In this document: piece after piece, positions 1 to 16,497 of the stretch
How the letters are laid out: every line of letters starts with the position of its first letter
Numbering within the stretch: the stretch's first letter is position 1
DNA from: a virus
Reading direction: 5' to 3' (one strand)
Virus genome (UHGV): UHGV-0097332
Length of the DNA stretch: 16,497 bases
Notes under the pieces: generated by a model
The model's database searches: none
What the model was told of the DNA's origin: nothing
What the model saw: the letters and a program-made list of their open reading frames with translations, nothing else
Program-made: the position numbers and the translations under genes

Positions 1-89
1 GCGTTATCACGGTAATGATTAACAGCCCATGACAGGCAGACGATGATGCAGATAATCAGAGCAGAGATAATCGCGGTTAACCTGCTCAT
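1..89 (-). CDS. Rz: Rz i-spanin, N-terminal part (runs off the window start)
   Basis: Minus-strand ATG at 89-87 overlaps the endolysin stop (ATGA). Translation [29 protein letters not shown] matches the signal-anchor N-terminus of lambda-family Rz as I recall it. Position directly after the endolysin fits. Confidence 0.8.
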
Positions 90-583
90 TGCAGCCCCCA
101 CAAACAGACTTCACGCTCAATATCACGACGGGTCATCAGCCCTTTCCATTGCTTACCGCCAGCGTATGTCCAGCGACGTAGCTGGTCACATGCGCCTTTG
201 ATATCGCCCTGGTTTATTTTGCGAAGAAGCGTCGATGTTCTGAAATTGCCTGCACCCACGTTGTAAACGAACGAGTAAAGAGCGCCGCGCGTTGTTTCCG
301 GTATATCGACTTTGATGTACGGGTTAATTTGTCTGGCGACCGTGGCAAGGTCTTTATTCAGGAGGGCTTTGCATTCTGCTTCGGTATACGTTTTACCGGG
401 AATGATGTCTTTTCCTGTATGCCCGTAACATACAGTCCATACACCAACTATGTCTTTGTAAGGATTATGTCTCACACCTTCCAGACCATCGTTACCACTT
501 GGGCCAGTGATTAACACAGATGCTATGGCAATAGCCCCACCACCAATAGCAGCAGCAACGGCTTTTCGTAATGATGGAGGCAT
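86..583 (-). CDS. R: SAR endolysin (T4-lysozyme-like, phage-21 R type)
   Basis: 165-aa ORF. N-terminal Gly/Ala-rich weakly hydrophobic helix ([20 protein letters not shown]) typical of a signal-anchor-release domain, followed by a lysozyme core. Recalled near-identity to the phage 21 endolysin. Start overlaps the holin stop. Confidence 0.93.
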
Positions 584-798
584 TATTCACCTCTCGCAGC
601 CTTTCGTCTGTCTTCTCTGATTTTGAAATACAGATTTGTCAGACAAGTGAGAAAACCCAACACAAGGCTTCCAAGCACTCCAATCGCAGCCCACTGTGAC
701 GGACTGACCTGATCCAACCACTGCAAAAACCAGTATCCTGCACTACCAGCAGATGTTCCGTAGGCAATGCCAGTTGAGATTTTGTCCATTGATTTCAT
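583..798 (-). CDS. S: Pinholin (class II holin, S21 type) with dual-start motif
   Basis: 71-aa ORF with two transmembrane helices and N-terminal MKSM (Met1/Met4 dual start expected to give antiholin and holin). GGAGG ribosome-binding site upstream. Lies immediately upstream of the SAR endolysin. Confidence 0.93.
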
Positions 799-916
799 AG
801 CAACGCCTCCGCCAGTAACGGATTGCGTAGTTCTTATATTGGGAAGGGGAAAAAAGAAGGCCGCAGCGTAACTATCACTGATGAATTCAGGATAGCCAGT
901 GGCTACGGCTCAGTTA

Positions 917-992
917 TGGTGCTGGTTAACGGACTTGAACCGCTACCCATTCGCTTACAAGGCGACCGCCCTACCATTGGAGATAAACCAGC
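917..992 (-). tRNA. tRNA-like gene, anticodon UGU (Thr) by hand folding; 76 nt with encoded CCA
   Basis: Minus-strand sequence GCTGGTT...GGTTCAAGTCC...AACCAGC-A-CCA. It has a 7-bp acceptor stem, U8, GG in the D-loop, a T-arm AGCGG/TTCAAGT/CCGTT, and anticodon loop CTTGTAA. The D-stem and the top of the anticodon stem each carry a mismatch, so it may be divergent or degenerate. Confidence 0.5.
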
Positions 993-997
993 ATATT

Positions 998-1072
998 TGG
1001 CGGGACAGCGTGGACTCGAACCACGATAAGAAGGTTAACAGCCTTCCGTAATGACCTTTATACGACTGACCC
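998..1072 (-). tRNA. tRNA-like gene, anticodon GUU (Asn) by hand folding; 75 nt with encoded CCA
   Basis: Minus-strand sequence GGGTCAG...GAAGG-CTGTTAA-CCTTC...CGTGG-TTCGAGT-CCACG-CTGTCCC-G-CCA. Anticodon and T arms are perfect; the acceptor stem has one T-T mismatch and the D-arm is atypical. It lies 5 nt upstream (in transcription direction) of the other tRNA-like gene and abuts the tR' U-tract. Confidence 0.5.
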
Positions 1073-1134
1073 AAATAAAAAATCCCGAAACCGTTGTGCA
1101 GGCTCTAACTATTACCTGCGAACTGTTTCGGGAT
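1073..1134 (-). terminator. tR' terminator (3' end of the short pR' transcript, lambda 6S RNA)
   Basis: 11-bp inverted repeat AATCCCGAAAC (1080-1090) / GTTTCGGGATT (1124-1134), followed on the minus strand by TTTTTTATTT. Matches the recalled lambda tR' sequence CCCGAAAC...GTTTCGGGATTTTTTAT. Confidence 0.8.
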
Positions 1135-1269
1135 TGCATTTTGCAGACCTCTCTGCCTGCGATGGTTGGAGTTCCAGACGATACGTCGAAGTGACCAACT
1201 AGGCGGAATCGGTAGTAAGCGCCGCCTCTTTTCATCTCACTACCACAACGAGCGAATTAACCCATCTTT

Positions 1270-1304
1270 GGGTCAAATTTACCCAACTTTATTCAAAAAG
1301 TCAA
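1270..1304 (-). promoter_or_regulatory. Late promoter pR' with Q-utilisation (qut) region
   Basis: On the minus strand: -35 TTGACT (1304-1299), 17-nt spacer, -10 TAAATT (1281-1276). Lies just downstream of Q and about 190 nt upstream of tR'. Matches the recalled lambda pR' sequence. Confidence 0.75.
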
Positions 1305-1346
1305 TATCATGCCGTTAATATGTTGCCATCCGTGGCAATCATGCTG

Positions 1347-1970
1347 CTAACGCGTGACCGCATTCAAAATGTTGTCTGCGATTGACTCTTCTTTGTGGCA
1401 TTGCACCACCAGAGCGTCATACAGCGGCTTAACAGTGCGTGACCATGTGGGTTGGGTAAGGTTGGGGATTAGCATCGTTACAGCGCGATATGCGGCGCTT
1501 GCTGGCATCCTTGAATAGCCGACGCCTTTGCATCTTCCGCACTCTTTCTCAACAACTCTCCCCCACTGCTCTGTTTTTGCTATATCAACCGCACGACCTG
1601 TACCGTGGCAATCTCTGCATCTTGCACCCTGTGTCGCGGCACTACGGCAATAATCCGCATAAGCGAATGTTGCGAGCACTTGCAGTACCTTTGCCTTAGT
1701 ATTTCCTTCAAGCTTTGCCACACCACGGTATTTCCCCGATACCTTGTGTGCAAATTGCATCAGATAGTTGATAGCCTTTTGTTTGTCGTTCTGGCTGAGT
1801 TCATGCTTACCGCAGAATGCAGCCATTCCGAATCCGGCTTGTGATTGCGCCATCCCCATAGCAGCCATCACATCAGTACCGGAAAGAGAGTCAGAAGCCG
1901 TAGCCCGTGGTGAGTCGCTCATCATCGGGCTTTTTGGCGAATGAAATTTAGCTACGCTTTCGAGTCTCAT
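1347..1970 (-). CDS. Q: Late-gene antiterminator Q (lambda type)
   Basis: 207-aa ORF MRLESVAKFHSPKSPMMSDS... with a Cys-rich zinc-binding segment (CRDCHGTG...CGRCKGVG). Matches lambda Q as I recall it. Sits directly upstream of pR'. Confidence 0.95.
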   Translation of the reverse strand: MRLESVAKFHSPKSPMMSDSPRATASDSLSGTDVMAAMGMAQSQAGFGMAAFCGKHELSQNDKQKAINYLMQFAHKVSGKYRGVAKLEGNTKAKVLQVLATFAYADYCRSAATQGARCRDCHGTGRAVDIAKTEQWGRVVEKECGRCKGVGYSRMPASAAYRAVTMLIPNLTQPTWSRTVKPLYDALVVQCHKEESIADNILNAVTR

Positions 1971-2155
1971 GGCCTTCCCCTTTTGCCCTGTTTGACCATC
2001 AGGACGCCGTTAACTATTACGTGACGCTCGCCTTTGCTGTCTCGGTTGTACTTGAGCACTGTTCCTCTTGCGCAGGAAAGCATCCTCGCCACTTCGGTCT
2101 GATTGCCTCGTGTCTGGATAAGAAGCTCTGGTATCGTTTGAATTGTGGCGTTCAT
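1967..2155 (-). CDS. ninH: NinH-like small DNA-binding protein
   Basis: 62-aa ORF whose core GNQTEVARMLSCARGTVLKY...IVNGVLMV resembles lambda NinH (orf-68). Stop overlaps the Q start. Confidence 0.75.
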   Translation of the reverse strand: MNATIQTIPELLIQTRGNQTEVARMLSCARGTVLKYNRDSKGERHVIVNGVLMVKQGKRGRP

Positions 2156-2514
2156 ACGCTCTCCAGTTCGGTGATTTTTATTCCAAGCCTTCCGCCTGGT
2201 ACTTTCACGCCACGAATTACGCGAATGTCATCGAATTGCTCGTCGTCTTCCGCAAATCCGGCGTGGATAAGAGAGTCGAGTAAACCTTTCAGGATGTTGT
2301 CGAGGTCGCGGCGGCGGGAGTCTGGAACGTCTGCGATGACTTTGATGCGGAGTCGTGATTTGGTGAAAATGTCTAACTTAAGTTGGCGGATGATTTGCTG
2401 AACGTCTTTTCGGTATTTCTGGCCTTTATCGCTGATGTAGTATTGACTTCCCCGTCTTCGCCAGTAGGTATTCAGCGACGGTGGGTATGGAAGTACAAAC
2501 TGATATTCGTTCAT
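2152..2514 (-). CDS. rusA: RusA-family Holliday-junction resolvase
   Basis: 120-aa ORF with conserved RusA features (PPSLNTYWRR, DxRRRDLDN, GGRL..I). It occupies the position of lambda ninG/rap in the nin region. Confidence 0.88.
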   Translation of the reverse strand: MNEYQFVLPYPPSLNTYWRRRGSQYYISDKGQKYRKDVQQIIRQLKLDIFTKSRLRIKVIADVPDSRRRDLDNILKGLLDSLIHAGFAEDDEQFDDIRVIRGVKVPGGRLGIKITELESV

Positions 2515-2801
2515 GGCTTAATCTTCCCCTCCTTCAGCAGGATCGCCTGCGTCCTGATCACGCCTTCGAGGTGGTAAAGTCTGGCGTCTTTGTTGTCGAG
2601 ATTATGGGTGCGTCGGTCGATTTCATCGTGACACGCGCTACAAGCCCATGCGCCGATCAGGTCGTCAGGTTTCATTCCCGTTCCGCAAATTCCAGCCATC
2701 CGGTAATGTGCCAGAACTGTAGTTTCAGGGTTGCCATTGCATATGCCGTAAATACGTACCTGGCATTCTCTGCCGCGCGCTTCTTTGCGTAGGTTAGCCA
2801 T
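2511..2801 (-). CDS. YbcO-like (DUF1364) nin-region protein, Cys-rich putative nuclease
   Basis: 96-aa ORF MANLRKEARGRECQVRI...CSACHDEIDRRTH resembling DLP12 YbcO as recalled. Overlapping stop/start with its neighbours. Confidence 0.7.
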   Translation of the reverse strand: MANLRKEARGRECQVRIYGICNGNPETTVLAHYRMAGICGTGMKPDDLIGAWACSACHDEIDRRTHNLDNKDARLYHLEGVIRTQAILLKEGKIKP

Positions 2802-3523
2802 TAAGCAGCCTCCCCTGTTACTTTCAGCATTCCGTTATCTAGCAGCTTTCTGGTCAGCCACTGTTGACCACGCCCGGTGATTTTTGTGGTGAACGATATC
2901 TGTATTCCGTGATTTGTGTTGACCGCTGTTTCTTTCACTGTGAAATAGCCGCGATCCATATATTCCTGCATTGGCACATTGCGCCGGGAACCTGAAGCAA
3001 TAAGGATTTTGTGATCGCGCATCCACGCAAACAGTTTGTTTGGACCAATTCCAACAACCTTTGCAAAGTTTCCAATCAAAATTCCGCTGGCCTCGCCAAC
3101 GCGATCGGCAAACTCAACTTTAGGTGCGGCAATTGCGAGCTGGTTTTCCAGTTGCATTTTCTGCTCAGCAAGGTCAGCAGCAAGGCGCAACGCTTCTGGT
3201 AGCGTTTTTGGGATATTAACCGCAGTTTCTTCAAGCTCTCGCCAACGGTCAACAAGACGAGCGGTGAATTCCGGCGACAACTGGGCAACGACAATAATGC
3301 TGTCGCGCTTGCCTTGTTCGCCTTCGAAGACGTAAGCCTCGACACTACGGCGCAGTCCTAAGTTATTGATTTTTTCGAAAACCTGCAATGCAGGAAGTTG
3401 AATAACTCCAGATTTAGCCAGGCGCTCTATTGATATTTTTACGTTATCTGGACGACTTCCCACCAACTCAGCGATTTCAATGCTTGTCATTTTGATGGCA
3501 TTGCCATTTATTAACTCATTCAT
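2801..3523 (-). CDS. Phage regulatory/antirepressor-like protein (Rha/Roi-type N-terminus, KilAC/ANT-type C-terminus)
   Basis: 240-aa ORF. The N-terminal part carries a helix-turn-helix-like segment (TSIEIAELVGSRPDNVKISIERLAKSG); the C-terminal part resembles KilA-C/ANT domains. Assigned from recalled family resemblance only. Confidence 0.55.
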   Translation of the reverse strand: MNELINGNAIKMTSIEIAELVGSRPDNVKISIERLAKSGVIQLPALQVFEKINNLGLRRSVEAYVFEGEQGKRDSIIVVAQLSPEFTARLVDRWRELEETAVNIPKTLPEALRLAADLAEQKMQLENQLAIAAPKVEFADRVGEASGILIGNFAKVVGIGPNKLFAWMRDHKILIASGSRRNVPMQEYMDRGYFTVKETAVNTNHGIQISFTTKITGRGQQWLTRKLLDNGMLKVTGEAA

Positions 3524-3692
3524 CGTCTTCTTCCTCGTACATTGAGCTATTCGGATCGCTCATCAGTTCTGCGCAGCAATCGGAGCACACGTGAACTTCC
3601 AGCACATGCAGCTTCTGACCGCAGTTAGCGCACGTTAAAGCTCGCTCGACGCTTTCTTTCTGGTATTGAAGGGATTGGGATGGGCTAAGCAT
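3516..3692 (-). CDS. ninF: NinF-like small Cys-rich protein (58 aa)
   Basis: Hand translation from the minus-strand ATG at 3692: [58 protein letters not shown]. Resembles lambda NinF (orf-56). Below the ORF-track length cutoff. Stop overlaps the next start. Confidence 0.7.
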   Translation of the reverse strand: MLSPSQSLQYQKESVERALTCANCGQKLHVLEVHVCSDCCAELMSDPNSSMYEEEDDE

Positions 3693-4065
3693 TATTGGCG
3701 TCCTGCATCATGAGAAATACAATCATGGCGGCGCGGAGAGGCGATTCACCGCAGAAGCAGTAGTCAGGAATATTTTCCCATTCCCAACAACCTTCCTCTA
3801 AATCACCTCCTGACCATGCGCACCATTCTTTTTCCGCTGTCATCCACATGGTGCTAATTTTGTTTTCAGTGATGATCGGATATGCGTCAGCGGCCATATT
3901 ACATGGGTCAAAATATCCGCAAGGCAAAAACTCACCACCATCAATTCCAGCCAAGTAAACTTCTTTCTTTTCTGGATCCCAGTCGTAATTGTTTTTTCCT
4001 AGCACGATATGCGCGACTTTTAAGTTAATTTCAAAATCACTTAACTGTGAATAATCCATTGTCAT
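3685..4065 (-). CDS. Hypothetical Trp/Cys-rich nin-region protein (about 126 aa)
   Basis: Start chosen at the ATG that overlaps the NinE stop (AAATGACAATGG); the ORF-track start at 4101 would overlap ninE. No family recognised. Confidence 0.5.
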
Positions 4066-4238
4066 TTCCTCGCACGATGTCTTAGCCACCGGATATCCCA
4101 CAGGTGAGCCGTGTAGTTGAAGGTTTTTACGTCAGATTCTTTTGGGATTGGCTTGCGTTTATTTCTGGAGCGCTTCGTTGGAAGGTATTTGCAGTTTTCG
4201 CAGATGATGTCGGTGATACTTCGTCGCTGTCGTCTCAT
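4062..4238 (-). CDS. ninE: NinE-like small basic protein (58 aa)
   Basis: Hand translation: [58 protein letters not shown]. Resembles lambda NinE (orf-60). Start ATG overlaps the NinB stop (ATGA). Confidence 0.7.
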
Positions 4239-4645
4239 TCATACCTCCTGTCGGTAAATCTGACACCCTGACCAATAGCCCAGGCTGTCGTGTACTCAAT
4301 CAGACTTGCCATGCGCTTCACACTCATCTGCGCGCTGCTTTCGCGAATGTTGACGTATTCGCCTTCAAGCCCGGGCAAAACATCAGCTTCCTGCTTTGTT
4401 GCCACTGCATGACCGCTTATCAACAAAACCTTCCATTGTTCTGGTTTTAACCATTTATCGCACCATTGAACCTGACGTGCGATATCCGCCAGCATCGCGT
4501 GAAATTTTGCGTTCTGGTCAAGGTTGCGCTTGTAGTCAGTAATGCGGATGGTGACTGGCTTGTCTTTATCGAGAGGAGTTTCGAGGATGGCGTTGATTGC
4601 GGCTTGCTGTTGTTGCTTACTTCGGAGGAAGATTGTTTGCTTCAT
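4235..4645 (-). CDS. ninB: NinB (orf-146 family) recombination protein
   Basis: 136-aa ORF with the NinB-like motif [22 protein letters not shown]; first gene of the nin cluster. Confidence 0.82.
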
Positions 4646-4652
4646 CGTTACC

Positions 4653-4859
4653 TCAACTCACAAAACGCCACGCCACTTTTGCTACGACAACAGGCATAAC
4701 ACCGATAATCACCCACAGGAAAATGCTACCGAAAAGCACACCAACCAGGTCTTTACCTTCGCCTACCAGCCGGACAAAACTGCTGGCAACCACAATGAAC
4801 GTCGCCACCATCCACATAGCACCGAGAATCCTCAATGCAGAAAAAATCAACTCAACCAC
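4653..4859 (-). CDS. Hypothetical small membrane protein (68 aa, two predicted transmembrane helices), GTG start
   Basis: Strong ribosome-binding site GGGGGAGAG six nt upstream of a GTG start. Highly hydrophobic product. Lies between the terminator at 4878-4918 and ninB. Confidence 0.4.
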   Translation of the reverse strand: MVELIFSALRILGAMWMVATFIVVASSFVRLVGEGKDLVGVLFGSIFLWVIIGVMPVVVAKVAWRFVS

Positions 4860-4877
4860 GATTTACTCTCCCCCAAA

Positions 4878-4918
4878 TAAAAAGGCCTGCGATTACCAGC
4901 AGGCCTTTATCTTTTTTT
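4878..4918. terminator. Bidirectional intrinsic terminator-like hairpin (possible tR2 analogue)
   Basis: Stem GGCCTGC (4884-4890) / GCAGGCC (4899-4905) with an 8-nt loop, flanked by an A-run upstream and TTTATCTTTTTTT downstream. It therefore looks like a terminator on both strands. Confidence 0.6.
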
Positions 4919-5518
4919 AACACGCTTTCGAGTCCTTTTAGATTTTTCCTTAAGATATTCCGCAAGTTTATCCTCATCATTATTAAATTGAGATAAAAGC
5001 TCATGCTCGCAATTAAGTGCTTTACTCGCATAAGTTCCATATAGTTTCTTTCTTGCTAGTGCTGCTATGAATGCTGCATCTTCTTTGCTATCGAAATACC
5101 CTAACGATATTGTCTTATTTTTATAACCAACATAAGACTTCCACCTGCCAGTTGTCTTATCCCAAGACACTCCAATCGCACCGGATGTGTTTAACCTATT
5201 CCCTACAATGTTTCTTGCATTCTGCTCCTCTGTTGCCAGTCTTAGATTTGAAATCCTATTGTCAAGTCTGTTCCCATTTACATGATCAATAAACTTAGGA
5301 GGCCATTTTTTGTATACATAGAACCAAGCAAGTCTATGCGCATAATACAAAACATTATTTATGCTAATGCATATATAACCACCACTAACACCTCCAGCAA
5401 TACTACCTTTTACTCTTACTACTGAATTTGTTTTTAGCCATTTAAATATTCCTGTTTCTGAGTCATATGATAATGTTGACAGAAGCTCATCGTGATCAAT
5501 TAGTTTTTTTATTCGCAT
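4907..5518 (-). CDS. HNH homing endonuclease with C-terminal AP2-type DNA-binding domain
   Basis: 203-aa ORF. HNH motif region YYAHRLAWFYVYKKWPPKFIDHVNGNRLDNRISNLRLATEEQNARN, then an AP2-like segment GVSWDKTTGRWKSYVGYKNKTISLGYFDSKEDAAFIAA. The gene is markedly AT-rich compared with its flanks. Confidence 0.85.
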   Translation of the reverse strand: MRIKKLIDHDELLSTLSYDSETGIFKWLKTNSVVRVKGSIAGGVSGGYICISINNVLYYAHRLAWFYVYKKWPPKFIDHVNGNRLDNRISNLRLATEEQNARNIVGNRLNTSGAIGVSWDKTTGRWKSYVGYKNKTISLGYFDSKEDAAFIAALARKKLYGTYASKALNCEHELLSQFNNDEDKLAEYLKEKSKRTRKRVKKR

Positions 5519-5596
5519 AAAGAATATACTTAATAATATATACAGTAAGAACCATTAGTAACGATAACCCTGCTATCAGCTCAGTGATGTAGATGG

Positions 5597-6973
5597 TCAT
5601 ACGTCAGCCCCTTGTGCATATCGTCTGCCACGCGCAGCAGGTGCATTTGATGCTGTGCAAATCTGTCTGGCTTCATCCTGGTCACATGCAACAAAGTGTC
5701 CGTTACAGAACCGCTGGTAAACCGTACCAAGTGAGCCAAAACGGTTTTTCGTCACGATGATTTCAGCAAATGGCGCGGCGCTACTGTTCTCGTCATATAC
5801 CGCTTCCCGATAGAGCATGATGATTGAGTCTGCGTCCTGCTCAATGCTTCCTGAATCACGCAAATCTGCGTTTGTCGGGCGTTTGTTTGGTCGCTTCTCA
5901 ACATCGCGTGAAAGCTGACTTAGGGAGATAACAGGCGTTTTCAGGTCTTTCGCCATCGCCTTAAGGCTTCCTGAGATGTGAGCAATTGCGAGGTCGTTGC
6001 GGTCTGCTTTCGGCTTCTCAATCAGGCCAAGATAATCCACCATGATGAGTGAGAGGTTTGGATTTTCCTGTTTGTGTCGTTCTGCGATTGAGCGTATTTC
6101 TTCGACCGATAACCGCGAGGCATCGACTACCCATACATCCAAATCTGCAAGCTGACTCATGCCGTTAGCAACACGCGCCCAGCCTTCGTCATCCATCGAT
6201 GCAGGATTTCGCAGTACGCTAACCGACATCCTCCCGGCGTTGGCAATGCTTCGCTCTGCAATCTGCAATGCGCTCATTTCCATTGAGAAAATCAATACCC
6301 CGCGCCGGACGTCAGAACCAGGAATAACGCGGCTTGCAACGCCTTCGGCAATCTTCAGCGCCAGTTCGGTTTTCCCCATACCAGGACGAGCAGCGATTAT
6401 CACAAGGTCTTCTGCGTTCATCCCTCCGGTGATGGCATCAAGTTCTTCGATTCCGGTCTTCAGGGTATCTGACTCTTCTCCGTTCCTCAGACGCCTGTCA
6501 AGCGTGTCAGTGTAGTCAGTGATGATTTCCCCTAACCGTACAGGTTTAACCTCGTCACGGGGCTTTCTGATGGCTGAGAGACGTTTTACAAGTTCATCCA
6601 TCGCCTGACTCGATGCGTCGATGGTTCCGCTTTGGATTGGTTCACGCATTTCATCCATGATTTTCAGCACCAGACGGCGGTGATAGTTATCCGCGACCAT
6701 TCCGGCATATCCCTTCAGGTTTGCGGCACTCGGGCAGTTTTTGCTGGTCATCAGGATTGACGTGAAATGCTCCTCTCCGCACTCCTCGGCAACCATCAGC
6801 GCGTCGATTAGGTTTCTGTTTCGCGCCTGCTTGCGGATAACCTCGAAGGCTTTTCTGTAGAGCGGAATTGAAAACGCTTCCGGCTCCAGCGTTGCCAGAA
6901 CGTCACTGGCGGTTGGAGTTAATCCACCAATCAGCAGGCCACCGATAACGCTCGCTTCGATATCCTGTCTCAT
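5597..6973 (-). CDS. Replicative DNA helicase, DnaB family (P22 gene-12 type)
   Basis: 458-aa ORF with Walker A GMGKTE, Walker B IMVDYLGL, and DnaB-like motifs. Start overlaps the stop of the upstream initiator gene. Confidence 0.93.
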
Positions 6974-7800
6974 GCAATCCCCCTGTCTGCAAACTTCCCT
7001 TCCCGAACTCCCGTTAACGAGTCTTCTCTCAGCAGGTAATCAAAATCAGCCGTCCAGCCCGTGTCGTTGTCTCCGAAGTAAAACGGCTTGGCCTGATGCA
7101 CAAACGCCCTGACATACGCTCTGAAACCGTCCACGTTTGGCGTTTTCAGTTGCGGGATGATTTTCTTCAGGCGGCGTTTTCGTTTCTCGTTGACCGCAAC
7201 AGCGTGTGGAAGTCTGTCACCGACTTCGGTGTTGTAGGCGTTCAGGAAGGATTCGTAGTCGATTCGTTCTGCCTTGCGACGTTCAGGTTTAACCTGCCCA
7301 TCGCCGCCCCCGTTAGGGGGTAAGGGGGTATTTGTATTTATTGTCTTTTGTATATTGTCTTTTGTGTTTGACTGATTCGGTAAATTGCTTTTTACCGATT
7401 TGGTGAAGGTTTGTTTTACCGAATTGGTAAATGTTTTACCGAATCCGTTAACTTTCGTTTTCCACTCGGAAATGTTTGTATTCATACCAACTTGACGCCC
7501 CACCTGAATGAGAACTCCCATTCTGATAAGCTCGTTTTTGGCGGTAGAGCATTTGGTTGGTGCCATGCCAGTGAGTTCAGCGAACTGTTCGTTTCCGATC
7601 CAATCTATTTTTTTGTTGTAACCGTATGTCTTGCGCCACACAGCCATAACAATCAGTAACTGATGTAGAGTAAGTCCAGAAAGCATGGCGGCTTCTAACA
7701 GTGTGTTTGCAGTCCGAGTGTAGCCATCTTCGAGTTCTGCCACGCGATGCTCCACGACCTCCAGTTGAGGCCTGTAATCAGCTAACTTAACGACGCCCAT
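6970..7800 (-). CDS. Replication initiator, lambda O-like (iteron-binding N-terminus, contains ori)
   Basis: 276-aa ORF with an AGGAG ribosome-binding site. An internal low-complexity linker ([17 protein letters not shown]...) is encoded by the iteron/AT-rich DNA, as in lambda O. Followed by the helicase gene. Confidence 0.85.
7327..7452. repeat. Origin of replication: AT-rich region plus at least three direct iterons inside the initiator gene
   Basis: Iterons TTTTACCGATTTGG (7391-7404), TTTTACCGAATTGG (7414-7427), TTTTACCGAATCCG (7434-7447), with a related inverted copy near 7377-7388. Adjacent AT-rich block with two copies of ATTGTCTTTTGT (7339-7367). Confidence 0.7.
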
Positions 7801-7948
7801 GTTTCACTCCTGCTTTGGCTAGTCTGTAAACACCAACAAGGCGCTCTGCGAACGCCCTGTTATTTGCTGCGGCTACCACTAATCCCTCAGGTGAATCAGG
7901 GTGTCGAATCTCTTCTTTTTCCTGGTATTTCTTACGACGTTTTGTCAT
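7787..7948 (-). CDS. Possible small basic ORF (53 aa) between cII and the initiator
   Basis: Hand translation [53 protein letters not shown]; overlaps the initiator start by 14 nt. No clear ribosome-binding site, so it may not be real. Confidence 0.25.
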   Translation of the reverse strand: MTKRRKKYQEKEEIRHPDSPEGLVVAAANNRAFAERLVGVYRLAKAGVKHGRR

Positions 7949-7980
7949 AATGACTCCTGTGGATTGATCCAGTAATTCCC

Positions 7981-8277
7981 TCAGAATTGCATATCAATTT
8001 GCTTAGAGTCCCCGGCGGCCACCGGGGATTTTTTCTTTGTGATTCCATCAAGCGCATACTTAAAAGCCCTACTAATCGGACTGATGTCTGATGCCATTCC
8101 GAAAGCACACAAGACCGAAGCAATAAATCTCCAGTCCGTTCTGCTTATCTTCGATTCATGACAGCCAATCATCTTTGCCAGACCGCGCTGGGTAAGCGTT
8201 GACAGGTTGATGAGTAAATCTGTTTCTGCGCGATCAATTTCTCGCTGTGTTGGCTTGCTGTAACTTGCTTGTGTCAT
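7981..8277 (-). CDS. cII: CII-like transcriptional activator
   Basis: 98-aa ORF in the position after cro and nutR. Helix-turn-helix segment (GCHESKISRTDW) and C-terminal tail KKKSPVAAGDSKQIDMQF resemble lambda CII (SQISRWKRDW ... KKRPAATERSEQIQMEF). It is a homologue, not identical. Confidence 0.78.
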   Translation of the reverse strand: MTQASYSKPTQREIDRAETDLLINLSTLTQRGLAKMIGCHESKISRTDWRFIASVLCAFGMASDISPISRAFKYALDGITKKKSPVAAGDSKQIDMQF

Positions 8278-8361
8278 TTGTTAATTTTCCAATAGTGAAT
8301 AGTTAGTTGAAAGGTATGCGTGGAAACGCATATGGCCTTAGTTGGTCAGATATCTTGGGGC

Positions 8362-8407
8362 TCGCTTTGTCAGCGACGTAGGACGAATGTCCATTGTGAA
8401 AAGAGCG
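8362..8407 (-). promoter_or_regulatory. nutR: boxA-like CGCTCTTTT and boxB hairpin (P22-type loop)
   Basis: Read on the minus strand: CGCTCTTTT (8407-8399), then the hairpin TCGCTGACAAAGCGA (8376-8362). The same GCTGACAAAGC hairpin occurs again downstream of pL. Confidence 0.65.
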
Positions 8408-8414
8408 GTGTTAC

Positions 8415-8615
8415 TTATGCAGTTGTTTTTTTGTTACTTGGGAAGGGCTTTATTTCTTCCGCATAAACGCTTCCATCAGCGTTTATAGTTAAAAAAATCT
8501 TTCGGCCTGCATGAATGGCCTTGTTAATCGCGCTTTGATATACGCCGAGATCTTTAGCCGTCTTGGTTTGCCCAAAGCGTATTGCATAATCTTTCAGGGT
8601 TATGCGTTGTTCCAT
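8415..8615 (-). CDS. cro: Cro repressor (lambda type)
   Basis: 66-aa [69 protein letters not shown], essentially the lambda Cro sequence as recalled. Confidence 0.97.
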
Positions 8616-8641
8616 ACAACCTCCTTAGTACATGCAACCAT

Positions 8642-8705
8642 TATCACCGCTAGAGGTAAAATAGTCAACACGCACGGTGTTAGATATTTATCCCTTGCGG
8701 TGATA
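8642..8705. promoter_or_regulatory. Right operator OR1-OR2-OR3 with divergent pR (minus) and pRM (plus)
   Basis: OR1 TATCACCGCTAGAGGTA (8642-8658), OR2 CAACACGCACGGTGTTA (8666-8682), OR3 TATCCCTTGCGGTGATA (8689-8705). pR -35 TTGACT and -10 GATAAT are readable on the minus strand. The cI ATG at 8716 sits immediately after pRM, consistent with a leaderless cI message. Confidence 0.9.
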
Positions 8706-8712
8706 GATTTAA

Positions 8713-9429
<717 letters not shown>

Positions 9430-9436
9430 CACGTAA

Positions 9437-9874
9437 ATGATTAAAGAACGTATTTCTTATATCATTCCGATTGCGATGGATGAAGGCAACCCAGTAACTC
9501 CGGTTCTTATCTATGAAATGGATAAAGACTCCCATGAAGTGGATCTATCATTTGGCGCTTTTTTTATCGGCCTTAAGGCTACAAAAAAATATTCCATAGG
9601 CATTGAGGTTTTCAATGCTCAAGAAATACCGATACCAATTGACACAAAACTGTACTCCAACCATAAGTTTTTTACGGTAGCAGAAGCCAACGATGGAGAA
9701 ACCATCGTATCAACTTCTATGAGAATTAACTTCCCAAGGGTGAAAATTATCAAGCCTGGGATATTCGAAGTTAGAGCATCACTGGTTAATCCTGATAAAG
9801 GCGAAGTAATTGATGTAAAAAGTTCGTTTTTTGACGTGAAGATAACAGGATCAGTTCGCGATGAGTTTAGATAA
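9437..9874 (+). CDS. Hypothetical 145-aa protein in the rexA position (first gene of the candidate lysogen-expressed cassette)
   Basis: ORF starts 8 nt after the cI stop and is AT-rich. No transmembrane segment or recognisable motif. It is not RexA (lambda RexA is about 279 aa and unrelated in sequence, as recalled). Confidence 0.7.
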   Translation: MIKERISYIIPIAMDEGNPVTPVLIYEMDKDSHEVDLSFGAFFIGLKATKKYSIGIEVFNAQEIPIPIDTKLYSNHKFFTVAEANDGETIVSTSMRINFPRVKIIKPGIFEVRASLVNPDKGEVIDVKSSFFDVKITGSVRDEFR

Positions 9875-10232
9875 CAAGGTTGCTCAGCTTCGTCCAAATC
9901 AAAACATATCTCGCCCAATTGGACACTATTCCACTGATGATGCATACTCACGGCATGGTGGAGGAAACGGCGGAGGTAACATGCTTGAGGCTAGAGTTGC
10001 AAAGCTAGAGTCTGATGTTGAATACATCAAGCGCGATCTCGCTGAAGTAAAGTCAGATATAAAATCTGTAGATTCTCGTCTGTCAGGTATTGAGACAAGC
10101 ATTAGCTCAGCAAAAATCACCATCAAGGCATCTGCGGTCGTTGTCAGTTTCGTGTTCGCATTTTGCGCCTACATTTTTGGAAGTTATGTTTCCAAAATCC
10201 TTGATGCCTTAAACGGACTCGTTCTTAAGTAA
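9861..10232 (+). CDS. Hypothetical small coiled-coil protein with C-terminal transmembrane helix, in the rexB position (alternative start ATG 9981 gives 83 aa)
   Basis: 123-aa ORF overlapping the upstream ORF by 14 nt. Gly-rich segment, then coiled-coil heptads (LEARVAKLESDVEYIKRDLAEVKSDIKSVDSRL), then hydrophobic helix AVVVSFVFAFCAYIFGSYV. GGAGG motifs lie just upstream of the internal ATG at 9981. Followed directly by a terminator. Confidence 0.7.
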   Translation: MSLDNKVAQLRPNQNISRPIGHYSTDDAYSRHGGGNGGGNMLEARVAKLESDVEYIKRDLAEVKSDIKSVDSRLSGIETSISSAKITIKASAVVVSFVFAFCAYIFGSYVSKILDALNGLVLK

Positions 10233-10239
10233 CACACAA

Positions 10240-10265
10240 CCCGGCCTCAGCGCCGGGTTTTCTTT
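10240..10265 (+). terminator. Intrinsic terminator ending the cI-cassette operon (timm equivalent)
   Basis: Stem CCCGGC (10240-10245) / GCCGGG (10252-10257) with loop CTCAGC, then TTTTCTTT. Matches the sequence I recall downstream of lambda rexB. Confidence 0.8.
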
Positions 10266-10422
10266 GCCTCACGATCCCCTTCACCCAATAACACATAACC
10301 AATTGTATTTATTTGAAAATTAATAGATACAACTCACTAAACATCGCAATTCAGATCTCTCGATCACCTCCCAAGCCACACACCCCTGCAAAAAAATAAA
10401 TCTATATAAAAAACATACAGAT

Positions 10423-10493
10423 AACCATATGCGGTGATAAATTATCTCTGGCGGTGTTGACATAAATACCACTGGCGGTGATACTAAACACAT
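10423..10493 (+). promoter_or_regulatory. pL promoter with OL3-OL2-OL1 operators
   Basis: OL3-like AACCATATGCGGTGATA (10423-10439), OL2 TATCTCTGGCGGTGTTG (10443-10459), OL1 TACCACTGGCGGTGATA (10467-10483). -35 TTGACA (10457-10462) and -10 GATACT (10481-10486). Confidence 0.9.
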
Positions 10494-10553
10494 CAGCAGG
10501 ACGCACTACTCACCAGGGCGGTGAATATACAACGATTCGAATATGAATCTACG

Positions 10554-10568
10554 GCGCTGACAAAGCGC
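10554..10568 (+). promoter_or_regulatory. nutL boxB hairpin (P22-type)
   Basis: GCGCTGACAAAGCGC: 5-bp stem with loop TGACA-type. Lies about 65 nt downstream of the pL start and upstream of N. No convincing boxA was found by eye. Confidence 0.65.
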
Positions 10569-10733
10569 AATAACCAAAGTGAACTTTGGGGTGTGGTGAA
10601 GGGTTCATGGACGGGAATATGTCGCACGTAAAGCGGCGAGGCCTGCGGGACTATTGCCGAATTGAAGTAGGCCGAAACAGGTCGAAATGGGTCTCCCACC
10701 TACCACACCACCAAAGTTCATCAGGAGGTCTAT

Positions 10734-11117
10734 ATGACACGCAGAACTCAGTTCAAAGGCAATTCACGTTCTCGTCGTCGTGAGCGTTTAAAGGCAAAGG
10801 CATTAGCTAACGGCGTACTGGCCCGCGAAGAAGCAATAAGTTCAGAAGTATTACACCGCCCTACTCTAAGCAGAGCGCAGATTCAGGCTAAAGGTACTCA
10901 CGAAACGCCTGATCGCATAGAAGACGCTAAGCCAATTAAGTTCATGGCACAGGACGTGATCTGGCAACAGAAAGAATACAGACGCAATCTGGAGCGAGCG
11001 GCCATTGTGTACGCGAATGAGTTTGGACATAAGCAACCAGAAACTGGTGTATGTCTTCCAAATGTAGCTCTTTACGCGGCAGGCTACCGGAAATCAAAAC
11101 AACTGACAGCGAGGTAA
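10734..11117 (+). CDS. N: N-like transcription antiterminator (arginine-rich motif; not lambda N)
   Basis: 127-aa ORF with an AGGAGG ribosome-binding site. N-terminal arginine-rich motif GNSRSRRRERLKAKA. First gene after pL/nutL. The boxB loop matches the P22 type as recalled. Confidence 0.78.
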   Translation: MTRRTQFKGNSRSRRRERLKAKALANGVLAREEAISSEVLHRPTLSRAQIQAKGTHETPDRIEDAKPIKFMAQDVIWQQKEYRRNLERAAIVYANEFGHKQPETGVCLPNVALYAAGYRKSKQLTAR

Positions 11118-11119
11118 TT

Positions 11120-11482
11120 ATGGGTCAGGAAGAAAAATATGAGCTTAAAAAGCTCATTGGAGAAGACGCCATAGAAGAAATTGCAGCATTAACAACAGCT
11201 ATAAAGAATATTAGGTATGCGCTAAATACGCTTATCTCCTCATGCGACAAAAATAGCAGGGAATTTTTGATACTTGGCGCAGCTCTAGGAATAGTTGATG
11301 CGGCAACGCTTCACCTAATTACTCATGACGATATTCTTATTGAGCCGTATGAAACATTACTGCTTGTCAGGCAAAAAATGGCTGATGCCGCAGCAAATGG
11401 AGACCTTCAACTTTACATCGACTTAAGGAAAGTATTAAGGCGAATGGTCAGAACTGAAGGAGATATCCCCCTGACAAAGTAA
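11120..11482 (+). CDS. Hypothetical early-left protein (120 aa)
   Basis: ATG 2 nt after the N stop (TAATTATGG). Acidic, helical-looking product; no family recognised. The ORF-track extension 11051-11119 overlaps N and is discounted. Confidence 0.55.
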   Translation: MGQEEKYELKKLIGEDAIEEIAALTTAIKNIRYALNTLISSCDKNSREFLILGAALGIVDAATLHLITHDDILIEPYETLLLVRQKMADAAANGDLQLYIDLRKVLRRMVRTEGDIPLTK

Positions 11483-11512
11483 GGGGGTGAAGAGGCTATT
11501 TCAGGAATAAAA

Positions 11513-12007
11513 TTAATAATTTGTCAGCGGCGGAACATATACAGGCTTAGGGGCTGGCGCTCTATACATCCGGTATTCATTCTTACAGCGAGGACATGAA
11601 TGCACAAAGAATCCATTAGATTTTATAGTAACCGTGCTTGGTTGAAGTATCGATATTTTATGTTCGCCGAAGCAATGTGCACAAAGGTTATGCTGCTGAA
11701 TAGAAGGATCGGAATGACTCTTAGGTCGATACACGACAGAACCACCTTCAGTTGTATGAAGTTCATAATTCTCAGCTTGCACAACAAACATCTTGATTTT
11801 TCTATTTTCATCTCGAAGCTTCATTGCGATCTCCTTCTCGGCCTGATAAAGGCCAGAGAGCTCCGCATTAAGCATCTGTAAGTCAGTTATTCTTTGGTGT
11901 AGATCACCAATAGCTTTAGCGATAACCGCATCGTCTCTGGTTTCTTTTATTGTCTTCAGCAGATCATAAGCCTGTTTCGCGGCAGTTATACCAGATAACA
12001 CATCCAT
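11513..12007 (-). CDS. Hypothetical coiled-coil protein with C-terminal zinc-ribbon (CxxC...CxxC), antisense to the pL operon
   Basis: 164-aa ORF on the opposite strand to all flanking early-left genes. AGAGAG ribosome-binding site upstream of the ATG. C-terminal motif CAHCFGEHK...SCPRCKNEY. AT-rich. Confidence 0.6.
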   Translation of the reverse strand: MDVLSGITAAKQAYDLLKTIKETRDDAVIAKAIGDLHQRITDLQMLNAELSGLYQAEKEIAMKLRDENRKIKMFVVQAENYELHTTEGGSVVYRPKSHSDPSIQQHNLCAHCFGEHKISILQPSTVTIKSNGFFVHSCPRCKNEYRMYRAPAPKPVYVPPLTNY

Positions 12008-12303
12008 ATAAATTACTCTCTTACTGTAGGGGTGAATAGAGTTTATCCGATTTCTCGCTGTAGGGGTACTCGAGAACCACCGAGCCTGATGTGGTTAAAA
12101 GACAGGCATACGAATAAACACTGCACTGTGTATTCATTCCAACGAGTGAATACACGGAGCAATGTCGCTCGTAACTAAACAGGAGCCGACTTGTTCTGAT
12201 TATTGGAAATCTTCTTTGCACTCCAATGTGAGGGCCTTTTTATATGCATACCAATAACGCTTCACTCGAGGCGTTTTCGTTATGTATAAATAAGGAGCAC
12301 ACC

Positions 12304-12444
12304 ATGCAATATGCCATTGCAGGGTGGCCTGTTGCTGGCTGCCCTTCCGAATCTTTACTTGAACGAATCACCCGCAAATTACGTGACGGATGGAAACGAC
12401 TCATCGACGTACTTAATCAGCCAGGAGTTCCCAAAAATGGATAA
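12304..12444 (+). CDS. cIII: CIII (FtsH/HflB inhibitor), 46 aa, ending at TAA relative to the 54-aa lambda protein
   Basis: AAGGAG ribosome-binding site 7 nt upstream. MQYAIAGWPVAGCPSESLLERITRKLRDGWKRLIDVLNQPGVPKNG matches lambda CIII residues 1-46 as recalled. The stop is TAA where lambda has a Ser codon; the out-of-frame downstream codons would still read NTYGYPD. Confidence 0.85.
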   Translation: MQYAIAGWPVAGCPSESLLERITRKLRDGWKRLIDVLNQPGVPKNG

Positions 12445-12550
12445 AACACTTATGGCTATCCAGACTAAATTCACTATCGCCACTTTTATTGGCGATGAAA
12501 AGATGTTTCGTGAAGCCGTAGAAGCCTACAGAAAATGGAGGTCAAAATGA
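12437..12550 (+). CDS. kil: Kil-like small protein (37 aa; lambda Kil is an FtsZ inhibitor)
   Basis: ATG overlaps the cIII 3' end. MDKTLMAIQTKFTIATFIGDEKMFREAVEAYRKW... resembles the N-terminus of lambda Kil as recalled; the C-terminus differs and is shorter. Confidence 0.6.
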   Translation: MDKTLMAIQTKFTIATFIGDEKMFREAVEAYRKWRSK

Positions 12551-12735
12551 TTCCGGTAGAACTGGCGAAAACCCCAGAGTTAAGTCGATTAAAAAGAGAA
12601 TATCACATTGCTGAGGCTCGTTACTGGCGTAAGGCGGGAGATAAATCAAAGAAACAACTTTGTTTATGGCAGGCACAAAGAGAGCGCATGAATGAGCGCG
12701 AGTTTCTTTCCTGCCCATCCGAATTACCATTCTGA
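12547..12735 (+). CDS. Hypothetical 62-aa protein
   Basis: ATG overlaps the kil stop (ATGA). No family recognised; basic, helical-looking. Confidence 0.4.
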   Translation: MIPVELAKTPELSRLKREYHIAEARYWRKAGDKSKKQLCLWQAQRERMNEREFLSCPSELPF

Positions 12736-12743
12736 GGCAAATT

Positions 12744-13424
12744 ATGGGAACTGCGACATTAATACTCGGTGAATCTGGCACCGGAAAGTCAACCAGCATG
12801 AGAAATATCAATCCAGAGGAAGCAATACTTATAAAACCAATAGGCAAGCCGCTACCATTTAAATCAAAAGACTGGCTTGCATGGGATGCCAGAGCAAAAA
12901 AAGGAACCGTAGTTACCACTGACAAATGGCACGTAATAGTTGCTGTAATTAAGCGTGCTCACGAATACGGAAAAAGAATCGTTATTGTTGATGACTTCCA
13001 GTATGTGATGAGCAATGAGTTTATGCGCCGCTCAGAAGAAAAATCGTTTGATAAATTTACTGAGATAGGCCGCCACGCATGGGAGGTGATTAAGGCTGCA
13101 CAGGATGCACCTGATGACCTGAGAGTCTATTTTCTTGCACATACCGAAGAAACCCCTATGGGGCGCGTGAAAATGAAAACTATCGGCAAAATGCTGGACG
13201 AGAAAATCACTGTCGAAGGCATGTTTACTATAGTTCTTCGCACTCTTACCCACGATGACCAGTTCTTTTTCACCACGAAAAACAACGGTGCAGACACTGT
13301 TAAATCCCCAATGGGAATGTTTGATTCCAATGAGATTGATAACGATCTCTCTTTCGTCGATGCCACTGTTTGTGATTACTACGGCATCAATAATGTTCAT
13401 CAAATTAAGGAAAACGCCGCATGA
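12744..13424 (+). CDS. P-loop ATPase, RecA-like core (putative Sak4/AAA_24-type recombination protein)
   Basis: 226-aa ORF. Walker A GESGTGKST at residues 9-17 and Walker B IVIVDDFQ. Size and position (where lambda has its Red genes) suggest a Sak4-like protein; the family assignment is from memory. Confidence 0.65.
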   Translation: MGTATLILGESGTGKSTSMRNINPEEAILIKPIGKPLPFKSKDWLAWDARAKKGTVVTTDKWHVIVAVIKRAHEYGKRIVIVDDFQYVMSNEFMRRSEEKSFDKFTEIGRHAWEVIKAAQDAPDDLRVYFLAHTEETPMGRVKMKTIGKMLDEKITVEGMFTIVLRTLTHDDQFFFTTKNNGADTVKSPMGMFDSNEIDNDLSFVDATVCDYYGINNVHQIKENAA

Positions 13425-14008
13425 GCAACGTGATTTTTACTTATAACGAAGAAGCAGCACTGACCGCAGGGCAAGGTGGTTTTATTAACGAAACTGGTGC
13501 TCATATCATTACCATTACTGAAGCAGAACTAAAGCAATCAGAAAAAGGAGCCAAATTTATTGAGTTTTCTGGCGAATCTGACGACGGACGTAAAATCCAA
13601 TATCTTAGCGTCTGTGTTCAGAAAAATGACGGAACGGAAAACAAATTTGGCGCAAATGTCGTTCACGCCATGATGGGGTGTGCCGGGATTGGACAATTAA
13701 CGCAGCATATGGTTTCCGCCAGTAAATTTGTTGCACCTGAATTTCATGGAAAGAAAATCGGGTTAGTGCTCCAGAAAGTATTAACCACAAACAAAAAGAC
13801 TGGCGCAGACAGCTACCAGATGGAAATACGCATCCCGTTTATTGCACAAACAGGTCAAACCCTTAAAGAAAAGGCAGAAGGCAAGCAACCAGAAACTATC
13901 GCCAACATGGTTGCCAATCTCAAAGATAAAGACAATCGCTCTAAAAACGTAAGCCAGAATCATGCAGATGATTATGGTTACAGCCAGAACGATTACCCTG
14001 CTTTCTGA
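13421..14008 (+). CDS. Hypothetical protein partnered with the ATPase (possible single-strand-DNA-binding protein, DUF669-like)
   Basis: 195-aa ORF whose start overlaps the ATPase stop. Function inferred only from the commonly seen gene pairing, not from a motif I can point to. Confidence 0.45.
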   Translation: MSNVIFTYNEEAALTAGQGGFINETGAHIITITEAELKQSEKGAKFIEFSGESDDGRKIQYLSVCVQKNDGTENKFGANVVHAMMGCAGIGQLTQHMVSASKFVAPEFHGKKIGLVLQKVLTTNKKTGADSYQMEIRIPFIAQTGQTLKEKAEGKQPETIANMVANLKDKDNRSKNVSQNHADDYGYSQNDYPAF

Positions 14009-14031
14009 TTACTGAAAATAAGGCTCCCATT

Positions 14032-14325
14032 ATGCCAGCGCCTCTGTATGGTGCGGATGACCCGCGCCGCTGTTCCGGCAATTCCGTATTGGAGGTGCTG
14101 GATAAATTCAGAAAAAACTACGACCTGATAATGTCGCTACCGCAGGAAACGAAAGAGGAAAAGGAATTTCGCCATTGTATATGGCTTGCAGAGAAAGAAG
14201 AACGCGAGCGAATTTACCAGACATCAATCCGACCATTCCGCAAAGCCACATATACCCACTTCCCTGAAATTGACCCACGCCTGCGTAATTACCGCTCACG
14301 CTATGGCGCTATCAGTAATGACTGA
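14032..14325 (+). CDS. Hypothetical 97-aa protein
   Basis: ORF with a plausible ribosome-binding site, in the same orientation as the operon; no family recognised. Confidence 0.5.
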
Positions 14326-14335
14326 GGAATTTACC

Positions 14336-14503
14336 ATGAGAGGACTTGCATACAATCCCGGCATTCTTCCGGCAGAAATGATTATTCGCCAACGCGTAAA
14401 GCCAATGCCATCGAGAGAGGAATTGCTTAAGAGAAATAGTTTCGGTTCTGTTAATGACAACAAATATCTGAATGCGATGTGGCGCAAAGGAGGCAACCAG
14501 TGA
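14336..14503 (+). CDS. Hypothetical 55-aa protein
   Basis: GAGGAA ribosome-binding site 7 nt upstream of the ATG at 14336. Stop overlaps the next start. Confidence 0.4.
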
Positions 14504-14754
14504 GTAATTCAGCACGACTACAGCTTGGTTTTTCACCGCTATCAAAAACTATCATGCTGGCAAAAATGCGCGATGTTGAAGGTGGACGTATGCGCGTTGG
14601 CAATGATCCAGGTCGTGATGTTACCAATGAGGCTGCTCAATTGGTGTGGCAACTGGTCATGGCTGAAGGTGGTGAGATAGTGTGGGAGCTGGATGATGGT
14701 TCTCGCATGGTGTTGAAGGCAGAAAAGCAGGAGGCAACCAGTGAGCAAGATTGA
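14500..14754 (+). CDS. Hypothetical 84-aa protein (GTG start)
   Basis: GTG at 14500 is preceded by GGAGG and overlaps the upstream stop (GTGA). An ATG at 14554 is an alternative start. Confidence 0.4.
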
Positions 14755-15430
14755 CTATCAGGCACTGCGTGAAAAGGCAGAGAAAGCAACGTGTGGTGTG
14801 TGGTCGCTCGAATATGGAGAGGAGAGATTTGATGCTGGTGATGCGCTAATTCATCGTGAAGTTGTTGGATATCTTCCCATTTGCAGAATTGAAGGAGCGC
14901 ATCCTGAAAGCGGTTTCGATGAAGATTTCCAAATGGAACAGCAGGCCAATGCTGAATTCATCGCTGCAGCCAATCCGGCTACTGTGCTGGCACTGCTGGA
15001 TGAACGGGAAAGAAACCAGCAATACATCAAACGCCGCGACCAGGAGAACGAGGATATTGCGCTTACGGTAGGGAAGCTGCGTGTTGGGCTTGAGGCCGCA
15101 GAGAAGCGCAACGCTGAATTACAAAGCGAGAATGCATACATCCGCAACCGGTACAAAGAACTGGACCTATTAATCGGGAAAAACATTCTGGTCATGCAGG
15201 CTGCCATTATCGAATGGCAGGCAACTGGCGACGCTAAGAGCGGACTGGCATGGATTTATAACACACTGTTTGGCCCAGGCGAATTGCCGGACGAATCTGA
15301 GAAAGATGCTCAGGCCTACTTTAATCGCAAATATGCACCGATTGACGAAAAGCTTATGGCGCTTCACAAGTGGTTTTGGGAACAAAATGAAGCTGAGCGC
15401 GCCGCTGGCATTCGCATCAAAGGAGAGTGA
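14741..15430 (+). CDS. Hypothetical 229-aa coiled-coil protein (possibly Ead/Ea22-like)
   Basis: GTG start preceded by the same AGGAGGCAACCAGTGAG motif seen at 14486. Central coiled-coil region (ERNQQYIKRRDQENEDIALTVGKLRVGLEAAEKRNAELQSENAYIRNRYKEL). The Ea22-like name is a weak recollection. Confidence 0.55.
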   Translation: MSKIDYQALREKAEKATCGVWSLEYGEERFDAGDALIHREVVGYLPICRIEGAHPESGFDEDFQMEQQANAEFIAAANPATVLALLDERERNQQYIKRRDQENEDIALTVGKLRVGLEAAEKRNAELQSENAYIRNRYKELDLLIGKNILVMQAAIIEWQATGDAKSGLAWIYNTLFGPGELPDESEKDAQAYFNRKYAPIDEKLMALHKWFWEQNEAERAAGIRIKGE

Positions 15431-15431
15431 T

Positions 15432-15947
15432 ATGGCGTTAACACACCGCGAACTCTGTCAGATTGCGTACAAGTTCCTTAAGCGCAACGGGTTCAAGGTT
15501 TGTTTTCATGACCGCTTTATAGCTGTAACCAGTACCGGAGAACAGCCAGATGCTATGGGATTCAGAAATTCAGCATCATGCCTGATAGAGGCGAAATGTT
15601 CTCGTGCTGACTTGTTGGCAGACAGAAAAAAGCGTTTTCGTAAAAATCCGTCTCTTGGAATGGGCGACTGGCGATTCTTTATTAGTGAGCCGGGAATTAT
15701 TTCAATTGAGGATTTACCACCTGGCTGGGGATTACTTCACGTTGTTAACGGAAGAGTACGGAAAGTACATGGGTGGCCCAAGGGTAATTGCTGTTGGGGT
15801 AATCCTGACGATAAGCCATTTACTGGAAATAAGCAGGTTGAATGCGATTACATGTTATCGGCATTAAGGCGCATGGAGTTGAGAGGGCACCTTAATGAAA
15901 TATATGACGGTGTAATTGTTAATAAGAAAGAAGGAAACGCGGCATGA
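15432..15947 (+). CDS. Hypothetical 171-aa protein
   Basis: ATG at 15432, one nt after the upstream stop, with a GGAGAG ribosome-binding site. The ORF-track extension back to 15270 overlaps the upstream gene and is discounted. No family recognised. Confidence 0.55.
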   Translation: MALTHRELCQIAYKFLKRNGFKVCFHDRFIAVTSTGEQPDAMGFRNSASCLIEAKCSRADLLADRKKRFRKNPSLGMGDWRFFISEPGIISIEDLPPGWGLLHVVNGRVRKVHGWPKGNCCWGNPDDKPFTGNKQVECDYMLSALRRMELRGHLNEIYDGVIVNKKEGNAA

Positions 15948-16497
15948 CCACTATTACCAAAGAACGCCTGCTGACAATCCAGCAGTGGCGCGAAACATAC
16001 GGACCGGGTAGCAACGTTGTACTGCCAGCAGAAGAAGCGGAAGAACTGGCACGAATTGCACTGGCATCACTGGAAGCAGAACCAGTTGCTTATATTTTCA
16101 AACATCCGGCCGGAAAATTATTCTGGACTTTGACGGATGAAAGCAATAAAGATCAATCGGACGTTATTCCTGTTTATGCTGCCGCGCCTGCGCCAGTAGT
16201 GCCGGATAATGCATCAGGGTCTCTTGCTTATGCTTACAAAGAGCTTACGCCTGAGATTATGCGCAACCATTTAGCTGTATTCGAGCGATATGGAATAGCC
16301 CCAAACGATAGCACTACCACAATTCAGGCACTGCGAATCGCGCTGGATGGTATAGAGCGGAGCGACGCCATGCTTCAGGGTAAATCCGAACAACCACAAA
16401 ACGCACAACAAAATATTCCGGAAAATATTCCCGGTGGCAACTCTCCGGTAACTCCGGATGGTTGGATAAGCTGTAGTGCGCGAATGCCTGAAAAGGG
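15944..16497 (+). CDS. Hypothetical protein, 3'-truncated by the window end
   Basis: ATG overlaps the upstream stop (ATGA). The frame stays open for 184 codons to the window end (MTTITKERLLTIQQWRETYGPGSN...DGWISCSARMPEK). Absent from the ORF track, presumably because no stop lies in the window. Confidence 0.5.
   Translation, partial: MTTITKERLLTIQQWRETYGPGSNVVLPAEEAEELARIALASLEAEPVAYIFKHPAGKLFWTLTDESNKDQSDVIPVYAAAPAPVVPDNASGSLAYAYKELTPEIMRNHLAVFERYGIAPNDSTTTIQALRIALDGIERSDAMLQGKSEQPQNAQQNIPENIPGGNSPVTPDGWISCSARMPEK

Follow-up and report, generated by a model that had tools for sequence, protein, structure and literature searches.

The 16,497 nucleotides analysed here (the window, meaning the whole stretch of DNA) are almost certainly a mosaic of modules in circulation among lambdoid phages, with pieces matching HK97, HK620, HK022, lambda, 21 and P22. 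We are just as confident that the window holds the early control, replication, recombination and lysis-start region of a temperate lambdoid phage or prophage of E. coli in reverse orientation: the minus strand carries the pR operon together with the beginning of the late operon, the plus strand cI and the pL operon. The pattern is the textbook patchwork of lambda-like phages. As a phenomenon it is nothing new, and every module in the window is already known. Passages in the literature treat both pervasive lambdoid mosaicism and the co-transfer of interacting lambdoid genes as established (Juhala et al. 2000 as cited in PMC2629481; PMC9836094; PMC2327257).

The window was compared with a panel of 10 references by blastn and tblastn, summarized in an identity table per 250 bp and in HSP lists. 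Identity to this panel drops abruptly from 94-100% to no detectable similarity. In a whole-window megablast HK97 (NC_002167) is the phage record with the highest coverage, 47% of the window at about 97% identity, and among 5426 complete E. coli genomes coverage never exceeds 60%. The first-pass annotation had proposed a module-by-module mosaic; this is confirmed, with the modules located where it had placed them, and no single phage of uniform high identity over the window was found. The share common to HK97 comprises Q, ninH, rusA, DUF1364, roi, ninF, the P helicase, the C-terminal part of O, gp53, cII, cro, cI, OR, OL, pL, nutL, N and abc2. Calling it a backbone is a descriptive convenience drawn from the 10-reference panel and implies no direction or order of exchanges. 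HK97 differs in its lambda-type S/R lysis genes without tRNAs, its own 6S/tR' body, an O N-terminal domain and origin of 64-77% nucleotide identity, a Dam methylase, a lambda-type NinB, gp48/gp49 in the rex slot, and Erf-type recombination where the window has Sak4/SSB.

At the start of the late operon, lysis genes of phage 21 meet a lambda late-control segment:

1-89, minus strand: Rz (i-spanin) gene, 5' end only, truncated at the window edge; 90-93% amino acid (aa) identity to Rz of lambda, HK97, HK620 and 21
86-583, minus strand: SAR endolysin of R21 type, T4-lysozyme family; 93% aa to full-length phage 21 R (Pfam Phage_lysozyme, 5.9e-48)
583-798, minus strand: pinholin S21, 71 aa, dual start MKSM; 99% aa to phage 21 S (Pfam Phage_holin_2_1, 8e-36)
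917-992, minus strand: tRNA-Thr(TGT), found by ARAGORN
998-1072, minus strand: tRNA-Asn(GTT), found by ARAGORN
1075-1134, minus strand: tR' terminator, end of the lambda 6S RNA, from sequence reading
1276-1304, minus strand: late promoter pR', TTGACT-17-TAAATT, from a promoter scan; 96-99% identity to lambda
1347-1970, minus strand: Q late antiterminator, lambda type; 99% aa to Q of lambda, HK97, HK620 and HK022, 97% to P22 gp23

Positions 1-1082 form one unbroken match of 96.5% to phage 21 (OL657228), which has the Rz start, SAR endolysin, pinholin and both tRNAs in the same order right after its late terminator. Residues 7-28 of the endolysin are a Gly/Ala-rich hydrophobic N-terminal segment, and the pinholin/SAR assignment made earlier for the lysis genes holds. 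The tRNA pair (Rfam tRNA scores 48 and 55 bits) sits directly downstream of tR'; phage 21 has the identical pair in the identical place. The lambda match over 1075-1981 (97%; Q, pR', 6S, tR') stops at lambda position 44781 and the phage 21 match begins at 1082, which places the junction inside the T-run of tR' (1075-1082). Over 1075-1247, the 6S body and tR', lambda is the sole match in the 10-reference panel (99.4%), and a qut region lies downstream of pR'; Q, pR' and tR' are of lambda type, as had been proposed. Phage 21, in contrast, carries its own Q21, pR' and QBE upstream, and the remainder of its early region, with imm21, N21, lambda-type O/P and Red, is either unrelated to the window's or of another type.

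Further along the minus strand follow the nin region, an endonuclease gene and the replication module:

1967-3692, minus strand: HK97-like nin region with ninH, rusA, DUF1364/YbcO, roi and ninF (aa identities 84-100%)
3685-4859, minus strand: ninX (divergent allele; Pfam NinX, 1.7e-12), ninE, ninB (HK620/HK629 allele) and a small ORF with two TM segments
4907-5518, minus strand: homing-type endonuclease with HNH_3 (Pfam, 8e-16) and AP2 (1e-7)
5597-6973, minus strand: P, DnaB-type replicative helicase (Pfam DnaB_C, 8e-79; DnaB, 1.8e-13)
6970-7800, minus strand: O replication initiator, an intragenic chimera (Pfam Phage_rep_O, 4e-36)
7365-7461: origin iterons inside O, about four repeats of ~20 bp, TTTACCGAAT..GT.AA (repeat families D1, D2, I1-I3)

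HK97 matches 1247-3658 at 95%, with the central part of roi down to about 80% in all references. The stretch 4057-4910, spanned entirely by HK629, is HK629/HK620-like; NinB has 97-99% aa identity to the HK620/HK629 proteins but 39% to those of lambda, HK97 and P22. The endonuclease gene, a composition dip with a GC content of about 36%, is 99% (aa) and 98% (nucleotides) identical to that of HK022, whose match covers 4653-5600. HK97 again spans 5568-7369, and P is 99% aa identical to its helicase versus 90% to P22 gp12. O itself switches ancestry at about 7282-7369: its C-terminal part (to about 7369) is HK97-like (98%), and its N-terminal domain (7282-7770) is P22-like (93%) and contains the origin repeats, within a segment equivalent to the annotated P22 rep_origin. 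The exact O protein was found in 3268 blocks of public assemblies with varied neighbours. The first-pass annotation rightly recognized a P22-family, O-like initiator and a DnaB-type helicase; the nearest described relative of the replication module is HK97 rather than lambda or P22.

The immunity region combines lambda specificity with an uncommon insert:

7787-7948, minus strand: gp53-like small ORF, 100% aa to HK97
7981-8277, minus strand: cII, 95% aa to HK97
8415-8615, minus strand: cro, lambda type; 97% aa to lambda, 95% to HK97
8642-8658: OR1, one mismatch to lambda
8666-8682: OR2, identical to lambda
8689-8705: OR3, identical to lambda
8716-9429, plus strand: cI repressor, lambda immunity type; 100% aa to HK97, 99% to lambda
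9437-10232, plus strand: two-gene cassette in the rexA-rexB slot (phrog_5893 and phrog_6136, families of unknown function)
10238-10266, plus strand: immunity terminator tImm, hairpin and T-run (predicted fold -14.6 kcal/mol, z -2.8)
10423-10439: OL3, one mismatch to lambda
10443-10459: OL2, identical to lambda
10467-10483: OL1, identical to lambda
10457-10462 and 10480-10485: pL hexamers TTGACA and GATACT, within 10423-10485

The promoters pR and pRM are located with OR1-OR3 (8642-8705). With cI, Cro and four of the six operators as listed, the immunity is of lambda type, as had been claimed, but its nearest described relative is HK97 rather than lambda: OL/pL reaches 96-98% to HK97 versus 89% to lambda, whose homology stops at 10524 within the pL leader. 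A module junction had also been proposed at the rex slot, and lambda homology indeed breaks off at 9425 and returns at 10238, flanking the cassette, with the lambda/HK97 match restarting at tImm. The cassette, for which AF2 gave a pLDDT of 87.5, encodes a soluble all-beta protein of 145 aa and a 123-aa coiled-coil protein whose single TM segment is C-terminal (residues 83-111). It is rare, being carried by 16 of the 5426 E. coli genomes, and is 77% identical in nucleotides to genes 45/44 of epsilon34. A prophage of EPEC E2348/69 (NC_011601, 2.61-2.63 Mb) is 99% identical over 8018-11110, sharing cII, cro, cI, the cassette (100% aa), OL, pL, nutL and N; the tRNA-Thr/Asn pair occurs in it as well. 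Its Q and the N-terminal part of its O are different, its holin and endolysin belong to the lambda family, it encodes a Dam methylase, and its recombination is of Rad52 type, accompanied by an HNH endonuclease and a classical SSB.

Antitermination in the early operons involves the following elements, with two ORFs beyond N:

8362-8407, minus strand: nutR with boxA CGCTCTTTT (8407-8399), spacer hairpin and boxB TCGCTGACAAAGCGA (8376-8362), from sequence and motif search
10554-10568, plus strand: nutL boxB GCGCTGACAAAGCGC, identical to P22 nutL boxB, HK97 and 933W; fold predicted
10734-11117, plus strand: N antiterminator, HK97/933W type (Pfam N_peptide, 1.3e-15)
11120-11482, plus strand: hkaQ-like ORF, 99-100% aa to HK620/HK629
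11513-12007, minus strand: hkaP-like ORF, 99-100% aa to HK620/HK629

The sequence of nutR is identical in HK97 and nearly so in 933W, and its boxB is predicted to fold with a 5-nt GACAA loop. The earlier description of the boxB loops as P22-type is correct because the nutL 15-mer matches P22 exactly (compared with PMC11480772, figure 1) and the nutR loop is also GACAA. The N protein, likewise assigned to the P22 type, had to be reclassified: 125 of its 127 residues (98%) are identical to N of HK97 and to N of 933W, whereas only 37 of 95 aligned residues agree with P22 gp24, namely those in the arginine-rich motif and in the final ~22 aa. No significant match of N to lambda N or 21 N was found. 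The hkaQ-like and hkaP-like ORFs (phrog_7374 and phrog_1244, families of unknown function) occupy the sieB position.

The distal part of the pL operon carries recombination functions:

12291-12735, plus strand: cIII with RNA thermoregulator (12291-12349; Rfam Lambda_thermo, 88.5 bits), kil and an hkaM-like ORF
12744-13424, plus strand: Sak4, core-only RecA-like single-strand annealing ATPase (phrog_2872, 1e-107; Pfam AAA_24)
13421-14008, plus strand: cognate SSB of Sak4 with the C-terminal tail NDYPAF (phrog_743, 1e-66)
14032-14325, plus strand: Abc2 anti-RecBCD protein (Pfam Anti-RecBCD_p2, 6.6e-64)
14336-16497, plus strand: finely mosaic ea region (Pfam, PHROGs, translation)

Over 11058-14484, with the Sak4, SSB and Abc2 module, the window is 98% identical to HK620 and HK629. 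The 46-aa cIII has 98% aa identity to lambda and 100% to HK620, Sak4 99% to HkaL and the SSB 98% to HkaK of HK620, and Abc2 94-98% to P22, HK97, HK620 and the E2348/69 prophage. What had been noted as non-Red recombination by a P-loop ATPase plus partner is the HK620 Sak4 and SSB pair, followed by Abc2; that pair has been characterized biochemically, including the role of the SSB tail (PMC5928155), which reads NDYPPF in HK620/HK629. These two phages share hkaQ, hkaP, the truncated cIII, kil, hkaM, Sak4, SSB, abc2 and the NinB/NinE block with the window, and differ in immunity (434/L-like or P22-like), N, lysis genes and O/P (helicase 31% aa), HK629 also in Q. The ea region contains a DUF2737-like small ORF, DUF7446, an Ead/Ea22-like gene, a 171-aa ORF of unknown function and an ORF start at the window edge; coverage of 14400-16497 stays below 80% in every record.

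Lambda and P22 each share part of these features. Besides operators, cI and Cro, lambda (NC_001416) shares the pL and pR' hexamers, tImm, Q, 6S/tR', cIII with its thermoregulator, and kil, but the window is without rexAB, N-lambda and its boxB, lambda O/P, ren, Red/Gam, NinC/D/G/I and lambda S/R. Common to P22 are the nutL boxB, the core of the arginine-rich motif and the C-terminal ~22 aa of N, gp18/gp12-type replication (O 79% aa, P 90% aa; O N-terminal/origin 93% in nucleotides), Abc2 (94% aa), Q and related NinX/NinF; the C2/Cro-P22 immunity, Erf/Abc1 and the gene 13/19 lysis genes of P22 are missing from the window.

The comparison shows that interacting partners are always of common ancestry. 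This applies to cI and cro with OR and OL; to N with nutL and nutR, all of 933W/HK97 type on both flanks of the immunity cassette; to Q with pR' and qut; to the O N-terminal domain with the origin iterons and the O C-terminal part with the P helicase; to pinholin with SAR endolysin; and to Sak4 with its SSB. The earlier statement that junctions coincide with gene boundaries is correct for many of them, the rex slot and tR' included: of 52 breakpoint clusters, 29 are no more than 30 bp away from a gene end versus 9.4 +/- 2.8 expected, a count attained in none of 20000 randomisations. Several others are intragenic (O, the N 3' end, ninF/ninX, the Ea22-like gene), and therefore strict whole-gene exchange does not hold.

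Up to 17 places per E. coli genome match the window, and junctions fall in short shared sequences where assemblers can jump, so a chimeric contig assembled from co-resident lambdoid prophages with shared repeats had to be considered. Such an artefact is very improbable, since every tested junction is bridged by independent records. The tR'/tRNA-Asn joint occurs in 33 IMG/VR contigs, one of which (L019) runs over 507-1981 from the 21-type holin into lambda Q; the HK97, HK629, HK022 and E2348/69 matches given above span further joints; complete genomes carry 3450-4300 (E. coli MP1, 98.6%) and 10800-11500 (six genomes) without a break; and the ORFs are without exception intact and syntenic. A single ancestral genome that diverged unevenly, with fast and slow genes and without horizontal exchange, would suit the graded identity of central roi and of P (74-92% to P22), but is less probable still given the many sites where identity of 95-100% becomes undetectable over a few bases, the non-homologous occupants of one slot (Sak4/SSB versus Red or Erf, the cassette versus rexAB or HK97 gp48/49, pinholin versus lambda S) and the identical O protein beside many unrelated immunity and recombination modules.

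Modular exchange among lambdoid phages is thus by far the most probable origin of the window. It is most simply described as an HK97-like backbone with exchanged alleles: the phage-21 lysis cassette and its pair of tRNAs, the lambda 6S/tR' segment, the HK629/HK620-type ninX-ninE-ninB block, the HK022 HNH-AP2 endonuclease, the P22-type O N-terminal domain with its iterons, the rare two-gene cassette replacing rexAB, and the HK620 block hkaQ-hkaP-cIII-kil-Sak4-SSB replacing Red. Recombination between co-resident lambdoid genomes, mostly at short conserved stretches at gene or module ends, probably produced these exchanges, and selection for working combinations would have followed. The T-run of the terminator, the conserved N 3' end, ninE/ninF, the beginning of Rz and the stop of cI are candidates for such stretches.

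Reading frames, Pfam and PHROG family scans together resolve the window into the early region of a lambdoid phage in reverse. The order lysis, Q, nin, P, O, cII, cro, OR, cI, rex slot (the position between cI and tImm where lambda has rexA-rexB), OL, N, cIII/kil, recombination and ea is present, and it matches the gene order annotated in HK97, lambda, P22 and HK620.

Features of the window (coordinates, strand, description)
1-89 (-): start of Rz (ORF map)
86-583 (-): R, lysozyme-family endolysin (ORF map and family scans)
583-798 (-): S, 71-aa S21-family holin (ORF map and family scans)
917-1072 (-): tRNA-Thr and tRNA-Asn
1347-1970 (-): Q, with tR' and pR'
(-): nin region with ninH, rusA, DUF1364, roi, ninF, ninX, ninE and ninB, then a small membrane ORF
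4907-5518 (-): HNH_3 + AP2 endonuclease
5597-6973 (-): P, DnaB-type helicase
6970-7800 (-): O-family initiator
cro at 8415-8615 (-): small ORF, cII and cro
8716-9429 (+): cI
9437-10232 (+): two unknown ORFs of the rex slot
N at 10734-11117 (+): tImm, OL and pL, nutL, N
(+): hkaQ-like ORF, cIII and its thermoregulator, kil, hkaM-like ORF (hka names are those of HK620)
11513-12007 (-): hkaP-like ORF in the sieB position, on the strand opposite to its flanking genes
12744-13424 (+): Sak4
13421-14008 (+): SSB
14032-14325 (+): abc2
(+): ea region with DUF7446, an Ead/Ea22-like gene and unknown ORFs

The first-pass annotation had described this region as a mosaic of modules of different origin, and the comparison bears it out. 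Whole-window megablast against 50,697 phage records returned 717 with a match and no described phage that matches uniformly, the highest coverage being the 47% reached by HK97 in nine pieces (96.8% identity). Among 5426 complete E. coli genomes, 4859 gave a match and coverage did not exceed 60%. A panel of ten references (HK97, lambda, P22, HK620, HK629, phage 21, HK022, 933W and two prophages, one of them from EPEC strain E2348/69, NC_011601) was then compared by identity per 250-bp bin, HSP lists and a gene-by-gene tblastn table. Neighbouring segments differ in their nearest relative, and identity switches sharply between them.

Segments by nearest relative (window coordinates, relative and identity, content)
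1-1082: phage 21, 96.5%, single piece; start of Rz, R, S, both tRNAs
1075-1981: lambda 44781-43875, 97%; Q, pR', 6S, tR'
1247-3658: HK97, 95%; Q to ninF
~3746-4024: no panel relative; divergent ninX allele
4057-4910: HK629, 96%; ninE, ninB, small ORF
4653-5600: HK022, 98%; HNH-AP2 endonuclease
5568-7369: HK97, 98%; P, C-terminal part of O
7282-7770: P22, 93% (HK97 there only 64-77%); N-terminal part of O, origin
7724-9429: HK97, 99%; gp53, cII, cro, cI
9437-10232: E2348/69 prophage only, 100% aa; rex-slot cassette
10242-11115: HK97, 98%; OL, pL, nutL, N
11058-14484: HK620/HK629, 98%; hkaQ to abc2
14484-16497: assorted Stx, Shigella and E. coli prophage pieces

Lambda is the sole panel match at 1075-1247 (99.4%) and reaches 97% over 8401-9425 and only 89% over 10238-10524, while 933W matches 10493-11115 at 99%. 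The divergent ninX allele and the DNA on both sides of it form one continuous match in E. coli MP1 (98.6%), and no record covers at least 80% of 14484-16497. The label 'HK97 with insertions' would be too strong, since HK97-like DNA makes up less than half of the window and which way the exchanges ran cannot be told. Two routes to a locus built like the whole window, one by the exact O protein and one, in IMG/VR, by the joint between tR' and tRNA-Asn, led to loci that share at most ~8.8 kb with it. All modules are known and several are experimentally characterised; their exact combination is absent from the collections searched, as is normal for lambdoid prophages. The mosaic observation is correct but ordinary.

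The segment ends lie preferentially at gene ends. Grouping the 164 HSP ends from the panel gave 52 breakpoint clusters, of which 29 lie no more than 30 bp from a gene end. Positions so near to a gene end make up just 18% of the window, which gives an expectation of 9.4 +/- 2.8; none of 20000 randomisations reached 29. At the rex slot, lambda homology ends at 9425, 4 bp short of the end of cI, and restarts at 10238, 6 bp past the second cassette ORF, which is where rexB stops in lambda. The lambda/21 joint at 1075-1082 lies within the T-run of the late terminator abutting tRNA-Asn. The proposal that junctions coincide with gene boundaries holds to within a few bases for these two joints, and within 30 bp for 29 of the clusters, and fails for several others. 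One junction lies inside O (7282-7369, ~300-400 bp from either end), another in the 3'-terminal stretch of N (11058-11115), which is conserved among HK97, HK620 and P22, and further ones in ninF/ninX, in the Ea22-like gene (14951-15110) and near the 3' end of kil (12539).

Misassembly could in principle produce such a patchwork, but its junctions recur in independent records, which makes this explanation unlikely. In IMG/VR, 33 contigs contain the exact tR'/tRNA-Asn joint, and one of them (L019) is continuous from the 21-type holin through lambda Q (507-1981). The N/hkaQ joint is contiguous in six complete genomes, the arrangement of cI, cassette and OL is 99% identical in EPEC E2348/69, and the exact chimeric O protein is present in 3268 blocks of public assemblies.

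The mosaic can be followed module by module. Late control is of the lambda type, as first proposed: Q is 99% identical to lambda Q at the amino acid level, pR' reads TTGACT-17-TAAATT, and Q, pR', qut and the downstream tR' are all lambda-type, with 97% identity over 1075-1981. The tR' assignment follows from the 99.4% identity to lambda; a fold of a 56-nt tR' piece lacked the 5' arm and gives no basis for the call. The lambda match terminates at lambda 44781, the 3' end of the 194-nt 6S RNA starting at 44588. Directly after the tR' T-run stand tRNA-Thr(TGT) and tRNA-Asn(GTT) (917-1072, -), and in phage 21 the same pair likewise directly follows the late terminator. Elsewhere the pair moves as a small module of its own (~855-1082) joined to lambda-type holins.

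The adjoining lysis genes are confirmed, on sequence grounds, as the pinholin/SAR type of phage 21. S is 99% identical to phage 21 S and matches Pfam Phage_holin_2_1 ('Bacteriophage P21 holin S') at 8e-36; its N-terminus MKSM with a dual start and its two TMDs, of which TMD2 at residues 35-58 is strongly hydrophobic, place it among the class II S21-family holins. R shares 93% of its residues with phage 21 R and combines a lysozyme fold (Pfam Phage_lysozyme, 5.9e-48) with a Gly/Ala-rich hydrophobic N-terminal segment at residues 7-28, a predicted signal-anchor-release domain.

The replication pair was correctly identified as an O-like initiator with a DnaB-type helicase. O carries Phage_rep_O (4e-36), and P, a full-length DnaB-type helicase in the place of lambda P, has DnaB_C (8e-79) and the DnaB N-terminal domain (1.8e-13). 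Four ~20-bp iterons lie within the O gene (7365-7461), as expected for replication of the P22/HK97 type. P is 99% identical to that of HK97 and 90% to P22 gp12, and the values for O are as low as 79% (P22 gp18) and 70% (HK97 O) because O is chimeric. Its segment identities mark O as an intragenic chimera whose N-terminal domain and iterons are P22-like (93% nt) and whose C-terminal part is HK97-like (98%). The helicase is HK97-like as well, and it is presumably recruited by this C-terminal part. Across the six loci whose surroundings are given for the exact O protein, its neighbours differ every time in their mix of immunity, recombination (RecT, Erf, Rad52) and Q/lysis modules, which is a direct picture of mosaicism.

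Lambda immunity had been proposed too, and the call is right because of the repressor and Cro identities, the operators, the pL hexamers and tImm, the last two being present. In the tblastn table, cI is 100% identical to HK97 cI and 99% to lambda cI, and Cro is 97% identical to lambda Cro. OR2, OR3, OL1 and OL2 have exactly the lambda sequences, while OR1 (8642-8658), TACCTCTaGCGGTGATA / TACCTCTAGCGGTGATA, and OL3 (10423-10439), the complement of TATCACCGCATATGGTT, are each one base off. The immunity would accordingly be typed as imm-lambda, with HK97 as the closest described carrier.

Antitermination was assigned to the P22 type, which stands for the RNA site and only in part for the protein. 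The nutL boxB (10554-10568), GCGCTGACAAAGCGC, is the same 15-mer as P22 boxB, GCGCUGACAAAGCGC (PMC11480772, figure 1). The nutR boxB, CGCTGACAAAGCG, has the same GACAA pentaloop, with boxA CGCTCTTTT and a spacer hairpin upstream (folds predicted); no obvious canonical boxA was seen 5' of the nutL boxB. Both nut sites (8376-8407, -, and 10530-10568, +) have a small additional hairpin directly 5' of boxB, GGACATTCGTCC between boxA and boxB in nutR and ATTCGAATATGAAT in nutL.

For N itself, the P22 type is supported in part only: gp24 resembles it in just two places, the arginine-rich motif (F.GN.[KR][TS]RR.ER) and the C-terminal ~22 aa, and the middle is unrelated. The identities add up to 37 of 95 aligned residues, and tblastn covers 23% of N; lambda N and 21 N gave no tblastn match. 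As 125 of 127 residues are identical to HK97 N and to 933W N (98%), the gene can be placed in the HK97/933W N family. This family would be of the H-19B type, in line with the 933W annotation ('similar to N protein of bacteriophage H19B'). N, nutL and nutR are all 933W/HK97-type (95-99%), and within the immunity cassette between the nut sites (~8422-10493) similarity to 933W is confined to 10240-10313 (91%).

Recombination is non-Red, as had been noted, and the 'P-loop ATPase' and its partner can now be named. The first is Sak4 (phrog_2872, 1.1e-107), 99% identical to HkaL of HK620, with the Walker A motif GESGTGKS of a core-only RecA-like ATPase. The adjacent gene (phrog_743, 1.1e-66; 98% identical to HkaK) encodes its predicted cognate SSB, and Abc2 follows. 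The HK620 Sak4 anneals single strands in an ATP-dependent manner, and its SSB stimulates it via the last six residues, NDYPPF (PMC5928155). The tail in the window (13991-14008, +) reads NDYPAF, a single Pro-to-Ala change in the interaction motif. The window contains no Chi site against 0.3 expected, too small a number to bear on Chi enrichment in this Abc2-carrying phage. Upstream in the pL operon (12304-12550, +), cIII has 46 aa (lambda 54) and Kil 37 aa (lambda 47), the same shortened forms as in HK620; the RNA thermoregulator of cIII is complete (Rfam, 88.5 bits). The hkaP-like ORF (11513-12007, -) encodes 164 aa with C-terminal CxxC...CxxC motifs (phrog_1244); in HK620, hkaP is annotated as a putative superinfection exclusion protein.

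Across these modules, the window shows directly that interacting partners are always of shared ancestry: repressor and operators, N and both nut sites, Q and qut, the O domain and the iterons, holin and endolysin, Sak4 and SSB. N with its nut sites is the clearest case, as they lie on both sides of an immunity cassette that has hardly any similarity to 933W. The patchwork would be built by recombination between lambdoid genomes residing in one cell, either illegitimate or within short conserved stretches, and selection for function would then retain the combinations that work. This view of lambdoid patchworks has been published (PMC2327257, PMC9836094), and the passage of PMC2629481 that cites Juhala et al. 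2000 credits the same view to them. The window illustrates lambdoid mosaicism cleanly, with partners that travel together, and agrees with the published models. It corrects module names (an HK97/933W-type N with P22-type boxB, HK620 Sak4/SSB, a chimeric O) and has little significance beyond annotation.

The rare rex-slot cassette (9437-10232, +), the part of the window least well understood, is a candidate for phage-exclusion screens. Its two genes take the place of rexA-rexB to within a few bases and gave no tblastn match to lambda. The first encodes a soluble, all-beta protein of 145 aa (phrog_5893), which is predicted to be a beta-sandwich: its AlphaFold2 model (pLDDT 87.5) finds only generic beta-sandwich matches in the PDB by Foldseek (CBMs, RhoGDI, MD-1/2, Wzt CBD; TM 0.45-0.6, 7-15% identity). 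The second (phrog_6136) is a 123-aa protein with a single TM segment at its C-terminus and a coiled coil weakly resembling XhlA. Neither ORF matches a Pfam or PADLOC family at a significant level, and marginal PADLOC matches of these and other unknown ORFs (E 0.003-0.004) were dismissed as noise. Of 5426 complete E. coli genomes, 16 carry the cassette, and its proteins fall in 20 protein clusters among 5.8 billion, all from Enterobacterales. Its homologues are epsilon34 genes 45/44, noted in 2008 for a rex-like position and no database matches (PMC2629481). The likeness to RexAB is limited to position and to the pairing of a soluble with a membrane protein. A Rex-like exclusion role would be plausible. 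We would suggest only tentatively that the genes form an uncharacterised exclusion or abortive-infection pair expressed by the prophage, working like RexAB, co-transcribed with cI from pRM and ending at tImm.

Smaller patches complete the picture. In the nin region, central roi is a ~80% patch against every panel reference. The HNH_3 + AP2 homing-type endonuclease (4907-5518, -), with a GC content of ~36%, lies between ninB and the P helicase. It resembles a selfish insertion of the free-standing kind; HK022 has an unannotated ORF 99% identical to it in amino acids, and the gene is common in Stx phages. At the far end of the ea region, 15432-16497 (+), where the mosaic of the window is at its finest, holds a 171-aa ORF (phrog_9263/phrog_631, no Pfam match) and then, from 15944 onward, an ORF that the window edge cuts off.

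Follow-up and report, generated by a model that had tools for sequence, protein, structure and literature searches.

What are two tRNA-like genes doing in a lambdoid phage at a site past the late terminator and ahead of the lysis genes, and are they working genes or the remains of such genes? The locus lies near one end of a 16.5-kb stretch of viral DNA (UHGV-0097332; the whole stretch is referred to here as the window). A first-pass annotation, made from the sequence without database searches, had proposed two tandem tRNAs on the late strand, with UGU and GUU anticodons and encoded CCA ends, and had left it undecided whether they were divergent functional tRNAs or decaying relics.

The identity of the two genes is clear. 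ARAGORN calls only two tRNA genes in the window, both on the minus (late) strand: a 75-nt tRNA-Asn(GUU) at 998..1072 with its anticodon at 1039-1037, and a 76-nt tRNA-Thr(UGU) at 917..992 with its anticodon at 959-957. Rfam and alignment support both calls, as does a covariation table for the Asn gene. Against the RF00005 gathering threshold of 29 bits, tRNA-Asn scores 55.3 bits (E = 8.7e-10) and tRNA-Thr 48.0 bits (E = 9e-8), so that neither is sub-threshold. The encoded CCA ends of tRNA-Thr and tRNA-Asn appear as plus-strand TGG at 917-919 and 998-1000, respectively, and the 5-nt spacer AAUAU (993..997, minus strand), which runs from the CCA of tRNA-Asn to G1 of tRNA-Thr, is together with AACAU one of the two common forms found when variants are counted across the family. 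Both anticodon loops (CUGUUAA in tRNA-Asn, CUUGUAA in tRNA-Thr) are 7 nt long with U33 and a purine at position 37, both D loops have G18 and G19, and the T arms, GGTTCGAGTCC in tRNA-Asn and GGTTCAAGTCC in tRNA-Thr, carry the T-loop motif GTTCRA. Asparaginyl-tRNA synthetase recognises G34, U35, U36 and G73, and its threonyl counterpart in E. coli recognises G1-C72, C2-G71, G35 and U36; all of these elements can be read in the corresponding window tRNA. The non-canonical features that had been noticed earlier are also there, in the form of an acceptor-stem U4·U69 mismatch (window 1069/1005) and a D-stem U13·U22 mismatch in tRNA-Asn, and of a D-stem U10·C25 mismatch in tRNA-Thr, which in addition has G27·A43 at the top of its anticodon stem. 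Both features are genuine tRNA genes and members of RF00005.

The surroundings are those of a lambdoid late operon transcribed from the minus strand. A lambda-type Q antiterminator of 207 amino acids (1347..1970; Pfam PF03589, E = 3.6e-57, with homology to lambda) is followed by the late promoter pR' (TTGACT-17-TAAATT, 1276..1304), which was located by promoter scan in a region 98.2% identical to that of lambda, and by a leader (6S RNA) of ~195 nt that ends at the lambda-type intrinsic terminator tR' (1073..1135). The tR' hairpin (1135-1081, predicted at -26.3 kcal/mol by RNA folding) leads into the U-tract UUUUAUUU at 1080-1073, and G1 of tRNA-Asn, at 1072, adjoins this tract directly, just where the pair had been placed at the outset. 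Then come the spacer, tRNA-Thr, a conserved box directly 3' of it (857..915, minus strand; blastn and alignment) that is common to lambda (93%), phage 21 and Sf6, a phage 21-type S21 pinholin of 71 amino acids (583-798, minus strand; PF04971, E = 8e-36) and a SAR-type endolysin of 165 amino acids (86-583, minus strand; PF00959, E = 5.9e-48). A Q-independent promoter dedicated to the tRNAs was considered and dropped, as a promoter scan of the interval between tR' and the tRNAs gave no candidate. With the genes lying just past tR', the layout implies that their substantial transcription would need Q-mediated antitermination from pR'. Antiterminated polymerase would pass tR' and go on to transcribe the tRNAs and the lysis genes, and host RNase P, together with enzymes that trim 3' ends, would then presumably release the tRNAs.

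How did the pair come to lie here? The window phage is a mosaic lambdoid phage. Window positions 1400-1075, covering the 3' end of Q, pR', the 6S RNA and tR', are 98.2% identical to lambda by blastn, whilst positions 1096-561, covering the tRNAs, S21 and the start of R21, are 97.6% identical to phage 21. These two homologies overlap at 1096-1075, in the 3' half of tR', and as this half is common to phage 21 it marks the left mosaic junction. From 915 to 857 the sequence is again lambda-like (93% identity), in keeping with the earlier remark that the flanks resemble the lambda Q-S region, and this box bounds the exchangeable segment on the right. Flanked in this way by the tR' end shared between lambda and phage 21 and by the downstream box, the tRNA pair is a cassette of ~159 bp between two boundary sequences conserved among lambdoid phages. 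Bounded by the tR' U-tract and the ~60-bp box, it moves as a module and can follow a Q module of lambda type or one of phage 21 type. In lambda the site holds 163 bp of unrelated sequence, overlapping orf-64. The earlier statement that lambda has no tRNA here was correct, and the idea that a decayed pair might survive in the lambda Q-S region was rejected, with no call from ARAGORN and no cmscan hit at E <= 1.

The cassette is not new: it is the already known late-operon tRNA pair of phages 21, Sf6 and SfI, and the expectation that other lambdoid phages carry tRNAs at this site is borne out by the annotations of these phages and others. In phage 21 (OL657228, CPT_21_64 and CPT_21_65), as in the window, tRNA-Asn(GUU) precedes tRNA-Thr(UGU) on the late strand between the terminator and the holin gene, with the same spacer length and the same site upstream of S21/R21, and in the curated record tRNA-Asn follows the late terminator by one base. 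The cassettes are 97.4% identical over 156 nt. tRNA-Asn is 100% identical in the two phages, which aligning the pair with host and phage tRNA genes brought out, and tRNA-Thr is identical in its acceptor stem, anticodon arm and T arm; what phage 21 lacks are three changes in the D arm (U10, G23 and G26). It differs also in having its own type of upstream module, where the window has Q, pR', 6S RNA and tR' of lambda type. The same tRNA-Asn is found in Sf6, ST64T and JLK-2012. In Sf6, SfI, BTP1, HK446, Kapi1, mEp506 and phiv205-1, a set of P22-like and lambdoid phages, the cassette is 96-99% identical and occupies the same site, none of the seven having U10 or G23, and the last four share with the window the junction with a lambda-type tR'. 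The text of the Sf6 record describes the tRNAs as "similar to phage 21", and the SfI genome paper reports tandem Asn(GUU)/Thr(UGU) tRNAs downstream of Q in SfI and also in Sf6, ST64T, PS3 and phage 21 (PMC3636060). As a discovery the pair carries little weight: dozens of phage records and hundreds of E. coli genomes already annotate it, and a function of its Thr member was published in 2025. What remains, namely the part played by tRNA-Asn, the conserved U4·U69 mismatch, expression in the native setting and the window's Thr allele, is incremental.

Whether the genes are functional or decaying was addressed with a family sample of ~175 tRNA-Asn and ~150 tRNA-Thr copies drawn from IMG/VR contigs and reference phages. 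The tRNA-Asn copies fall into two lineages, types A and B, together with a variant found in Klebsiella phage Mulock, and the lineages differ by ~10 compensatory stem changes. Double changes that preserve pairing are seen at 6:67, 7:66, 11:24, 27:43, 28:42, 29:41, 49:65, 50:64 and 51:63 (the search pattern itself fixed 30:40 and 31:39, which are uninformative on covariation), and the acceptor stem does not otherwise differ across the lineages. The pair at 13:22, U·U throughout type A, becomes C-G between lineages. Position 4:69 is never Watson-Crick, being U·U in 169 of 175 copies and U·C or U·G in the rest. Such a pattern is the mark of selection acting on a structured RNA in which a mismatch is conserved, and not of decay. 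tRNA-Thr shows compensatory changes at 3:70, 5:68 and 6:67 in the acceptor stem and at 51:63 in the T stem, and G27·A43 is kept in 132 of 133 copies. Taken with the experiments on the tRNA-Thr of phage 21 described below (PMC12445682), the stem covariation and the conserved U4·U69 and G27·A43 mismatches show that the tRNA pair family is functional, not decaying. Decay does occur in some tRNA-Thr lineages: ST64T-type phages have a 4-nt deletion in the anticodon arm and give no Thr call with ARAGORN, which does not call tRNA-Thr in JLK-2012 either, whilst tRNA-Asn is intact in all of these. Of the two possibilities first offered, then, functional tRNAs stands for the family, and the relic option is left only for the window's own tRNA-Thr allele.

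A function for the Thr member comes from work on P2 Old. Govande et al. (NAR 2025) found that this protein kills lambda-infected P2 lysogens by cleaving host tRNA-Thr(UGU), the product of thrU, in both strands of the anticodon stem, at paired CNG motifs at nucleotides 28-30 and 40-42 (PMC12445682). Phage tRNA-Thr(UGU) genes rescue such cells in that they are resistant to cleavage and restore ACA decoding, and the rescue requires the UGU anticodon (PMC12445682). Among them, tRNA-Thr21 from phage 21 protects against P2-OLD and is almost completely resistant at Site 1, a property ascribed to a shorter anticodon stem and to altered base pairs at the cleavage sites (PMC12445682). When the OL657228 annotation is taken as the sequence of tRNA-Thr21, the anticodon arm of the window tRNA-Thr (GUCGC-CUUGUAA-GCGAA) proves identical to it. 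At positions 28-30/40-42 both have UCG/CGA where host thrU, with its anticodon stem ACUGA/UCAGU, has CUG/CAG. The window gene has each sequence feature associated with resistance: the UGU anticodon, a stem shortened by G27·A43, and loss of the CNG pair. Resistance to cleavage and rescue of cells expressing OLD and Gam were shown for the phage 21 allele, and the window copy departs from it in the D arm, at three positions.

The best explanation of the locus, to which we give a probability of roughly three in four, is that it is this known cassette, in which tRNA-Thr would serve as a nuclease-resistant stand-in for the single host tRNA-Thr(UGU), with tRNA-Asn probably playing an analogous part. 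On this reading, the Toprim nuclease P2 Old would destroy the thrU product during P2-lambda interference, the phage tRNA would resist cleavage, as the phage 21 allele does through its shortened stem and its lack of paired CNG motifs, and ACA decoding would be restored, as it was in the phage 21 experiments with an anticodon arm identical to that of the window. One observation counts against an account based on nuclease evasion, which is that a second lambdoid tRNA-Thr lineage has a full stem with CNG motifs (CAG/CUG). A further point concerns the phage itself. It encodes Abc2 (14032-14325; PF11043, E = 6.6e-64) rather than Gam, and Abc2 gave no activation of P2-OLD (PMC12445682), so P2-OLD may not be a pressure on this particular phage.

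One alternative concerns the window's own copy of tRNA-Thr, which may be a recently damaged allele, non-functional or hypomorphic, a relic in the making beside an intact tRNA-Asn. Relative to the family consensus it has G10U (window 983), A23G (970) and A26G (967). G26 is a common polymorphism (23 of 121 IMG/VR copies), whereas U10 or G23 occurs in none of the 121; a search of 340 E. coli genomes (best match 97.4%) and of metagenome contigs did not turn up the exact U10/G23 allele either. Elsewhere the D stem does not vary, with G10-C25 and U12-A23 in 133 of 133 copies; in the window, U10·C25 and U12·G23 mean that an intact 4-bp D stem is lost, which lowers confidence in the function of this allele and not in its identity as a tRNA. 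The Rfam score falls from 61.5 bits in phage 21 to 48.0 (a loss of 13.5 bits), the free energy of the cloverleaf goes from -23.1 to -17.8 kcal/mol, a weakening of 5.3 kcal/mol, the Boltzmann weight of this fold drops from 0.09 to 4e-6, and the predicted minimum free energy fold is no longer a cloverleaf. The nearest relative, phiv205-1, shows only three differences over 296 nt, and that two of these, U10 and G23, should fall inside the eight D-stem bases has p ~0.002. The uncalled tRNA-Thr genes of ST64T-type phages and JLK-2012 offer a natural precedent. Since the two private D-stem substitutions weaken the cloverleaf, the window copy may be a hypomorph. Nevertheless, it still scores well above the ARAGORN and Rfam thresholds, the C11-G24, U12·G23 and C13-G22 pairs can still form, and neither the acceptor stem nor the anticodon arm nor the T arm is altered. 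Moreover, the energy model ignores tertiary contacts and modifications that help tRNAs to fold in vivo, and U10 and G23 could be sequencing errors. The window tRNA-Thr may thus be impaired or may be misread, and we regard a damaged or hypomorphic allele as a serious possibility that falls somewhat short of an even chance. We also considered relaxed selection on the D stem linked to the possession of Abc2. This idea is weakened by HK446, which has Abc2 yet keeps the consensus G10 and A23; the cassette is found in both Gam-carrying and Abc2-carrying phages.

Does the reading of tRNA-Thr as a resistant replacement extend to tRNA-Asn? Host tRNA-Asn(GUU) is itself a substrate of P2-OLD, although it is cut more slowly (PMC12445682). 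It is also a secondary target of AriB, the nuclease of the PARIS defence system, for which tRNA-Lys(UUU) is a prime target, as is tRNA-Thr(UGU) (PMC12409363). Belukhina et al. found that substitutions at U39 and at position 41 block cleavage of tRNA-Lys by AriB, and that variant Lys, Thr and Asn tRNAs of phage T5 jointly neutralise PARIS (PMC12409363). Compared with host asnT, the phage tRNA-Asn has a rebuilt anticodon stem (GAAGG/CCUUC against GCGGA/UCCGU), with AAG/CUU in place of CGG/CCG at positions 28-30/40-42 and C39-C40-U41 in place of U39-C40-C41. At the AriB site, U36-A-A-U39-C40|A41, tRNA-Asn reads UAAC39-C40-U41 where the host has UAAUCC, and tRNA-Thr UAAG39-C40-G41 where the host has UAAUCA, so both phage tRNAs are altered at the two positions at which substitution blocks AriB. 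Judged by these sequence rules, we infer that the phage tRNA-Asn lacks the cleavage motifs of both P2-OLD and AriB. Because host tRNA-Asn(GUU) is cut by both nucleases and the phage copy seems to have neither motif, tRNA-Asn is probably an analogous nuclease-resistant replacement.

Each member of the cassette would then have a counterpart among the targets of Toprim tRNA nucleases and would lack the features by which those targets are recognised, which raises the possibility of a two-tRNA counter-defence cassette. We put this forward tentatively, as an idea with the balance somewhat against it. The comparison with T5 is instructive on both sides. The window pair has two of the same three anticodons as the PARIS-resistant tRNAs of T5 and, like the T5 variants, it is changed around the AriB site, having G or C rather than U at position 39; the lambdoid copies are changed at position 41 as well, where the tRNA-Thr genes of T5 and P1 keep A41. 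The T5 sequences are, however, unrelated, T5 is a lytic phage with an array of 20+ tRNAs, and the AriB resistance of the lambdoid tRNAs is predicted. Unlike the T5 set, the pair has no tRNA-Lys(UUU) partner, either in the window (ARAGORN) or in any lambdoid array examined. For this reason the pair does not make up a complete anti-PARIS set, and by itself it should be unable to neutralise the PARIS system of B185. P1 and P7 provide a second parallel, with tRNA-Asn and tRNA-Thr of the same two anticodons in tandem, arranged in the same order and 2 nt apart, in the different context of a position upstream of tciA. The P1 tRNA-Thr is 78.5% identical to that of the window and has a full 5-bp anticodon stem, and the P1 tRNA-Asn is unrelated in sequence, with a host-like UAAUCA site. 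Were the counter-defence idea correct, U4·U69 and the disappearance of the CNG and UAAU-C motifs would be adaptations that evade such nucleases, and a basal level of transcription past tR' might even shield lysogens.

A rival explanation is codon supply, which would mean that the pair chiefly boosts decoding of ACA, which depends on single-copy thrU in the host, and of AAY in phage genes. In the SfI genome ACA usage is 17.3 against 7.1 in the host (PMC3636060). We counted codons in the annotated coding sequences of HK446, a complete relative with the cassette, in the long ORFs of the window and in a 49-kb sample of K-12. ACA makes up 15.6% of Thr codons in the K-12 sample, 32.0% in the long ORFs of the window (p = 7e-7) and 35.8% in the early genes of HK446 (p = 1e-9), and Asn codons are more frequent in HK446 late genes (51.5 vs 40.4 per 1000, p = 3e-4). 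The companion tRNAs in related arrays, which read the classic rare codons AGA, GGA and AUA, favour the same explanation. Phage 933W and other Stx phages have tRNAs, ileZ-argN-argO, between Q and stx. Like the window pair, these lie 3' of Q and of the late terminator, with the lysis genes further downstream; unlike it, they decode AUA, AGA and AGG, and they have classically been explained as a supply for rare codons. The difficulty is one of timing: the tRNAs lie in the late transcript, yet the late structural genes of HK446 are not enriched in ACA (17.2% of Thr codons, p = 0.47 against the K-12 sample), and the genes that are rich in ACA are early ones, translated before Q acts. Nor are Asn codons rare, and E. 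coli has four asn tRNA genes. Codon supply also leaves unexplained the loss of nuclease motifs from the anticodon stems and the conservation of G27·A43. As the main function it seems to us unlikely, but it does not exclude the reading of the pair as resistant replacements, with which enhanced ACA decoding for ACA-rich phage genes would be compatible as a secondary benefit.

In a further reading the tRNAs are mainly RNA punctuation and decoding is incidental: an RNase P cut would divide the lysis mRNA from the pR' leader and tR' and would set its 5' end and stability. This would fit the position of tRNA-Asn one base past the U-tract in both lambda-type and phage 21-type contexts, where processing would strip the terminator hairpin from the late mRNA. 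It is most improbable, however: in lambda and HK97 the same late operon works with no tRNA at this site, the anticodons, synthetase identity elements and CCA ends are conserved although punctuation alone would need none of them, and phage tRNA-Thr needs its UGU anticodon for rescue (PMC12445682).

The cassette is widely distributed. By megablast the region is matched in 96 phage records, and the pair is annotated as tRNA-Asn/tRNA-Thr in phage 21, Sf6, SfI, BTP1, Kapi1, mEp506, vB_SosS_Oslo and others. It is present in about 369 of 5,426 complete E. coli genomes in RefSeq, where PGAP annotates both tRNAs. A loose scan of genome contigs for the 3'-end pattern turned up chiefly unrelated tRNAs of cellular origin, spread over many phyla. 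In the records of HK446, phiv205-1, HF4s, phi458 and SEN22 the tRNAs are present and unannotated, and surveys of phage tRNAs that rely on annotation will under-count them as a result.

The acceptor-stem mismatch U4·U69 of the tRNA-Asn (window positions 1069 and 1005) is retained in both tRNA-Asn lineages across the comparison loci L012-L203: the 4:69 position is U·U in 169 of the 175 copies and a Watson–Crick pair in none. The D, anticodon and T stems differ between the lineages by compensatory changes, while U4·U69 persists. The second of these lineages, type B, comes from IMG/VR contigs L131-L203 (L132, L135, L131 and L165, for example), where the tRNA-Asn gene is either solitary or lies within an array of several tRNAs. 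Its array partners are tRNA-Arg(UCU), tRNA-Gly(UCC), tRNA-Phe(GAA), tRNA-Met/Ile(CAU) and a 75-nt tRNA-Thr(UGU), the last with a complete 5-bp anticodon stem in which the CNG motifs are retained.

The tRNA-Thr of the window carries two private substitutions, at nt 10 and nt 23 (window 983 and 970), both of them in the D stem (p about 0.002 for this clustering). In canonical tRNAs, these two nucleotides participate in base triples. Decay, a single mutational event or a sequencing error are all possible explanations for the clustering. At nt 14 (window 979), the first base of the D-loop, members of the lambdoid tRNA-Thr family have C, U or G; A14, the usual base at this point in tRNAs, is absent from every family copy compared and is present in the tRNA-Thr of P1 and in host thrU. 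The phage 21 tRNA-Thr is functional in vivo despite its non-A nt 14 (PMC12445682).

Degeneration of the tRNA-Thr is seen in ST64T (L007 676-760) and the related Salmonella phages ST160, SW-70 and ST-29, in which the anticodon arm has suffered a 4-nt deletion. ARAGORN calls no tRNA at this site and the Rfam score of the ST64T copy is 42.1 bits; the adjoining tRNA-Asn is 100% conserved. P1 (L010 1425-1578) has the same Asn-then-Thr tandem as the window, located upstream of tciA. In JLK-2012 (L008 601-834), tRNA-Asn, a Thr-like gene and tRNA-Gly lie immediately upstream of a tciA homologue. The Thr-like gene, which ARAGORN does not call, looks like a hybrid whose 3' half resembles host thrU. The Asn/Thr pair is under-annotated in reference phage genomes, since the deposited records of HK446 (NC_019714 / JQ086372), phiv205-1, HF4s, phi458, SEN22, 118970_sal4 and others have no feature over it.

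In the pL operon of the window, the cIII start is marked by a Lambda_thermo thermoregulator element (12291-12349, plus strand; full-length Rfam match, 88.5 bits, E = 7.8e-21). The anti-RecBCD slot is occupied by a P22-type Abc2 (14032-14325, plus strand; PF11043, E = 6.6e-64) in place of lambda Gam, with an ORF encoding an AAA_24/AAA_22 ATPase (12744-13424) as its neighbour. The P2 Old nuclease is reported to be triggered by Gam, not by Abc2 (PMC12445682).

Follow-up and report, generated by a model that had tools for sequence, protein, structure and literature searches.

Between the replicative helicase and the nin genes of a lambdoid prophage segment stands an open reading frame of 203 codons with an HNH nuclease motif, and its presence raises two questions: whether it is an ancestral phage gene or a selfish insertion, and, if the latter, by what means the insertion spreads. 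We addressed these questions in a viral stretch of 16,497 nucleotides (UHGV virus genome UHGV-0097332), the whole of which is referred to below as the window. It is a segment of a lambdoid prophage, with cI and cro of the lambda type. Its minus strand carries, in order, cII, an O-type initiator, a DnaB-type helicase, the HNH open reading frame, a hairpin, a 68-aa membrane open reading frame and ninB; beyond ninB lie further nin genes, followed by RusA, NinH, Q and the lysis genes. The relevant features are as follows.

7981-8277, minus strand: cII.
6970-7800, minus strand: O-type initiator.
5597-6973, minus strand: DnaB-type replicative helicase, directly upstream of the HNH gene (Pfam DnaB_C at 8.4e-79, plus the DnaB N-terminal domain).
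5574-5600, minus strand: left conserved flank of 27 bp, the ninA start ATGACCATCTACATCACTGAGCTGATA (common to occupied and empty alleles).
5496-5600, minus strand: ninA', 34 codons (translation; annotation in HK022 and SH2026Stx1).
4907-5571, minus strand: inserted AT-rich cassette, 665 bp (comparison with empty-site alleles).
4907-5518, minus strand: gene for a putative HNH_3 plus AP2 endonuclease, 203 aa (Pfam, PHROG, I-HmuI alignment, model).
4881-4908, minus strand: tR2 terminator, a stem-loop followed by TTTTTATTT (terminator scan, RNA fold, identity to lambda).
4653-4859, minus strand: 68-aa membrane open reading frame, phrog_1165, the first gene past tR2 (PHROG match).
4235-4645, minus strand: ninB, the Orf recombination mediator (Pfam NinB at 3e-54).

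The position given by the initial annotation, between helicase and nin genes, is thus confirmed, as is the build of the protein, described there as an HNH motif followed by an AP2 domain. Residues 58-102 match Pfam HNH_3 (PF13392) over the full model (1-46), scoring 57.8 bits against a cut-off of 24.8, while residues 114-161 match Pfam AP2 (PF00847) with 32.6 bits (E 1e-7). The latter score falls 0.7 bits below the cut-off of 33.3, which counts against homing. A precomputed PF00847 match is present in most homologues, and a sequence search of the PDB matched the AP2 part to the AP2 domain of WRI1 (E 0.0015). The protein also matches PHROG 99, labelled 'HNH endonuclease', at 3e-72; an NCBIfam search with it gave no match, and PADLOC returned only a weak 'homing endonuclease' match (9.6e-4) and called no defence system. 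AP2 is a recognised DNA-binding module within the HNH_3 group of His-Me finger homing endonucleases (PMC5714182; PMC10448857). Proteins of the HNH_3 type with such modules count as homing endonucleases (PMC5714182, group 2), a classing also given in PMC10448857, which cites Magnani et al. 2004. By its architecture the protein of the window belongs to this group, and it is a probable nuclease.

Across an alignment of 31 homologues, D78, H79, N87, R88 and N91 are invariant and N100 is kept in at least 90%. When the protein is aligned directly with I-HmuI, to which its overall similarity is marginal (E 0.39), D78, H79 and N100 fall on D74, H75 and N96, residues that reportedly serve I-HmuI as metal ligands and general base (Shen et al. 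2004). A loss of the catalytic HNH residues, which the initial annotation had named as evidence against itself, is not seen, and as judged from these alignments the His-Me finger active site is intact. An AlphaFold model built on the homologue alignment (mean pLDDT 88.3) is composed of an N-terminal sheet, a beta-beta-alpha core, a three-stranded sheet with a helix (117-163) and a long basic C-terminal helix. The third of these elements is predicted to adopt an AP2-type fold, with strands at 117-120, 125-132 and 135-142 and a helix at 145-163. Foldseek searches of the PDB matched the model to the AP2 domain of TEM1 (7et5, rmsd 1.1 A, 51 columns), to AtERF1 (1gcc, rmsd 1.4 A) and to I-HmuI (1u3e_M, probability 1.00 over 110 columns); all of these matches have probabilities of 0.99-1.00 and weak whole-chain E-values. 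The fold so predicted is a beta-beta-alpha metal fold with an N-terminal DNA-binding sheet. The basic C-terminal helix (~168-203; the last ~35 residues, …EYLKEKSKRTRKRVKKR) is missing in most homologues.

If the gene is an insertion, related lambdoid genomes should offer an empty site, and such a site was found in lambda, Kapi1, 611R6 and TL-2011a, comparison with which yielded base-precise junctions. In Kapi1 the same helicase is followed by 72 bases and then by the same 68-aa open reading frame; in phage lambda the empty sequence follows ren, and in TL-2011a another gene. On the transcribed strand the empty junction reads …ATGACCATCTACATCACTGAGCTAATAACAGGCCTGCTGGTAATCGCAGGCCTTTTTATTTGGGGGAGAG… and the occupied junction, with the insert in brackets, …ATGACCATCTACATCACTGAGCTGATAGCAGG[GTTATCG … AAAAAAAGATAAAGG]CCTGCTGGTAATCGCAGGCCTTTTT…. 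An intact empty site consists of the upstream gene, ATGA, ninA and tR2, and spans 73 bp. A replication gene there runs directly into the ninA mini-ORF and tR2, where the window has 665 bases more. This 73-bp ninA/tR2 joint is the most conserved short sequence common to lambda-, P22-, HK97- and Stx-type phages.

The insertion point lies inside a gene. The empty sequence encodes a 27-codon ninA open reading frame, found as an intact 27-aa NinA in Kapi1 and annotated as 'ninA' in phage Nil2, with tR2 marked within it. Its ATG overlaps the stop of the upstream gene (ATGA), and at its other end it shares the bases of its own stop with the following gene's start. The cassette interrupts ninA and re-makes it as the 34-codon ninA', of which the first nine codons are resident and the remainder comes from the cassette. 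The ATG of ninA' overlaps the TGA of the helicase (ATGA); at its 3' end ninA' shares 23 nt with the beginning of the HNH gene and finishes 20 nt past the HNH start. The same reading frame is annotated as HK022_56 and as SH2026Stx1 gp28. The re-made peptide is hydrophobic in character. This may point to a cassette-borne ninA homologue, although AT-rich sequence also yields such peptides by chance.

At the nucleotide level the ends of the insert can be placed to within a 3-nt repeat, CCT (coding-strand AGG), which is the only firm overlap between them. A target-site duplication was also entertained and set aside, the likeness of the insert ends CTAATAGCAGG and TTAAAAACAGA extending over an imperfect 8-11 nt and being too weak. 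The extent first proposed for the element, 4878-5596, was roughly right, and the inserted segment is slightly narrower (~4907-5571). Its GC content is 0.343 (0.348 for the HNH open reading frame) against 0.519 in the helicase, 0.489 in ninB and 0.462 in the whole window, and GC3 stands at 0.255 in the HNH gene, the flanking genes having 0.52-0.55. The lowest-GC stretch of 665 bp in the 16.5 kb begins at 4903, and only 19 of the 15,832 overlapping stretches of this length are as low. The AT-rich composition is far from chance, and the marked AT-richness that the initial annotation had noted relative to the helicase and nin genes is a strong deviation in GC as well as GC3.

The hairpin requires a correction. 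It has a 10-bp stem with six GC pairs, followed by a T-run on the minus strand (4881-4908), and folds at -17 to -19 kcal/mol (centroid -17.4 kcal/mol; z -2.6). Base for base it is the same as the lambda sequence at 40.6 kb, and the 41-bp stretch 4870-4910 is present in 1936 E. coli genomes, with or without the HNH gene. Judged by this identity, the hairpin is the resident lambdoid tR2, which lies outside the insert and does not mark one of its boundaries. A hairpin terminator is present, as had been claimed, but the HNH open reading frame is not 'bracketed' by it, because it stands on the downstream side only. The TAA stop of the HNH gene occupies 4907-4909, its final two bases lying inside the tR2 stem. 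A translated open reading frame enters tR2 in both alleles: ninA in the empty one and the HNH gene in the occupied one. Past the terminator, the GTG start of the 68-aa membrane open reading frame is preceded by a Shine-Dalgarno sequence, GGGGGAGAG; this gene is also found in Kapi1 and HK022.

The empty site is by far the commoner state. It is intact in 1885 of 5426 complete E. coli genomes, where empty sites number about 2,700, and in 375 of the 395 phage records with a match. The cassette was found in 126 E. coli genomes, at 138 places and up to three per genome, all copies being at least 98% identical, and in 19 phage records, including HK022, PA28, phage 1717, WGPS4/6 and SH2026Stx1; Stx phages are among the carriers. 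These 19 carriers, together with Lahn3, whose record starts inside the site, make up the 20 phage records without an intact site, and no other type of insert was found at the ninA/tR2 site among the matching phage records. Occupancy of the site amounts to ~5%, the cassette being absent from ~95%, so that conservation at this position in all relatives, with matching composition, is not what is observed. When one genome per bacterial species was scanned, the cassette turned up in E. coli only, the other two matches being distant AP2 fragments in Paenibacillus and in a Lachnospiraceae genome. The protein cluster at 90% identity holds 521 sequences, and the next full-length relatives stand at no more than 50% identity; a clade as tight and isolated as this is what one would expect if it had been acquired recently from an AT-rich donor.

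Carriers of the cassette differ widely in what surrounds it. Of 33 occupied loci drawn from phage records, E. coli genomes and IMG/VR, 31 have a span of 717 bp between the ninA ATG and the end of tR2. The 300 bp upstream of the cassette fall into 7 unrelated clusters, five of which were identified (two DnaB helicase types, ren, a Toprim primase-helicase and a TL-2011a-type gene), and the 300 bp downstream into 9; a manual tally of the cluster lists gives at least 16 combinations of upstream and downstream flank. The left 27-bp flank, the ninA start, sits behind unrelated upstream genes. A helicase at 97-98% identity to that of the window occurs with and without the cassette, and the window helicase has 97.8-98.0% identity to its counterparts in empty-site phages against 97.2-97.3% to those in other carriers. 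Cassette presence does not follow helicase similarity, phages with and without the cassette being interleaved within a single helicase type. The locus displays presence or absence of an element at a fixed site, with a clean empty allele, and the same element in unrelated backgrounds, as is characteristic of mobile elements. Clean empty sites, deviant composition and varied flanks together support the original suggestion of a selfish insertion rather than an ancestral gene. A comparison of 150-nt helicase blocks between four carriers and two empty-site phages, a small sample, revealed no co-conversion gradient, and because of this the helicase comparison does not alone prove active homing.

The gene itself has an unbroken reading frame in the window, HK022, PA28 and phage 1717. 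Any two of the four phages differ at 3 to 11 nt, with silent and replacement changes in about equal number, which, small as the numbers are, suggests mild purifying selection on the HNH gene. The window allele has D120 and T122 in the first AP2 strand, where HK022, PA28 and 1717 have Y120 and P122; residue 202 is K in the window and 1717 and N in HK022 and PA28. Disrupted copies also occur, with ISEc8 in the cassette leader of phage 1717 and IS100 inside the HNH gene of one E. coli genome (L012). A P22-like contig from a metagenome has a hybrid gene: its leader and codons 1-66 are identical to the window, and the remainder derives from another, GC-richer HNH_3 gene, the switch falling at the conserved AHRLAWF motif.

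As for expression, a consensus scan of 4600-5700 found no sigma-70-like promoter on the coding strand, and inspection found no GGAG-like Shine-Dalgarno motif before the HNH ATG, whereas neighbouring starts have one. Because a promoter and a Shine-Dalgarno sequence of its own are lacking, the HNH gene most likely rides the pR early transcript behind ninA'. A moron with its own promoter and terminator was considered and rejected, given the result of the promoter scan and a sole terminator that is the resident tR2.

The reading we favour, and consider probable, is that of a free-standing, I-HmuI-like HNH_3 plus AP2 homing-endonuclease cassette occupying one conserved lambdoid site inside ninA. 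The HNH gene would be silent in the lysogen and transcribed from pR with O and the helicase, upstream of tR2. Translation at a low level, perhaps coupled to that of ninA', would take place in lytic growth, a phase in which recombination functions are available and other lambdoid genomes replicate. The enzyme may bind DNA as an extended monomer, with the N-terminal sheet, HNH core, AP2 domain and basic C-terminal helix all in contact, and would, in the course of lytic growth or co-induction, introduce a nick or a break into the uninterrupted ninA/tR2 region of another lambdoid genome, whether co-resident or co-infecting. Those of its relatives that have been characterised, I-HmuI among them, are nickases. 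Repair by Red or RecA through the left flank of 27 bp and a right flank of roughly 45-60 bp would copy the cassette into the broken genome; in an alternative outcome of repair, markers linked to the cassette would be favoured. The conserved flanks are short for efficient repair, which counts against homing. An occupancy of ~5% and a divergence of 1-2% between carriers indicate that the cassette is not sweeping quickly. Literature searches found no experimental study of the HNH protein.

Ordinary flank recombination at the mosaic ninA/tR2 joint could shuffle a passive cassette, and this too counts against homing. Under such an explanation a single illegitimate acquisition, with which the 3-nt CCT microhomology is consistent, was followed by reshuffling through homologous recombination at ninA/tR2, the nuclease being inactive on phage DNA or irrelevant to the spread of the cassette. 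The 73 bp of ninA/tR2 would serve here as a universal lambdoid joint between unrelated modules; the absence of a co-conversion signal, the low frequency and internal divergence of the cassette, and the copies disrupted by ISEc8 and IS100 are also in keeping with passive carriage. However, homology on the left is limited to 27 bp, yet 7 upstream contexts are found in ~35 loci. A general slot should moreover gather diverse cargo, whereas no other gene occurs at the exact site in the phage collection, and passive carriage sits poorly with the maintenance of active-site residues and reading frame. We regard it as rather unlikely.

The cassette might instead be a domesticated phage function, serving as a weapon against competing lambdoids (through marker exclusion, or in a ren-like manner) or supplying nicks that start recombination-dependent replication. 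Its slot where the replication module ends, beside ren or taking ren's place, its co-transcription with O and the helicase, and an intact frame with some signal of purifying selection would suit such a role. Its relatives I-HmuI and I-HmuII are, moreover, reported to favour the markers beside them when phages compete in mixed infection (Goodrich-Blair and Shub 1996). Absence from ~95% of otherwise similar phages nonetheless makes the gene dispensable, and the outcome of the PADLOC search, a weak match and no defence system, also counts against domestication. Domestication overlaps with homing rather than excluding it, and we consider it very unlikely. An HK97 gp74-like function in packaging, where the HNH protein is required alongside terminase to cleave cos, is suggested by the occurrence of an HNH protein in a lambdoid phage and by the relation of HK022 to HK97, and is effectively refuted by the location of the gene in the early right operon rather than beside the terminase genes, by its membership of HNH_3 (the I-HmuI group) with AP2, and by its presence or absence among near-identical phages.

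A further proposal, which we think quite unlikely, is that the enzyme targets the 73-bp ninA/tR2 joint and that its nicks contribute to turning the replication/nin boundary into a hotspot of module exchange, a selfish nuclease thereby driving lambdoid mosaicism there. Linked to it is the idea that translation running into tR2 could provide a translation-dependent control of termination.

The gene is already known in sequence, and its class has been described since 2004. HK022 gene 57 (HK022_57; NP_597900.1, 'putative endonuclease') is the same gene, likewise encoding 203 aa, at 98-99% nucleotide identity, and RefSeq copies are found in PA28, Stx2 phage 1717, WGPS4/6 and SH2026Stx1; the labels 'HNH endonuclease' or 'homing endonuclease' are attached to it in PA28, phage 1717 and RefSeq E. 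coli genomes. The insertion point in HK022 and these copies, between the ninA start and tR2, is that of the window, while the upstream flanks are unlike the window's, being another DnaB-type helicase in HK022 and ren in PA28.

I-HmuI of Bacillus phage SPO1 (PDB 1U3E) shares with the protein of the window the His-Me finger group, the Asp-His...Asn site and the N-terminal sheet with HNH core. Its gene lies within a group I intron and its C-terminal part is a helix-turn-helix domain, whereas the protein described here is free-standing and ends in AP2 and a basic helix. I-HmuI is a nickase, and by analogy the protein of the window may be one too. I-HmuI-like HNH_3 enzymes form group 2 of the His-Me finger endonucleases (PMC5714182). 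The HNH-AP2 homing endonucleases of phages, cyanobacteria and ciliates have, in outline, the same build, with HNH towards the N-terminus and AP2 towards the C-terminus (Magnani et al. 2004; Wessler 2005). The 'IPA-HNH' genes of Vibrio phage ICP1 also combine HNH with AP2 and lie at boundaries of genetic exchange (PMC10448857). Their products are too divergent for the Pfam HNH_3 model, which the protein of the window matches strongly, and the gene of the window belongs to temperate lambdoid phages and a single defined site.

The seg and mob genes of T-even phages are likewise intergenic, AT-rich and optional, and spread by cutting the allele that lacks them, with repair from the carrier. Their activity is demonstrated, whereas that of the protein of the window is presumed. 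The seg products are GIY-YIG enzymes, unlike the HNH_3 protein of the window, and the mob genes fall into another HNH group (group 1 in PMC5714182).

To what was known of HK022 gene 57 and its class, the present analysis contributes the exact insertion point (within ninA, upstream of tR2), figures for occupancy and the diversity of flanks, as well as the absence of expression signals proper to the gene and the correction regarding the terminator. The cassette is a clean and well-bounded example of a selfish nuclease in temperate coliphages, Shiga-toxin phages among them. As the empty site is lambda's own sequence, homing lends itself to testing with the usual methods of lambda genetics. An active enzyme could skew both recombination and the inheritance of markers at the replication/nin boundary when prophages share a host, and such a bias would link to the recent idea that nuclease genes mark the boundaries of genetic exchange in phages (PMC10448857).

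The site occupied by the cassette is itself highly conserved. Uninterrupted, it is a 73-bp ninA/tR2 sequence, 95-100% conserved in most of the phage records and E. coli genomes that match it, and its intact and residual forms are located as follows.

L008 (lambda), 1068-1140: empty-site allele
L004 (Kapi1), 1953-2036: empty-site allele
Window, 5574-5600 and 4860-4906: remnants of the empty-site sequence

In the empty-site alleles, the whole tR2 hairpin lies within the coding sequence of the 27-codon ninA mini-ORF, whose start overlaps the gene upstream (ATGA) and whose end overlaps the start of the gene that follows. In the occupied allele the stop codon of the HNH gene also abuts the hairpin. 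Termination at tR2 could be modulated by a ribosome running into the hairpin.

Three loci carry rearranged versions of the cassette or its nuclease gene.

L011 (Logan SRR10380363 contig, P22-like phage), 5918-6516: hybrid endonuclease gene
L003 (Stx2 phage 1717), 3701-6142: insertion sequence landed at the cassette
L012 (E. coli L3_CS7_E2980), 1816-2908: insertion sequence landed at the cassette

In the first of these, the ninA' leader (ninA as re-made by the cassette) and the first 66 HNH codons match the window sequence exactly, while everything after the AHRLAWF motif, the switch point, belongs to a different, GC-richer HNH_3 gene; rusA follows directly, with no tR2 between. This shows that two nuclease genes have recombined within coding sequence. 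In Stx2 phage 1717, ISEc8 separates the start of ninA from the HNH gene, and in E. coli L3_CS7_E2980 the HNH gene is truncated by IS100, leaving separate 'HNH' and 'AP2' fragments.

Elsewhere in the window, two further regions were noted.

9437-10232 (+): two AT-rich ORFs (145 aa and 123 aa) directly after the lambda-type cI gene
11513-12007 (-): 164-aa ORF downstream of the N gene

The ORF pair (GC 0.37 and 0.43, respectively) occupies the place of rexA/rexB in lambda and may be a prophage-expressed exclusion pair in place of rex. No Pfam family was found for either ORF, and PADLOC returned a weak CorA-like match alone (0.0039). Both are members of PHROGs of unknown function (5893 and 6136), and the nearest phage DNA match is to genes 44/45 of Salmonella phage epsilon34 (77%). 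The 164-aa ORF lies within the leftward early operon, on the strand opposite to it; it belongs to PHROG 1244, likewise of unknown function, and no Pfam family was found for it.

Intact nucleases also vary within the AP2 domain, in its first strand.

Window, 5152-5160: codons 120-122 of the HNH gene

Here the window allele encodes D120 and T122, as opposed to Y120 and P122 in HK022, PA28, and phage 1717; among distant homologues, D is the commoner residue at position 120. These differences could bear on DNA specificity.

Some E. coli genomes, such as Z1323CEC0006 (NZ_CP148466.1), contain two or three cassette copies, presumably seated in different lambdoid prophages; the one copy inspected from these genomes has a Toprim primase-helicase upstream. 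Recent homing within one cell, if true, would predict that the copies in such genomes are identical.

What the first reader, a model, noticed from the sequence alone, without database searches (positions are those of the whole stretch)
9437..10232. Unrecognised two-gene cassette in the rexAB slot between cI and the immunity terminator
In lambda, the genes co-transcribed with cI from pRM and ending at this terminator are rexA-rexB, an exclusion/abortive-infection system. Here cI, the terminator and pL/OL are lambda-like, but the intervening 0.8 kb encodes two unrelated proteins. The first is a 145-aa soluble protein with no recognisable motif. The second is a small protein with coiled-coil heptads and one C-terminal transmembrane helix, an architecture reminiscent of small membrane-perturbing proteins (holin-like or XhlA-like). 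The cassette is AT-rich, the genes overlap, and it sits in a locus expressed in lysogens. Together this suggests a sensor plus membrane-effector system protecting the lysogen against other phages.
Basis: partly seen in the sequence, partly recalled or inferred. Interest (0 to 1): 0.85.

Follow-up and report, generated by a model that had tools for sequence, protein, structure and literature searches.

The report
Two-gene membrane cassette replacing rexAB
In this lambda-like prophage the rexAB exclusion genes beside the repressor gene are replaced by two uncharacterised genes, a small soluble binding protein and a membrane-anchored coiled-coil protein, from a widespread mix-and-match prophage family that probably protects lysogens from other phages, though nobody has tested this.

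Summary
Two overlapping genes fill the space between the stop codon of a lambda-type cI and the lambda immunity terminator: geneA (9437-9874, 145 aa) and geneB (9861-10232, 123 aa). Similarity to lambda stops at the cI stop codon and resumes at the terminator hairpin.

GeneA folds as a cytoplasmic beta-sandwich with no catalytic motif. GeneB has a disordered N-tail, a GGGNGGG hinge, seven perfect heptads and one C-terminal membrane helix. Neither matches RexA/RexB, any PADLOC defence model or any solved structure. The "XhlA" label on geneB homologues rests on sub-threshold coiled-coil similarity.

The new result is that the pair belongs to a large modular family of Enterobacterales prophages, with at least 479 geneB clusters. 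The geneB hinge and coiled coil are constant. The upstream partner comes in at least three unrelated classes, and the geneB N-tail changes with it. The membrane anchor swaps independently. The pair usually sits directly after a repressor gene.

A synonymous-site bias also suggests an internal start codon that would give a tail-less geneB isoform.

A Rex-like "sensor plus membrane effector" defence role is the best reading. It rests on position and architecture only, with confidence about 0.4. The epsilon34 genome paper (2008) had already noted the homologous pair as "like rexA and rexB".

The parts
8616..8715 (.). OR1-OR3 with divergent pR and pRM; pRM drives cI-geneA-geneB in the lysogen
   Evidence: 98% identical to the lambda OR region. 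pR hexamers found at 8668..8640 on the minus strand. pRM itself is inferred from lambda homology, not detected independently.
8716..9429 (+). cI repressor, lambda type, 237 aa
   Evidence: Pfam HTH_3 plus Peptidase_S24. Full-length copies at 95% identity or more occur in 618 of 5426 complete E. coli genomes.
9437..9874 (+). geneA: 145-aa cytoplasmic beta-sandwich protein, the variable partner module
9861..9874 (+). 14-nt overlap of the geneA 3' end with the geneB start (translational coupling)
   Evidence: Read directly from the sequence. The same overlap, or a 1-8 nt overlap or abutment, is found in all related loci.
9861..10232 (+). geneB: 123-aa tail-anchored coiled-coil membrane protein
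   Evidence: phrog_6136 at 3.6e-46. At least 479 homologous clusters. AlphaFold models residues 1-40 as disordered and 41-121 as a helix. Heptads and membrane helix confirmed.
9861..9956 (+). geneB N-tail (residues 1-32): variable, co-varies with the partner class; proposed docking peptide for geneA
   Evidence: Module table. Spearman correlation between geneA identity and N-tail identity is 0.49, Mantel p about 5e-4. pLDDT below 50.
9957..9980 (+). Gly hinge GGGNGGGN. Its codons contain GGAGG at 9972-9976, 4 nt before ATG 9981, a candidate internal Shine-Dalgarno
   Evidence: The Gly codon at position -4 is GGA in 24 of 35 non-redundant genes, against 39 of 167 at other Gly positions (Fisher p=1e-6).
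9981..10127 (+). Conserved Met41 (candidate internal start) and a seven-heptad coiled coil, MLEARVAKLESDVEYIKRD...
   Evidence: Met in 54 of 58 unique genes, GTG-Val in 3. The a/d positions are 100% hydrophobic. Some database gene calls start exactly here (P0073, P0093).
10128..10232 (+). Membrane helix (residues 90-110), amphipathic tail SKILDALNGLVLK and stop codon: the 'type I' anchor module
   Evidence: Kyte-Doolittle maximum 2.11. dN/dS 0.05 at dS about 2.5 against a Klebsiella homologue. At least 6 alternative anchor modules occur in the family.
10238..10269 (+). Timm, the intrinsic terminator of the immunity transcript
   Evidence: Terminator scan. Identical hairpin in lambda and CL707, where it is annotated Timm.
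10423..10485 (+). OL3-OL2-OL1 and pL (-35 at 10457-10462, -10 at 10480-10485)
   Evidence: Promoter scan scores 10 of 12. Near-identical to lambda, with one substitution in OL3.
10734..11117 (+). N antiterminator, first gene of the pL operon (boundary of the slot)
   Evidence: Pfam N_peptide at 1.3e-15.

Best explanation
GeneA and geneB form a lysogen-expressed, two-protein, inner-membrane module. It works by the same logic as RexAB but uses unrelated parts. Most likely it is an abortive-infection or exclusion system directed against other phages.

**Shown.**
- Both genes lie inside the cI transcription unit (pRM/pRE to Timm) and are translationally coupled.
- GeneB is a tail-anchored protein made of a disordered N-tail, a Gly hinge, a seven-heptad parallel coiled coil running straight into one membrane helix, and a short amphipathic tail.
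- GeneA is a soluble beta-sandwich with no catalytic signature, that is, a binding module.
- The family is modular: the hinge and coiled-coil start are constant, while partner class and N-tail vary together and the anchor module swaps independently.

**Inferred.**
- GeneA docks on the N-tail of geneB. The tail carries a recurrent short hydrophobic-x-hydrophobic-x-(P/N/G) strand-like motif.
- GeneB oligomerises through the coiled coil, probably as a trimer, because beta-branched residues sit at both a and d positions.
- While bound, geneA keeps the geneB membrane-helix bundle inert.
- When a component of an infecting phage engages or titrates geneA, the bundle rearranges and compromises the membrane. 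The infection is then aborted or genome entry is blocked.
- A tail-less short isoform of geneB, made from an internal start at Met41, may co-assemble and set the activation threshold.
For: **Position and expression.**
- The cassette is an exact replacement of rexAB between the cI stop codon and Timm.
- The same pair lies directly downstream of five or more different repressor types in E. coli, Salmonella, Enterobacter, Klebsiella and Yersinia prophages.
- This slot holds the abortive-infection systems RexAB and BstA and is transcribed with the repressor (PMC8585504; PMC7067206).

**Obligate pairing.**
- Every geneB-family gene examined has an abutting or overlapping upstream partner. This covers about 90 loci; the apparent exceptions were start-codon artefacts.
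- The most distant geneA relatives are also followed by a geneB-type gene.

**Modularity typical of conflict systems.**
- There are at least 3 unrelated partner classes: beta-sandwich, CxxC...CxxC zinc ribbon, and a roughly 90-aa class.
- There are at least 6 anchor modules.
- 69 of 69 sequence pairs with N-tail identity of 60% or more also have partner identity of 60% or more.
- 169 pairs with under 30% partner identity share a C-terminal module (second half of the coiled coil plus anchor) that is at least 60% identical.

**Protein features.**
- Strong purifying selection acts on the coiled-coil/anchor module, with dN/dS 0.05, so it is more than a passive anchor.
- GeneA is a confident beta-sandwich with no conserved polar catalytic residues. 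The invariant positions are P, G, L, Y and F.
- GeneB heptads and membrane helix are confirmed, and its PDB profile hits lean towards trimeric coiled coils.

**Internal start.**
Against: - No experiment, and no homology to any known defence protein. PADLOC gave nothing significant, while its RexA/RexB models work on lambda as a positive control.
- Co-variation of partner and N-tail could simply reflect physical adjacency, with recombination at the conserved hinge.
- A bundle of single membrane helices is a weak candidate for a pore.
- The anchor is swappable among unrelated sequences, which also fits a plain tether.
- The cassette is rare: 14-16 of 5426 complete E. coli genomes and 8 of 50,697 phage records.
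- The PADLOC library dates from 2023, and one relevant 2025 screen (Brenes & Laub) could not be read.
- The statistics for the internal start are not corrected for shared ancestry.
Confidence: 0.4

Rival explanations
1. Non-lethal superinfection exclusion by a tethered binding head. GeneB is only an oligomeric membrane tether. It holds several copies of the variable binding module (geneA or its zinc-ribbon and other substitutes) at the cytoplasmic face of the inner membrane. There they intercept an incoming phage component, such as an ejection protein, the tape measure or the DNA end, and block genome entry without killing the cell. P22 SieA, T4 Imm and HK97 gp15 act in this way.
For: - The partner modules are binding folds, not enzymes.
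- The anchor module is exchangeable among at least 6 unrelated sequences.
- The Gly hinge and long coiled coil look like a stalk that presents a head.
- The cassette also occurs in tail-gene and Arc-adjacent moron slots, like known exclusion genes.
Against: - Within each anchor type the membrane helix and its tail are extremely conserved, with dN/dS 0.05. That is more than a passive tether needs.
- Almost nothing of geneB is exposed in the periplasm, where known entry blockers usually act.
- There is no similarity to SieA, Imm or gp15-type proteins in PHROGs or Pfam.
Confidence: 0.2
2. A toxin-antitoxin-like or lysis-related module that serves the prophage itself rather than acting against other phages. 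GeneB would be a small membrane toxin or XhlA/holin-like lysis accessory, and geneA its cognate neutraliser. The pair would stabilise the prophage, time lysis or influence induction.
For: - The order 'neutraliser first, membrane protein second', with overlapping genes, resembles type II TA operons.
- A conserved effector with swapped cognate partners is also seen in TA families.
- There is weak XhlA similarity: E=1.3e-3 for the window protein, best 8.3e-6 in the family, and NCBI names homologues 'hemolysin XhlA'.
- A possible dual start recalls holin/antiholin pairs.
Against: - The genes are in the repressor operon and end at Timm, so they are on in lysogens and off during lytic growth. This is the opposite of lysis genes.
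- The window's own lysis genes lie elsewhere; a lysozyme gene is at 86-583.
- The XhlA score is below Pfam's cut-off and covers only the coiled coil. FlaC_arch matches more members.
- GeneA has no DNA-binding domain.
Confidence: 0.15
3. A lysogenic-conversion moron that alters host physiology and has no role in phage-phage conflict. It might affect envelope stress, ribosome or membrane-associated processes, or virulence.
For: - Other lysogen-expressed morons have such roles, for example bor and lom in lambda (PMC7067206).
- The cassette is present in the EPEC E2348/69 prophage.
- Tail-anchored coiled-coil proteins of E. coli such as ElaB and YqjD have physiological roles (my own knowledge, not tested here).
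Against: - Extreme partner and tail diversification with a conserved core is more typical of an arms race than of a housekeeping interaction.
- There is no match to any virulence or stress family.
Confidence: 0.15

Closest known systems
Lambda RexA/RexB
   Same: - Identical genomic slot, from the cI stop codon to Timm.
- Co-transcription with the repressor in lysogens.
- One soluble and one inner-membrane protein.
- A possible way of changing the ratio of the two activities. Lambda uses pLit and an excess of RexB; here it may be an internal start in geneB.
   Different: - No sequence relationship. GeneA against RexA gives E=10. GeneB against RexB gives one marginal 49-residue pairwise hit at E=0.004, while the PADLOC RexA/RexB profiles do not match.
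- RexA is 279 aa and RexB is a protein with four membrane helices. Here there is a 145-aa beta-sandwich and a single-pass tail-anchored coiled coil.
- Function is untested here.
XhlA of Bacillus prophage PBSX (Pfam PF10779)
   Same: A small phage protein with an N-terminal coiled coil followed by a C-terminal membrane helix. NCBI labels type I geneB homologues 'hemolysin XhlA'.
   Different: - The score is below the Pfam gathering threshold (19.3 against 34.7 bits), and the match covers only the coiled coil (profile positions 9-55 of 67).
- FlaC_arch matches more family members.
- XhlA lies in a late lysis cassette with a holin and an endolysin. GeneB lies in the repressor operon and has an extra N-tail, a Gly hinge and an obligate upstream partner.
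BstA of Salmonella prophage BTP1
   Same: Encoded directly downstream of the prophage repressor and expressed from its promoter, in P22-like and lambdoid prophages. It is a proven abortive-infection defence (PMC8585504).
   Different: BstA is a single large soluble protein acting at phage DNA replication sites, with an aba self-immunity element. It has no homology and no membrane component.
Salmonella phage epsilon34 gp45/gp44 (also g341c gp40/gp39)
   Same: - True homologues: about 77% nucleotide identity, and 74-76% protein identity for geneA.
- Same position after the repressor.
- Flagged in 2008 as 'like rexA and rexB'.
   Different: - A different repressor.
- gp44 shares the N-tail and hinge but carries a different coiled-coil/anchor module (103 aa).
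- Its function is equally unknown.
Holin/antiholin dual-start genes (lambda S107/S105)
   Same: Possibly two products from one membrane-protein gene through two in-frame starts, with an internal Shine-Dalgarno embedded in the coding sequence.
   Different: - The starts are 40 codons apart rather than 2.
- The gene is not a holin and not in a lysis cassette.
- The internal start is inferred from codon bias only.
Mycobacteriophage Butters gp30/gp31 prophage defence pair
   Same: A lysogen-expressed pair of a cytoplasmic and a membrane protein near the immunity genes that defends against heterotypic phages (PMC7542560, listed; not read in detail).
   Different: Different host phylum and no sequence relationship tested or expected. 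This is an analogy only.

Membership tests
RexAB (lambda exclusion system) | Sequence homology to RexA and RexB | tested here: not met
   PADLOC RexA/RexB models hit lambda's proteins at 9e-110 and 8.6e-61 but not geneA or geneB at E<=10. BLASTP of geneA against RexA gives E=10. GeneB against RexB gives only a 49-residue pairwise hit at E=0.004.
RexAB (lambda exclusion system) | Location between cI and Timm, co-transcribed from pRM | tested here: met
   Junction alignments and terminator scan.
RexAB (lambda exclusion system) | RexB-type polytopic membrane protein with four membrane helices | tested here: not met
   GeneB has a single hydrophobic segment at residues 90-110.
RexAB (lambda exclusion system) | Excludes T4 rII and other phages by membrane depolarisation | not testable with these tools
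   Needs plating and membrane-potential assays.
XhlA (Pfam PF10779) | Score at or above the Pfam gathering threshold over the whole domain | tested here: not met
   19.3 bits against a cut-off of 34.7, matching profile positions 9-55 of 67 only. 44 of 69 family members match at E<=0.01 with a best value of 8.3e-6, but the unrelated coiled-coil family FlaC_arch matches 54 of 69.
XhlA (Pfam PF10779) | Architecture: short coiled coil plus a C-terminal membrane helix | tested here: met
XhlA (Pfam PF10779) | Encoded in a lysis cassette next to a holin and an endolysin | tested here: not met
   GeneB lies in the repressor operon. The window's lysozyme gene is at 86-583, about 9 kb away.
Holins | Membership of a holin family, or location in a late lysis operon | tested here: not met
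   Only a weak PHROG hit to a holin/antiholin family (phrog_10340, E=0.0028) within the coiled coil. The context is wrong.
Known anti-phage defence systems (PADLOC-DB v2.0.0, 2023) | Significant match to any defence-protein model | tested here: not met
   GeneA has no hits. The best hits for geneB are CorA-like at E=0.0039 and LmuB at E=0.034, both coiled-coil noise. Systems described after 2023 are not covered.
Type II toxin-antitoxin modules | Two small overlapping genes, with the neutraliser upstream of the toxin | tested here: inconclusive
   Gene order and overlap fit. GeneA has no DNA-binding domain, and toxicity of geneB is untested.
geneA/geneB prophage family defined here (phrog_5893 + phrog_6136 and relatives) | GeneB with N-tail, Gly tract, M-x(2-4)-RVAKLE coiled coil and a C-terminal membrane helix, preceded by a translationally coupled small partner | tested here: met
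   The window pair is the type I form. About 90 related loci share the layout.

The most novel reading that the evidence does not exclude
The cassette is the type member of a previously unrecognised, Enterobacterales-wide class of modular prophage immune systems. A conserved tail-anchored, oligomeric coiled-coil membrane effector accepts interchangeable sensor heads of at least three unrelated folds, each docking on a matching N-terminal peptide. Its threshold is set by a tail-less isoform made from an internal start hidden in the glycine hinge. This would be a plug-and-play alternative to RexAB.
Probability: 0.25. Interest if true: 0.8.

Novelty: new variant of a known kind. Interest (0 to 1): 0.6.

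Why it matters
RexAB has been the textbook prophage exclusion system for more than 60 years, and its mechanism is still unclear. In complete E. coli genomes only 99 carry rexAB, while 618 carry a full-length lambda-type cI. Most lambda-immunity prophages therefore hold other, largely unknown cargo in this highly expressed slot.

This cassette is one such cargo. It turns out to be one face of a large mix-and-match family, which gives clear handles for experiments:
- swap partners and N-tails to test specificity;
- delete the tail or mutate Met41 to test activation;
- express the anchor module alone to test toxicity.

If it is a defence system, it adds a compact two-gene module of about 0.8 kb with exchangeable sensors. 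That would be useful both for understanding how prophages sense rivals and as a small engineerable part. If it is not, it still corrects a misleading database name ("hemolysin XhlA").

Tried and rejected
- **Complex prediction.** The proposed docking of geneA on the geneB N-tail therefore remains an inference.
- **Locus search with the broad geneA alignment.** It failed because no stretch was conserved enough. I used single distant members instead. P0102 found nothing.
- **Sequence searches against solved structures.** GeneA found none. GeneB found only coiled coils.
- **Literature.** No paper mentions the RefSeq accessions. None links XhlA-like proteins to defence. The DefensePredictor supplements contain neither protein. 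HepS (PMC13043305) is unrelated. Brenes & Laub 2025, on E. coli prophage defence systems, is not held in the library and could not be checked.
- **Lysis accessory or holin: rejected.** The regulatory context is wrong and the match is sub-threshold.
- **Chance ORFs: rejected.** dN/dS and conservation across genera rule this out.
- **Real geneB start at Met41 with an untranslated N-tail: rejected.** The upstream frame stays open and abuts the partner's stop codon in every family. It also shows dN/dS of 0.32.
- **Antisense ORF 9619-9951 (110 aa).** Treated as a by-product of the coding strand. It has no independent support.
Full report
**1. The observation**

The window is the immunity region of a lambdoid prophage, read on lambda's leftward strand. 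The features, in order, are:
- cro at 8415-8615 on the minus strand;
- an OR/pRM/pR region 98% identical to lambda;
- a 237-aa lambda-type cI at 8716-9429 (Pfam HTH_3 + Peptidase_S24);
- two overlapping ORFs: geneA at 9437-9874 (145 aa) and geneB at 9861-10232 (123 aa);
- an intrinsic terminator at 10238-10259;
- OL3-OL1/pL at 10423-10485;
- N at 10734-11117.

Alignment with lambda and with phage CL707 shows that similarity ends at the cI stop codon. It resumes exactly at the Timm hairpin, 5 nt after the geneB stop. The cassette is therefore a clean replacement of rexAB.

It is mildly AT-rich, at GC 0.38-0.43. No internal promoter scores above chance. GeneA starts 7 nt after the cI stop, and geneB starts 14 nt before the geneA stop. 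Both genes must therefore be made from the cI transcript by coupled translation.

dN/dS values of 0.05-0.32 against homologues from other genera, with synonymous sites near saturation, show that both are real genes.

**2. The two proteins**

*GeneA.*
- It has no Pfam, NCBIfam or PADLOC match. It does match phrog_5893, of unknown function.
- It has no hydrophobic segment or signal peptide.
- With 19 homologues, AlphaFold gives a confident eight-stranded beta-sandwich (pLDDT 86.6, pTM 0.82).
- BFVD returns only uncharacterised phage proteins. A profile search of PDB sequences finds nothing.
- Across the superfamily the invariant residues are P11, P22, G45, L46, Y52, G108 and F132. These are core residues, not a catalytic set. 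I read geneA as a binding module.

*GeneB.*
- Residues 1-40 are modelled as disordered, and residues 41-121 form one continuous helix.
- Residues 33-39 are GGGNGGG.
- Residues 42-88 form seven uninterrupted heptads. The a positions are V46, V53, L60, I67, L74, I81 and I88. The d positions are L49, I56, V63, V70, I77 and A84. All are hydrophobic.
- Beta-branched residues at both a and d positions suggest a trimer or higher parallel oligomer. So does the run of trimeric coiled coils among its weak PDB hits, including Lpp, P22 gp26, reovirus sigma-1 and trimeric autotransporters. This is an inference.
- The only hydrophobic segment is at about 90-110. It is followed by the amphipathic tail SKILDALNGLVLK.
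- With about 90 hydrophilic residues and no signal sequence, the N-terminus should stay in the cytoplasm. That makes geneB a tail-anchored protein (inference).

**3. Relatives and context**

The cassette is 98.6-99.9% identical in 14 complete E. coli genomes, and 16 of 5426 have some match. One is the EPEC E2348/69 prophage.

It is about 77% identical at the nucleotide level in Salmonella phages epsilon34 (gp45/gp44), g341c and NM-3. In all of them it lies directly after a repressor gene. In E. coli PK5 it follows a 231-aa repressor that matches the window's cI at the aligned 3' end of the gene (about 50 nt) but is annotated as a different, shorter protein.

GeneA proper is narrow, with 20 clusters. 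An exhaustive profile search of 1.8 billion representatives found only 19 hits at E of 1e-3 or better, mostly proteins of 130-150 aa.

GeneB is much broader, with 73 clusters from a single-sequence search and at least 479 with a profile. The genera are Escherichia, Salmonella, Klebsiella, Raoultella, Enterobacter, Citrobacter, Kluyvera, Yersinia, Providencia, Serratia, Pantoea, Erwinia, Rahnella and Atlantibacter.

For scale, in complete E. coli genomes a full-length lambda-type cI occurs in 618 and rexAB in 99.

**4. The main new finding: a modular family**

I collected about 90 loci encoding geneB relatives and parsed them with scripts.

*Pairing.* Every geneB-type gene has a small upstream partner on the same strand whose stop abuts or overlaps the geneB start. 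The four apparent exceptions were start-codon artefacts.

*Partner classes.* There are at least three unrelated classes.
- Very divergent members of the geneA beta-sandwich superfamily, 126-187 aa. An HMM recovers them at E values between 1e-4 and 1e-65, and they fall in phrog_5893/5881.
- CxxC...CxxC zinc-ribbon proteins of 103-132 aa (phrog_4293).
- A class of about 90 aa (phrog_4231).

*GeneB modules.* GeneB itself is a mosaic.
- A variable N-tail of 17-49 residues.
- The Gly tract.
- A nearly invariant M-L-E-A-R-V-A-K-L-E-[SA]-D-[VI] start to the coiled coil.
- Then at least six unrelated coiled-coil/anchor modules.

*Co-variation.*
- Partner identity tracks N-tail identity (Spearman 0.49, Mantel p about 5e-4).
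- It does not track identity of the C-terminal module, that is, the second half of the coiled coil plus the anchor (0.09).
- All 69 sequence pairs with N-tail identity of 60% or more also have partner identity of 60% or more.
- 169 pairs with under 30% partner identity share a C-terminal module that is at least 60% identical.
- The window, EPSSH018 and epsilon34 share geneA and the N-tail but carry three different anchors. Klebsiella L010 shares the window's anchor at dN/dS 0.05 but has a zinc-ribbon partner and a different tail.

*The reverse test.* The most distant geneA relatives, the P0110 and P0100 families, are also followed by a geneB-type gene. One exception is L103.

*Location.* Most cassettes follow a repressor of the S24 or HTH type. 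Some sit in other moron slots: next to an Arc-like gene upstream of baseplate genes in Providencia, and between tail genes in L095 and L101.

*Tail motif.* The N-tails of nearly all classes begin with a short hydrophobic-x-hydrophobic-x-(P/N/G) pattern, for example VAQLRPN, VTILRPG, VYSFNPA and VVQLRAG (read). This would suit beta-strand addition to the partner. That is an inference.

*Caveat.* Co-variation of adjacent segments can arise from linkage alone, with recombination at the conserved hinge. I could not run a complex prediction.

**5. A possible second product**

A Met sits 3-5 residues before RVAKLE, at a non-core heptad position. It is Met in 54 of 58 unique genes, and in three others it is Val, always encoded GTG.

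GGAGG, AGGAGG or GGAG lies 4-8 nt upstream of this codon in 48 of 57 genes, most often 7 nt.

In 37 non-redundant genes, the Gly codon four codons upstream is GGA in 24 of 35 and GGG in 6. GGA accounts for only 39 of 167 codons at the other Gly positions of the tract. Fisher p is 1e-6 for GGA and 2e-10 for a purine at the wobble base. Neither is corrected for phylogeny.

Some database gene calls begin exactly at this Met.

In the window, GGAGG is at 9972-9976 and the ATG at 9981. This suggests an internal Shine-Dalgarno that would yield an 83-residue tail-less isoform.

The long form is also real. The upstream frame is always open, is coupled to the partner's stop, and shows dN/dS of 0.32.

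**6. Mechanism**

I commit to the following model. Confidence is about 0.4 for "anti-phage module with Rex-like logic". Confidence in the individual steps is lower.
- GeneA docks on the geneB N-tail in the cytoplasm.
- GeneB oligomerises through its coiled coil, so that several membrane helices and several geneA-loaded tails come together.
- In the lysogen the complex is inert.
- A component of an incoming phage binds or titrates the partner module. The membrane-helix bundle then rearranges and damages membrane integrity, aborting the infection.
- The tail-less isoform would co-assemble and tune the threshold.

What is shown: the position and operon structure, the gene coupling, the folds, the modularity and the selection. 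What is inferred: docking, oligomeric state, activation and phenotype.

Rivals:
- a non-lethal tethered-decoy exclusion system (0.2);
- a TA-like or lysis-related module serving the prophage (0.15);
- a host-physiology moron (0.15).

The lysis idea is weakened by the regulatory context, because the genes are on in lysogens and stop at Timm. A plain-tether view is weakened by very strong purifying selection on the anchor.

**7. Comparison with known systems**

- **RexAB.** Same slot and same soluble-plus-membrane logic, but no homology. The PADLOC RexA/RexB models work on lambda and do not match here. BLASTP of geneA against RexA gives E=10, and geneB against RexB gives one marginal 49-residue hit at E=0.004. 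RexB has four membrane helices. This cassette is not a member.
- **XhlA.** The architecture is similar, but the score is below the gathering threshold, the match covers the coiled coil only, and the context is wrong. Membership is not established, and the NCBI label looks like over-annotation.
- **BstA.** Shares the slot only.
- **epsilon34 gp45/gp44.** These are true homologues. The 2008 genome paper already noted them as downstream of the repressor "like rexA and rexB", with no database matches.
- **The cI-N interval.** It is a published hotspot of mosaic cargo (Degnan et al. 2007, as cited).

**8. Novelty and verdict**

The existence of unknown cargo in the rex slot is known, and this particular pair was flagged in 2008. 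I believe the following points are new, as far as the searchable literature shows:
- the extent of the family;
- its partner/tail/anchor modularity;
- the structural description of both proteins;
- the candidate internal start.

One relevant 2025 screen could not be read. Function remains untested.

I rate it a new variant of a known kind: a lysogen-expressed two-protein exclusion cassette built from unrelated parts. Interest is 0.6.

Noticed in passing
window 9957-9983: The glycine hinge of geneB is encoded so that GGAGG lies just upstream of a conserved in-frame ATG (Met41). Across the family the Gly codon at position -4 is GGA far more often than at neighbouring Gly codons. This suggests an internal ribosome-binding site and a tail-less short isoform.
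   Followed up: yes
window 4800-5700 (ORF 4907-5518, minus strand): This is the most AT-rich stretch of the window (GC 0.30-0.39). It holds a 203-aa HNH_3 + AP2 domain protein, a homing-endonuclease-like gene, inserted between the DnaB-like helicase gene and ninB.
   Followed up: partly
window 11513-12007 (minus strand): A 164-aa ORF on the strand opposite to the pL operon, between N and cIII. It has an N-terminal coiled coil and a C-terminal CxxC...CxxC zinc ribbon, with no family match in Pfam, NCBIfam or PADLOC. It may be another moron. Its zinc ribbon recalls the zinc-ribbon partner class of the geneB family, but I did not compare them.
   Followed up: partly
window 11120-11482 (plus strand): A 120-aa ORF immediately after N with no family match. 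CL707 also has an unannotated hypothetical gene in this position.
   Followed up: no
window 10423-10439: OL3 differs from lambda OL3 by one base (AACCATATGCGGTGATA against AACCATCTGCGGTGATA). OL1 and OL2 are identical to lambda.
   Followed up: no
window 12291-12349 and 920-1072: Rfam finds the lambda cIII thermoregulator element (88.5 bits). It also finds two tRNA genes on the minus strand, downstream (in the late direction) of the Q antiterminator gene at 1347-1970 and towards the lysozyme gene, as in the E2348/69 prophage.
   Followed up: no
L012/L013 3011-3869; L095 2501-3257; L101 2489-3473: Cassettes of the same family occur outside the repressor slot. One is next to an Arc-like gene upstream of baseplate genes in Providencia. 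Others lie between tail genes in other prophages. This shows the pair moves as an autonomous moron.
   Followed up: partly
P0024 and window 10090-10212 (+1 frame): Some database copies of geneB carry a frameshift that replaces the membrane helix with the +1-frame peptide ...RHLRSLSVSCSHFAPTFLEVMFPKSLMP. These are either natural knock-outs of the anchor or sequencing errors.
   Followed up: no
L006-L011, just downstream of geneB: In Enterobacter, Klebsiella and Yersinia prophages a small gene on the opposite strand (67-214 aa; DUF2767 in Yersinia) immediately follows geneB. The window has only Timm at that position.
   Followed up: no
E. coli complete genomes: A full-length lambda-type cI is present in 618 of 5426 genomes, but rexAB in only 99. 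Most lambda-immunity prophages therefore carry other cargo in this slot, such as the NYN-domain gene of CL707/ev099.
   Followed up: partly

What the first reader, a model, noticed from the sequence alone, without database searches (positions are those of the whole stretch)
9919..9983. Possible internal promoter and alternative start for the membrane-protein gene, echoing lambda pLit
Inside the 3' end of the first cassette gene there is a sigma-70-like element: TTGGAC (9919-9924), 18-nt spacer, CATACT (9943-9948). It is followed by GGAGG motifs encoded by the Gly-rich stretch, then an in-frame ATG at 9981. From that ATG the product would be an 83-aa coiled-coil plus transmembrane protein. Lambda has an internal promoter inside rexA that expresses rexB independently, and the ratio of the two products matters for exclusion. 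A similar arrangement here would support the analogy.
Basis: inference. Interest (0 to 1): 0.4.

Follow-up and report, generated by a model that had tools for sequence, protein, structure and literature searches.

The report
Nested promoter and start inside prophage gene
A small membrane-protein gene next to a prophage's repressor appears to carry its own hidden promoter, ribosome-binding site and second start codon, so it probably makes a full-length and a shortened protein; comparison with relatives supports this, but no experiment has tested it.

Summary
One statement is wrong. They lie inside the second cassette gene (g2, 9861-10232, codons 20-41), 45 nt past the stop of the first gene (g1, 9437-9874).

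In this window alone the promoter match (9/12) is no better than chance. Across relatives it is. In 41 diverged g2 homologues:
- 15 have a sigma-70-like site, 14 with a 17-nt spacer, whose -10 starts 30-50 nt before the internal start. Shuffling gives 0.7 and synonymous recoding 1.3.
- 29 have GGAGG or AGGAG 3-11 nt before that codon, against 12 expected.
- The codon is ATG in 35, GTG in 4, TTG in 2.

A hold-out metagenome set repeats all three signals more weakly. The hexamers are islands of conservation in otherwise unalignable sequence, and the -10 occurs in two reading frames. The long reading frame is also conserved.

Best reading: the repressor operon yields the 123-aa form. The nested promoter yields an 83-aa form that is exactly the predicted helix (coiled coil plus membrane span). 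This works like lambda pLIT but is built differently. No transcript or protein data exist.

The parts
8716..9429 (+). cI repressor gene (lambda immunity); first gene of the operon that carries the cassette
   Evidence: 237 aa, E 7.7e-155 to lambda repressor 3BDN. Lambda-type operators occur only at 8642-8705 (OR) and 10423-10483 (OL).
9437..9874 (+). g1, first cassette gene, 145 aa, Ig-like beta-sandwich of unknown function
   Evidence: ORF. Matches phrog_5893 at 8.5e-65 with no Pfam, NCBIfam or PADLOC family. AlphaFold2 pLDDT 87, all-beta; only generic PDB sandwich hits with TM about 0.5.
9861..10232 (+). g2 long form, 123 aa: disordered variable N-terminal tail (1-40, ending in GGGNGGG), then coiled coil and one membrane span. 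Its start overlaps the g1 stop by 14 nt.
   Evidence: ORF. Matches phrog_6136 end to end. The upstream frame is open for at least 26 codons in 41/41 homologue clusters. An ATG lies -16 to +8 nt from the upstream gene's stop in 39/40. In the AlphaFold2 model residues 1-36 have pLDDT <50 and residues 41-121 form a helix.
9920..9925 (+). -35-like hexamer TGGACA (alternative register TTGGAC 9919-9924), written in codons Ile-Gly-His
   Evidence: Invariant in three diverged lineages (epsilon34/L077, L106/L107, window/L002) although spacer bases differ. The family logo carries information only at T[T/G]GA...
9943..9948 (+). -10-like hexamer CATACT, written across codons Ala-Tyr-Ser
   Evidence: CATA[AC]T starts 30-50 nt before the internal start in 11/41 and 6/21 independent clusters, against a background of 0.011 per window. 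It occurs in two codon phases: CAT ACT (His-Thr) in other families and gCA TAC Tca here.
9954..9957 (+). Predicted transcription start (about 7 nt after the -10; A at 9955), giving a leader of about 26 nt
   Evidence: Inference from standard sigma-70 geometry; not measured. The leader and start region is predicted unstructured, with the ribosome-binding site and AUG unpaired.
9972..9976 (+). Shine-Dalgarno GGAGG written in Gly codons (GGC GGA GGT), 4 nt before the internal ATG; a second GGAGG lies at 9960-9964
   Evidence: Family-wide, 29/41 clusters have GGAGG or AGGAG 3-11 nt before the start, against 12.2 +/- 2.7 (max 20 of 2000) under synonymous recoding. GGA makes up 33% of Gly codons there against 15% in the background. 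Hold-out: 12/21 against 6.9 +/- 1.9.
9981..10232 (+). Internal start (ATG 9981-9983 = Met41) and the 83-aa short isoform: the whole predicted helix, coiled coil plus membrane span
   Evidence: The codon at this position is ATG 52, GTG 5, TTG 5 and other 2 in 63 clusters. The helix starts at residue 41. The weak Pfam XhlA match covers residues 42-88.
9977..9985 (.). Recurrent mosaic joint: g1 plus the g2 N-terminal tail travel together, and the short-isoform module is exchanged separately
   Evidence: Identity to the window switches here in three lineages. epsilon34 goes from 90% to 37%, L002 from 100% to 40%, and L106/L107 from 73-80% to 100%.
10238..10269 (+). Intrinsic terminator ending both the operon transcript and any transcript from the nested promoter
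   Evidence: 8-bp stem with 6 GC pairs followed by a T-run. This stretch matches sequence annotated 'immunity region | terminator' in HK542 and HK244.

Best explanation
The window is a lambda-immunity prophage in which rexA-rexB are replaced by a two-gene cassette. That cassette sits next to the prophage repressor gene in most relatives examined (17 of the 19 whose upstream gene was identified or sampled). The second gene, g2, is probably a nested gene that makes two proteins.

(1) The 123-aa long form is translated from the repressor (pRM) operon transcript. Its start codon overlaps the g1 stop, which suggests translational coupling.

(2) A sigma-70 promoter is written into codons 20-30 of g2 (TGGACA, 17 nt, CATACT). 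It would start a roughly 300-nt transcript near 9955. That transcript carries a GGAGG written in glycine codons and the ATG at 9981. It can only encode the 83-aa short form, which is exactly the folded part of the protein: a coiled coil and one membrane span, without the disordered variable 40-aa tail.

The same internal ribosome-binding site could also be used on the long mRNA. No lambda operator lies nearby, so the nested promoter should keep working when pRM is shut off.

Inferred and not shown: the ratio of long to short form tunes or neutralises the cassette's activity. The tail travels with g1 in mosaics and is the likely contact with it. A tail-less form that can still oligomerise through the coiled coil and membrane span would act as a competitor or antidote. 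This resembles excess RexB from pLIT, or Esc against SieB.

Shown here: the conserved sequence architecture. Inferred: transcription, translation and function.
For: - Position-specific promoter signal. 15/41 homologue clusters (<85% nt identity) have a site with at least 4/6 in each hexamer and at least 9/12 overall, with the -10 starting 30-50 nt before the internal start. The dinucleotide-shuffle null is 0.73 +/- 0.82 (max 4). 13 sites fall in one 21-nt bin, against 2 or fewer in every other bin from -700 to +260. The synonymous-recoding null is 1.27 +/- 1.07 (max 5), and 14/15 have a 17-nt spacer.
- Islands of conservation. In the anchored logo, information sits only in the two hexamers, including a conserved non-consensus C at -10 position 1. 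Hexamer identity is 0.72 in 113 pairs whose other positions are 0.26 identical, spread over 11 unalignable families.
- DNA-level rather than protein-level constraint. The -10 is written in two different codon phases.
- Ribosome-binding site. 29/41 against 12.2 +/- 2.7 under recoding, with GGA codons enriched.
- Start codon. In the 10 clusters where Met is replaced by a start-capable codon, that codon is GTG (5) or TTG (5). None has Ile or CTG. Only 2 of 63 clusters have a non-start codon there.
- Hold-out metagenome set, same criteria. Promoter 4/21 against 1.1 (fraction of nulls reaching 4 = 0.0115); CATA[AC]T 6/21 against 1.6 (max 5 of 2000); ribosome-binding site 12/21 against 6.9.
- The long form is also real. 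The frame is open in 41/41, and the ATG abuts the upstream stop in 39/40.
- The helix begins exactly at Met41, and the tail is predicted disordered.
- Mosaic joints fall at 9977-9985, so the short-form module behaves as an exchangeable unit.
- The ribosome-binding site and AUG are unpaired in the predicted leader.
- No lambda operator lies near the site.
- Precedent for the logic: pLIT and RexB, and suppression by excess RexB.
Against: - There is no experimental evidence of any kind: no mapped 5' end, no reporter assay, no protein N-terminus.
- In the window itself the match is only 9/12, with a non-consensus C at -10 position 1, and such matches are as frequent as in shuffles. Any promoter is probably weak.
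- Penetrance is partial. A strict promoter-like site is found in 15/41 and 4/21 clusters. epsilon34 and L077 keep the hexamers but lack GGAGG.
- The clusters are not phylogenetically independent, and the -50 to -30 window was chosen after seeing the first set. The hold-out addresses this only in part.
- GTG and TTG are the Val and Leu codons reachable from ATG by one mutation. Recent substitutions would therefore look like this without selection.
- The spacing between GGAGG and ATG in the window is 4 nt, at the short end of the functional range (my knowledge, not tested here).
- The proposed role of the isoform ratio is pure inference.
Confidence: 0.58

Rival explanations
1. There is an internal start but no promoter. 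The 83-aa isoform is made only by internal initiation on the pRM polycistronic mRNA. The promoter-like hexamers are non-functional or serve some other DNA- or RNA-level purpose.
For: The ribosome-binding-site and start-codon signals are more penetrant than the promoter signal: 29/41 and 61/63 against 15/41. The window's promoter match is only 9/12 and is not above chance locally. Loci without a promoter-like site still keep GGAGG and ATG.
Against: This does not explain why two hexamers with a fixed 17-nt spacer are the only conserved positions in an otherwise random-looking stretch. Nor does it explain their sharp positional peak or the -10 written in two codon phases.
Confidence: 0.17
2. Everything is a by-product of protein constraints and shared descent. 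The glycine linker simply contains GGNGGN, Met41 is a structural residue at the start of the coiled coil, and the hexamers encode conserved residues (Ile-Gly-His, His-Thr or His-Asn). Only the 123-aa protein is made.
For: The Gly run and Met are conserved at the protein level. In the 'M-x-x-R' subfamilies Met occupies the heptad position that Leu42 fills here. GTG and TTG are single-step neighbours of ATG. The clusters share ancestry.
Against: Synonymous recoding that keeps every protein sequence loses most of the signal: ribosome-binding site 12.2 against 29, promoter 1.3 against 15, and CATA[AC]T 1.6 against 6 in the hold-out set. The rare GGA codon is doubled in frequency. The -10 is encoded by different amino acids in different frames. 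No Ile or CTG replacements of Met are seen. Non-hexamer positions are at random identity.
Confidence: 0.12
3. The short ORF is the only real gene. The 106 nt between the g1 stop and ATG 9981 is an ordinary intergenic promoter region, and the 123-aa 'long form' is an annotation artefact.
For: The tail is hypervariable and predicted disordered. The promoter, ribosome-binding site and ATG have textbook spacing for a gene start. Mosaic joints, which usually fall at gene boundaries, fall here. Gene callers sometimes pick the short form, as in P0053 (82 aa) and P0073 (72 aa).
Against: The frame upstream of the internal start is open for at least 26 codons (median 42) in 41/41 clusters, against medians of 26 and 2 in the other two frames. 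An in-frame ATG sits within -16 to +8 nt of the upstream gene's stop in 39/40. phrog_6136 matches the full length. None of this is expected for non-coding DNA.
Confidence: 0.06
4. The GGAGG in the glycine codons is an internal Shine-Dalgarno-like pause site that slows ribosomes before the coiled coil and membrane span are made, for folding or membrane targeting. It is not an initiation site.
For: GGA codons are enriched beyond protein need, and the motif sits exactly at the boundary between the disordered tail and the helix.
Against: Pausing does not require a start-capable codon 3-11 nt downstream, nor a promoter upstream. Whether such motifs cause pausing in vivo is itself disputed (my knowledge, not tested here).
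Confidence: 0.05

Closest known systems
Lambda rexA-rexB with the pLIT promoter
   Same: The genomic slot is the same: directly after lambda-type cI and before the immunity terminator. It is a two-gene cassette co-transcribed from pRM, with the second product in the membrane. A second promoter with no repressor operator nearby is embedded in coding sequence and expresses the membrane component on its own. In Rex the ratio of the two products matters, and excess RexB suppresses exclusion.
   Different: There is no sequence or family similarity to RexA or RexB. [quoted passage not shown] Here the promoter lies inside the membrane gene, downstream of its start, and can only yield an N-terminally truncated isoform.
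P22/lambda sieB and its in-frame product Esc (Ranade and Poteete 1993; the reference is listed, the details come from my own knowledge)
   Same: A prophage exclusion gene encodes a full-length protein and an N-terminally truncated protein from an internal in-frame start. The short form is said to inhibit the long form.
   Different: It is an unrelated protein at a different locus (the pL operon). In P22 the switch is said to be driven by an antisense RNA rather than by a nested sense promoter. I could not verify the details in the held library.
Dual-start holin/antiholin genes (lambda S107/S105; my knowledge)
   Same: One ORF with two starts yields two membrane proteins whose ratio sets the activity threshold.
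   Different: The holin isoforms differ by 2 residues, not 40. They come from one mRNA, not a nested promoter. They lie in the lysis cassette and are expressed late, not next to the repressor in the lysogen.
XhlA family (Pfam PF10779; PBSX lysis-associated membrane protein)
   Same: A short coiled coil followed by a C-terminal membrane span. The 83-aa isoform has about the size and layout of a stand-alone XhlA-type protein. NCBI names several homologues 'hemolysin XhlA'.
   Different: The match is below Pfam's threshold: 19.3 bits against a cut-off of 34.7, with 25/63 members at E<=1e-3. The variable tail and Gly run, the genomic context (immunity region rather than lysis cassette) and the partner gene g1 are not XhlA features.
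BstA and other cargo of the cI-N interval
   Same: The same mosaic hotspot downstream of the prophage repressor, presumed to share the repressor's promoter and to be expressed in the lysogen. The BstA locus also contains a built-in self-immunity element, aba.
   Different: The proteins are unrelated. BstA's self-immunity element is a DNA sequence, not a second protein isoform. No defence phenotype is known for g1-g2.

Membership tests
Sigma-70 promoter | -35 and -10 hexamers resembling TTGACA and TATAAT, with A at -11 and T at -7, 16-18 bp apart | tested here: met
   TGGACA, 17 nt, CATACT: 9/12 matches. This match class is no more frequent than in shuffles in the window alone.
Sigma-70 promoter | Conservation of hexamers and spacing at the same place in homologues, beyond what the coding sequence requires | tested here: met
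   15/41 against 0.73 (shuffle) and 1.27 (recoding). There is a sharp positional peak, 14/15 have a 17-nt spacer, and information sits only in the hexamers. Hold-out: 4/21 against 1.1, and CATA[AC]T 6/21 against 1.6.
Sigma-70 promoter | A primary transcript 5' end about 7 nt after the -10, and hexamer-dependent activity | not testable with these tools
   Needs dRNA-seq or 5'-RACE and reporter fusions. No paper mentions these genes.
Internal (in-frame) translation initiation site | A Shine-Dalgarno sequence at functional distance from a start-capable codon, conserved beyond protein need | tested here: met
   GGAGG lies 4 nt before ATG 9981. Family-wide: 29/41 against 12.2 +/- 2.7, and GGA is 33% against 15%. 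Codons are ATG 52, GTG 5, TTG 5, other 2 of 63.
Internal (in-frame) translation initiation site | Detection of the shorter protein or of initiating ribosomes at the site | not testable with these tools
   Needs initiation profiling, N-terminal proteomics or a tagged western blot.
Lambda pLIT-type arrangement | The promoter is embedded in the distal end of the upstream (first) gene and transcribes the complete membrane-protein gene | tested here: not met
   g1 ends at 9874. The hexamers are at 9920-9948, inside g2 and downstream of its ATG at 9861. pLIT is defined.
Lambda pLIT-type arrangement | The second promoter is not under direct repressor control (no operator at the promoter) | tested here: met
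   Matches to the lambda operator pattern occur at OR 8642-8705 and OL 10423-10483, plus one 3-mismatch match at 2866-2882; none lies near 9900-9990. Absence of control is inferred from this.
RexA/RexB protein families | Sequence membership of g1 in RexA and of g2 in RexB | tested here: not met
   No RexA or RexB hit in Pfam, NCBIfam, PHROGs or PADLOC.
XhlA (PF10779) | Score at or above Pfam's gathering cut-off | tested here: not met
   19.3 bits (20.0 for the short form) against 34.7. 25/63 homologues reach E<=1e-3, the best at 8.3e-6. This is remote resemblance only.
Known anti-phage defence systems (PADLOC) | A significant match of either protein to a defence-system model | tested here: not met
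   g1 has none. g2 has only weak coiled-coil matches: CorA-like at 0.0039 and LmuB at 0.034.
Repressor-linked prophage cargo cassette | Conserved position directly downstream of, and on the same strand as, a CI-type repressor | tested here: met
   Seen in the window, epsilon34, E2348/69 and Salmonella loci. A further 9 representatives were found by phmmer and 8 of 10 sampled by Pfam.

The most novel reading that the evidence does not exclude
g1-g2 is a widespread, uncharacterised, repressor-linked exclusion or abortive-infection module of Gammaproteobacterial prophages, and its effector gene carries built-in self-immunity.

The long isoform would be made only while pRM is on. It would be tethered to the g1 sensor through a fast-evolving disordered tail and would be the trigger-competent form. 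The tail-less isoform would be made from a nested, repressor-independent promoter written into the tail's own codons. It would co-assemble with the long form and damp or cancel its activity. On induction the balance would shift to the short form, and the prophage could then grow lytically without killing itself.

That would be a protein-isoform solution to the self-immunity problem that lambda is thought to solve with pLIT and RexB.
Probability: 0.25. Interest if true: 0.75.

Novelty: new variant of a known kind. Interest (0 to 1): 0.55.

Why it matters
Promoters inside genes and in-frame second starts are known individually. Here a promoter, a ribosome-binding site and a start codon are all written into the codons of a hypervariable, disordered protein tail. 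They appear to be the main thing selection preserves there, across prophages of many Gammaproteobacteria.

If this is real:
- Annotation misses a second product of a gene present in pathogen prophages, including EPEC E2348/69 and Salmonella.
- It explains why mosaic exchange breaks this gene exactly at codon 41.
- It gives a small, tractable system (123 and 83 aa) for asking how prophage-encoded membrane effectors are kept harmless to their own phage. That question is still open for lambda Rex.

Tried and rejected
- Window-only promoter statistics gave no excess over shuffles. The case rests entirely on comparison with relatives.
- Literature search on protein accessions and locus tags found nothing. 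Searches on XhlA/prophage/repressor and on rexAB/lambdoid/defence found no paper on this cassette. The epsilon34 genome paper only notes genes 44 and 45 as rex-like in position, without database matches.
- I tried to verify the SieB/Esc details in the held library and failed. Only the reference itself was seen.
- RNA structure around the site: neither the short leader (z 0.35) nor the 181-nt region (z 1.24) folds better than shuffles. No Rfam family lies in the cassette. A structured RNA element was therefore rejected.
- A minus-strand terminator-like hairpin at 9925-9912 overlaps the -35 through the palindrome CCAATTGG. The palindrome is not kept in epsilon34 (CCAAATTGG), so it was dismissed.
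- The g1 fold search gave only generic beta-sandwich matches: RhoGDI, carbohydrate-binding modules and ML-domain proteins, with TM about 0.5. No function could be assigned.
- PADLOC and NCBIfam gave no meaningful hit.
- phmmer with two repressors found a CI-like gene upstream in only 9/41 representatives. Pfam on 10 of the remainder showed this was a sensitivity problem, with 8/10 being HTH and/or S24 repressors.
It was repeated with an allowed alignment.
Full report
**Setting**

The window is the immunity region of a lambdoid prophage, read so that cI is on the + strand.
- cro is at 8415-8615 (-).
- The cI gene (8716-9429) encodes the lambda repressor itself (E 7.7e-155 to PDB 3BDN).
- Lambda-type operators are found only at OR (8642-8705) and OL (10423-10483).
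- pL (TTGACA, 17 nt, GATACT) is at 10457-10485.
- A gene that looks like the H-19B-type N gene (recognised from memory, not tested; an N-family hit was seen only in related loci) is at 10734-11117.

Where lambda has rexA-rexB, this prophage has two other genes. g1 is at 9437-9874 (145 aa). g2 is at 9861-10232 (123 aa). A strong intrinsic terminator follows at 10238-10259.

**Checking the observation**

- TTGGAC 9919-9924 and CATACT 9943-9948. The better register is TGGACA 9920-9925 with a 17-nt spacer, 9/12 matches.
- GGAGG at 9960-9964 and 9972-9976.
- ATG 9981-9983, in frame as codon 41 of g2, leaving 83 aa.

One statement is wrong. The element is not in the 3' end of the first gene, which stops at 9874. 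It lies in codons 20-30 of the membrane-protein gene, downstream of that gene's own start. A transcript from it could therefore never encode full-length g2.

Taken alone, the match is not above chance: 6 promoter-like sites in 8300-10800 against 5.0 +/- 2.7 in shuffles.

**The proteins**

g1 matches only an uncharacterised phage family (phrog_5893). It models confidently (pLDDT 87) as an Ig-like beta-sandwich with generic structural neighbours.

g2 matches phrog_6136 end to end. Its match to Pfam XhlA on residues 42-88 is below threshold (19.3 bits against a cut-off of 34.7; 25/63 homologues reach E<=1e-3). In the AlphaFold2 model, residues 1-36 are disordered (pLDDT <50) and a single helix runs from residue 41 to 121. 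That helix has an unbroken heptad core from L42 to A84 and a hydrophobic span at about 90-110. Met41 is therefore exactly where the folded part begins.

**Relatives**

The cassette occurs at 98-99.9% identity in 14 complete E. coli genomes, including EPEC E2348/69. It occurs at about 77% identity in Salmonella phage epsilon34 (genes 45 and 44). The epsilon34 authors noted only that these genes sit like rexA and rexB and had no database matches.

Protein and locus searches gave homologues from Enterobacterales, Vibrio, Shewanella, Pseudoalteromonas and Pseudomonas, and from alpha- and deltaproteobacterial MAGs.

All share one plan:
- a tail of 20-60 residues that cannot be aligned between subfamilies,
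- a glycine run (typically GGGNGGG),
- one to three residues,
- then M-(L)-E-x-R-V-A-K-L-E-S-D and the coiled coil.

The gene immediately upstream falls into two main families. Upstream of that sits a CI-type repressor in 9 representatives found by phmmer and in 8 of 10 others sampled by Pfam. The cassette is thus repressor-linked cargo in the cI-N mosaic hotspot.

**The internal start**

I clustered the homologues at <85% nucleotide identity around the site, giving 41 clusters. The codon at the Met41 position is ATG in 35, GTG in 4, TTG in 2 and ACG in 1.

A GGAGG or AGGAG lies 3-11 nt upstream in 29 of 41. When each protein sequence is kept and its codons are redrawn from the usage of its own locus, the expectation is 12.2 +/- 2.7 (maximum 20 in 2000 trials). 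GGA, a minor Gly codon (15% in the same loci), makes up 33% of the Gly codons there. Where a Gly is replaced, it is by AGA or AGG, which keeps the purine run.

The glycine linker is therefore written so as to be a Shine-Dalgarno sequence. One caveat: GTG and TTG are the single-step neighbours of ATG, so recent substitutions would look like this anyway. Even so, no Ile and no CTG replacements are seen.

**The internal promoter**

I applied the criteria of the scan tool: at least 4/6 in each hexamer, at least 9/12 overall, A at position 2 and T at position 6 of the -10, and a 16-18 nt spacer. Under these criteria, 15 of 41 clusters have a site whose -10 starts 30-50 nt before the internal start.
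- Dinucleotide shuffles give 0.73 +/- 0.82 (max 4).
- Synonymous recoding gives 1.27 +/- 1.07 (max 5).
- Along -700 to +260, 13 sites fall in one 21-nt bin and no other bin has more than 2.
- Fourteen of the 15 have a 17-nt spacer.

I then anchored 17 sequences on the -10. Information content is confined to T[T/G]GA.. and CAT[A/C][A/C]T. This includes a conserved non-consensus C that the selection criteria did not require. Spacer and flanks are at random identity: 0.26 in 113 pairs whose hexamers are 0.72 identical. The sequences form 11 families that are otherwise unalignable.

The -10 is encoded as CAT ACT or CAT AAT (His-Thr or His-Asn) in most families, but as gCA TAC Tca (Ala-Tyr-Ser) in the window's family. 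The same DNA word thus appears in two reading frames. Within the window's own family, three lineages that differ at spacer positions keep both hexamers unchanged.

**Hold-out test**

The position window was chosen after seeing the first set. I therefore fetched metagenome loci using patterns from the C-terminal module only. I kept 22 clusters that were <85% identical to everything seen before.
- Start-position codons: 17 ATG, 3 TTG, 1 GTG, 1 GTC.
- 5-mer ribosome-binding site: 12/21 against 6.9 +/- 1.9.
- Strict promoter-like site: 4/21 against 1.10 +/- 0.92 (fraction of nulls reaching 4 = 0.0115).
- CATA[AC]T starting at -50 to -30: 6/21 against 1.6 +/- 1.0 (max 5 of 2000). The background is 0.011 per window.

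The signals replicate, but at lower penetrance, and many of these loci come from distant taxa.

**The long form is real too**

The frame upstream of the internal start is open for at least 26 codons (median 42) in all 41 clusters, against medians of 26 and 2 in the other two frames. An in-frame ATG lies within -16 to +8 nt of the upstream gene's stop in 39 of 40. In the window the overlap is 14 nt. The tail is therefore translated, and the promoter, ribosome-binding site and second start are embedded in coding sequence rather than in a spacer.

**Mosaic structure**

Identity profiles show g1 and the g2 tail travelling together, while the part from codon 41 onward is exchanged independently. 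The switch always falls at 9977-9985:
- epsilon34 goes from 90% to 37%.
- E. coli EPSSH018 (L002) goes from 100% to 40%.
- Salmonella L106/L107 go from 73-80% to 100%.

The short-isoform module behaves as a unit of exchange. The linkage of the tail with g1 suggests, by inference only, that the tail is what contacts g1.

**Mechanism proposed**

Shown: a conserved promoter / ribosome-binding site / start architecture nested in a conserved longer ORF.

Inferred:
- In the lysogen, the pRM transcript yields CI, g1 and, by coupling, the 123-aa g2.
- The nested promoter would start a transcript of about 300 nt near 9955. Its leader leaves the GGAGG and AUG unpaired. It ends at the same terminator and encodes only the 83-aa helix.
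- No operator is nearby, so this transcript should continue when pRM is shut off after induction.
- A tail-less protein that keeps the coiled coil and membrane span should co-assemble with the long form and change its activity.

The closest logical parallels are:
- RexB made from pLIT, and suppression of Rex by excess RexB.
- SieB and Esc, and holin and antiholin. Details of both come from my own knowledge; only the SieB reference was seen.

In construction this is not a pLIT-type arrangement, and the proteins are not Rex family members.

**What would overturn this**

Nothing here is experimental. The reading would be refuted by three results together: a lack of a primary 5' end near 9955, no initiation signal at 9981, and a single protein species from tagged g2. 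The weakest points are:
- the modest match in the window itself,
- partial penetrance across the family,
- residual phylogenetic non-independence of the clusters,
- the wholly inferred function.

**Verdict**

The feature is best described as a new variant of a known kind: a nested promoter and dual-isoform gene in prophage immunity cargo, within an uncharacterised two-gene cassette.

Noticed in passing
window 9977-9985; L001 (epsilon34), L002, L077, L106/L107: A recurrent recombination joint falls exactly at the Gly run and Met41 of g2. g1 plus the 40-aa tail form one module. At least four different coiled-coil/membrane modules are found attached to it: the window type, the epsilon34 type, the L002 type and the L077 type.
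   Followed up: partly
window 9955-10008: An out-of-frame ATG at 9955-9957 coincides with the predicted transcription start and opens a 17-codon ORF, so a leaderless peptide is conceivable. In many homologues the Tyr/His-Gly codons before the Gly run give tATGG at +12 or +13 from the -10, a pyrimidine-purine step at the expected start position. This could be coincidence.
   Followed up: no
window 9861-9900 and the first ~12 residues of g2 homologues: Although the tails cannot be aligned, many begin with a similar short pattern: M-x-x-(D/N)-N-V-x-x-(L/I/F)-x-P, as in MSLDNKVAQLRPN, MSENVTVLRPG, MSNNVIPFN and MQDNVAVGKFP. This may be a short linear motif, perhaps the g1 contact.
   Followed up: no
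window 9437-9874: g1 models as an Ig-like beta-sandwich. Its nearest solved folds include lipid- or glycan-binding sandwiches (RhoGDI, ML-domain MD-1/MD-2/NPC2, carbohydrate-binding modules), but only at TM about 0.5. The upstream genes of g2 homologues fall into at least three sequence families (22, 11 and 3 clusters).
   Followed up: partly
window 8716-10260 compared with lambda: The prophage has the lambda repressor and lambda-type operators. However, rexA-rexB are replaced precisely between the cI stop and the immunity terminator, a clean cassette swap in the cI-N hotspot. Other E. coli prophages have a 'P63C domain' gene abutting the same terminator sequence.
   Followed up: partly
window 12291-12349 (+): Rfam match to the lambda cIII thermoregulator element (RF01804, 88.5 bits).
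   Followed up: no
window 920-1072 (-): Two adjacent tRNA genes on the minus strand (Rfam RF00005, 48 and 55 bits), presumably phage-borne tRNAs in the late region or near Q.
   Followed up: no
L106 and L108 3892-4479 (-); L107 4217-4876: In Salmonella relatives the same region carries further exclusion-type cargo just beyond N: a SieB-family gene, a pentapeptide-repeat gene and Ral. Several lysogen-expressed functions are stacked around the immunity region.
   Followed up: no
L001 (epsilon34) 3040-3060; L077: epsilon34 and L077 keep both promoter hexamers and the ATG, but write the Gly run without GGAGG (GGC GGT GGT and GGC GGG GGT). The strength of the internal ribosome-binding site therefore varies between close relatives.
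   Followed up: no

Follow-up and report, generated by a model that had tools for sequence, protein, structure and literature searches.

The antisense gene hkaP in the early region of a lambdoid phage: a probable Rip1-family defence protein behind a sieB-type promoter

The window considered in this work, i.e. the whole stretch of 16,497 nucleotides from the virus genome UHGV-0097332, corresponds to the early region of a lambdoid (pro)phage, in which the + strand represents lambda-leftward transcription. The genes for an endolysin, Q, nin-type proteins, a DnaB-like helicase, O, cII, and cro are located on the minus strand between positions 86 and 8615. These are followed on the + strand by a lambda-type cI (8716–9429), two small genes (9437–9874 and 9861–10232), the antiterminator N (10734–11117), hkaQ (11120–11482), which encodes a 120 aa protein belonging to phrog_7374, and further downstream by cIII/kil (12244–12550) and a Sak4-like gene (12744–13424), with the genes for SSB and Abc2 likewise on the + strand. 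Between hkaQ and cIII/kil lies hkaP, an ATG-started open reading frame (ORF) of 164 codons on the minus strand (11513–12007), with which the adjacent hkaQ, on the pL transcript, is convergent; the annotation of hkaP as a rip1-like coding sequence is based upon the ORF and its translation, a match to phrog_1244 and homology to Rip1. An earlier reading of this DNA, made from the sequence only, had described an antisense ORF for a 164 aa protein with its own ribosome-binding site (RBS), flanked by early-left genes that are all on the + strand. Both parts of this description were borne out, as a Shine-Dalgarno sequence (AAGAGAG) is present at 12016–12022, 8 nt before the ATG, and the flanking genes from cI through the Sak4-like gene, including N, hkaQ and cIII/kil, are all on the + strand.

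The DNA surrounding hkaP is a mosaic. A junction is present inside N at approximately position 11052, where the first 105 residues of the encoded protein are not HK620-like and the last 22 are HK620-like. From this point up to position 12108, the block comprising the 3′ end of N, hkaQ, hkaP and the promoter region shows 97.8% DNA identity to the phages HK620 and Stx1a_10051. The sieB-promoter piece at the end of this block is joined at 12108–12112 to a lambda segment that is normally found between ral and ea10, and this same segment is joined at 12245–12246 to cIII/kil. The genes ral and ea10 themselves were missing from the window in blastn comparisons with the lambda-like phage ev017, which also served to delimit the spacer common to lambda-like phages (12112–12245). 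A tL2A-like hairpin followed by a T-run is present on the + strand at about 12218–12245, where HK620 annotates tL2A and tL2B, and the equivalent of tL2B was located at 12256–12275 by a terminator scan. By coordinate transfer, the predicted pL terminator tL1 of HK620 maps to 11894–11917 (+ strand), inside hkaP, and its architecture consists of TTGGTG-loop-CACCAA followed by a T-rich tail. As tL1 is situated within the strand antisense to hkaP, transcription from pL would need N-dependent read-through in order to cross this gene.

The two small genes following cI also deserve mention. Together they are positioned as rexA/rexB are in lambda. The first of these encodes a 145 aa protein belonging to phrog_5893, and the second encodes a 123 aa protein of phrog_6136 that combines a coiled coil with a hydrophobic segment at its C-terminus and gives weak XhlA/holin-like matches. 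PADLOC and NCBIfam scans gave no match for either product, and these genes may form a second module for exclusion or defence that is expressed from the prophage.

Full-length homologues of the hkaP product were found in many Enterobacterales with 48–99% identity, and more widely with identities down to about 26%. An exhaustive profile search recovered 2152 cluster representatives at E ≤ 1e-3 and 265 at E ≤ 1e-10. In the annotated frame, the dN/dS ratio was 0.11 in comparison to an allele from Salmonella (79% identity) and 0.19 in comparison to an allele from Pantoea (65% identity), and this frame had the lowest dN/dS of all six frames. Hence, hkaP is a genuine gene that is under purifying selection. 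The notion that it is no gene at all, but an ORF that arose by chance on the antisense strand of the pL transcription unit, could be entertained because a window of 16.5 kb holds many spurious ORFs and because HK620 annotates the terminator tL1 inside this one. However, the low dN/dS values are seen in this very frame, the full-length homologues retain invariant motifs over the entire range of identities from 26% to 99%, and the structure of one homologue has been solved; the conservation data refute this notion, and its probability is negligible. The gene had also been described as AT-rich, which holds only marginally, since its GC content of 41.6% is below the 46.2% of the window but close to the values for the neighbouring hkaQ (40.2%) and cIII-kil (43.6%). 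No terminator was recognized 3′ of the hkaP stop codon, where a hairpin at 11467–11487 is no more stable than shuffled controls (z = −0.95).

On account of its orientation, hkaP had been claimed to need a promoter of its own, and the upstream DNA agrees with this claim. Positions 12013–12108 of the window are 93.8% identical to positions 29652–29743 of P22 (NC_002371.2), which carry the annotations 'sieB: promoter' and 'sieB RNA start site', and the same upstream region is 97.6% identical to the DNA preceding sieB in phage ev017. Based upon the homology to P22, a sieB-type promoter is predicted on the minus strand at 12040–12070, with a −10 element TAAACT at 12040–12045. Alignment with the annotated P22 start site places the predicted RNA start at the A at 12033 (minus strand), which leaves a predicted 5′ UTR of 26 nt (12008–12033, minus strand) that includes the Shine-Dalgarno sequence. 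A scan with a generic sigma-70 consensus called no minus-strand promoter upstream of hkaP, as would be expected for a promoter of weak consensus, and the assignment is thus made by homology to P22 sieB only.

The homology to the sieB loci ends at position 12024, which is 17 nt before the ATG and short of the RBS, indicating that the sieB promoter is here followed by another RBS and ORF in place of sieB. The approximately 230 bp upstream of hkaP, up to the ATG, are 93–97% identical to the DNA upstream of rip1 in phage HK446, and the 5′ UTR and RBS preceding HK446 rip1 and HK620 hkaP show few or no differences from those of the window. Within the −10 region (12040–12050) two variants were observed, viz. 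GGATAAACT in the window, P22 and ev017, and TAGTAAAAT in HK620 and HK446. The second of these variants is nearer to the consensus than the first, and in view of this difference the level of expression may vary between carriers.

In P22 and ev017, sieB is located directly after gene 24 and N, respectively, and is antisense to pL. The suggestion that hkaP lies in the region where lambda carries ral and sieB was accordingly confirmed, with sieB of lambda and P22 occupying the same slot in the same antisense orientation. An antisense gene represents the normal lambdoid arrangement at this site and is no anomaly. The rip1 gene of HK446 (HK446_037) is found in the identical slot, directly after N and again antisense. 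Judging from these alignments, the slot is a cassette that extends from the 3′ end of N, its left boundary, where homology resumes at 11052, to the sieB promoter, and within it alternative cargoes are exchanged. [quoted passage not shown] Antisense placement in four slots is typical of self-promoted morons. The sequence-only reading, which took this gene for a moron for exclusion, was right in spirit, as the gene is oppositely oriented and its family has a phage-defence function.

In a number of metagenomic lambdoid contigs, the slot after N contains a 94 aa antisense gene with a weak Pfam match to GhoS (positions 3430–3714 in L014, 1713–1997 in L015, and 3430–3714 in L016), which lies beside a homologue of hkaQ. 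This gene, which is uncharacterised, is a further cargo of the after-N slot.

In the earlier reading the encoded protein was not recognized. However, it is identifiable, being 98.8% identical to HkaP (HK620p16) of phage HK620 and homologous to Rip1 of HK446, for which a structure has been solved. The HK620 record labels HkaP as a 'putative superinfection exclusion protein', and this label was given without sequence similarity to any known exclusion protein. A literature search on 'hkaP' returned unrelated acronyms only, and no experiment on HkaP was found in it. Of 5426 complete E. coli genomes, 66 carry the gene together with its promoter, and O26:H11 strains are numerous among them. Among phages, a match to the family was found in only 59 of 50,697 records, which means that most lambdoid phages are without a gene of this family.

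The relationship of HkaP to Rip1 is indicated by several kinds of comparison. Full-length matches to phrog_1244 were obtained for the window protein (E = 1.8e-50), HK446 Rip1 (2.2e-53), JBD30 gp30 (2.7e-61), and LPB1 ORF25 (2e-51). Profile and structure-prediction searches, which had been suggested as a means of checking the earlier interpretation, both converge on Rip1 in PDB entry 9OOX, which contains Rip1 of Escherichia phage HK446 in complex with the small terminase of Enterobacteria phage T6. When a profile of 21 homologues was compared with the PDB sequences, it matched 9oox_L, 'ring interacting pore 1 (Rip1)', with an E-value of 6.8e-18 over positions 17–149. Similarly, a Foldseek search of the PDB with the AlphaFold model retrieved 9oox_L (E = 8e-6) and 9oox_M (E = 1e-5), both with a probability of 1.00 (TM of 0.56/0.69 and rmsd of 3.5 Å over 123 columns for 9oox_M), and no other significant match. 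Direct comparison of HkaP with HK446 Rip1 by BLASTP gave 28% identity (E = 4e-14), and comparison with JBD30 gp30 by hhalign gave a probability of 98.6%. Scans of HkaP against Pfam and NCBIfam yielded nothing above threshold, and PADLOC-DB v2 (2023) yielded only a spurious match to Cas10 (E = 0.0032), Rip1 having been described after this library was built. Based upon these results, we consider it likely, with good confidence, that the product of hkaP is a divergent prophage defence protein of the Rip1 family, carried as cargo of the lambdoid sieB slot.

One homologue, from the Escherichia phage PhiR29_1 (positions 3279–4007 of L008), is annotated as a protein of 242 aa, of which only residues 77–227 match the family profile. 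It has either a mis-called start codon or an N-terminal extension.

In the AF2 model of HkaP (pLDDT 81.6), helices comprising residues 3–22 and 26–80 are followed by a beta domain (residues 81–149), with the N-terminal helices modelled at a pLDDT of about 87–90. The motifs C109xxC112 and C138xxC141 are invariant across 21 close homologues, and a larger set of positions (viz. Y81, Y93-R94-x-K96, the first CxxC, L121-Q122, and the second CxxC) is common to HkaP, HK446 Rip1, JBD30 gp30 and LPB1 ORF25. The C-terminal domain with its four Cys residues is a putative zinc site. Neither a transmembrane segment nor a signal peptide was predicted in HkaP. The Eisenberg hydrophobic moment of its N-terminal helices is only moderate (muH of 0.25–0.5), and similar values were seen for HK446 Rip1 and JBD30 gp30, so that this measure speaks neither for nor against pore formation. 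The protein had been described as a coiled coil combined with a zinc-ribbon. The long helices and the Cys4 domain are indeed present in the model, but in this family the helices are described as pore-forming in the membrane and not as a structural coiled coil (PMC13434031).

The mode of action of Rip1 was reported by Patel et al. (2026, Nature 651:1060–1067), and summaries of it are available in PMC13434031, PMC12908700 and bioRxiv 10.64898/2026.04.30.721860. [quoted passage not shown] By the same account, cryo-EM reveals 12 Rip1 monomers around an 11-mer ring of the small terminase, where Rip1 touches the ring with its C-terminal half and builds a pore from its amphipathic N-terminal helices; liposomes leak dye in the presence of the complex, and infected cells show a loss of membrane integrity (PMC13434031). 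The 12:11 assembly is documented solely for HK446 Rip1 with the T6 small terminase. Additionally, JBD30 gp30 is given as a resistance-conferring moron in PMC11445458, which cites Tsao et al. (2018).

From the homology to Rip1, we infer the following course of events for the hkaP allele, which concerns its expression in the lysogen, its trigger, the formation of a pore, and the resulting defence phenotype. In a lysogen, rightward transcription of hkaP, antisense to pL, would start at a sieB-type promoter that would not be subject to repression by cI, and the HkaP protein would build up harmlessly. Once an infecting phage reached late gene expression, its small terminase or portal ring would be bound by the Cys4 domains of many HkaP monomers. 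The ring could then serve as a template upon which the N-terminal amphipathic helices are gathered to form a pore across the inner membrane, and the cell would be permeabilised or lysed before progeny were complete, i.e. an abortive infection. During lytic growth of the carrier itself, pL transcription proceeding across hkaP to cIII/kil would lower the expression of this gene. Due to the limited identity of HkaP to HK446 Rip1 (about 28%) and to the Pseudomonas members (about 27%), its trigger, and even its activity, could differ from those described for these proteins.

Other functions may be considered for this protein. Its location in the sieB slot and the label in the HK620 record would be in accordance with classical superinfection exclusion, where injection of the genome is blocked and there is no cell death. 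However, SieB itself aborts infection and does not stop entry, the label in HK620 rests on no similarity to a known exclusion protein, and HkaP is without a predicted transmembrane segment or signal peptide. In the literature, JBD30 gp30 is given as a protein that 'blocks phage genome injection (Tsao et al. 2018)' in PMC11445458, whereas the account in PMC13434031 describes for this family a late block that is triggered by the small terminase or portal and involves membrane disruption. A block of entry is hence quite improbable. The zinc-ribbon had also been proposed to bind DNA or RNA, and a nucleic-acid-binding regulator, in which a dimeric coiled coil with a zinc ribbon controls phage or host genes, could be imagined from the common occurrence of nucleic acid binding among Cys4 zinc ribbons and from a weak, sub-threshold Pfam match to Zn_ribbon_SprT (E = 0.04). 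Nucleic acid binding by this domain found no support in our results: the matches in Pfam and NCBIfam are all below threshold, the sole significant match by sequence or structure is to Rip1 bound to a protein ring, and it is on this ring of phage small terminase that the summary in PMC13434031 places the C-terminal half of the family. We regard a regulatory role of this kind as extremely unlikely.

It is also conceivable that a Rip1-like protein serves the carrier phage, for instance by setting the time of lysis or by controlling packaging via the terminase or portal ring of this phage. Family members adjoin packaging genes (in the terminase gap) or lysis genes (in the Q-holin gap), and a pore triggered by a late protein could in principle function as an auxiliary holin. 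Against this, the gene is always antisense to its lytic operon, and with such constant placement lytic transcription would oppose the expression of hkaP. Further, the gene is dispensable and exchangeable with sieB and other cargo at this site, and the small number of phage records with a match to the family (see above) indicates that most lambdoid phages do without it. We therefore view a role in the carrier's own life cycle as very unlikely.

The neighbouring gene hkaQ is of very limited distribution. Within the phage collection it is found only with hkaP alleles of at least 98% identity, as part of one mosaic block, and it is absent beside the alleles with 79%, 65%, and 48% identity as well as beside HK446 rip1. 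The only divergent homologue of hkaQ (64% identity) lies beside the unrelated 94 aa antisense gene noted above, and a search for its relatives in 5.8 billion proteins gave 5 matches, just one of them below 90% identity. The possibility that hkaQ is a dedicated partner or antidote of hkaP, comparable to anti-Tab, was considered and found to be unsupported, since hkaQ is not kept beside other alleles. In some database entries hkaQ is extended upstream to 148 aa and named 'antitermination N domain protein', which is probably a start-codon or naming artefact resulting from overlap with the 3′ end of N.

The identification of HkaP as a probable Rip1-family defence protein provides a mechanistic label for a gene that has so far been 'hypothetical' in HK620-type and Stx1a prophages, and suggests that different defence genes can take each other's place under the control of the lambdoid sieB promoter. 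It is also of practical relevance for phage therapy and for the ecology of Stx phages, as prophages carrying this gene may abort infection by particular phages. The remaining interest lies in the allele specificity of the system and in how the carrier phage avoids killing itself. A more far-reaching proposal, that the ring trigger of HkaP differs from the T6-type small terminase, that hkaQ is an antidote for the lytic phase, and that the interval between N and the sieB promoter is a hotspot for defence cassettes, is in our judgement rather unlikely to hold. If true, the antidote would shield the carrier phage's own assembly after induction, similar to Esc with SieB and anti-Tab with Tab, and the contents of the hotspot would be sieB, two very different rip1 alleles and the 94 aa GhoS-like gene.

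The system described here is already of a known type, and no new kind of system is revealed by it. The hkaP genes of HK620, HK629, HK630 and the Stx1a-converting phage Stx1a_10051 are in effect the same gene as that in the window, with 98.8–99.4% identity at the protein level. The hkaQ-hkaP block of about 1 kb is likewise alike in the window and the HK620-type carriers (97.8% at the DNA level), but the window phage differs from these in having lambda-type cI immunity and another 5′ part of N (the first 105 residues). SieB, of about 192 aa, is located in the membrane and has an internal antidote, Esc; SieB itself is expressed from the prophage and aborts infection by heterologous phage instead of blocking entry. 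The sieB gene of lambda and P22 resembles hkaP in its slot, its antisense orientation, and its homologous promoter and RNA start. However, the two proteins show no sequence similarity, HkaP matching phrog_1244 only; in contrast to SieB, HkaP is soluble by prediction, and no internal antidote frame, as Esc in sieB, was seen in hkaP.

Another comparison is provided by Tab of the Pseudomonas phage JBD26, an 83 aa protein whose minus-strand gene has a promoter of its own. Tab provides a constitutive prophage defence, blocks tail assembly via the tape-measure protein and has a dedicated antidote gene, anti-Tab (PMC10884400). Tab was rejected as the identity of hkaP, being an unrelated protein, and in contrast to Tab with its antidote gene, no conserved partner was found for HkaP. 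[quoted passage not shown] These homologues, viz. JBD30 gp30, D3112 orf25 and LPB1 ORF25 from Pseudomonas Casadabanvirus, belong to the same PHROG as HkaP and show 27–29% identity to it over the full length. They are also antisense morons with their own promoter region for which a phage-resistance function is reported, and the escape mutations reported for Pseudomonas phages in PMC13434031 are in the portal and not in the small terminase.

Lastly, a comparison may be made with Rip1 of HK446, which like HkaP has 164 aa and shares with it the PHROG, the fold, the motifs and the genomic slot. The amino-acid identity of the two proteins is only 28%, and HkaP is without the 11-residue N-terminal extension of HK446 Rip1. 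The window contains hkaQ as an extra gene between N and hkaP, which is absent beside HK446 rip1, and its −10 region is of the P22/lambda variant (GGATAAACT), whereas HK446 and HK620 have the other (TAGTAAAAT). With their near-identical promoter and RBS and such low protein identity, these two Rip1 alleles represent a natural pair for mapping the recognition of the ring.

Follow-up and report, generated by a model that had tools for sequence, protein, structure and literature searches.

The P22 sieB promoter and the sas antisense RNA were reportedly described by Ranade and Poteete in 1993. In the P22 record BK000583, the sieB promoter (29690-29720) and the RNA start are marked on bases that have homologous counterparts in the window, that is, in the whole stretch of 16,497 nt of UHGV virus genome UHGV-0097332 analysed here, and the sequence of the P22A-sas RNA (Table 2 of PMC13397905) contains both copies of the decamer CTGTAGGGGT that is duplicated at the present locus. 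The other closely related system is the lambda small RNA PreS (LPR1), which is Hfq-dependent and activates dnaN, two properties known only for lambda (Silverman et al., bioRxiv 10.1101/2024.10.31.621285). This preprint states that PreS is made only with pL active, being absent in lysogens and appearing within 10 min of pL derepression, that its 3' end is the terminator tL2a, and that a 68-nt form exists. The 5' end of lambda PreS, set by the primers P810, P1103 and P969, rests on read coverage and a northern band of about 88 nt and may be off by a few nucleotides; PreS was deleted and cloned from the base after an upstream hairpin, and the origin of the 5' end is not discussed in the available text.

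The locus analysed here is a lambdoid early-left region that is 98% identical to HK620, HK629 and HK630 and is reversed in orientation relative to the lambda map, so that the pL transcript corresponds to the plus strand. Its mosaic structure comprises three lambda pieces: the sequence upstream of sieB, that from the ral stop to tL2a, and that from tL2b to cIII. Both the decamers and a perfect palindrome, GTGTATTCA-N10-TGAATACAC, fall within the non-coding stretch between the minus-strand gene and cIII (Table 1). The initial annotation had treated this stretch as one regulatory region directly upstream of the antisense gene. Its regulatory character is borne out by homology to the mapped promoter/sas segment of P22, whereas its unity is not, since it is composed of two mosaic modules between which lambda has about 340 bp. 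Because of this split no conserved ORF covers the repeats or the palindrome, which agrees with the earlier statement that coding features do not explain them, and the ORFs 12021-12221 (minus strand) and 12032-12178 (plus strand) are ruled out as genes. The interval is made of two adjacent RNA-regulatory modules of the lambdoid pL operon and is largely known biology. The reading favoured here, which is considered likely as a whole, is that of a PsieB/sas cassette in which the second decamer copy serves as a docking site, joined to a PreS precursor with a processing hairpin. Rfam covariance models, searched at the gathering threshold and at E values up to 10, gave no family over 12003-12244 and recovered only the cIII thermoregulator downstream. 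The report of Martinsohn (2008) on lambda mosaicism deals with strain constructions and holds no information on the interval, and the RalR/RalA system of the Rac prophage was set aside, as the paper on it describes an unrelated locus.

Table 1. Features of the two modules and their surroundings, in window coordinates.
Feature	Position	Strand	Basis and remarks
N-like ORF	10734-11117	+	PsieB-type cassette lies downstream of N
hkaP-type gene	11513-12007	-	164 aa; from the ORF list; 98% DNA identity to HK620 hkaP
sas antisense RNA homolog (putative)	12003-12108, ends approximate	+	pL-strand transcript; 5' part antisense to hkaP start codon, Shine-Dalgarno and 5' UTR
Decamer copy 1, CTGTAGGGGT	12024-12033	+	complement ACCCCUACAG = minus-strand mRNA +1 to +10; the P22 counterpart of 12033 is marked 'sieB RNA start site'
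hkaP mRNA predicted start (+1, A)	12033	-	homology to mapped P22 sieB RNA start; 5' UTR of 26 nt
-10 hexamer TAAACT of PsieB-type promoter	12040-12045	-	identical to P22 feature 29690-29720
RNA hairpin UUCUCG-C-UGUA-[GGGG]-UACU-CGAGAA	12052-12076	+	folds and covariation; G-run of copy 2 forms the tetraloop; one U x U stem mismatch in the window
Decamer copy 2, CTGTAGGGGT	12058-12067	+	promoter -34 to -25 (-35 position TACCCC); inside the sas-like RNA
3'-proximal hairpin GCCUG-N14-CAGGC of sas-like RNA	12085-12108	+	folds; invariant in lambda, P22 and HK620
20-bp stem-loop	12118-12165	+	inner helix of 14 bp (12126-12139 with 12144-12157), tetraloop CAAC, two 1x1 mismatches; palindrome 12128-12155 is the core
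PreS/LPR1 sRNA homolog	12157-12244	+	88 nt; 83/88 identical to lambda PreS, first 63 nt including the seed identical; predicted to end at tL2a
tL2a intrinsic terminator, predicted PreS 3' end	12218-12241	+	HK620 annotates tL2A at the homologous position
tL2b terminator (context)	12256-12275	+	terminator scan; HK620 annotation
Lambda cIII thermoregulator RNA element (context)	12291-12349	+	Rfam RF01804, 88.5 bits

Judged by its sequence, the module next to the minus-strand gene is the PsieB/sas cassette known from P22, driving hkaP instead of sieB. Positions 12013-12108 are about 98% identical to the P22 segment with the mapped sieB promoter on the minus strand and sas on the plus strand (93.8% over 96 nt by BLAST), with 90 of 92 positions identical plus one 4-nt indel between this segment and nucleotides 20-111 of P22A-sas; the 5' 19 nt of sas fall outside this local alignment, and positions 12003-12012 of the sas-like RNA were placed by position, as the complement of the start codon. 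As in P22, the cassette sits downstream of N in an orientation opposite to pL, the driven gene thus being antisense to the pL transcript, and its plus-strand RNA spans the region where the minus-strand gene begins; conservation also extends to the two decamers, the -10 hexamer and the base of the mapped RNA start. In P22 the sieB RNA starts at the first base of ACCCCTACAG, and the arrangement TAAACT, 6 nt, A(+1)CCCC is identical to P22 29715-29727, while the -10 of HK620 is TAAAAT at the same distance from the start. A consensus promoter scan did not call this PsieB-type promoter, the -35 of which is poor (TACCCC); such promoter and terminator scans are uninformative here, missing the weak promoter and tL2a alike. 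The hkaP start at 12033 and the sas-like RNA of this phage are predictions carried over from P22. In the mechanism proposed, a weak σ70 promoter on the minus strand would drive hkaP in the lysogen, and pL transcription of the plus strand in lytic growth would produce a sas-like RNA over the 5' UTR, Shine-Dalgarno sequence and start codon of hkaP. Unlike in P22, the gene concerned has no known Esc-type internal product, and the term 'translational switch' may not apply to it; moreover, the 3' side of the sas-like RNA continues directly into the PreS hairpin where P22 has orf28/ral.

Conservation of the motifs in relatives extends to the whole sas-like segment of the cassette, which is kept in lambda, P22 and HK620. 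Its most conserved part is formed by the 3'-proximal hairpin together with an alternative stem, AACCAC/GTGGTT (12076-12097), that overlaps it, and an anchor sequence from this hairpin region retrieved 120+ IMG/VR loci. Over the region 12008-12111 as a whole, neither strand shows significant structure (z 0.33 and -0.18), and only the local hairpin at decamer copy 2 is supported.

The two copies of the decamer lie exactly where they had been noted, 34 nt apart from start to start, and belong to a longer direct repeat of 15 nt (TCTTACTGTAGGGGT and TCTCGCTGTAGGGGT, 13/15 identical). With at most one mismatch the decamer occurs three times in the window against 0.41 expected from shuffles, and in the whole lambda and P22 genomes its exact copies are the homologous pair and an isolated one inside a lambda head gene. 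Three alleles of the cassette were distinguished, with CTGTAGGGGT twice at 34 nt, TTTGACTGTGGAAA twice at 33 nt, and TGTTGGGGA twice at 33 nt. The two copies co-vary in all three, keeping 9-14 nt of perfect identity within each allele while the 23-24 nt spacer diverges. In each allele the repeat starts no more than 2 nt away from the +1, mapped or predicted, and at one locus (L009) copy 1 is lost and copy 2 has gained a change. No published statement on the role of the duplicated decamer was found in the literature searched; the 1993 work of Ranade and Poteete, which lies outside that literature, may already account for the repeats. The NarL-like heptamer TACCCCT, found in allele A alone, is a weak lead.

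Copy 2 is set in an RNA hairpin for which the comparison of alleles A and C provides covariation: 95.8% of the cells are paired, against 39-71% in slid controls, three pairs are changed on both sides, and the G.U pairs are valid only on the plus strand. Sequence diversity is low, with essentially two or three clades, so that the covariation counts reflect few independent events. In allele B, the minimum-free-energy fold leaves copy 2 outside the equivalent hairpin. Copy 1 would act as the plain complement of mRNA +1 to +10, and copy 2 as a second sequence complementary to the mRNA 5' end, in an accessible loop that would dock the C-rich 5' end of the sense mRNA. Copy 2 may thus be a second docking site for this end; it also overlaps the -35 position and is therefore constrained as promoter DNA, too. 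For the 5' end of the cognate mRNA and the non-antisense part of the sas-like RNA, duplex energies are -20 to -27 kcal/mol, compared with -6 to -18 kcal/mol for most non-cognate pairs and about -11 kcal/mol for shuffles, in a matrix that largely restates the identity of the repeats and in which one non-cognate pair (A mRNA with C2) equals the cognate ones. The proposed docking resembles that of IS10 RNA-OUT/RNA-IN, in which the target mRNA enters the loop of the antisense hairpin with its extreme 5' end and pairing extends along the 5' arm of the hairpin, the corresponding elements here being the loop GGGG and the arm UGUA against the mRNA ACCCCUACA. The analogy is mechanistic only, as the IS10 loop lies within a contiguous antisense region and the loop here is a duplicate located 34 nt from the true antisense segment. 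If this model is true, it would explain how antisense RNAs of the sas type find their target quickly.

Several other origins of the repeats have to be weighed against an RNA function. The initial annotation had proposed operators of CI or Cro, and binding of either protein is unlikely from the sequence: phages that differ in immunity (lambda, imm434, P22, HK620) share the same repeats, and the decamer is absent from the operator regions and other regulatory sites of lambda and P22. A broader form of the idea, in which the decamers are paired DNA operators of one host or phage protein, situated at -34 to -25 and +1 to +10 and activating or repressing the promoter of the antisense gene, is considered improbable. 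It would account for the placement of the copies on either side of the -10, at the -35 and +1 positions, for the poor -35 hexamer, which is typical of activator-dependent promoters, and for the joint change of the copies at a spacing held at 33-34 bp. However, the same decamers stand beside different repressors, N proteins and cargo genes, so that no phage-encoded candidate covaries with them. Comparison by eye revealed no match conserved across alleles to LexA (CTGT-N8-ACAG), CRP, the DnaA box, the Pho box (PhoB), IHF, σ28, σ54 or σE. A DNA site would, furthermore, not need to begin at the RNA 5' end as the repeat does in three of three alleles, and the compensatory changes and G.U pairs in the stem around copy 2 are those expected of RNA. 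Still far less probable is a functionless origin, as a remnant of tandem duplication or a chance match in a conserved recombination linker: the segment is indeed a mosaic junction, and inspection of P22 reveals faint extra similarity after both copies, but such a remnant would not be expected to keep its copies identical in three diverged alleles around a diverging spacer, nor to have copy 2 changed in L009 where copy 1 is lost.

The cassette precedes five unrelated genes, and the repeats therefore do not track the cargo protein. Autoregulation by this protein is also ruled out, because SieB and HkaP share the same decamers and HkaP is found with two different decamer alleles. In the window, hkaP occupies the slot that sieB has in lambda and P22, and its HK620 counterpart is annotated as 'putative superinfection exclusion protein'. 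The HkaP protein combines an N-terminal coiled coil with a C-terminal Cys4 zinc-ribbon-like motif, corresponds to phrog_1244 (unknown function), has no match in Pfam, and clusters with the HkaP family apart from the SieB family, the gene thus not being of the sieB/Esc type. A PADLOC match of HkaP to Cas10 (E 0.0032) is weak and was taken as chance. A wider proposal, put forward tentatively and with a rather modest expectation that all of it holds, is that PsieB/sas is a portable promoter with self-silencing antisense RNA placed before unrelated genes that are expressed in the lysogen and may be suicidal, namely those of SieB, HkaP and at least three others. The duplicated decamer would be a hairpin-presented second docking site whose sequence evolves together with the 5' end of the sense mRNA; in the HK620-type fusion to PreS, one RNase III-type cut would generate the 3' end of the sas-like RNA and, at once, the PreS 5' end. 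The interchangeable cargo would mark HkaP and three other small proteins as candidates for prophage exclusion or abortive infection, the genes of which have to be silenced while the phage itself grows lytically. About 40% of complete E. coli genomes carry lambda-like prophages, in which a few hundred 'intergenic' bases would pack a promoter, an antisense RNA, a processing hairpin and a trans-acting sRNA.

The second module (12112-12244) is, by sequence, the precursor of PreS, the ends of which are carried over from lambda. The palindrome, the position of which had been given exactly, is like the repeats far beyond chance, its pattern being found once in the window against 0.01 expected, and it extends to an inverted repeat with arms of 22 nt (12118-12139 and 12144-12165; 82% complementary, 4 nt between them). 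Of the earlier suggestions, an RNA stem-loop in the pL transcript has proved the best reading, with a predicted folding energy of -24.9 kcal/mol and a z score of -6.3. As in lambda, where the upstream hairpin is identical, the RNA lies upstream of cIII, and it is predicted to end at tL2a; lambda PreS follows ral, whereas the window lacks ral, orf28 and ea10 and has PreS directly after the PsieB/sas cassette. PreS begins with GAGCAATG at window position 12157, two nt past the perfect palindrome, and its +1, +3 and +4 are paired within the 3' arm of the stem-loop. This stem-loop always adjoins PreS, behind at least four different upstream contexts. In some phages an alternative class of hairpin takes its place, with the unrelated sequence ATAGCAGA..TCTGCTAT ending 2 nt before PreS +1, and repeats the same architecture (+1 G paired, +2 A mismatched, +3 and +4 paired). 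Among variants of the PreS hairpin, two changes at locus L172 make the outer stem perfect, a C-to-U variant preserves G.U pairing only on the plus strand, and a few others break inner-stem pairs (GTGCATTCA, GCGTATTCA).

These features suggest that the palindrome forms a processing hairpin which releases PreS from the pL transcript, probably through RNase III. The stem offers about two turns of double-stranded RNA that include the mature end, as expected of an RNase III site, since the 14-bp inner helix ends with the pair formed by PreS +1. RNase III hairpins are found in phage polycistronic RNAs, e.g., the T7 early R1.1-type sites, the lambda N-leader and the sib sites, and phage substrates of the enzyme have helices of about 20 bp with internal 1x1 loops. 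From general knowledge and the folds, the PreS hairpin is alike in its irregular stem of about 20 bp with small internal loops, in its location between functional units, and in the proposed 3'-arm cut beside an internal loop that leaves the hairpin on the upstream product; it is unlike them in having no sequence relation to them, and its cleavage is a prediction. A double-strand-specific endonuclease, most likely RNase III, would cut the 3' arm beside the A x A internal loop. PreS would thereby be released as an 88-nt RNA beginning at 12157, while the hairpin would remain on the upstream sas-like RNA (in lambda, the ral RNA) and protect its 3' end. The 68-nt form would arise by another cut, made about 20 nt further downstream and past the end of the precursor helix. 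A literature search returned no published evidence for RNase III action at the PreS hairpin. If the model is true, it would explain the origin of the 5' end of PreS, which boosts host DnaN for phage replication.

The stable and conserved hairpin could also be an RNA element of another kind, such as a 3'-end stabiliser or folding insulator, with the PreS 5' end produced by RNase E or a different single-strand nuclease directly 3' of the stem. Many operon-derived sRNAs are cut by RNase E, and the 68-nt form begins in an A/U-rich single-stranded stretch. Even so, this reading is judged rather improbable, as the +1 G of PreS is paired within the helix in both hairpin classes, the flank CACG|GAGC is not A/U-rich, and the helix resembles the phage RNase III substrates named above. 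A role of the palindrome as DNA, either as operator of a dimeric protein or as part of a dedicated PreS promoter, is highly improbable despite the perfect 9-bp inverted repeat directly upstream of the sRNA start: scan and inspection found no -10/-35 match upstream of 12157, the reported dependence of PreS on pL derepression speaks against a promoter of its own, the centres of the half-sites are 19 bp apart, an unrelated sequence of equal hairpin geometry replaces the palindrome in some phages, and the C-to-U variant fits RNA pairing alone. At the other end of the predicted PreS, tL2a was not called by the terminator scan; unlike in lambda, its stem (GCACTC/GAGGGC) has one A x G mismatch (12220), and is followed by five U.

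The window covers a lambdoid early region in the orientation opposite to the lambda map, and because the cI-like and N-like ORFs lie on the plus strand, pL transcription runs along that strand. Positions 11400-12500 share 98% identity with phages HK620, HK629 and HK630, and the minus-strand gene at 11513-12007 is hkaP of HK620, where it is annotated as a putative superinfection exclusion protein. HkaP, in which a coiled coil is followed by a Cys4 zinc-ribbon-like motif, is a member of phrog_1244 (unknown function) and has no Pfam match; its only PADLOC match, a weak one to Cas10 (E 0.0032), probably arose by chance. Upstream of this gene, the repeats of the initial annotation are present as described: CTGTAGGGGT occurs at both 12024-12033 and 12058-12067, and 12128-12155 reads GTGTATTCA-N10-TGAATACAC. 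The direct repeat extends to 15 nt (13/15 identical) and the inverted repeat to 22-nt arms (12118-12139 and 12144-12165). With up to one mismatch the decamer gave 3 matches against 0.41 expected from shuffles, and the palindrome 1 against 0.01.

The non-coding interval 12008-12290 is a mosaic built from three lambda pieces, so that the repeats fall in one module and the palindrome in another; in lambda, orf28 and ral stand between the two. The earlier reading of the interval as a regulatory region stands, but the interval is not a single unit. The first module is assigned with high confidence to the P22 PsieB/sas cassette and the second to lambda PreS with tL2a. Both are close homologs of described elements and the region as such is known biology. 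Rfam holds no family for a sas-like RNA or PreS.

Features of the window and alleles of the repeat cassette
Feature	Position	Strand	Correspondence or basis
Two adjacent tRNA genes	920-992; 1001-1072	-	Rfam, 48 and 55 bits
cI-like ORF	8716-9429	+	
N-like ORF	10734-11117	+	
First lambda piece	12014-12108		lambda 34491-34396, directly upstream of sieB
-10 hexamer TAAACT	12040-12045	-	homology to P22
Second lambda piece	12112-12245		lambda 34056-33923, past ral stop up to terminator tL2a
Third lambda piece	12246 onward		lambda 33522 onward, tL2b and cIII
Lambda cIII thermoregulator RNA	12291-12349		RF01804, 88.5 bits
cIII ORF	12305-12444		46 aa only, early stop; same annotation in HK620
Cassette allele A			CTGTAGGGGT twice, 34 nt apart; lambda, P22, HK620, most loci
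Cassette allele B			TTTGACTGTGGAAA twice, 33 nt apart
Cassette allele C			TGTTGGGGA twice (up to 13 nt), 33 nt apart

On the minus strand, the cassette is homologous to a segment on which the P22 record (BK000583) annotates the sieB promoter and a 'sieB RNA start site', and this homology is the ground for the promoter assignment. Positions were derived from an alignment of P22, lambda, HK620 and the window together with a reading of the P22 sequence. The P22 start is the A opening ACCCCTACAG on the sieB strand, a base complementary to the final one of copy 1. Homology thus predicts 12033 as the start of the hkaP mRNA, whose leader would be 26 nt long (ACCCCUACAGUAAGAGAGUAAUUUAU-AUG). In 1993, Ranade and Poteete reportedly mapped the sieB start by RNase protection and confirmed the -10 by mutation. 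Copy 2 occupies -34 to -25 of the promoter, where the -35 hexamer is TACCCC, and a consensus promoter scan of the window did not call this weak, PsieB-type promoter. In HK620 the 17 nt between the copies differ and the -10 (TAAAAT) is kept at the same distance. This stretch (12034-12050) is P22/lambda-like in the window, unlike HK620, HK629 and HK630, to which its flanks are otherwise 98% identical; it looks like a small recombination patch bordered by the repeats, and with it the predicted copy-1 hairpin is weaker in the window than in HK620.

The other strand corresponds to an antisense RNA. A 2026 small-RNA study of P22 infection gives the sequence of 'P22A-sas', the sas antisense RNA of Ranade and Poteete, as a 127-nt read cluster (PMC13397905); a review table lists its length as 105 nt. 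It begins opposite the sieB start codon, spans both CUGUAGGGGU copies and ends past ...AAAAGACAGGCACAAUCUUUACUACCGC. Nucleotides 20-111 align with window 12013-12108 at 90/92 identities plus a 4-nt indel. Since this alignment and the P22 promoter annotation fall on the same segment, one conserved segment would act as promoter on one strand and encode antisense RNA on the other. In P22, according to the review, the infecting phage makes sas, under which the resident sieB mRNA is translated into Esc in place of SieB.

An IMG/VR scan anchored on GAACCACCGAGCCTGA (window 12074-12089), which lies in the conserved right part of the cassette, returned at least 120 loci carrying three alleles of the repeats. 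Inside each allele the two copies are identical, and the intervening sequence has diverged. The repeat starts at the mapped +1 in allele A and within 2 nt of the +1 predicted via the -10 hexamer in alleles B and C. Among the matches listed, the cassette drives five unrelated genes, encoding SieB family proteins (85 loci), HkaP family proteins (22 loci, alleles A and C) and proteins of 84, 54 and 148 aa; the repeats are therefore independent of the cargo protein. Examples of the cassette with its different cargo genes are window 11513-12007 (minus strand) and loci L021, L022, L117, L008, L075 and L097. These small proteins, HkaP included, are candidate prophage exclusion or abortive-infection genes. 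In the literature we found no description of the cassette driving cargo other than sieB, or of its direct fusion to PreS in HK620-type phages. At L012, L053, L031, L071 and L009, a hairpin (CCCCCTGACAAAATAAGGGGG), joined at GGGGT, replaces copy 1 and the cargo side, and in L009 copy 2 is changed as well (CTGTAGGTGT).

Two explanations of the repeats were considered. Our tentative reading, by analogy with IS10 RNA-OUT/RNA-IN, is that copy 2 is displayed in a hairpin loop where the C-rich 5' end of the sense mRNA would dock; since it overlaps the -35 position, copy 2 must double as promoter DNA. The rival explanation, a pair of DNA operators, we regard as unlikely. The CI or Cro operators suggested initially were not borne out: the decamers follow no immunity type, being shared by lambda, imm434, P22 and HK620, and they do not recur elsewhere in the regulatory DNA of lambda or P22.

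In the plus-strand fold, copy 2 lies within the hairpin UUCUCG-C-UGUA-[GGGG]-UACA-CGAGAA, and allele C forms one with other stem sequences (UCCU-U-GUUGUU-[GGGG]-AAUAGC-AGGA), with an additional G-C pair inserted in the stem of one member. In a 9-sequence alignment 95.8% of cells are paired and 3 pairs are changed on both sides, against 39-71% pairing in slid controls; as the sequences form essentially two clades, this covariation is supportive rather than conclusive. Several stem pairs are G.U on the plus strand and C x A on the opposite strand, which indicates a plus-strand RNA. Copy 2 is complementary to the first 10 nt of the mRNA, though not positionally antisense to it, and with its flank the complementarity reaches up to 17 nt. 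Duplex energies are -20 to -27 kcal/mol for cognate pairs, -6 to -18 for most non-cognate pairs and about -11 for shuffles, a comparison that largely restates repeat identity. Single-copy variants fit RNA pairing: a C-to-U change in copy 2 retains a G.U pair, and the only damaged copy-2 loop is that of L009, where copy 1 is missing too. We found no published description of the concerted decamer variation with a hairpin-presented copy 2, which the 1993 primary papers may explain.

The palindrome belongs to the second module. According to a lambda RIL-seq study (bioRxiv 10.1101/2024.10.31.621285), the sRNA LPR1, renamed PreS, lies between ral and ea10, is about 88 nt long with a more abundant 68-nt form, binds Hfq, ends at tL2a, is expressed only in the lytic cycle and activates dnaN translation. 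The primers of that study place its +1 at the G of GAGCAATGTCGCTCG, and the full-deletion homology arm runs up to ...GAGTGAATACACG. In the window this +1 is 12157, two bases after the perfect palindrome; 12157-12244 (88 nt) matches lambda PreS at 83/88 positions, the first 63 nt being identical. The suggestion of an RNA stem-loop in the pL transcript is supported by folding 12114-12169 as plus-strand RNA (dG -24.9 kcal/mol, z -6.3). The inner helix of 14 bp (12126-12139 with 12144-12157) carries a CAAC tetraloop, and below it come two 3-bp segments of outer stem, the first after an A x A mismatch and the second after a C x A mismatch. The partner of PreS +1 is C12126 and that of +3/+4 is GC at 12123-12124; a longer helix, reaching about PreS +17, is possible in the window and HK620.

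When all loci from an IMG/VR scan with a PreS-seed anchor were pooled, the hairpin stood 5' of PreS in every upstream context (the ral 3' end, the PsieB/sas cassette and at least two others). Of 5426 complete E. coli genomes, 2250 gave BLAST matches, and these often begin at the stem base, window 12112 or 12123. Seven loci carry unrelated sequence there (GCGCCT-ATAGCAGA-TTTGCGAG-TCTGCTAT-GT, then GAGCAATG), which forms an 11-bp tetraloop hairpin ending 2 nt before +1; as in the main class, the +1 G has C as its partner, +3/+4 are paired too, and +2 A is mismatched. Two changes in locus L172 yield a perfect outer stem (dG -32.5), a C-to-U variant keeps pairing solely in plus-strand RNA, and two rare variants break an inner pair. 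The structure of the hairpin and its register to PreS are conserved, but its sequence is not; no description of such a conserved, replaceable hairpin containing the PreS 5' end was found in the literature. GAATAA(A/G)C (window 12112-12119, all PreS loci) is conserved directly 5' of every hairpin version, alternative class included, and in BLAST matches the module starts with it on the left.

The consensus scan detected no promoter-like sequence upstream of 12157, and PreS depends on pL in the lambda study (bioRxiv 10.1101/2024.10.31.621285). On these grounds we take the hairpin to serve in processing the PreS precursor. After a cut in it, the upstream RNA (the sas-like RNA in the window phage, the ral RNA in lambda) would keep a hairpin protecting its 3' end. 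The PreS hairpin resembles T7 R1.1-type RNase III sites in its irregular stem of about 20 bp and in having the RNA end inside the helix, next to an internal loop, for which reason RNase III is the leading candidate for the putative cut, at slightly below even chances. The predicted 5' end of the 68-nt form, at about +21, falls a few nucleotides past the end of the extended helix, making a single-strand nuclease its simplest presumed source.

At the PreS 3' end (tL2a, 12218-12241), the window has a C-to-A change at 12220, so that its stem GCACTC/GAGGGC contains an A x G mismatch. GCCCTC stands at this place in nearly all of about 180 related loci, and a terminator scan of the window called tL2b alone, missing tL2a. 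Either the PreS terminator is weakened in the window or the change is an error of sequencing. In some phages the hairpin and PreS slot, to the right of ...AAAAGACAGGCA, holds other non-coding blocks (L025, L070, L075, L092, L095; L036, L038, L054, L073, L105, L123; L029), one with a terminal terminator (GGTCGCAATGCGGCCTTTTTTATT), one with GTCGACCGCCCCTTTT and, at one locus, a tRNA-like block; such blocks are possible additional small RNAs at the PreS position.

What the first reader, a model, noticed from the sequence alone, without database searches (positions are those of the whole stretch)
12437..12444. A single base in the cIII/kil overlap appears to truncate CIII and change Kil residue 3
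CIII ends at TAA after residue 46, yet the following codons in the CIII frame would still read NTYGYPD, the C-terminus I recall for lambda CIII (54 aa). One substitution relative to lambda (TCA to TAA) would create the stop and, in the overlapping kil frame, change Gln3 to Lys (GATCAA to GATAAA). The functional core of CIII is retained, so this is probably tolerated, but it is a neat case of a dual-frame constraint.
Basis: partly seen in the sequence, partly recalled or inferred. Interest (0 to 1): 0.4.

Follow-up and report, generated by a model that had tools for sequence, protein, structure and literature searches.

The report
Common short cIII allele of lambdoid phages
The one-base difference from phage lambda is real, but it is a long-known, widespread natural version of the cIII/kil gene pair (the HK620 type), so this is an ordinary polymorphism, not a fresh truncating mutation.

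Summary
Window cIII (12304-12444, +) ends at TAA after 46 codons, where lambda has TCA (Ser47) and runs to 54 aa. The same base (12443, A versus C) makes Kil residue 3 Lys instead of Gln. The CIII frame after the stop still reads NTYGYPD*.

It is not peculiar to this sequence. The HK620 RefSeq record already says its CIII is "shorter than similar proteins due internal stop codon". The exact TAA 45-mer is in 76 of 228 phage records and at least 211 of about 1431 E. coli complete-genome records. The exact 46-aa protein is on at least 1000 contigs and is named CIII by NCBI.

The 46-aa protein covers all 42 positions of the Pfam CIII model and the essential residues 14-37. Within TAA-class genes, pN/pS is about 0.13 and none is disrupted. 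Kil residues 1-5 are experimentally dispensable, and the near-identical HK629 Kil is active.

A diverged Salmonella lineage (ST64T/ST160) has the same ATGGATAA junction. The short form is therefore probably ancestral, and lambda's 8-residue tail is probably a stop-loss extension read out of the kil frame.

Verdict: already known, low interest.

The parts
12304..12444 (+). cIII coding sequence, 46 codons plus TAA. It encodes the FtsH-inhibitory lysogeny factor CIII, short (HK620-type) allele.
   Evidence: ORF and translation. Pfam PF02061 scores 104.4 bits against a cutoff of 25.7, with residues 2-43 covering 42 of 42 model positions. The protein is identical to that of HK620 and HK629.
12442..12444 (+). 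cIII stop codon TAA, where lambda has TCA (Ser47). The variable base is 12443.
   Evidence: Alignment A1 column 205. TAA is shared by HK620, JEP4, Stx1a_PV728, Stx2_EH0505, Bas106 and Salmonella ST160.
12437..12550 (+). kil coding sequence, 37 codons plus TGA. It encodes the host cell-division inhibitor Kil, short RSK-ended type, with Lys3.
   Evidence: Translation. Pfam PF06301 scores 76.8 bits against a cutoff of 27.6, 31 of 31 positions. One residue (V28I) differs from HK629 Kil, which was shown active in PMC11762379.
12437..12444 (+). 8-nt cIII/kil overlap ATGGATAA. In lambda the overlap is 32 nt.
   Evidence: Read directly from the sequence. The lambda features are at 33187-33330 and 33299-33463.
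12423..12427 (+). AGGAG, a Shine-Dalgarno-like sequence 9 nt upstream of the kil ATG, inside cIII codons 40-42.
   Evidence: Read from the sequence. Its function is inferred.
12445..12468 (+). Untranslated 'ghost' of the lambda CIII tail (NTYGYPD plus TAA in the cIII frame). It is the same DNA as kil codons 3-11.
   Evidence: Identical to lambda over these 24 nt. It is conserved because it is kil coding sequence.
12519..12550 (+). Diverged 3' end of kil, up to the mosaic junction at the ATG of the next gene (ATGGAGG... here, ATGGATATT = gam in lambda).
   Evidence: Alignments A1 and A3. Lambda gam begins MDINTETE inside the kil 3' end. Kil differences are listed.
12535..12735 (+). hkaM-like small ORF (62 aa from the ATG at 12547, 66 aa from 12535), which follows kil in HK620-type phages.
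   Evidence: HK620 hkaM lies at the homologous place. No Pfam hit.
12744..13424 (+). Sak4-like P-loop ATPase (single-strand annealing protein), the first gene of the recombination module that replaces lambda gam-bet-exo.
   Evidence: Pfam AAA_24 and AAA_22. HK620 hkaL is annotated 'Sak4-like ssDNA annealing protein' at the homologous place.
12256..12283 (+). Terminator-like hairpin plus T-run upstream of cIII (tL2B in the HK620 annotation).
   Evidence: for the hairpin. HK620 regulatory features.

Best explanation
This is the ordinary HK620-type allele of the cIII-kil gene pair in the leftward early (pL) operon of a mosaic lambdoid phage or prophage.

Shown here:
- cIII ends at TAA after 46 codons. 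The stop lies 3 nt after the kil ATG, so the overlap is the 8 nt ATGGATAA.
- The same base makes Kil codon 3 AAA (Lys).

Inferred from established knowledge:
- The 46-aa CIII works like lambda CIII. Its amphipathic helix (residues 14-37, identical to lambda except I36V) competitively inhibits the FtsH (HflB) protease, stabilises CII and favours lysogeny.
- The 37-aa Kil blocks FtsZ-ring assembly in a ZipA-dependent way.

The residues missing relative to lambda (SNTYGYPD) are not part of the conserved CIII domain. They are simply kil codons 3-11 read in another frame, up to the first out-of-frame stop.

The A/C site is a standing polymorphism. It is tightly linked to the module that lies 75-90 nt downstream: short Kil, hkaM and Sak4 with TAA; long Kil, gam, bet and exo with TCA. 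Recombinants of both kinds occur.

A diverged Salmonella lineage carries the same TAA junction. The short form is therefore probably the older state, and lambda's 54-aa CIII probably arose by stop-codon loss. I put this sub-claim at about 0.6.
For: Sequence identity of the allele:
- establish the single-base difference and its reading in both frames.

Prior knowledge:
- The HK620 RefSeq note reads 'protein shorter than similar proteins due internal stop codon'.
- PGAP names the TAA-allele gene 'protease FtsH-inhibitory lysogeny factor CIII' in E. coli genomes.
- The exact 46-aa proteins (V36 and I36 forms) and the exact 37-aa Kil are each on at least 1000 contigs.

Frequency:
- Phage records: 76 exact TAA against 134 exact TCA, out of 228.
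- E. coli complete genomes: 211 against 946 records, out of about 1431.
- IMG/VR sample: 31 of 120 loci carry TAA.

Function retained:
- Pfam PF02061 is matched over 42 of 42 positions at residues 2-43.
- Residues 14-37 are essential and sufficient, and S17, R24, L26, R27 and R32 are required (PMC1838920, citing Kornitzer 1991). All are present here.
- In 28 TAA-class IMG/VR genes (12 distinct sequences), codons 1-46 show 10 synonymous and 4 non-synonymous segregating changes over 33.3 and 104.7 sites. That gives pN/pS of about 0.13, and none of the genes is disrupted.
- Window versus lambda cIII: 6 synonymous differences, 1 conservative replacement and the stop.

Kil:
- Deleting the 5 N-terminal residues leaves Kil active.
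- HK629 Kil' (32 aa, with the RSK end) blocks division and needs ZipA (PMC11762379).
- HK629 Kil differs from the window's Kil only at V28I.

Linkage:
- Counts are TAA+short 27, TAA+long 3, TCA+long 81 and TCA+short 3; Fisher p = 1e-19.
- The TAA allele sits on 22 distinct 335-nt haplotypes, including the exact lambda-type cIII synonymous-site haplotype.

Polarity:
- ST160 and ST64T-group phages (25 records) have ATGGATAAATCA. Their CIII ends ...PCNG* and their Kil is MDKS..., 37 aa.
- Over the first 96 nt of kil they are 72-76% identical to the window and to lambda, whereas window and lambda are 94% identical to each other.

Variable tails in other CIII proteins:
- 42, 43, 46, 48, 50, 51, 52 and 54 aa.
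Against: - No experiment on a 46-aa CIII was found in the searchable literature. Its activity is inferred from the 14-37 result and from population genetics.
- The pN/pS sample is small, and its sequences are related and not independent.
- The polarity inference rests on a single outgroup lineage, which itself carries the short-Kil module. It also assumes roughly clock-like rooting. Recombination could have moved the site, so a TCA ancestor with one TCA-to-TAA change before the Salmonella/E. coli split of the short-Kil class is not excluded.
- Database counts are biased by heavily sequenced clones (O157 and Stx phages).
Confidence: 0.9

Rival explanations
1. A recent, private loss-of-function (nonsense) mutation or a sequencing error in this particular genome. 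On this view cIII here is a decaying gene.
For: Relative to the lambda reference alone it looks like a premature stop with an intact downstream reading frame. Some annotators skip the short gene altogether, for example HK629 RefSeq.
Against: - The identical allele is in hundreds of independent records and on at least 1000 contigs.
- It sits on 22 distinct haplotypes.
- It is shared with a diverged Salmonella lineage.
- TAA-class genes are all intact over codons 1-46, with pN/pS of about 0.13.
- The Pfam domain is fully covered.
Confidence: 0.02
2. The polymorphism is functionally meaningful, not neutral. Either the 8-residue tail tunes CIII (stability as an FtsH substrate, oligomerisation or membrane association), or placing the cIII stop right at the kil start changes translational coupling and Kil dose. 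Each state would then be co-adapted with its downstream module.
For: - There is very strong association of TAA with the short-Kil/Sak4 module and of TCA with long-Kil/Red (Fisher p = 1e-19).
- A predicted hairpin pairs the kil Shine-Dalgarno and AUG region with kil codons 4-8 (z = -2.8). kil translation could therefore depend on ribosomes reading through from cIII.
- CIII is itself degraded by FtsH (PMC1838920).
Against: - The site is only 75-90 nt from the module junction, so the linkage is expected from proximity alone.
- Both recombinant classes exist in nature (3 and 3 of 114 typed loci).
- The predicted RNA structure and its energy are the same for both alleles, and the variable base is unpaired.
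- The tail is outside the Pfam domain and is highly variable among CIII proteins.
- Kil residues 1-5 are dispensable (PMC11762379).
Confidence: 0.1
3. The TAA is read through or recoded, so that a full-length 54-aa-like CIII is still made.
For: The downstream frame is open for 7 more codons and encodes the lambda tail.
Against: - That openness is explained by kil coding conservation.
- From general knowledge, UAA followed by A is an efficient terminator in E. coli.
- No recoding signal was seen, and the base is in an unpaired loop.
- In TAA lineages the ghost frame accumulates changes that are silent in kil: Bas106 reads NTYGYSD and ST160 reads ITYGYSV. That is as expected if it is untranslated.
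Confidence: 0.01

Closest known systems
CIII of coliphages HK620 (NP_112048.1) and HK629
   Same: Identical 46-aa protein, the same TAA stop, the same 8-nt ATGGATAA overlap with kil, and the same downstream hkaM and Sak4 genes.
   Different: Nothing at the protein level. The DNA is about 98% identical over 321 nt, and Kil differs at V28I. The window as a whole is a different mosaic.
Phage lambda CIII (54 aa) and Kil (47 aa)
   Same: The same gene pair in the same operon position. CIII residues 1-46 are identical except I36V. Kil residues 1-34 are identical except Q3K, D29E and K32R. The essential 14-37 helix and the Kil helix-turn-helix core are present.
   Different: Lambda has TCA (Ser47) and 8 more CIII residues, a 32-nt overlap, Gln3 in Kil, and a longer Kil C-terminus that overlaps gam instead of an hkaM-like gene.
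HK629 Kil (37 aa), tested by Naha, Cameron and Margolin 2025 (PMC11762379)
   Same: The same length, the same Lys3 and the same RSK C-terminus, with one conservative difference (V28I). A version lacking residues 1-5 inhibits division in a ZipA-dependent way.
   Different: The tested construct was His-tagged and began at Met6, so Lys3 itself was never assayed.
c3-kil of Salmonella P22-like phages ST64T, ST160, ES18, epsilon34 and L
   Same: The same ATGGATAA junction. CIII ends ...NG*, and Kil is 37 aa starting MDK and ending R-x-K, followed by an hkaM-like 'Orf66'.
   Different: The sequences are diverged: Kil is 68% identical, and CIII has a different N-terminus and Cys45. The host is Salmonella.

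Membership tests
Lambda CIII (Pfam PF02061; FtsH-inhibitory lysogeny factor) | Significant full-length match to the family profile | tested here: met
   Score 104.4 bits against a cutoff of 25.7. Residues 2-43 match model positions 1-42 of 42.
Lambda CIII (Pfam PF02061; FtsH-inhibitory lysogeny factor) | An intact essential region (lambda residues 14-37), including S17, R24, L26, R27 and R32, whose alanine substitutions give a cIII-minus phenotype | tested here: met
   Window residues 14-37 are PSESLLERITRKLRDGWKRLIDVL, identical to lambda except I36V. The requirement comes from PMC1838920.
Lambda CIII (Pfam PF02061; FtsH-inhibitory lysogeny factor) | Position in the pL operon, downstream of the tL2 terminators and overlapping the start of kil | tested here: met
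   Synteny with the annotated HK620 and lambda regions. A terminator-like hairpin lies at 12256-12275.
Lambda CIII (Pfam PF02061; FtsH-inhibitory lysogeny factor) | Inhibits FtsH and stabilises CII, raising lysogenisation frequency | not testable with these tools
   Only indirect support: purifying selection (pN/pS about 0.13), and the allele's presence in many established prophages.
Lambda Kil (Pfam PF06301; FtsZ-ring inhibitor) | Significant full-length match to the family profile | tested here: met
   Score 76.8 bits against a cutoff of 27.6. Residues 2-32 match 31 of 31 positions.
Lambda Kil (Pfam PF06301; FtsZ-ring inhibitor) | A helix-turn-helix core with the G19-D20 turn, and a C-terminal RSK/RSSK motif | tested here: met
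   G19, D20 and the terminal RSK are present. The features are those defined in PMC11762379. No structure prediction was run here.
Lambda Kil (Pfam PF06301; FtsZ-ring inhibitor) | ZipA-dependent inhibition of cell division | not testable with these tools
   Shown for HK629 Kil', which matches window Kil residues 6-37 except V28I (PMC11762379).

The most novel reading that the evidence does not exclude
The A/C site is a two-gene switch kept by selection. One base would simultaneously set the length of CIII (and so perhaps its lifetime as an FtsH substrate) and the distance between the cIII stop and the kil start (and so Kil dosage through translational coupling). Each state would be matched to a different recombination module. 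In addition, lambda's textbook 54-aa CIII would be a derived stop-loss form whose tail was 'born' from the kil reading frame.
Probability: 0.1. Interest if true: 0.35.

Novelty: already known. Interest (0 to 1): 0.1.

Why it matters
It matters little. In practice it is an annotation point: the 46-aa cIII is a genuine, common gene version and should not be flagged as a pseudogene or skipped, as happened in the HK629 record. Lambda's 54-aa protein should not be treated as the norm for the family. As a small evolutionary illustration, the C-terminal tails of both CIII and Kil are by-products of their overlap with whichever gene follows them in the mosaic operon. Lambda's CIII tail is probably a stop-loss extension into the kil frame.

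Tried and rejected
- The genome-contig scan with a Kil alignment returned only lambda-type loci in assemblies of unrelated organisms, many on ~48.5-kb contigs at about 1x coverage. These are evidently lambda control DNA, so the scan was useless for polarity.
- The search for homologous proteins with the 46-aa CIII returned only fringe clusters. The main CIII cluster is represented in that collection by an unrelated 122-aa Ea10/DUF2528 protein. I used the listing of cluster members instead.
- NCBIfam gave no meaningful hit for either small protein, although PGAP does name them.
- Kornitzer et al. 1991 (PMC51843), the primary source for the 14-37 result, is not held. I cite it through PMC1838920.
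- The PLoS Pathogens HK620 paper has no relevant mention of kil.
- RNA folding of both alleles showed no difference, so an RNA-structure explanation for the polymorphism was dropped.
- Sequencing error, pseudogene and stop-codon readthrough were considered and rejected (see rival explanations).
- I did not run structure prediction. It would not discriminate between the alleles.

Full report
**What is in the sequence**

On the + strand an ATG at 12304 opens a 46-codon frame that ends at TAA (12442-12444). It encodes MQYAIAGWPVAGCPSESLLERITRKLRDGWKRLIDVLNQPGVPKNG.

An ATG at 12437 opens a second frame, 37 codons long and ending at 12550. It encodes MDKTLMAIQTKFTIATFIGDEKMFREAVEAYRKWRSK. An AGGAG (12423-12427) lies 9 nt upstream of this ATG.

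The two genes overlap by the 8 nt ATGGATAA.

Pfam identifies the two products as Lambda_CIII and Lambda_Kil:
- PF02061: 104 bits, residues 2-43 covering all 42 model positions.
- PF06301: 77 bits, 31 of 31 positions.

**Comparison with lambda**

In lambda J02459 the homologous genes give a 54-aa CIII ending ...KNGSNTYGYPD and a 47-aa Kil starting MDQTL. The DNA alignment shows GGATCAAAC in lambda against GGATAAAAC here. The difference is a single base at window 12443: the second position of cIII codon 47 (TCA/TAA) and the first position of kil codon 3 (CAA/AAA).

Other differences from lambda:
- In cIII codons 1-46: six synonymous changes and I36V.
- In kil codons 1-34: Q3K, D29E, K32R and three synonymous changes.

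**It is not peculiar to this window**

All four non-lambda relatives in that first alignment (HK620, JEP4, Stx1a_PV728 and Stx2_EH0505) also have TAA. HK629, Bas106 and Salmonella ST160, read or aligned later, have it too.

The HK620 RefSeq annotation of cIII already reads [quoted passage not shown].

Searching with 45-mers that differ only at this base gave:
- 228 phage records with the locus: 76 exact for TAA and 134 exact for TCA.
- About 1431 records of complete E. coli genomes: at least 211 with an exact TAA copy and 946 with an exact TCA copy. PGAP names the TAA gene "protease FtsH-inhibitory lysogeny factor CIII".

The exact 46-aa protein (both the V36 and I36 forms) and the exact 37-aa Kil are each recorded on at least 1000 contigs.

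**Is the short CIII functional?**

From the literature:
- Lambda CIII residues 14-37 form an amphipathic helix that is "essential and sufficient" for activity.
- S17A, R24A, L26A, R27A and R32A give a cIII-minus phenotype.
- CIII acts as a competitive inhibitor of FtsH and is itself an FtsH substrate.

These points come from PMC1838920, citing Kornitzer 1991. All these residues are present here, and the stop lies three residues beyond the end of the Pfam domain.

From population data:
- Among 28 TAA-class genes from IMG/VR (12 distinct sequences), codons 1-46 carry 10 synonymous and 4 non-synonymous segregating changes, over 33.3 synonymous and 104.7 non-synonymous sites. This gives pN/pS of about 0.13.
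- The only common replacement is I36V, and no gene is disrupted.
- The allele sits in hundreds of established prophages.

I infer that the 46-aa CIII is an active FtsH inhibitor. No direct assay of it was found.

**The Kil side**

Naha, Cameron and Margolin (PMC11762379) showed four things:
- Lambda Kil lacking its 5 N-terminal residues still blocks division.
- So does lambda Kil lacking its 11 C-terminal residues.
- The 37-aa Kil of HK629 ends in an RSK motif, which is found in nearly all homologues.
- An HK629 version starting at Met6 disrupts Z rings in a ZipA-dependent way.

HK629 Kil differs from the window's Kil only at V28I. Residue 3 therefore lies in a dispensable segment.

The larger difference from lambda is at the Kil C-terminus (…RKWRSK against …KKWILILKLRSSKSIH). 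The sequences diverge from about 12519 and part company at the ATG of the next gene. Here ATGGAGG… begins an hkaM-like ORF (12535 or 12547 to 12735), followed by a Sak4-like ATPase (12744-13424). In lambda ATGGATATT… begins gam.

The window thus carries the HK620-type recombination module in place of lambda Red. The tail of Kil, like the tail of CIII, is set by the overlap with whichever gene follows.

**Linkage and age**

In the IMG/VR sample the typed combinations are:

| cIII codon 47 | Short Kil | Long Kil |
|---|---|---|
| TAA | 27 | 3 |
| TCA | 3 | 81 |

Fisher p is about 1e-19. Because the site is only 75-90 nt from the junction, this linkage needs no selective explanation, and both recombinant classes exist.

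The TAA allele occurs on 22 distinct 335-nt haplotypes. These include the exact lambda-type set of cIII synonymous sites and a different (HK022/Bas106-like) CIII N-terminus. It is therefore old and has recombined widely.

**Direction of change**

A diverged lineage of Salmonella P22-like phages (ST64T, ST160, ES18, epsilon34, L; 25 records) has the same junction ATGGATAA. Its CIII ends …PCNG*. Its Kil is MDKSLMAIQSKF…REWRLK, 37 aa.

Over the first 96 nt of kil this lineage is 72-76% identical to the window and to lambda, whereas those two are 94% identical to each other. With this lineage as outgroup, parsimony makes TAA/Lys3 ancestral. Lambda's TCA would then be a stop loss that extended CIII by eight residues, read from kil codons 3-11 up to the next out-of-frame TAA.

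This rests on one outgroup lineage and on clock-like rooting, so I give it about 0.6.

It is consistent with the CIII tail being evolutionarily free. Natural CIII proteins end 0-11 residues after the conserved QPG-x-P, at 42, 43, 46, 48, 50, 51, 52 or 54 aa. In P22 and SF3 the tail is dictated by overlap with an unrelated kil gene. In TAA lineages the ghost frame drifts through changes that are silent in kil: NTYGYSD in Bas106 and ITYGYSV in ST160.

**Rivals**

- A private nonsense mutation, a sequencing error or a decaying gene is excluded by the population data.
- Readthrough has nothing in its favour.
- A functional tuning role (CIII stability, or Kil dose through translational coupling) cannot be excluded.
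  - A predicted hairpin does pair the kil ribosome-binding region with kil codons 4-8 (z = -2.8).
  - However, both alleles fold identically, the variable base is unpaired, and both recombinants occur naturally. I give this about 0.1.

**Verdict**

The base difference and its two-frame reading are real. The interpretation as a truncation event in this sequence is not. This is the known HK620-type allele of a well-characterised gene pair, common in E. coli and Salmonella lambdoid phages and evidently functional. Novelty: already known. Interest: low.

Noticed in passing
window 12519-12550 and 12535-13424: Kil here is 37 aa with an RSK end, against 47 aa in lambda. The difference begins at a mosaic junction located at the ATG of the following gene: an hkaM-like ORF and a Sak4-like ATPase here, gam-bet-exo in lambda. 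The tails of both CIII and Kil are thus set by overlap with the next gene.
   Followed up: yes
window 12311-12550; L126 (HK629) 373-612; L001 (lambda) 388-657: The kil reading frame stays open upstream across almost all of cIII: 79 aa here and 89 aa in lambda. The HK629 RefSeq record annotates this 79-aa ORF as 'Kil' and does not annotate the short cIII at all, which is an annotation casualty of the early stop.
   Followed up: partly
window 12419-12459: A predicted RNA hairpin pairs the kil Shine-Dalgarno and AUG region with kil codons 4-8 (MFE -20.7 kcal/mol for the 99-nt stretch, z = -2.8). This suggests that kil translation may depend on ribosomes coming through cIII. The structure is the same in both alleles.
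   Followed up: partly
window 12475-12497: An 8-bp hairpin (TATCGCCA...TGGCGATG) lies inside kil, at the place HK620 annotates as terminator 'tL2C'. It has no T-run and is not picked up by the terminator scan.
   Followed up: no
window 12270-12277: The T-run after the tL2B-like hairpin upstream of cIII is one base shorter (TTTT) than in lambda, HK620 and the Stx phages (TTTTT or TTTTC). Among those compared, only phage JEP4 shares this.
   Followed up: no
loci L132-L149 (genome contigs): Lambda-type kil loci turned up in assemblies of unrelated organisms (Shewanella, Pseudomonas, Kitasatospora, Bradyrhizobium, Enterococcus and others). Several are on contigs of about 48.4-48.5 kb at about 1x coverage. 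This looks like phage lambda control DNA contaminating those assemblies.
   Followed up: no
protein cluster 1 (P0048, P0059): In the 90% protein collection the CIII cluster (1739 members) is represented by an unrelated 122-aa Ea10/DUF2528 protein, the gene next to cIII in lambda. This is a clustering artefact, and it hid the main CIII cluster from the homology search.
   Followed up: partly
window 1-16497: No phage record covers more than 47% of the window at high identity (best HK97, HK620 and HK629). No complete E. coli genome matches the 4-kb stretch 10500-14500 in full (best 85% coverage at 98.7%). The window is therefore a new combination of known lambdoid modules.
   Followed up: partly

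Follow-up and report, generated by a model that had tools for sequence, protein, structure and literature searches.

A near-identical copy of the HK620-type Sak4-SSB recombination module in a mosaic lambdoid phage genome

Gene content of the early-left operon

The window, as the whole stretch of 16,497 nt of viral DNA analysed in this work is called here, is composed of HK97-, HK620- and HK629-like segments. No record covering at least 80% of it was found among phage and E. coli records, and by sequence comparison the window is a new mosaic, as is normal for lambdoid phages. The best megablast matches of its right-hand part are phages HK620 and HK629. This part carries the early-left operon, the features of which are listed in Table 1 along with those of the nin region. 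The best promoter-like site in the interval from 10.2 to 16.5 kb resembles pL and would drive the operon. The cIII and kil genes, recognized by Pfam profiles within longer ORFs, lie directly upstream of a recombination module, as anticipated by the original prediction, which had located the module downstream of kil. Read from an internal ATG, cIII spans 141 nt, the same length as the HK620 gene; kil spans 114 nt, as does HK620 kil, and its stop codon overlaps the start of hkaM as ATGA.

The P-loop ATPase and the overlapping partner protein foreseen from the sequence are both in place. The stop of sak4 and the start of ssb overlap by 4 nt (gcATGAgc, 13421-13424), and an AAGGA ribosome-binding site is found just 5'. 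Both are genuine genes rather than chance ORFs, since their products are conserved at 55-99% identity in hundreds of clusters. The module includes four genes rather than two, hkaM and abc2 having been overlooked. Position and length (189 nt) of hkaM match those of HK620 hkaM, and the gene is present in all of the 73 IMG/VR loci in which the SSB is linked to Sak4. In the same 73 loci, as well as in HK620 and HK629, abc2 is the next gene after ssb. The Abc2 product additionally matches phrog_656 (3.2e-54).

Table 1. Features of the early-left operon and recombination genes of the nin region in the window
Feature	Position	Strand	Description
RusA resolvase	2152-2514	-	nin region
YbcO	2511-2801	-	putative nuclease; nin region
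NinB/Orf	4235-4645	-	recombination protein; nin region
pL-like promoter	10457-10485	+	TTGACA-17-GATACT, 10/12 consensus matches; consensus match only
N-like antiterminator	10734-11117		phrog_271; downstream of the pL-like promoter
cIII	12304-12444	+	Pfam Lambda_CIII 9.4e-30, residues 22-63 of ORF 12244-12444
kil	12437-12550	+	Pfam Lambda_Kil 5.5e-21, residues 44-74 of ORF 12311-12550
hkaM	12547-12735	+	small first gene of HK620-type Rec module; 62 codons; phrog_1723 3.3e-33
sak4 (hkaL)	12744-13424	+	predicted RecA-core-only, ATP-dependent single-strand annealing protein; 226 aa, ATG start
ssb (hkaK, 'SSB-2')	13421-14008	+	predicted cognate single-strand-binding protein; 195 aa, ATG start; C-terminal tail NDYPAF
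abc2	14032-14325	+	anti-RecBCD; Pfam Anti-RecBCD_p2 (PF11043) 6.6e-64, residues 1-97 on profile 1-97

No member of the Gam, Bet/RecT or Exo/YqaJ families was found among the scanned plus-strand ORFs from 12244 to 15947, and the same scan detected RecT and YqaJ in the loci L074-L081 described below. The claim that no exonuclease is evident thus holds for the pL operon (plus strand, 12.2-15.9 kb). The hypothesis of a hidden exonuclease in the operon was rejected, no ORF matching YqaJ, Exo or RecE. The lack of a phage-encoded exonuclease is expected for this type of module, since Abc2, as known from P22, converts the host RecBCD into a resection activity able to prepare DNA ends. Recombination genes flank the immunity region on either side, NinB, RusA and YbcO being encoded in the nin region.

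Features of the ATPase and of its partner

The Sak4 protein carries a Walker A motif (GESGTGKS) near the N-terminus, at residues 9-16, and a Walker B motif (IVIVDD) at residues 79-84. Residues G9, S11, G12, G14, K15, D83 and D84 do not vary among 43 relatives, the most distant of which share 54% identity. Profile searches returned hits of different strength. In Pfam, the match to AAA_24 (PF13479) is marginal, 29.5 bits against a cutoff of 27, and the generic AAA_22 profile matches at a similar level; in PHROG, the full-length protein matches phrog_2872, 'Sak4-like ssDNA annealing protein', at 1.1e-107. An AlphaFold2 model built from 43 relatives (54-88% identity) reached a pLDDT of 87.5. In the model, Sak4 is predicted to adopt the RecA/Rad51 core fold, devoid of extra N- or C-terminal DNA-binding domains. 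Fold comparison retrieved a solved Sak4 as best structural match, followed mostly by recombinases.

The partner protein matches phrog_743, 'single strand DNA binding protein' (1.1e-66). Among the profiles by which the pair was to be checked, AAA_24 matched marginally and an SSB profile matched in PHROG, but DUF669 did not: with the threshold relaxed to E<=10, the partner still matched neither DUF669 nor any SSB profile of Pfam. For all of the 120 SSB relatives listed, the Pfam column computed beforehand is likewise blank, though their NCBI name is 'DUF669 domain-containing protein', and DUF669 has been equated with HkaK-type SSBs (Hutinet 2018, PMC5928155). The missing match is treated as a discrepancy in profile sensitivity, and not as evidence against the SSB assignment. 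The model of the protein (pLDDT 80) exhibits a beta-barrel core, a predicted nucleic-acid-binding OB-fold, and a disordered tail, with pLDDT below 50 at residues 177-192. The C-terminal tail, ADDYGYSQNDYPAF, is disordered and acidic, of the partner-recruiting type ending in P-F, with A replacing the penultimate P. Profiles and models thus point to a recombination ATPase and to a partner with a nucleic-acid-binding fold, and not to a kinase-like or terminase-like enzyme flanked by a protein lacking such a fold, the outcome that the original prediction had indicated as contrary to it.

Searches of the PDB by sequence, run with Sak4 and SSB both as single sequences and as 43-sequence profiles, revealed no significant relatives, and the two proteins are linked to solved structures by fold comparison only. 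A search of NCBIfam with five proteins of the module region returned nothing meaningful. In RefSeq E. coli genomes, Sak4 is labelled 'ATP-binding protein' and the SSB 'hypothetical protein'.

Relation to HK620 and plausible mode of action

The assignment of the pair to Sak4-type ATPases and their single-strand-binding partners is borne out by comparison with HK620. Gene order (hkaM-sak4-ssb-abc2) and gene lengths are alike in the two phages, except that Abc2 has 97 aa here and 98 aa in HK620, and over its full length the 1791-bp segment that spans hkaM to abc2 shows a DNA identity of 97.7%. Sak4 and HkaL are 99% identical, and differ by three substitutions (D43, H63 and H170 in place of E, D and R); the SSB and HkaK are 98% identical, and also differ by three (E153, N166 and A194 in place of V, S and P). 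Outside the module, the window and the HK620 genome are different mosaics. By these identities the sak4-ssb pair is a near-identical copy of a characterised, and hence already known, system. In RefSeq, hkaL and hkaK of HK620 and HK629 are named 'Sak4-like ssDNA annealing protein' and 'single strand DNA binding protein', respectively. The module was identified by bioinformatics in 2010 and characterised biochemically in 2018; HK620 Sak4, 'SSB-2' and Abc2 are explicitly catalogued in a 2025 Genome Research survey of lambdoid Rec modules.

The properties of the HK620 proteins are known in some detail (Hutinet 2018, PMC5928155). In a recA mutS host, sak4 alone increased oligonucleotide recombineering 15-fold, and either sak4 plus ssb or the whole four-gene module about 210-fold; hkaM, an orphan, is dispensable for stimulation. 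Sak4 binds and anneals ssDNA in an ATP-dependent manner. HkaK is a genuine SSB, and Sak4 needs its last six residues, NDYPPF, to bind ssDNA covered by the SSB; most of the stimulation depends on them too. About 80% of sak4 genes adjoin a cognate ssb. Abc2 is best known from P22, where it binds RecC, blocks the response to Chi and turns RecBCD into a resection activity preparing DNA ends (PMC5928155; 2025 survey). Neither the P22 nor the HK620 Rec module includes a nuclease, because Abc2 redirects RecBCD.

The best reading, to which a probability of about 0.93 is assigned, is that a lambdoid phage or prophage carries here a recombination module of HK620 type, in which hkaM, sak4, ssb and abc2 would ensure resection by Abc2-modified RecBCD, coating of the strands by SSB and annealing by Sak4. 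Judging from gene order, transcription from pL, antiterminated by N, would lead to the expression of cIII, kil, hkaM, sak4, ssb and abc2. Abc2, if it acts as in P22, would bind the host RecBCD and make resection unresponsive to Chi, generating ssDNA at the ends. As resection is carried out by the converted RecBCD, the phage would need no exonuclease of its own. The high identity to the HK620 proteins suggests that the phage SSB would bind and coat the ssDNA leaving its C-terminal tail exposed, that the tail (NDYPAF here) would recruit ATP-bound Sak4 and stimulate it, and that Sak4, which should bind ssDNA only with ATP, would anneal complementary SSB-coated strands. Annealing may in turn support phage recombination, mosaicism and, probably, the formation of concatemers.

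The overall job, end processing plus single-strand annealing, is the same carried out by lambda Red (Gam, Bet, Exo) and by Arf/Erf/Abc1/Abc2 of P22, which share with the module the slot of the pL operon downstream of kil. The abc2 gene is common to P22 and the module. The tools are different. Bet and Erf resemble Rad52 and work without ATP, whereas Sak4-type annealases have a RecA fold and require ATP. In contrast to lambda Red, the module features neither an exonuclease nor Gam, and depends on a phage SSB for full activity.

The main role of the pair in vivo might rather be in replication, either in the switch to rolling-circle or concatemer synthesis or in restart, with a mainly replicative SSB and recombineering-type annealing as a by-product. 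As cited in PMC5928155, staphylococcal phages mutated in sak/sak4 and ssb barely form genome multimers (Neamah 2017). Rec modules have been tied to the theta-to-sigma replication switch (2025 survey), and SSB-HK620 also stimulates strand exchange mediated by RecA (PMC5928155). Yet this hypothesis, unlikely as a replacement for the recombination module outlined above, refines it more than it competes with it, since one biochemical activity, the annealing of ssDNA coated by SSB, would serve both.

Less probable still is that Sak4 and SSB act as a true strand-exchange recombinase of the RecA/Rad51 type, which forms filaments and invades duplex DNA instead of annealing single strands. The RecA/Rad51-like fold retrieved by fold comparison is in line with this idea, as is the filamentous form assumed by the Sak4 of staphylococcal phage 52A in cryo-EM (PMC11846896). 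In addition, HK620 sak4 plus ssb is reported to allow recombination without recA, at a low level, when assayed by conjugation (PMC5928155). However, HK620 Sak4 did not carry out strand exchange in vitro, with or without its SSB, nor did it stimulate RecA, and Sak4, being of 226 aa, lacks the secondary DNA-binding domain of about 70 residues of RecA/Rad51 (PMC5928155), in agreement with the model. The Sak4 of phage 52A (PDB 8rc5; PMC11846896) is only 13% identical to Sak4 in the structural alignment. Phage 52A, and the lactococcal and staphylococcal Sak4 proteins, belong to phages of another host phylum, and no Stl-type satellite interaction is known for coliphage Sak4. Archaeal RadB and the RAD51 paralogs (RAD51C, RAD51D, XRCC2, XRCC3) share only 9-18% sequence identity with Sak4; ATP is not required by RadB, which inhibits strand exchange by RadA, whereas Sak4 binds ssDNA strictly with ATP.

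That the ATPase is a P-loop NTPase outside recombination (a kinase, a helicase loader or a packaging ATPase) flanked by an unrelated small protein is already effectively refuted by published biochemistry and deserves practically no credit, given the 99% identity to a protein shown to act as an annealase, the structural matches reported above, the linkage to SSB and abc2 in 73 of 81 loci, and the location of the gene in the slot of bet, erf or recT in other lambdoid phages. A defence-system role for Sak4, SSB and the neighbouring ORFs of unknown function was considered and dropped, as PADLOC gave only sub-threshold P-loop noise.

Distribution of the module, variation of the SSB tail and accessory ORFs

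Of 5426 complete E. coli genomes, 180 carry the module at a coverage of at least 80%, as do 65 phage records, many Stx-converting phages among them. Being common in E. coli prophages, it has little weight as a discovery; its practical value lies in the correct annotation of genes to which RefSeq attaches only generic labels. IMG/VR loci encoding this SSB are 81, and in 73 of them the order is hkaM>sak4>ssb>abc2. The SSB of the window departs from the majority consensus of the 73 Sak4-linked relatives at two residues only, N166 and A194. The latter, encoded within the last six codons of ssb (13991-14008, stop included), is the last residue but one in the essential hexapeptide. Among the 73 loci, residue 194 is A in seven and S in two, so that A or S at this site is a recurrent natural polymorphism. 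In an alignment with the tail of E. coli SSB (DDDIPF), A194 falls on the residue altered in ssb-113 (P176S), a mutation which impairs partner binding (PMC3045619). That the polymorphism retunes the partner choice of the phage SSB, either towards Sak4 or towards host SSB-interacting proteins, is a tentative idea, and rather a doubtful one.

In the eight remaining loci (L074-L081; e.g. L074:2294-4588), SSBs 85-88% identical to that of the window are encoded after RecT (PF03837) and a YqaJ exonuclease (PF09588), and not after Sak4. Over residues 1-176 the Sak4-linked and RecT-linked consensus sequences show 89-90% identity, but of the last eight residues only two are shared (...SQNDYPPF and ...WQYGGDNF, respectively), the tail of the RecT-linked proteins conforming to the pattern WQYG[GS]D[NS]F. 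This suggests that the SSB tail is exchanged in keeping with the recombinase that the protein partners. If the polymorphism does retune partner choice, the wholesale replacement of the tail beside RecT and exonuclease would reveal a modular partner code. The pattern agrees with the 'shuffling of partner interaction domains' mentioned, without analysis, in the 2025 survey, and the natural tail variants are ready-made alleles to address how the tail chooses the recombinase partner, a question raised by the same survey.

Several additional ORFs of the window are worth mentioning. A minus-strand ORF of 203 aa (4907-5518), with HNH_3 and AP2 domains of the homing-endonuclease type, sits between ninB and a DnaB-like helicase gene, in the stretch of lowest GC content of the window (0.405 at 4501-5500), and is probably a mobile insertion. 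Downstream of a cI-type repressor gene (8716-9429), two plus-strand ORFs of 145 and 123 aa (phrog_5893 and phrog_6136; 9437-10259) occupy the position of lambda rexAB. The stretch ends at a strong terminator-like hairpin (10238-10259). PADLOC found no matches for either ORF; the two may be exclusion genes expressed by the prophage. Within the pL operon, and on the opposite strand, an ORF of 164 aa (11513-12007; phrog_1244) carries CxxC...CxxC motifs and is homologous to HK620 hkaP, annotated as putative superinfection exclusion protein.

Finally, a plus-strand ORF of 171 aa (15432-15947) displays a PD-(D/E)xK-like motif (EQPDAMGF...CLIEAKCS). It had no Pfam, NCBIfam, PADLOC or PDB sequence match, and falls into PHROGs 9263 and 631, both without assigned function. 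A 100% identical stretch occurs in phage P7 (Upf89.0/89.5); relatives of the ORF, found in 641 phage records, are almost all annotated as hypothetical. The ORF may encode an uncharacterised nuclease of the early-left operon.
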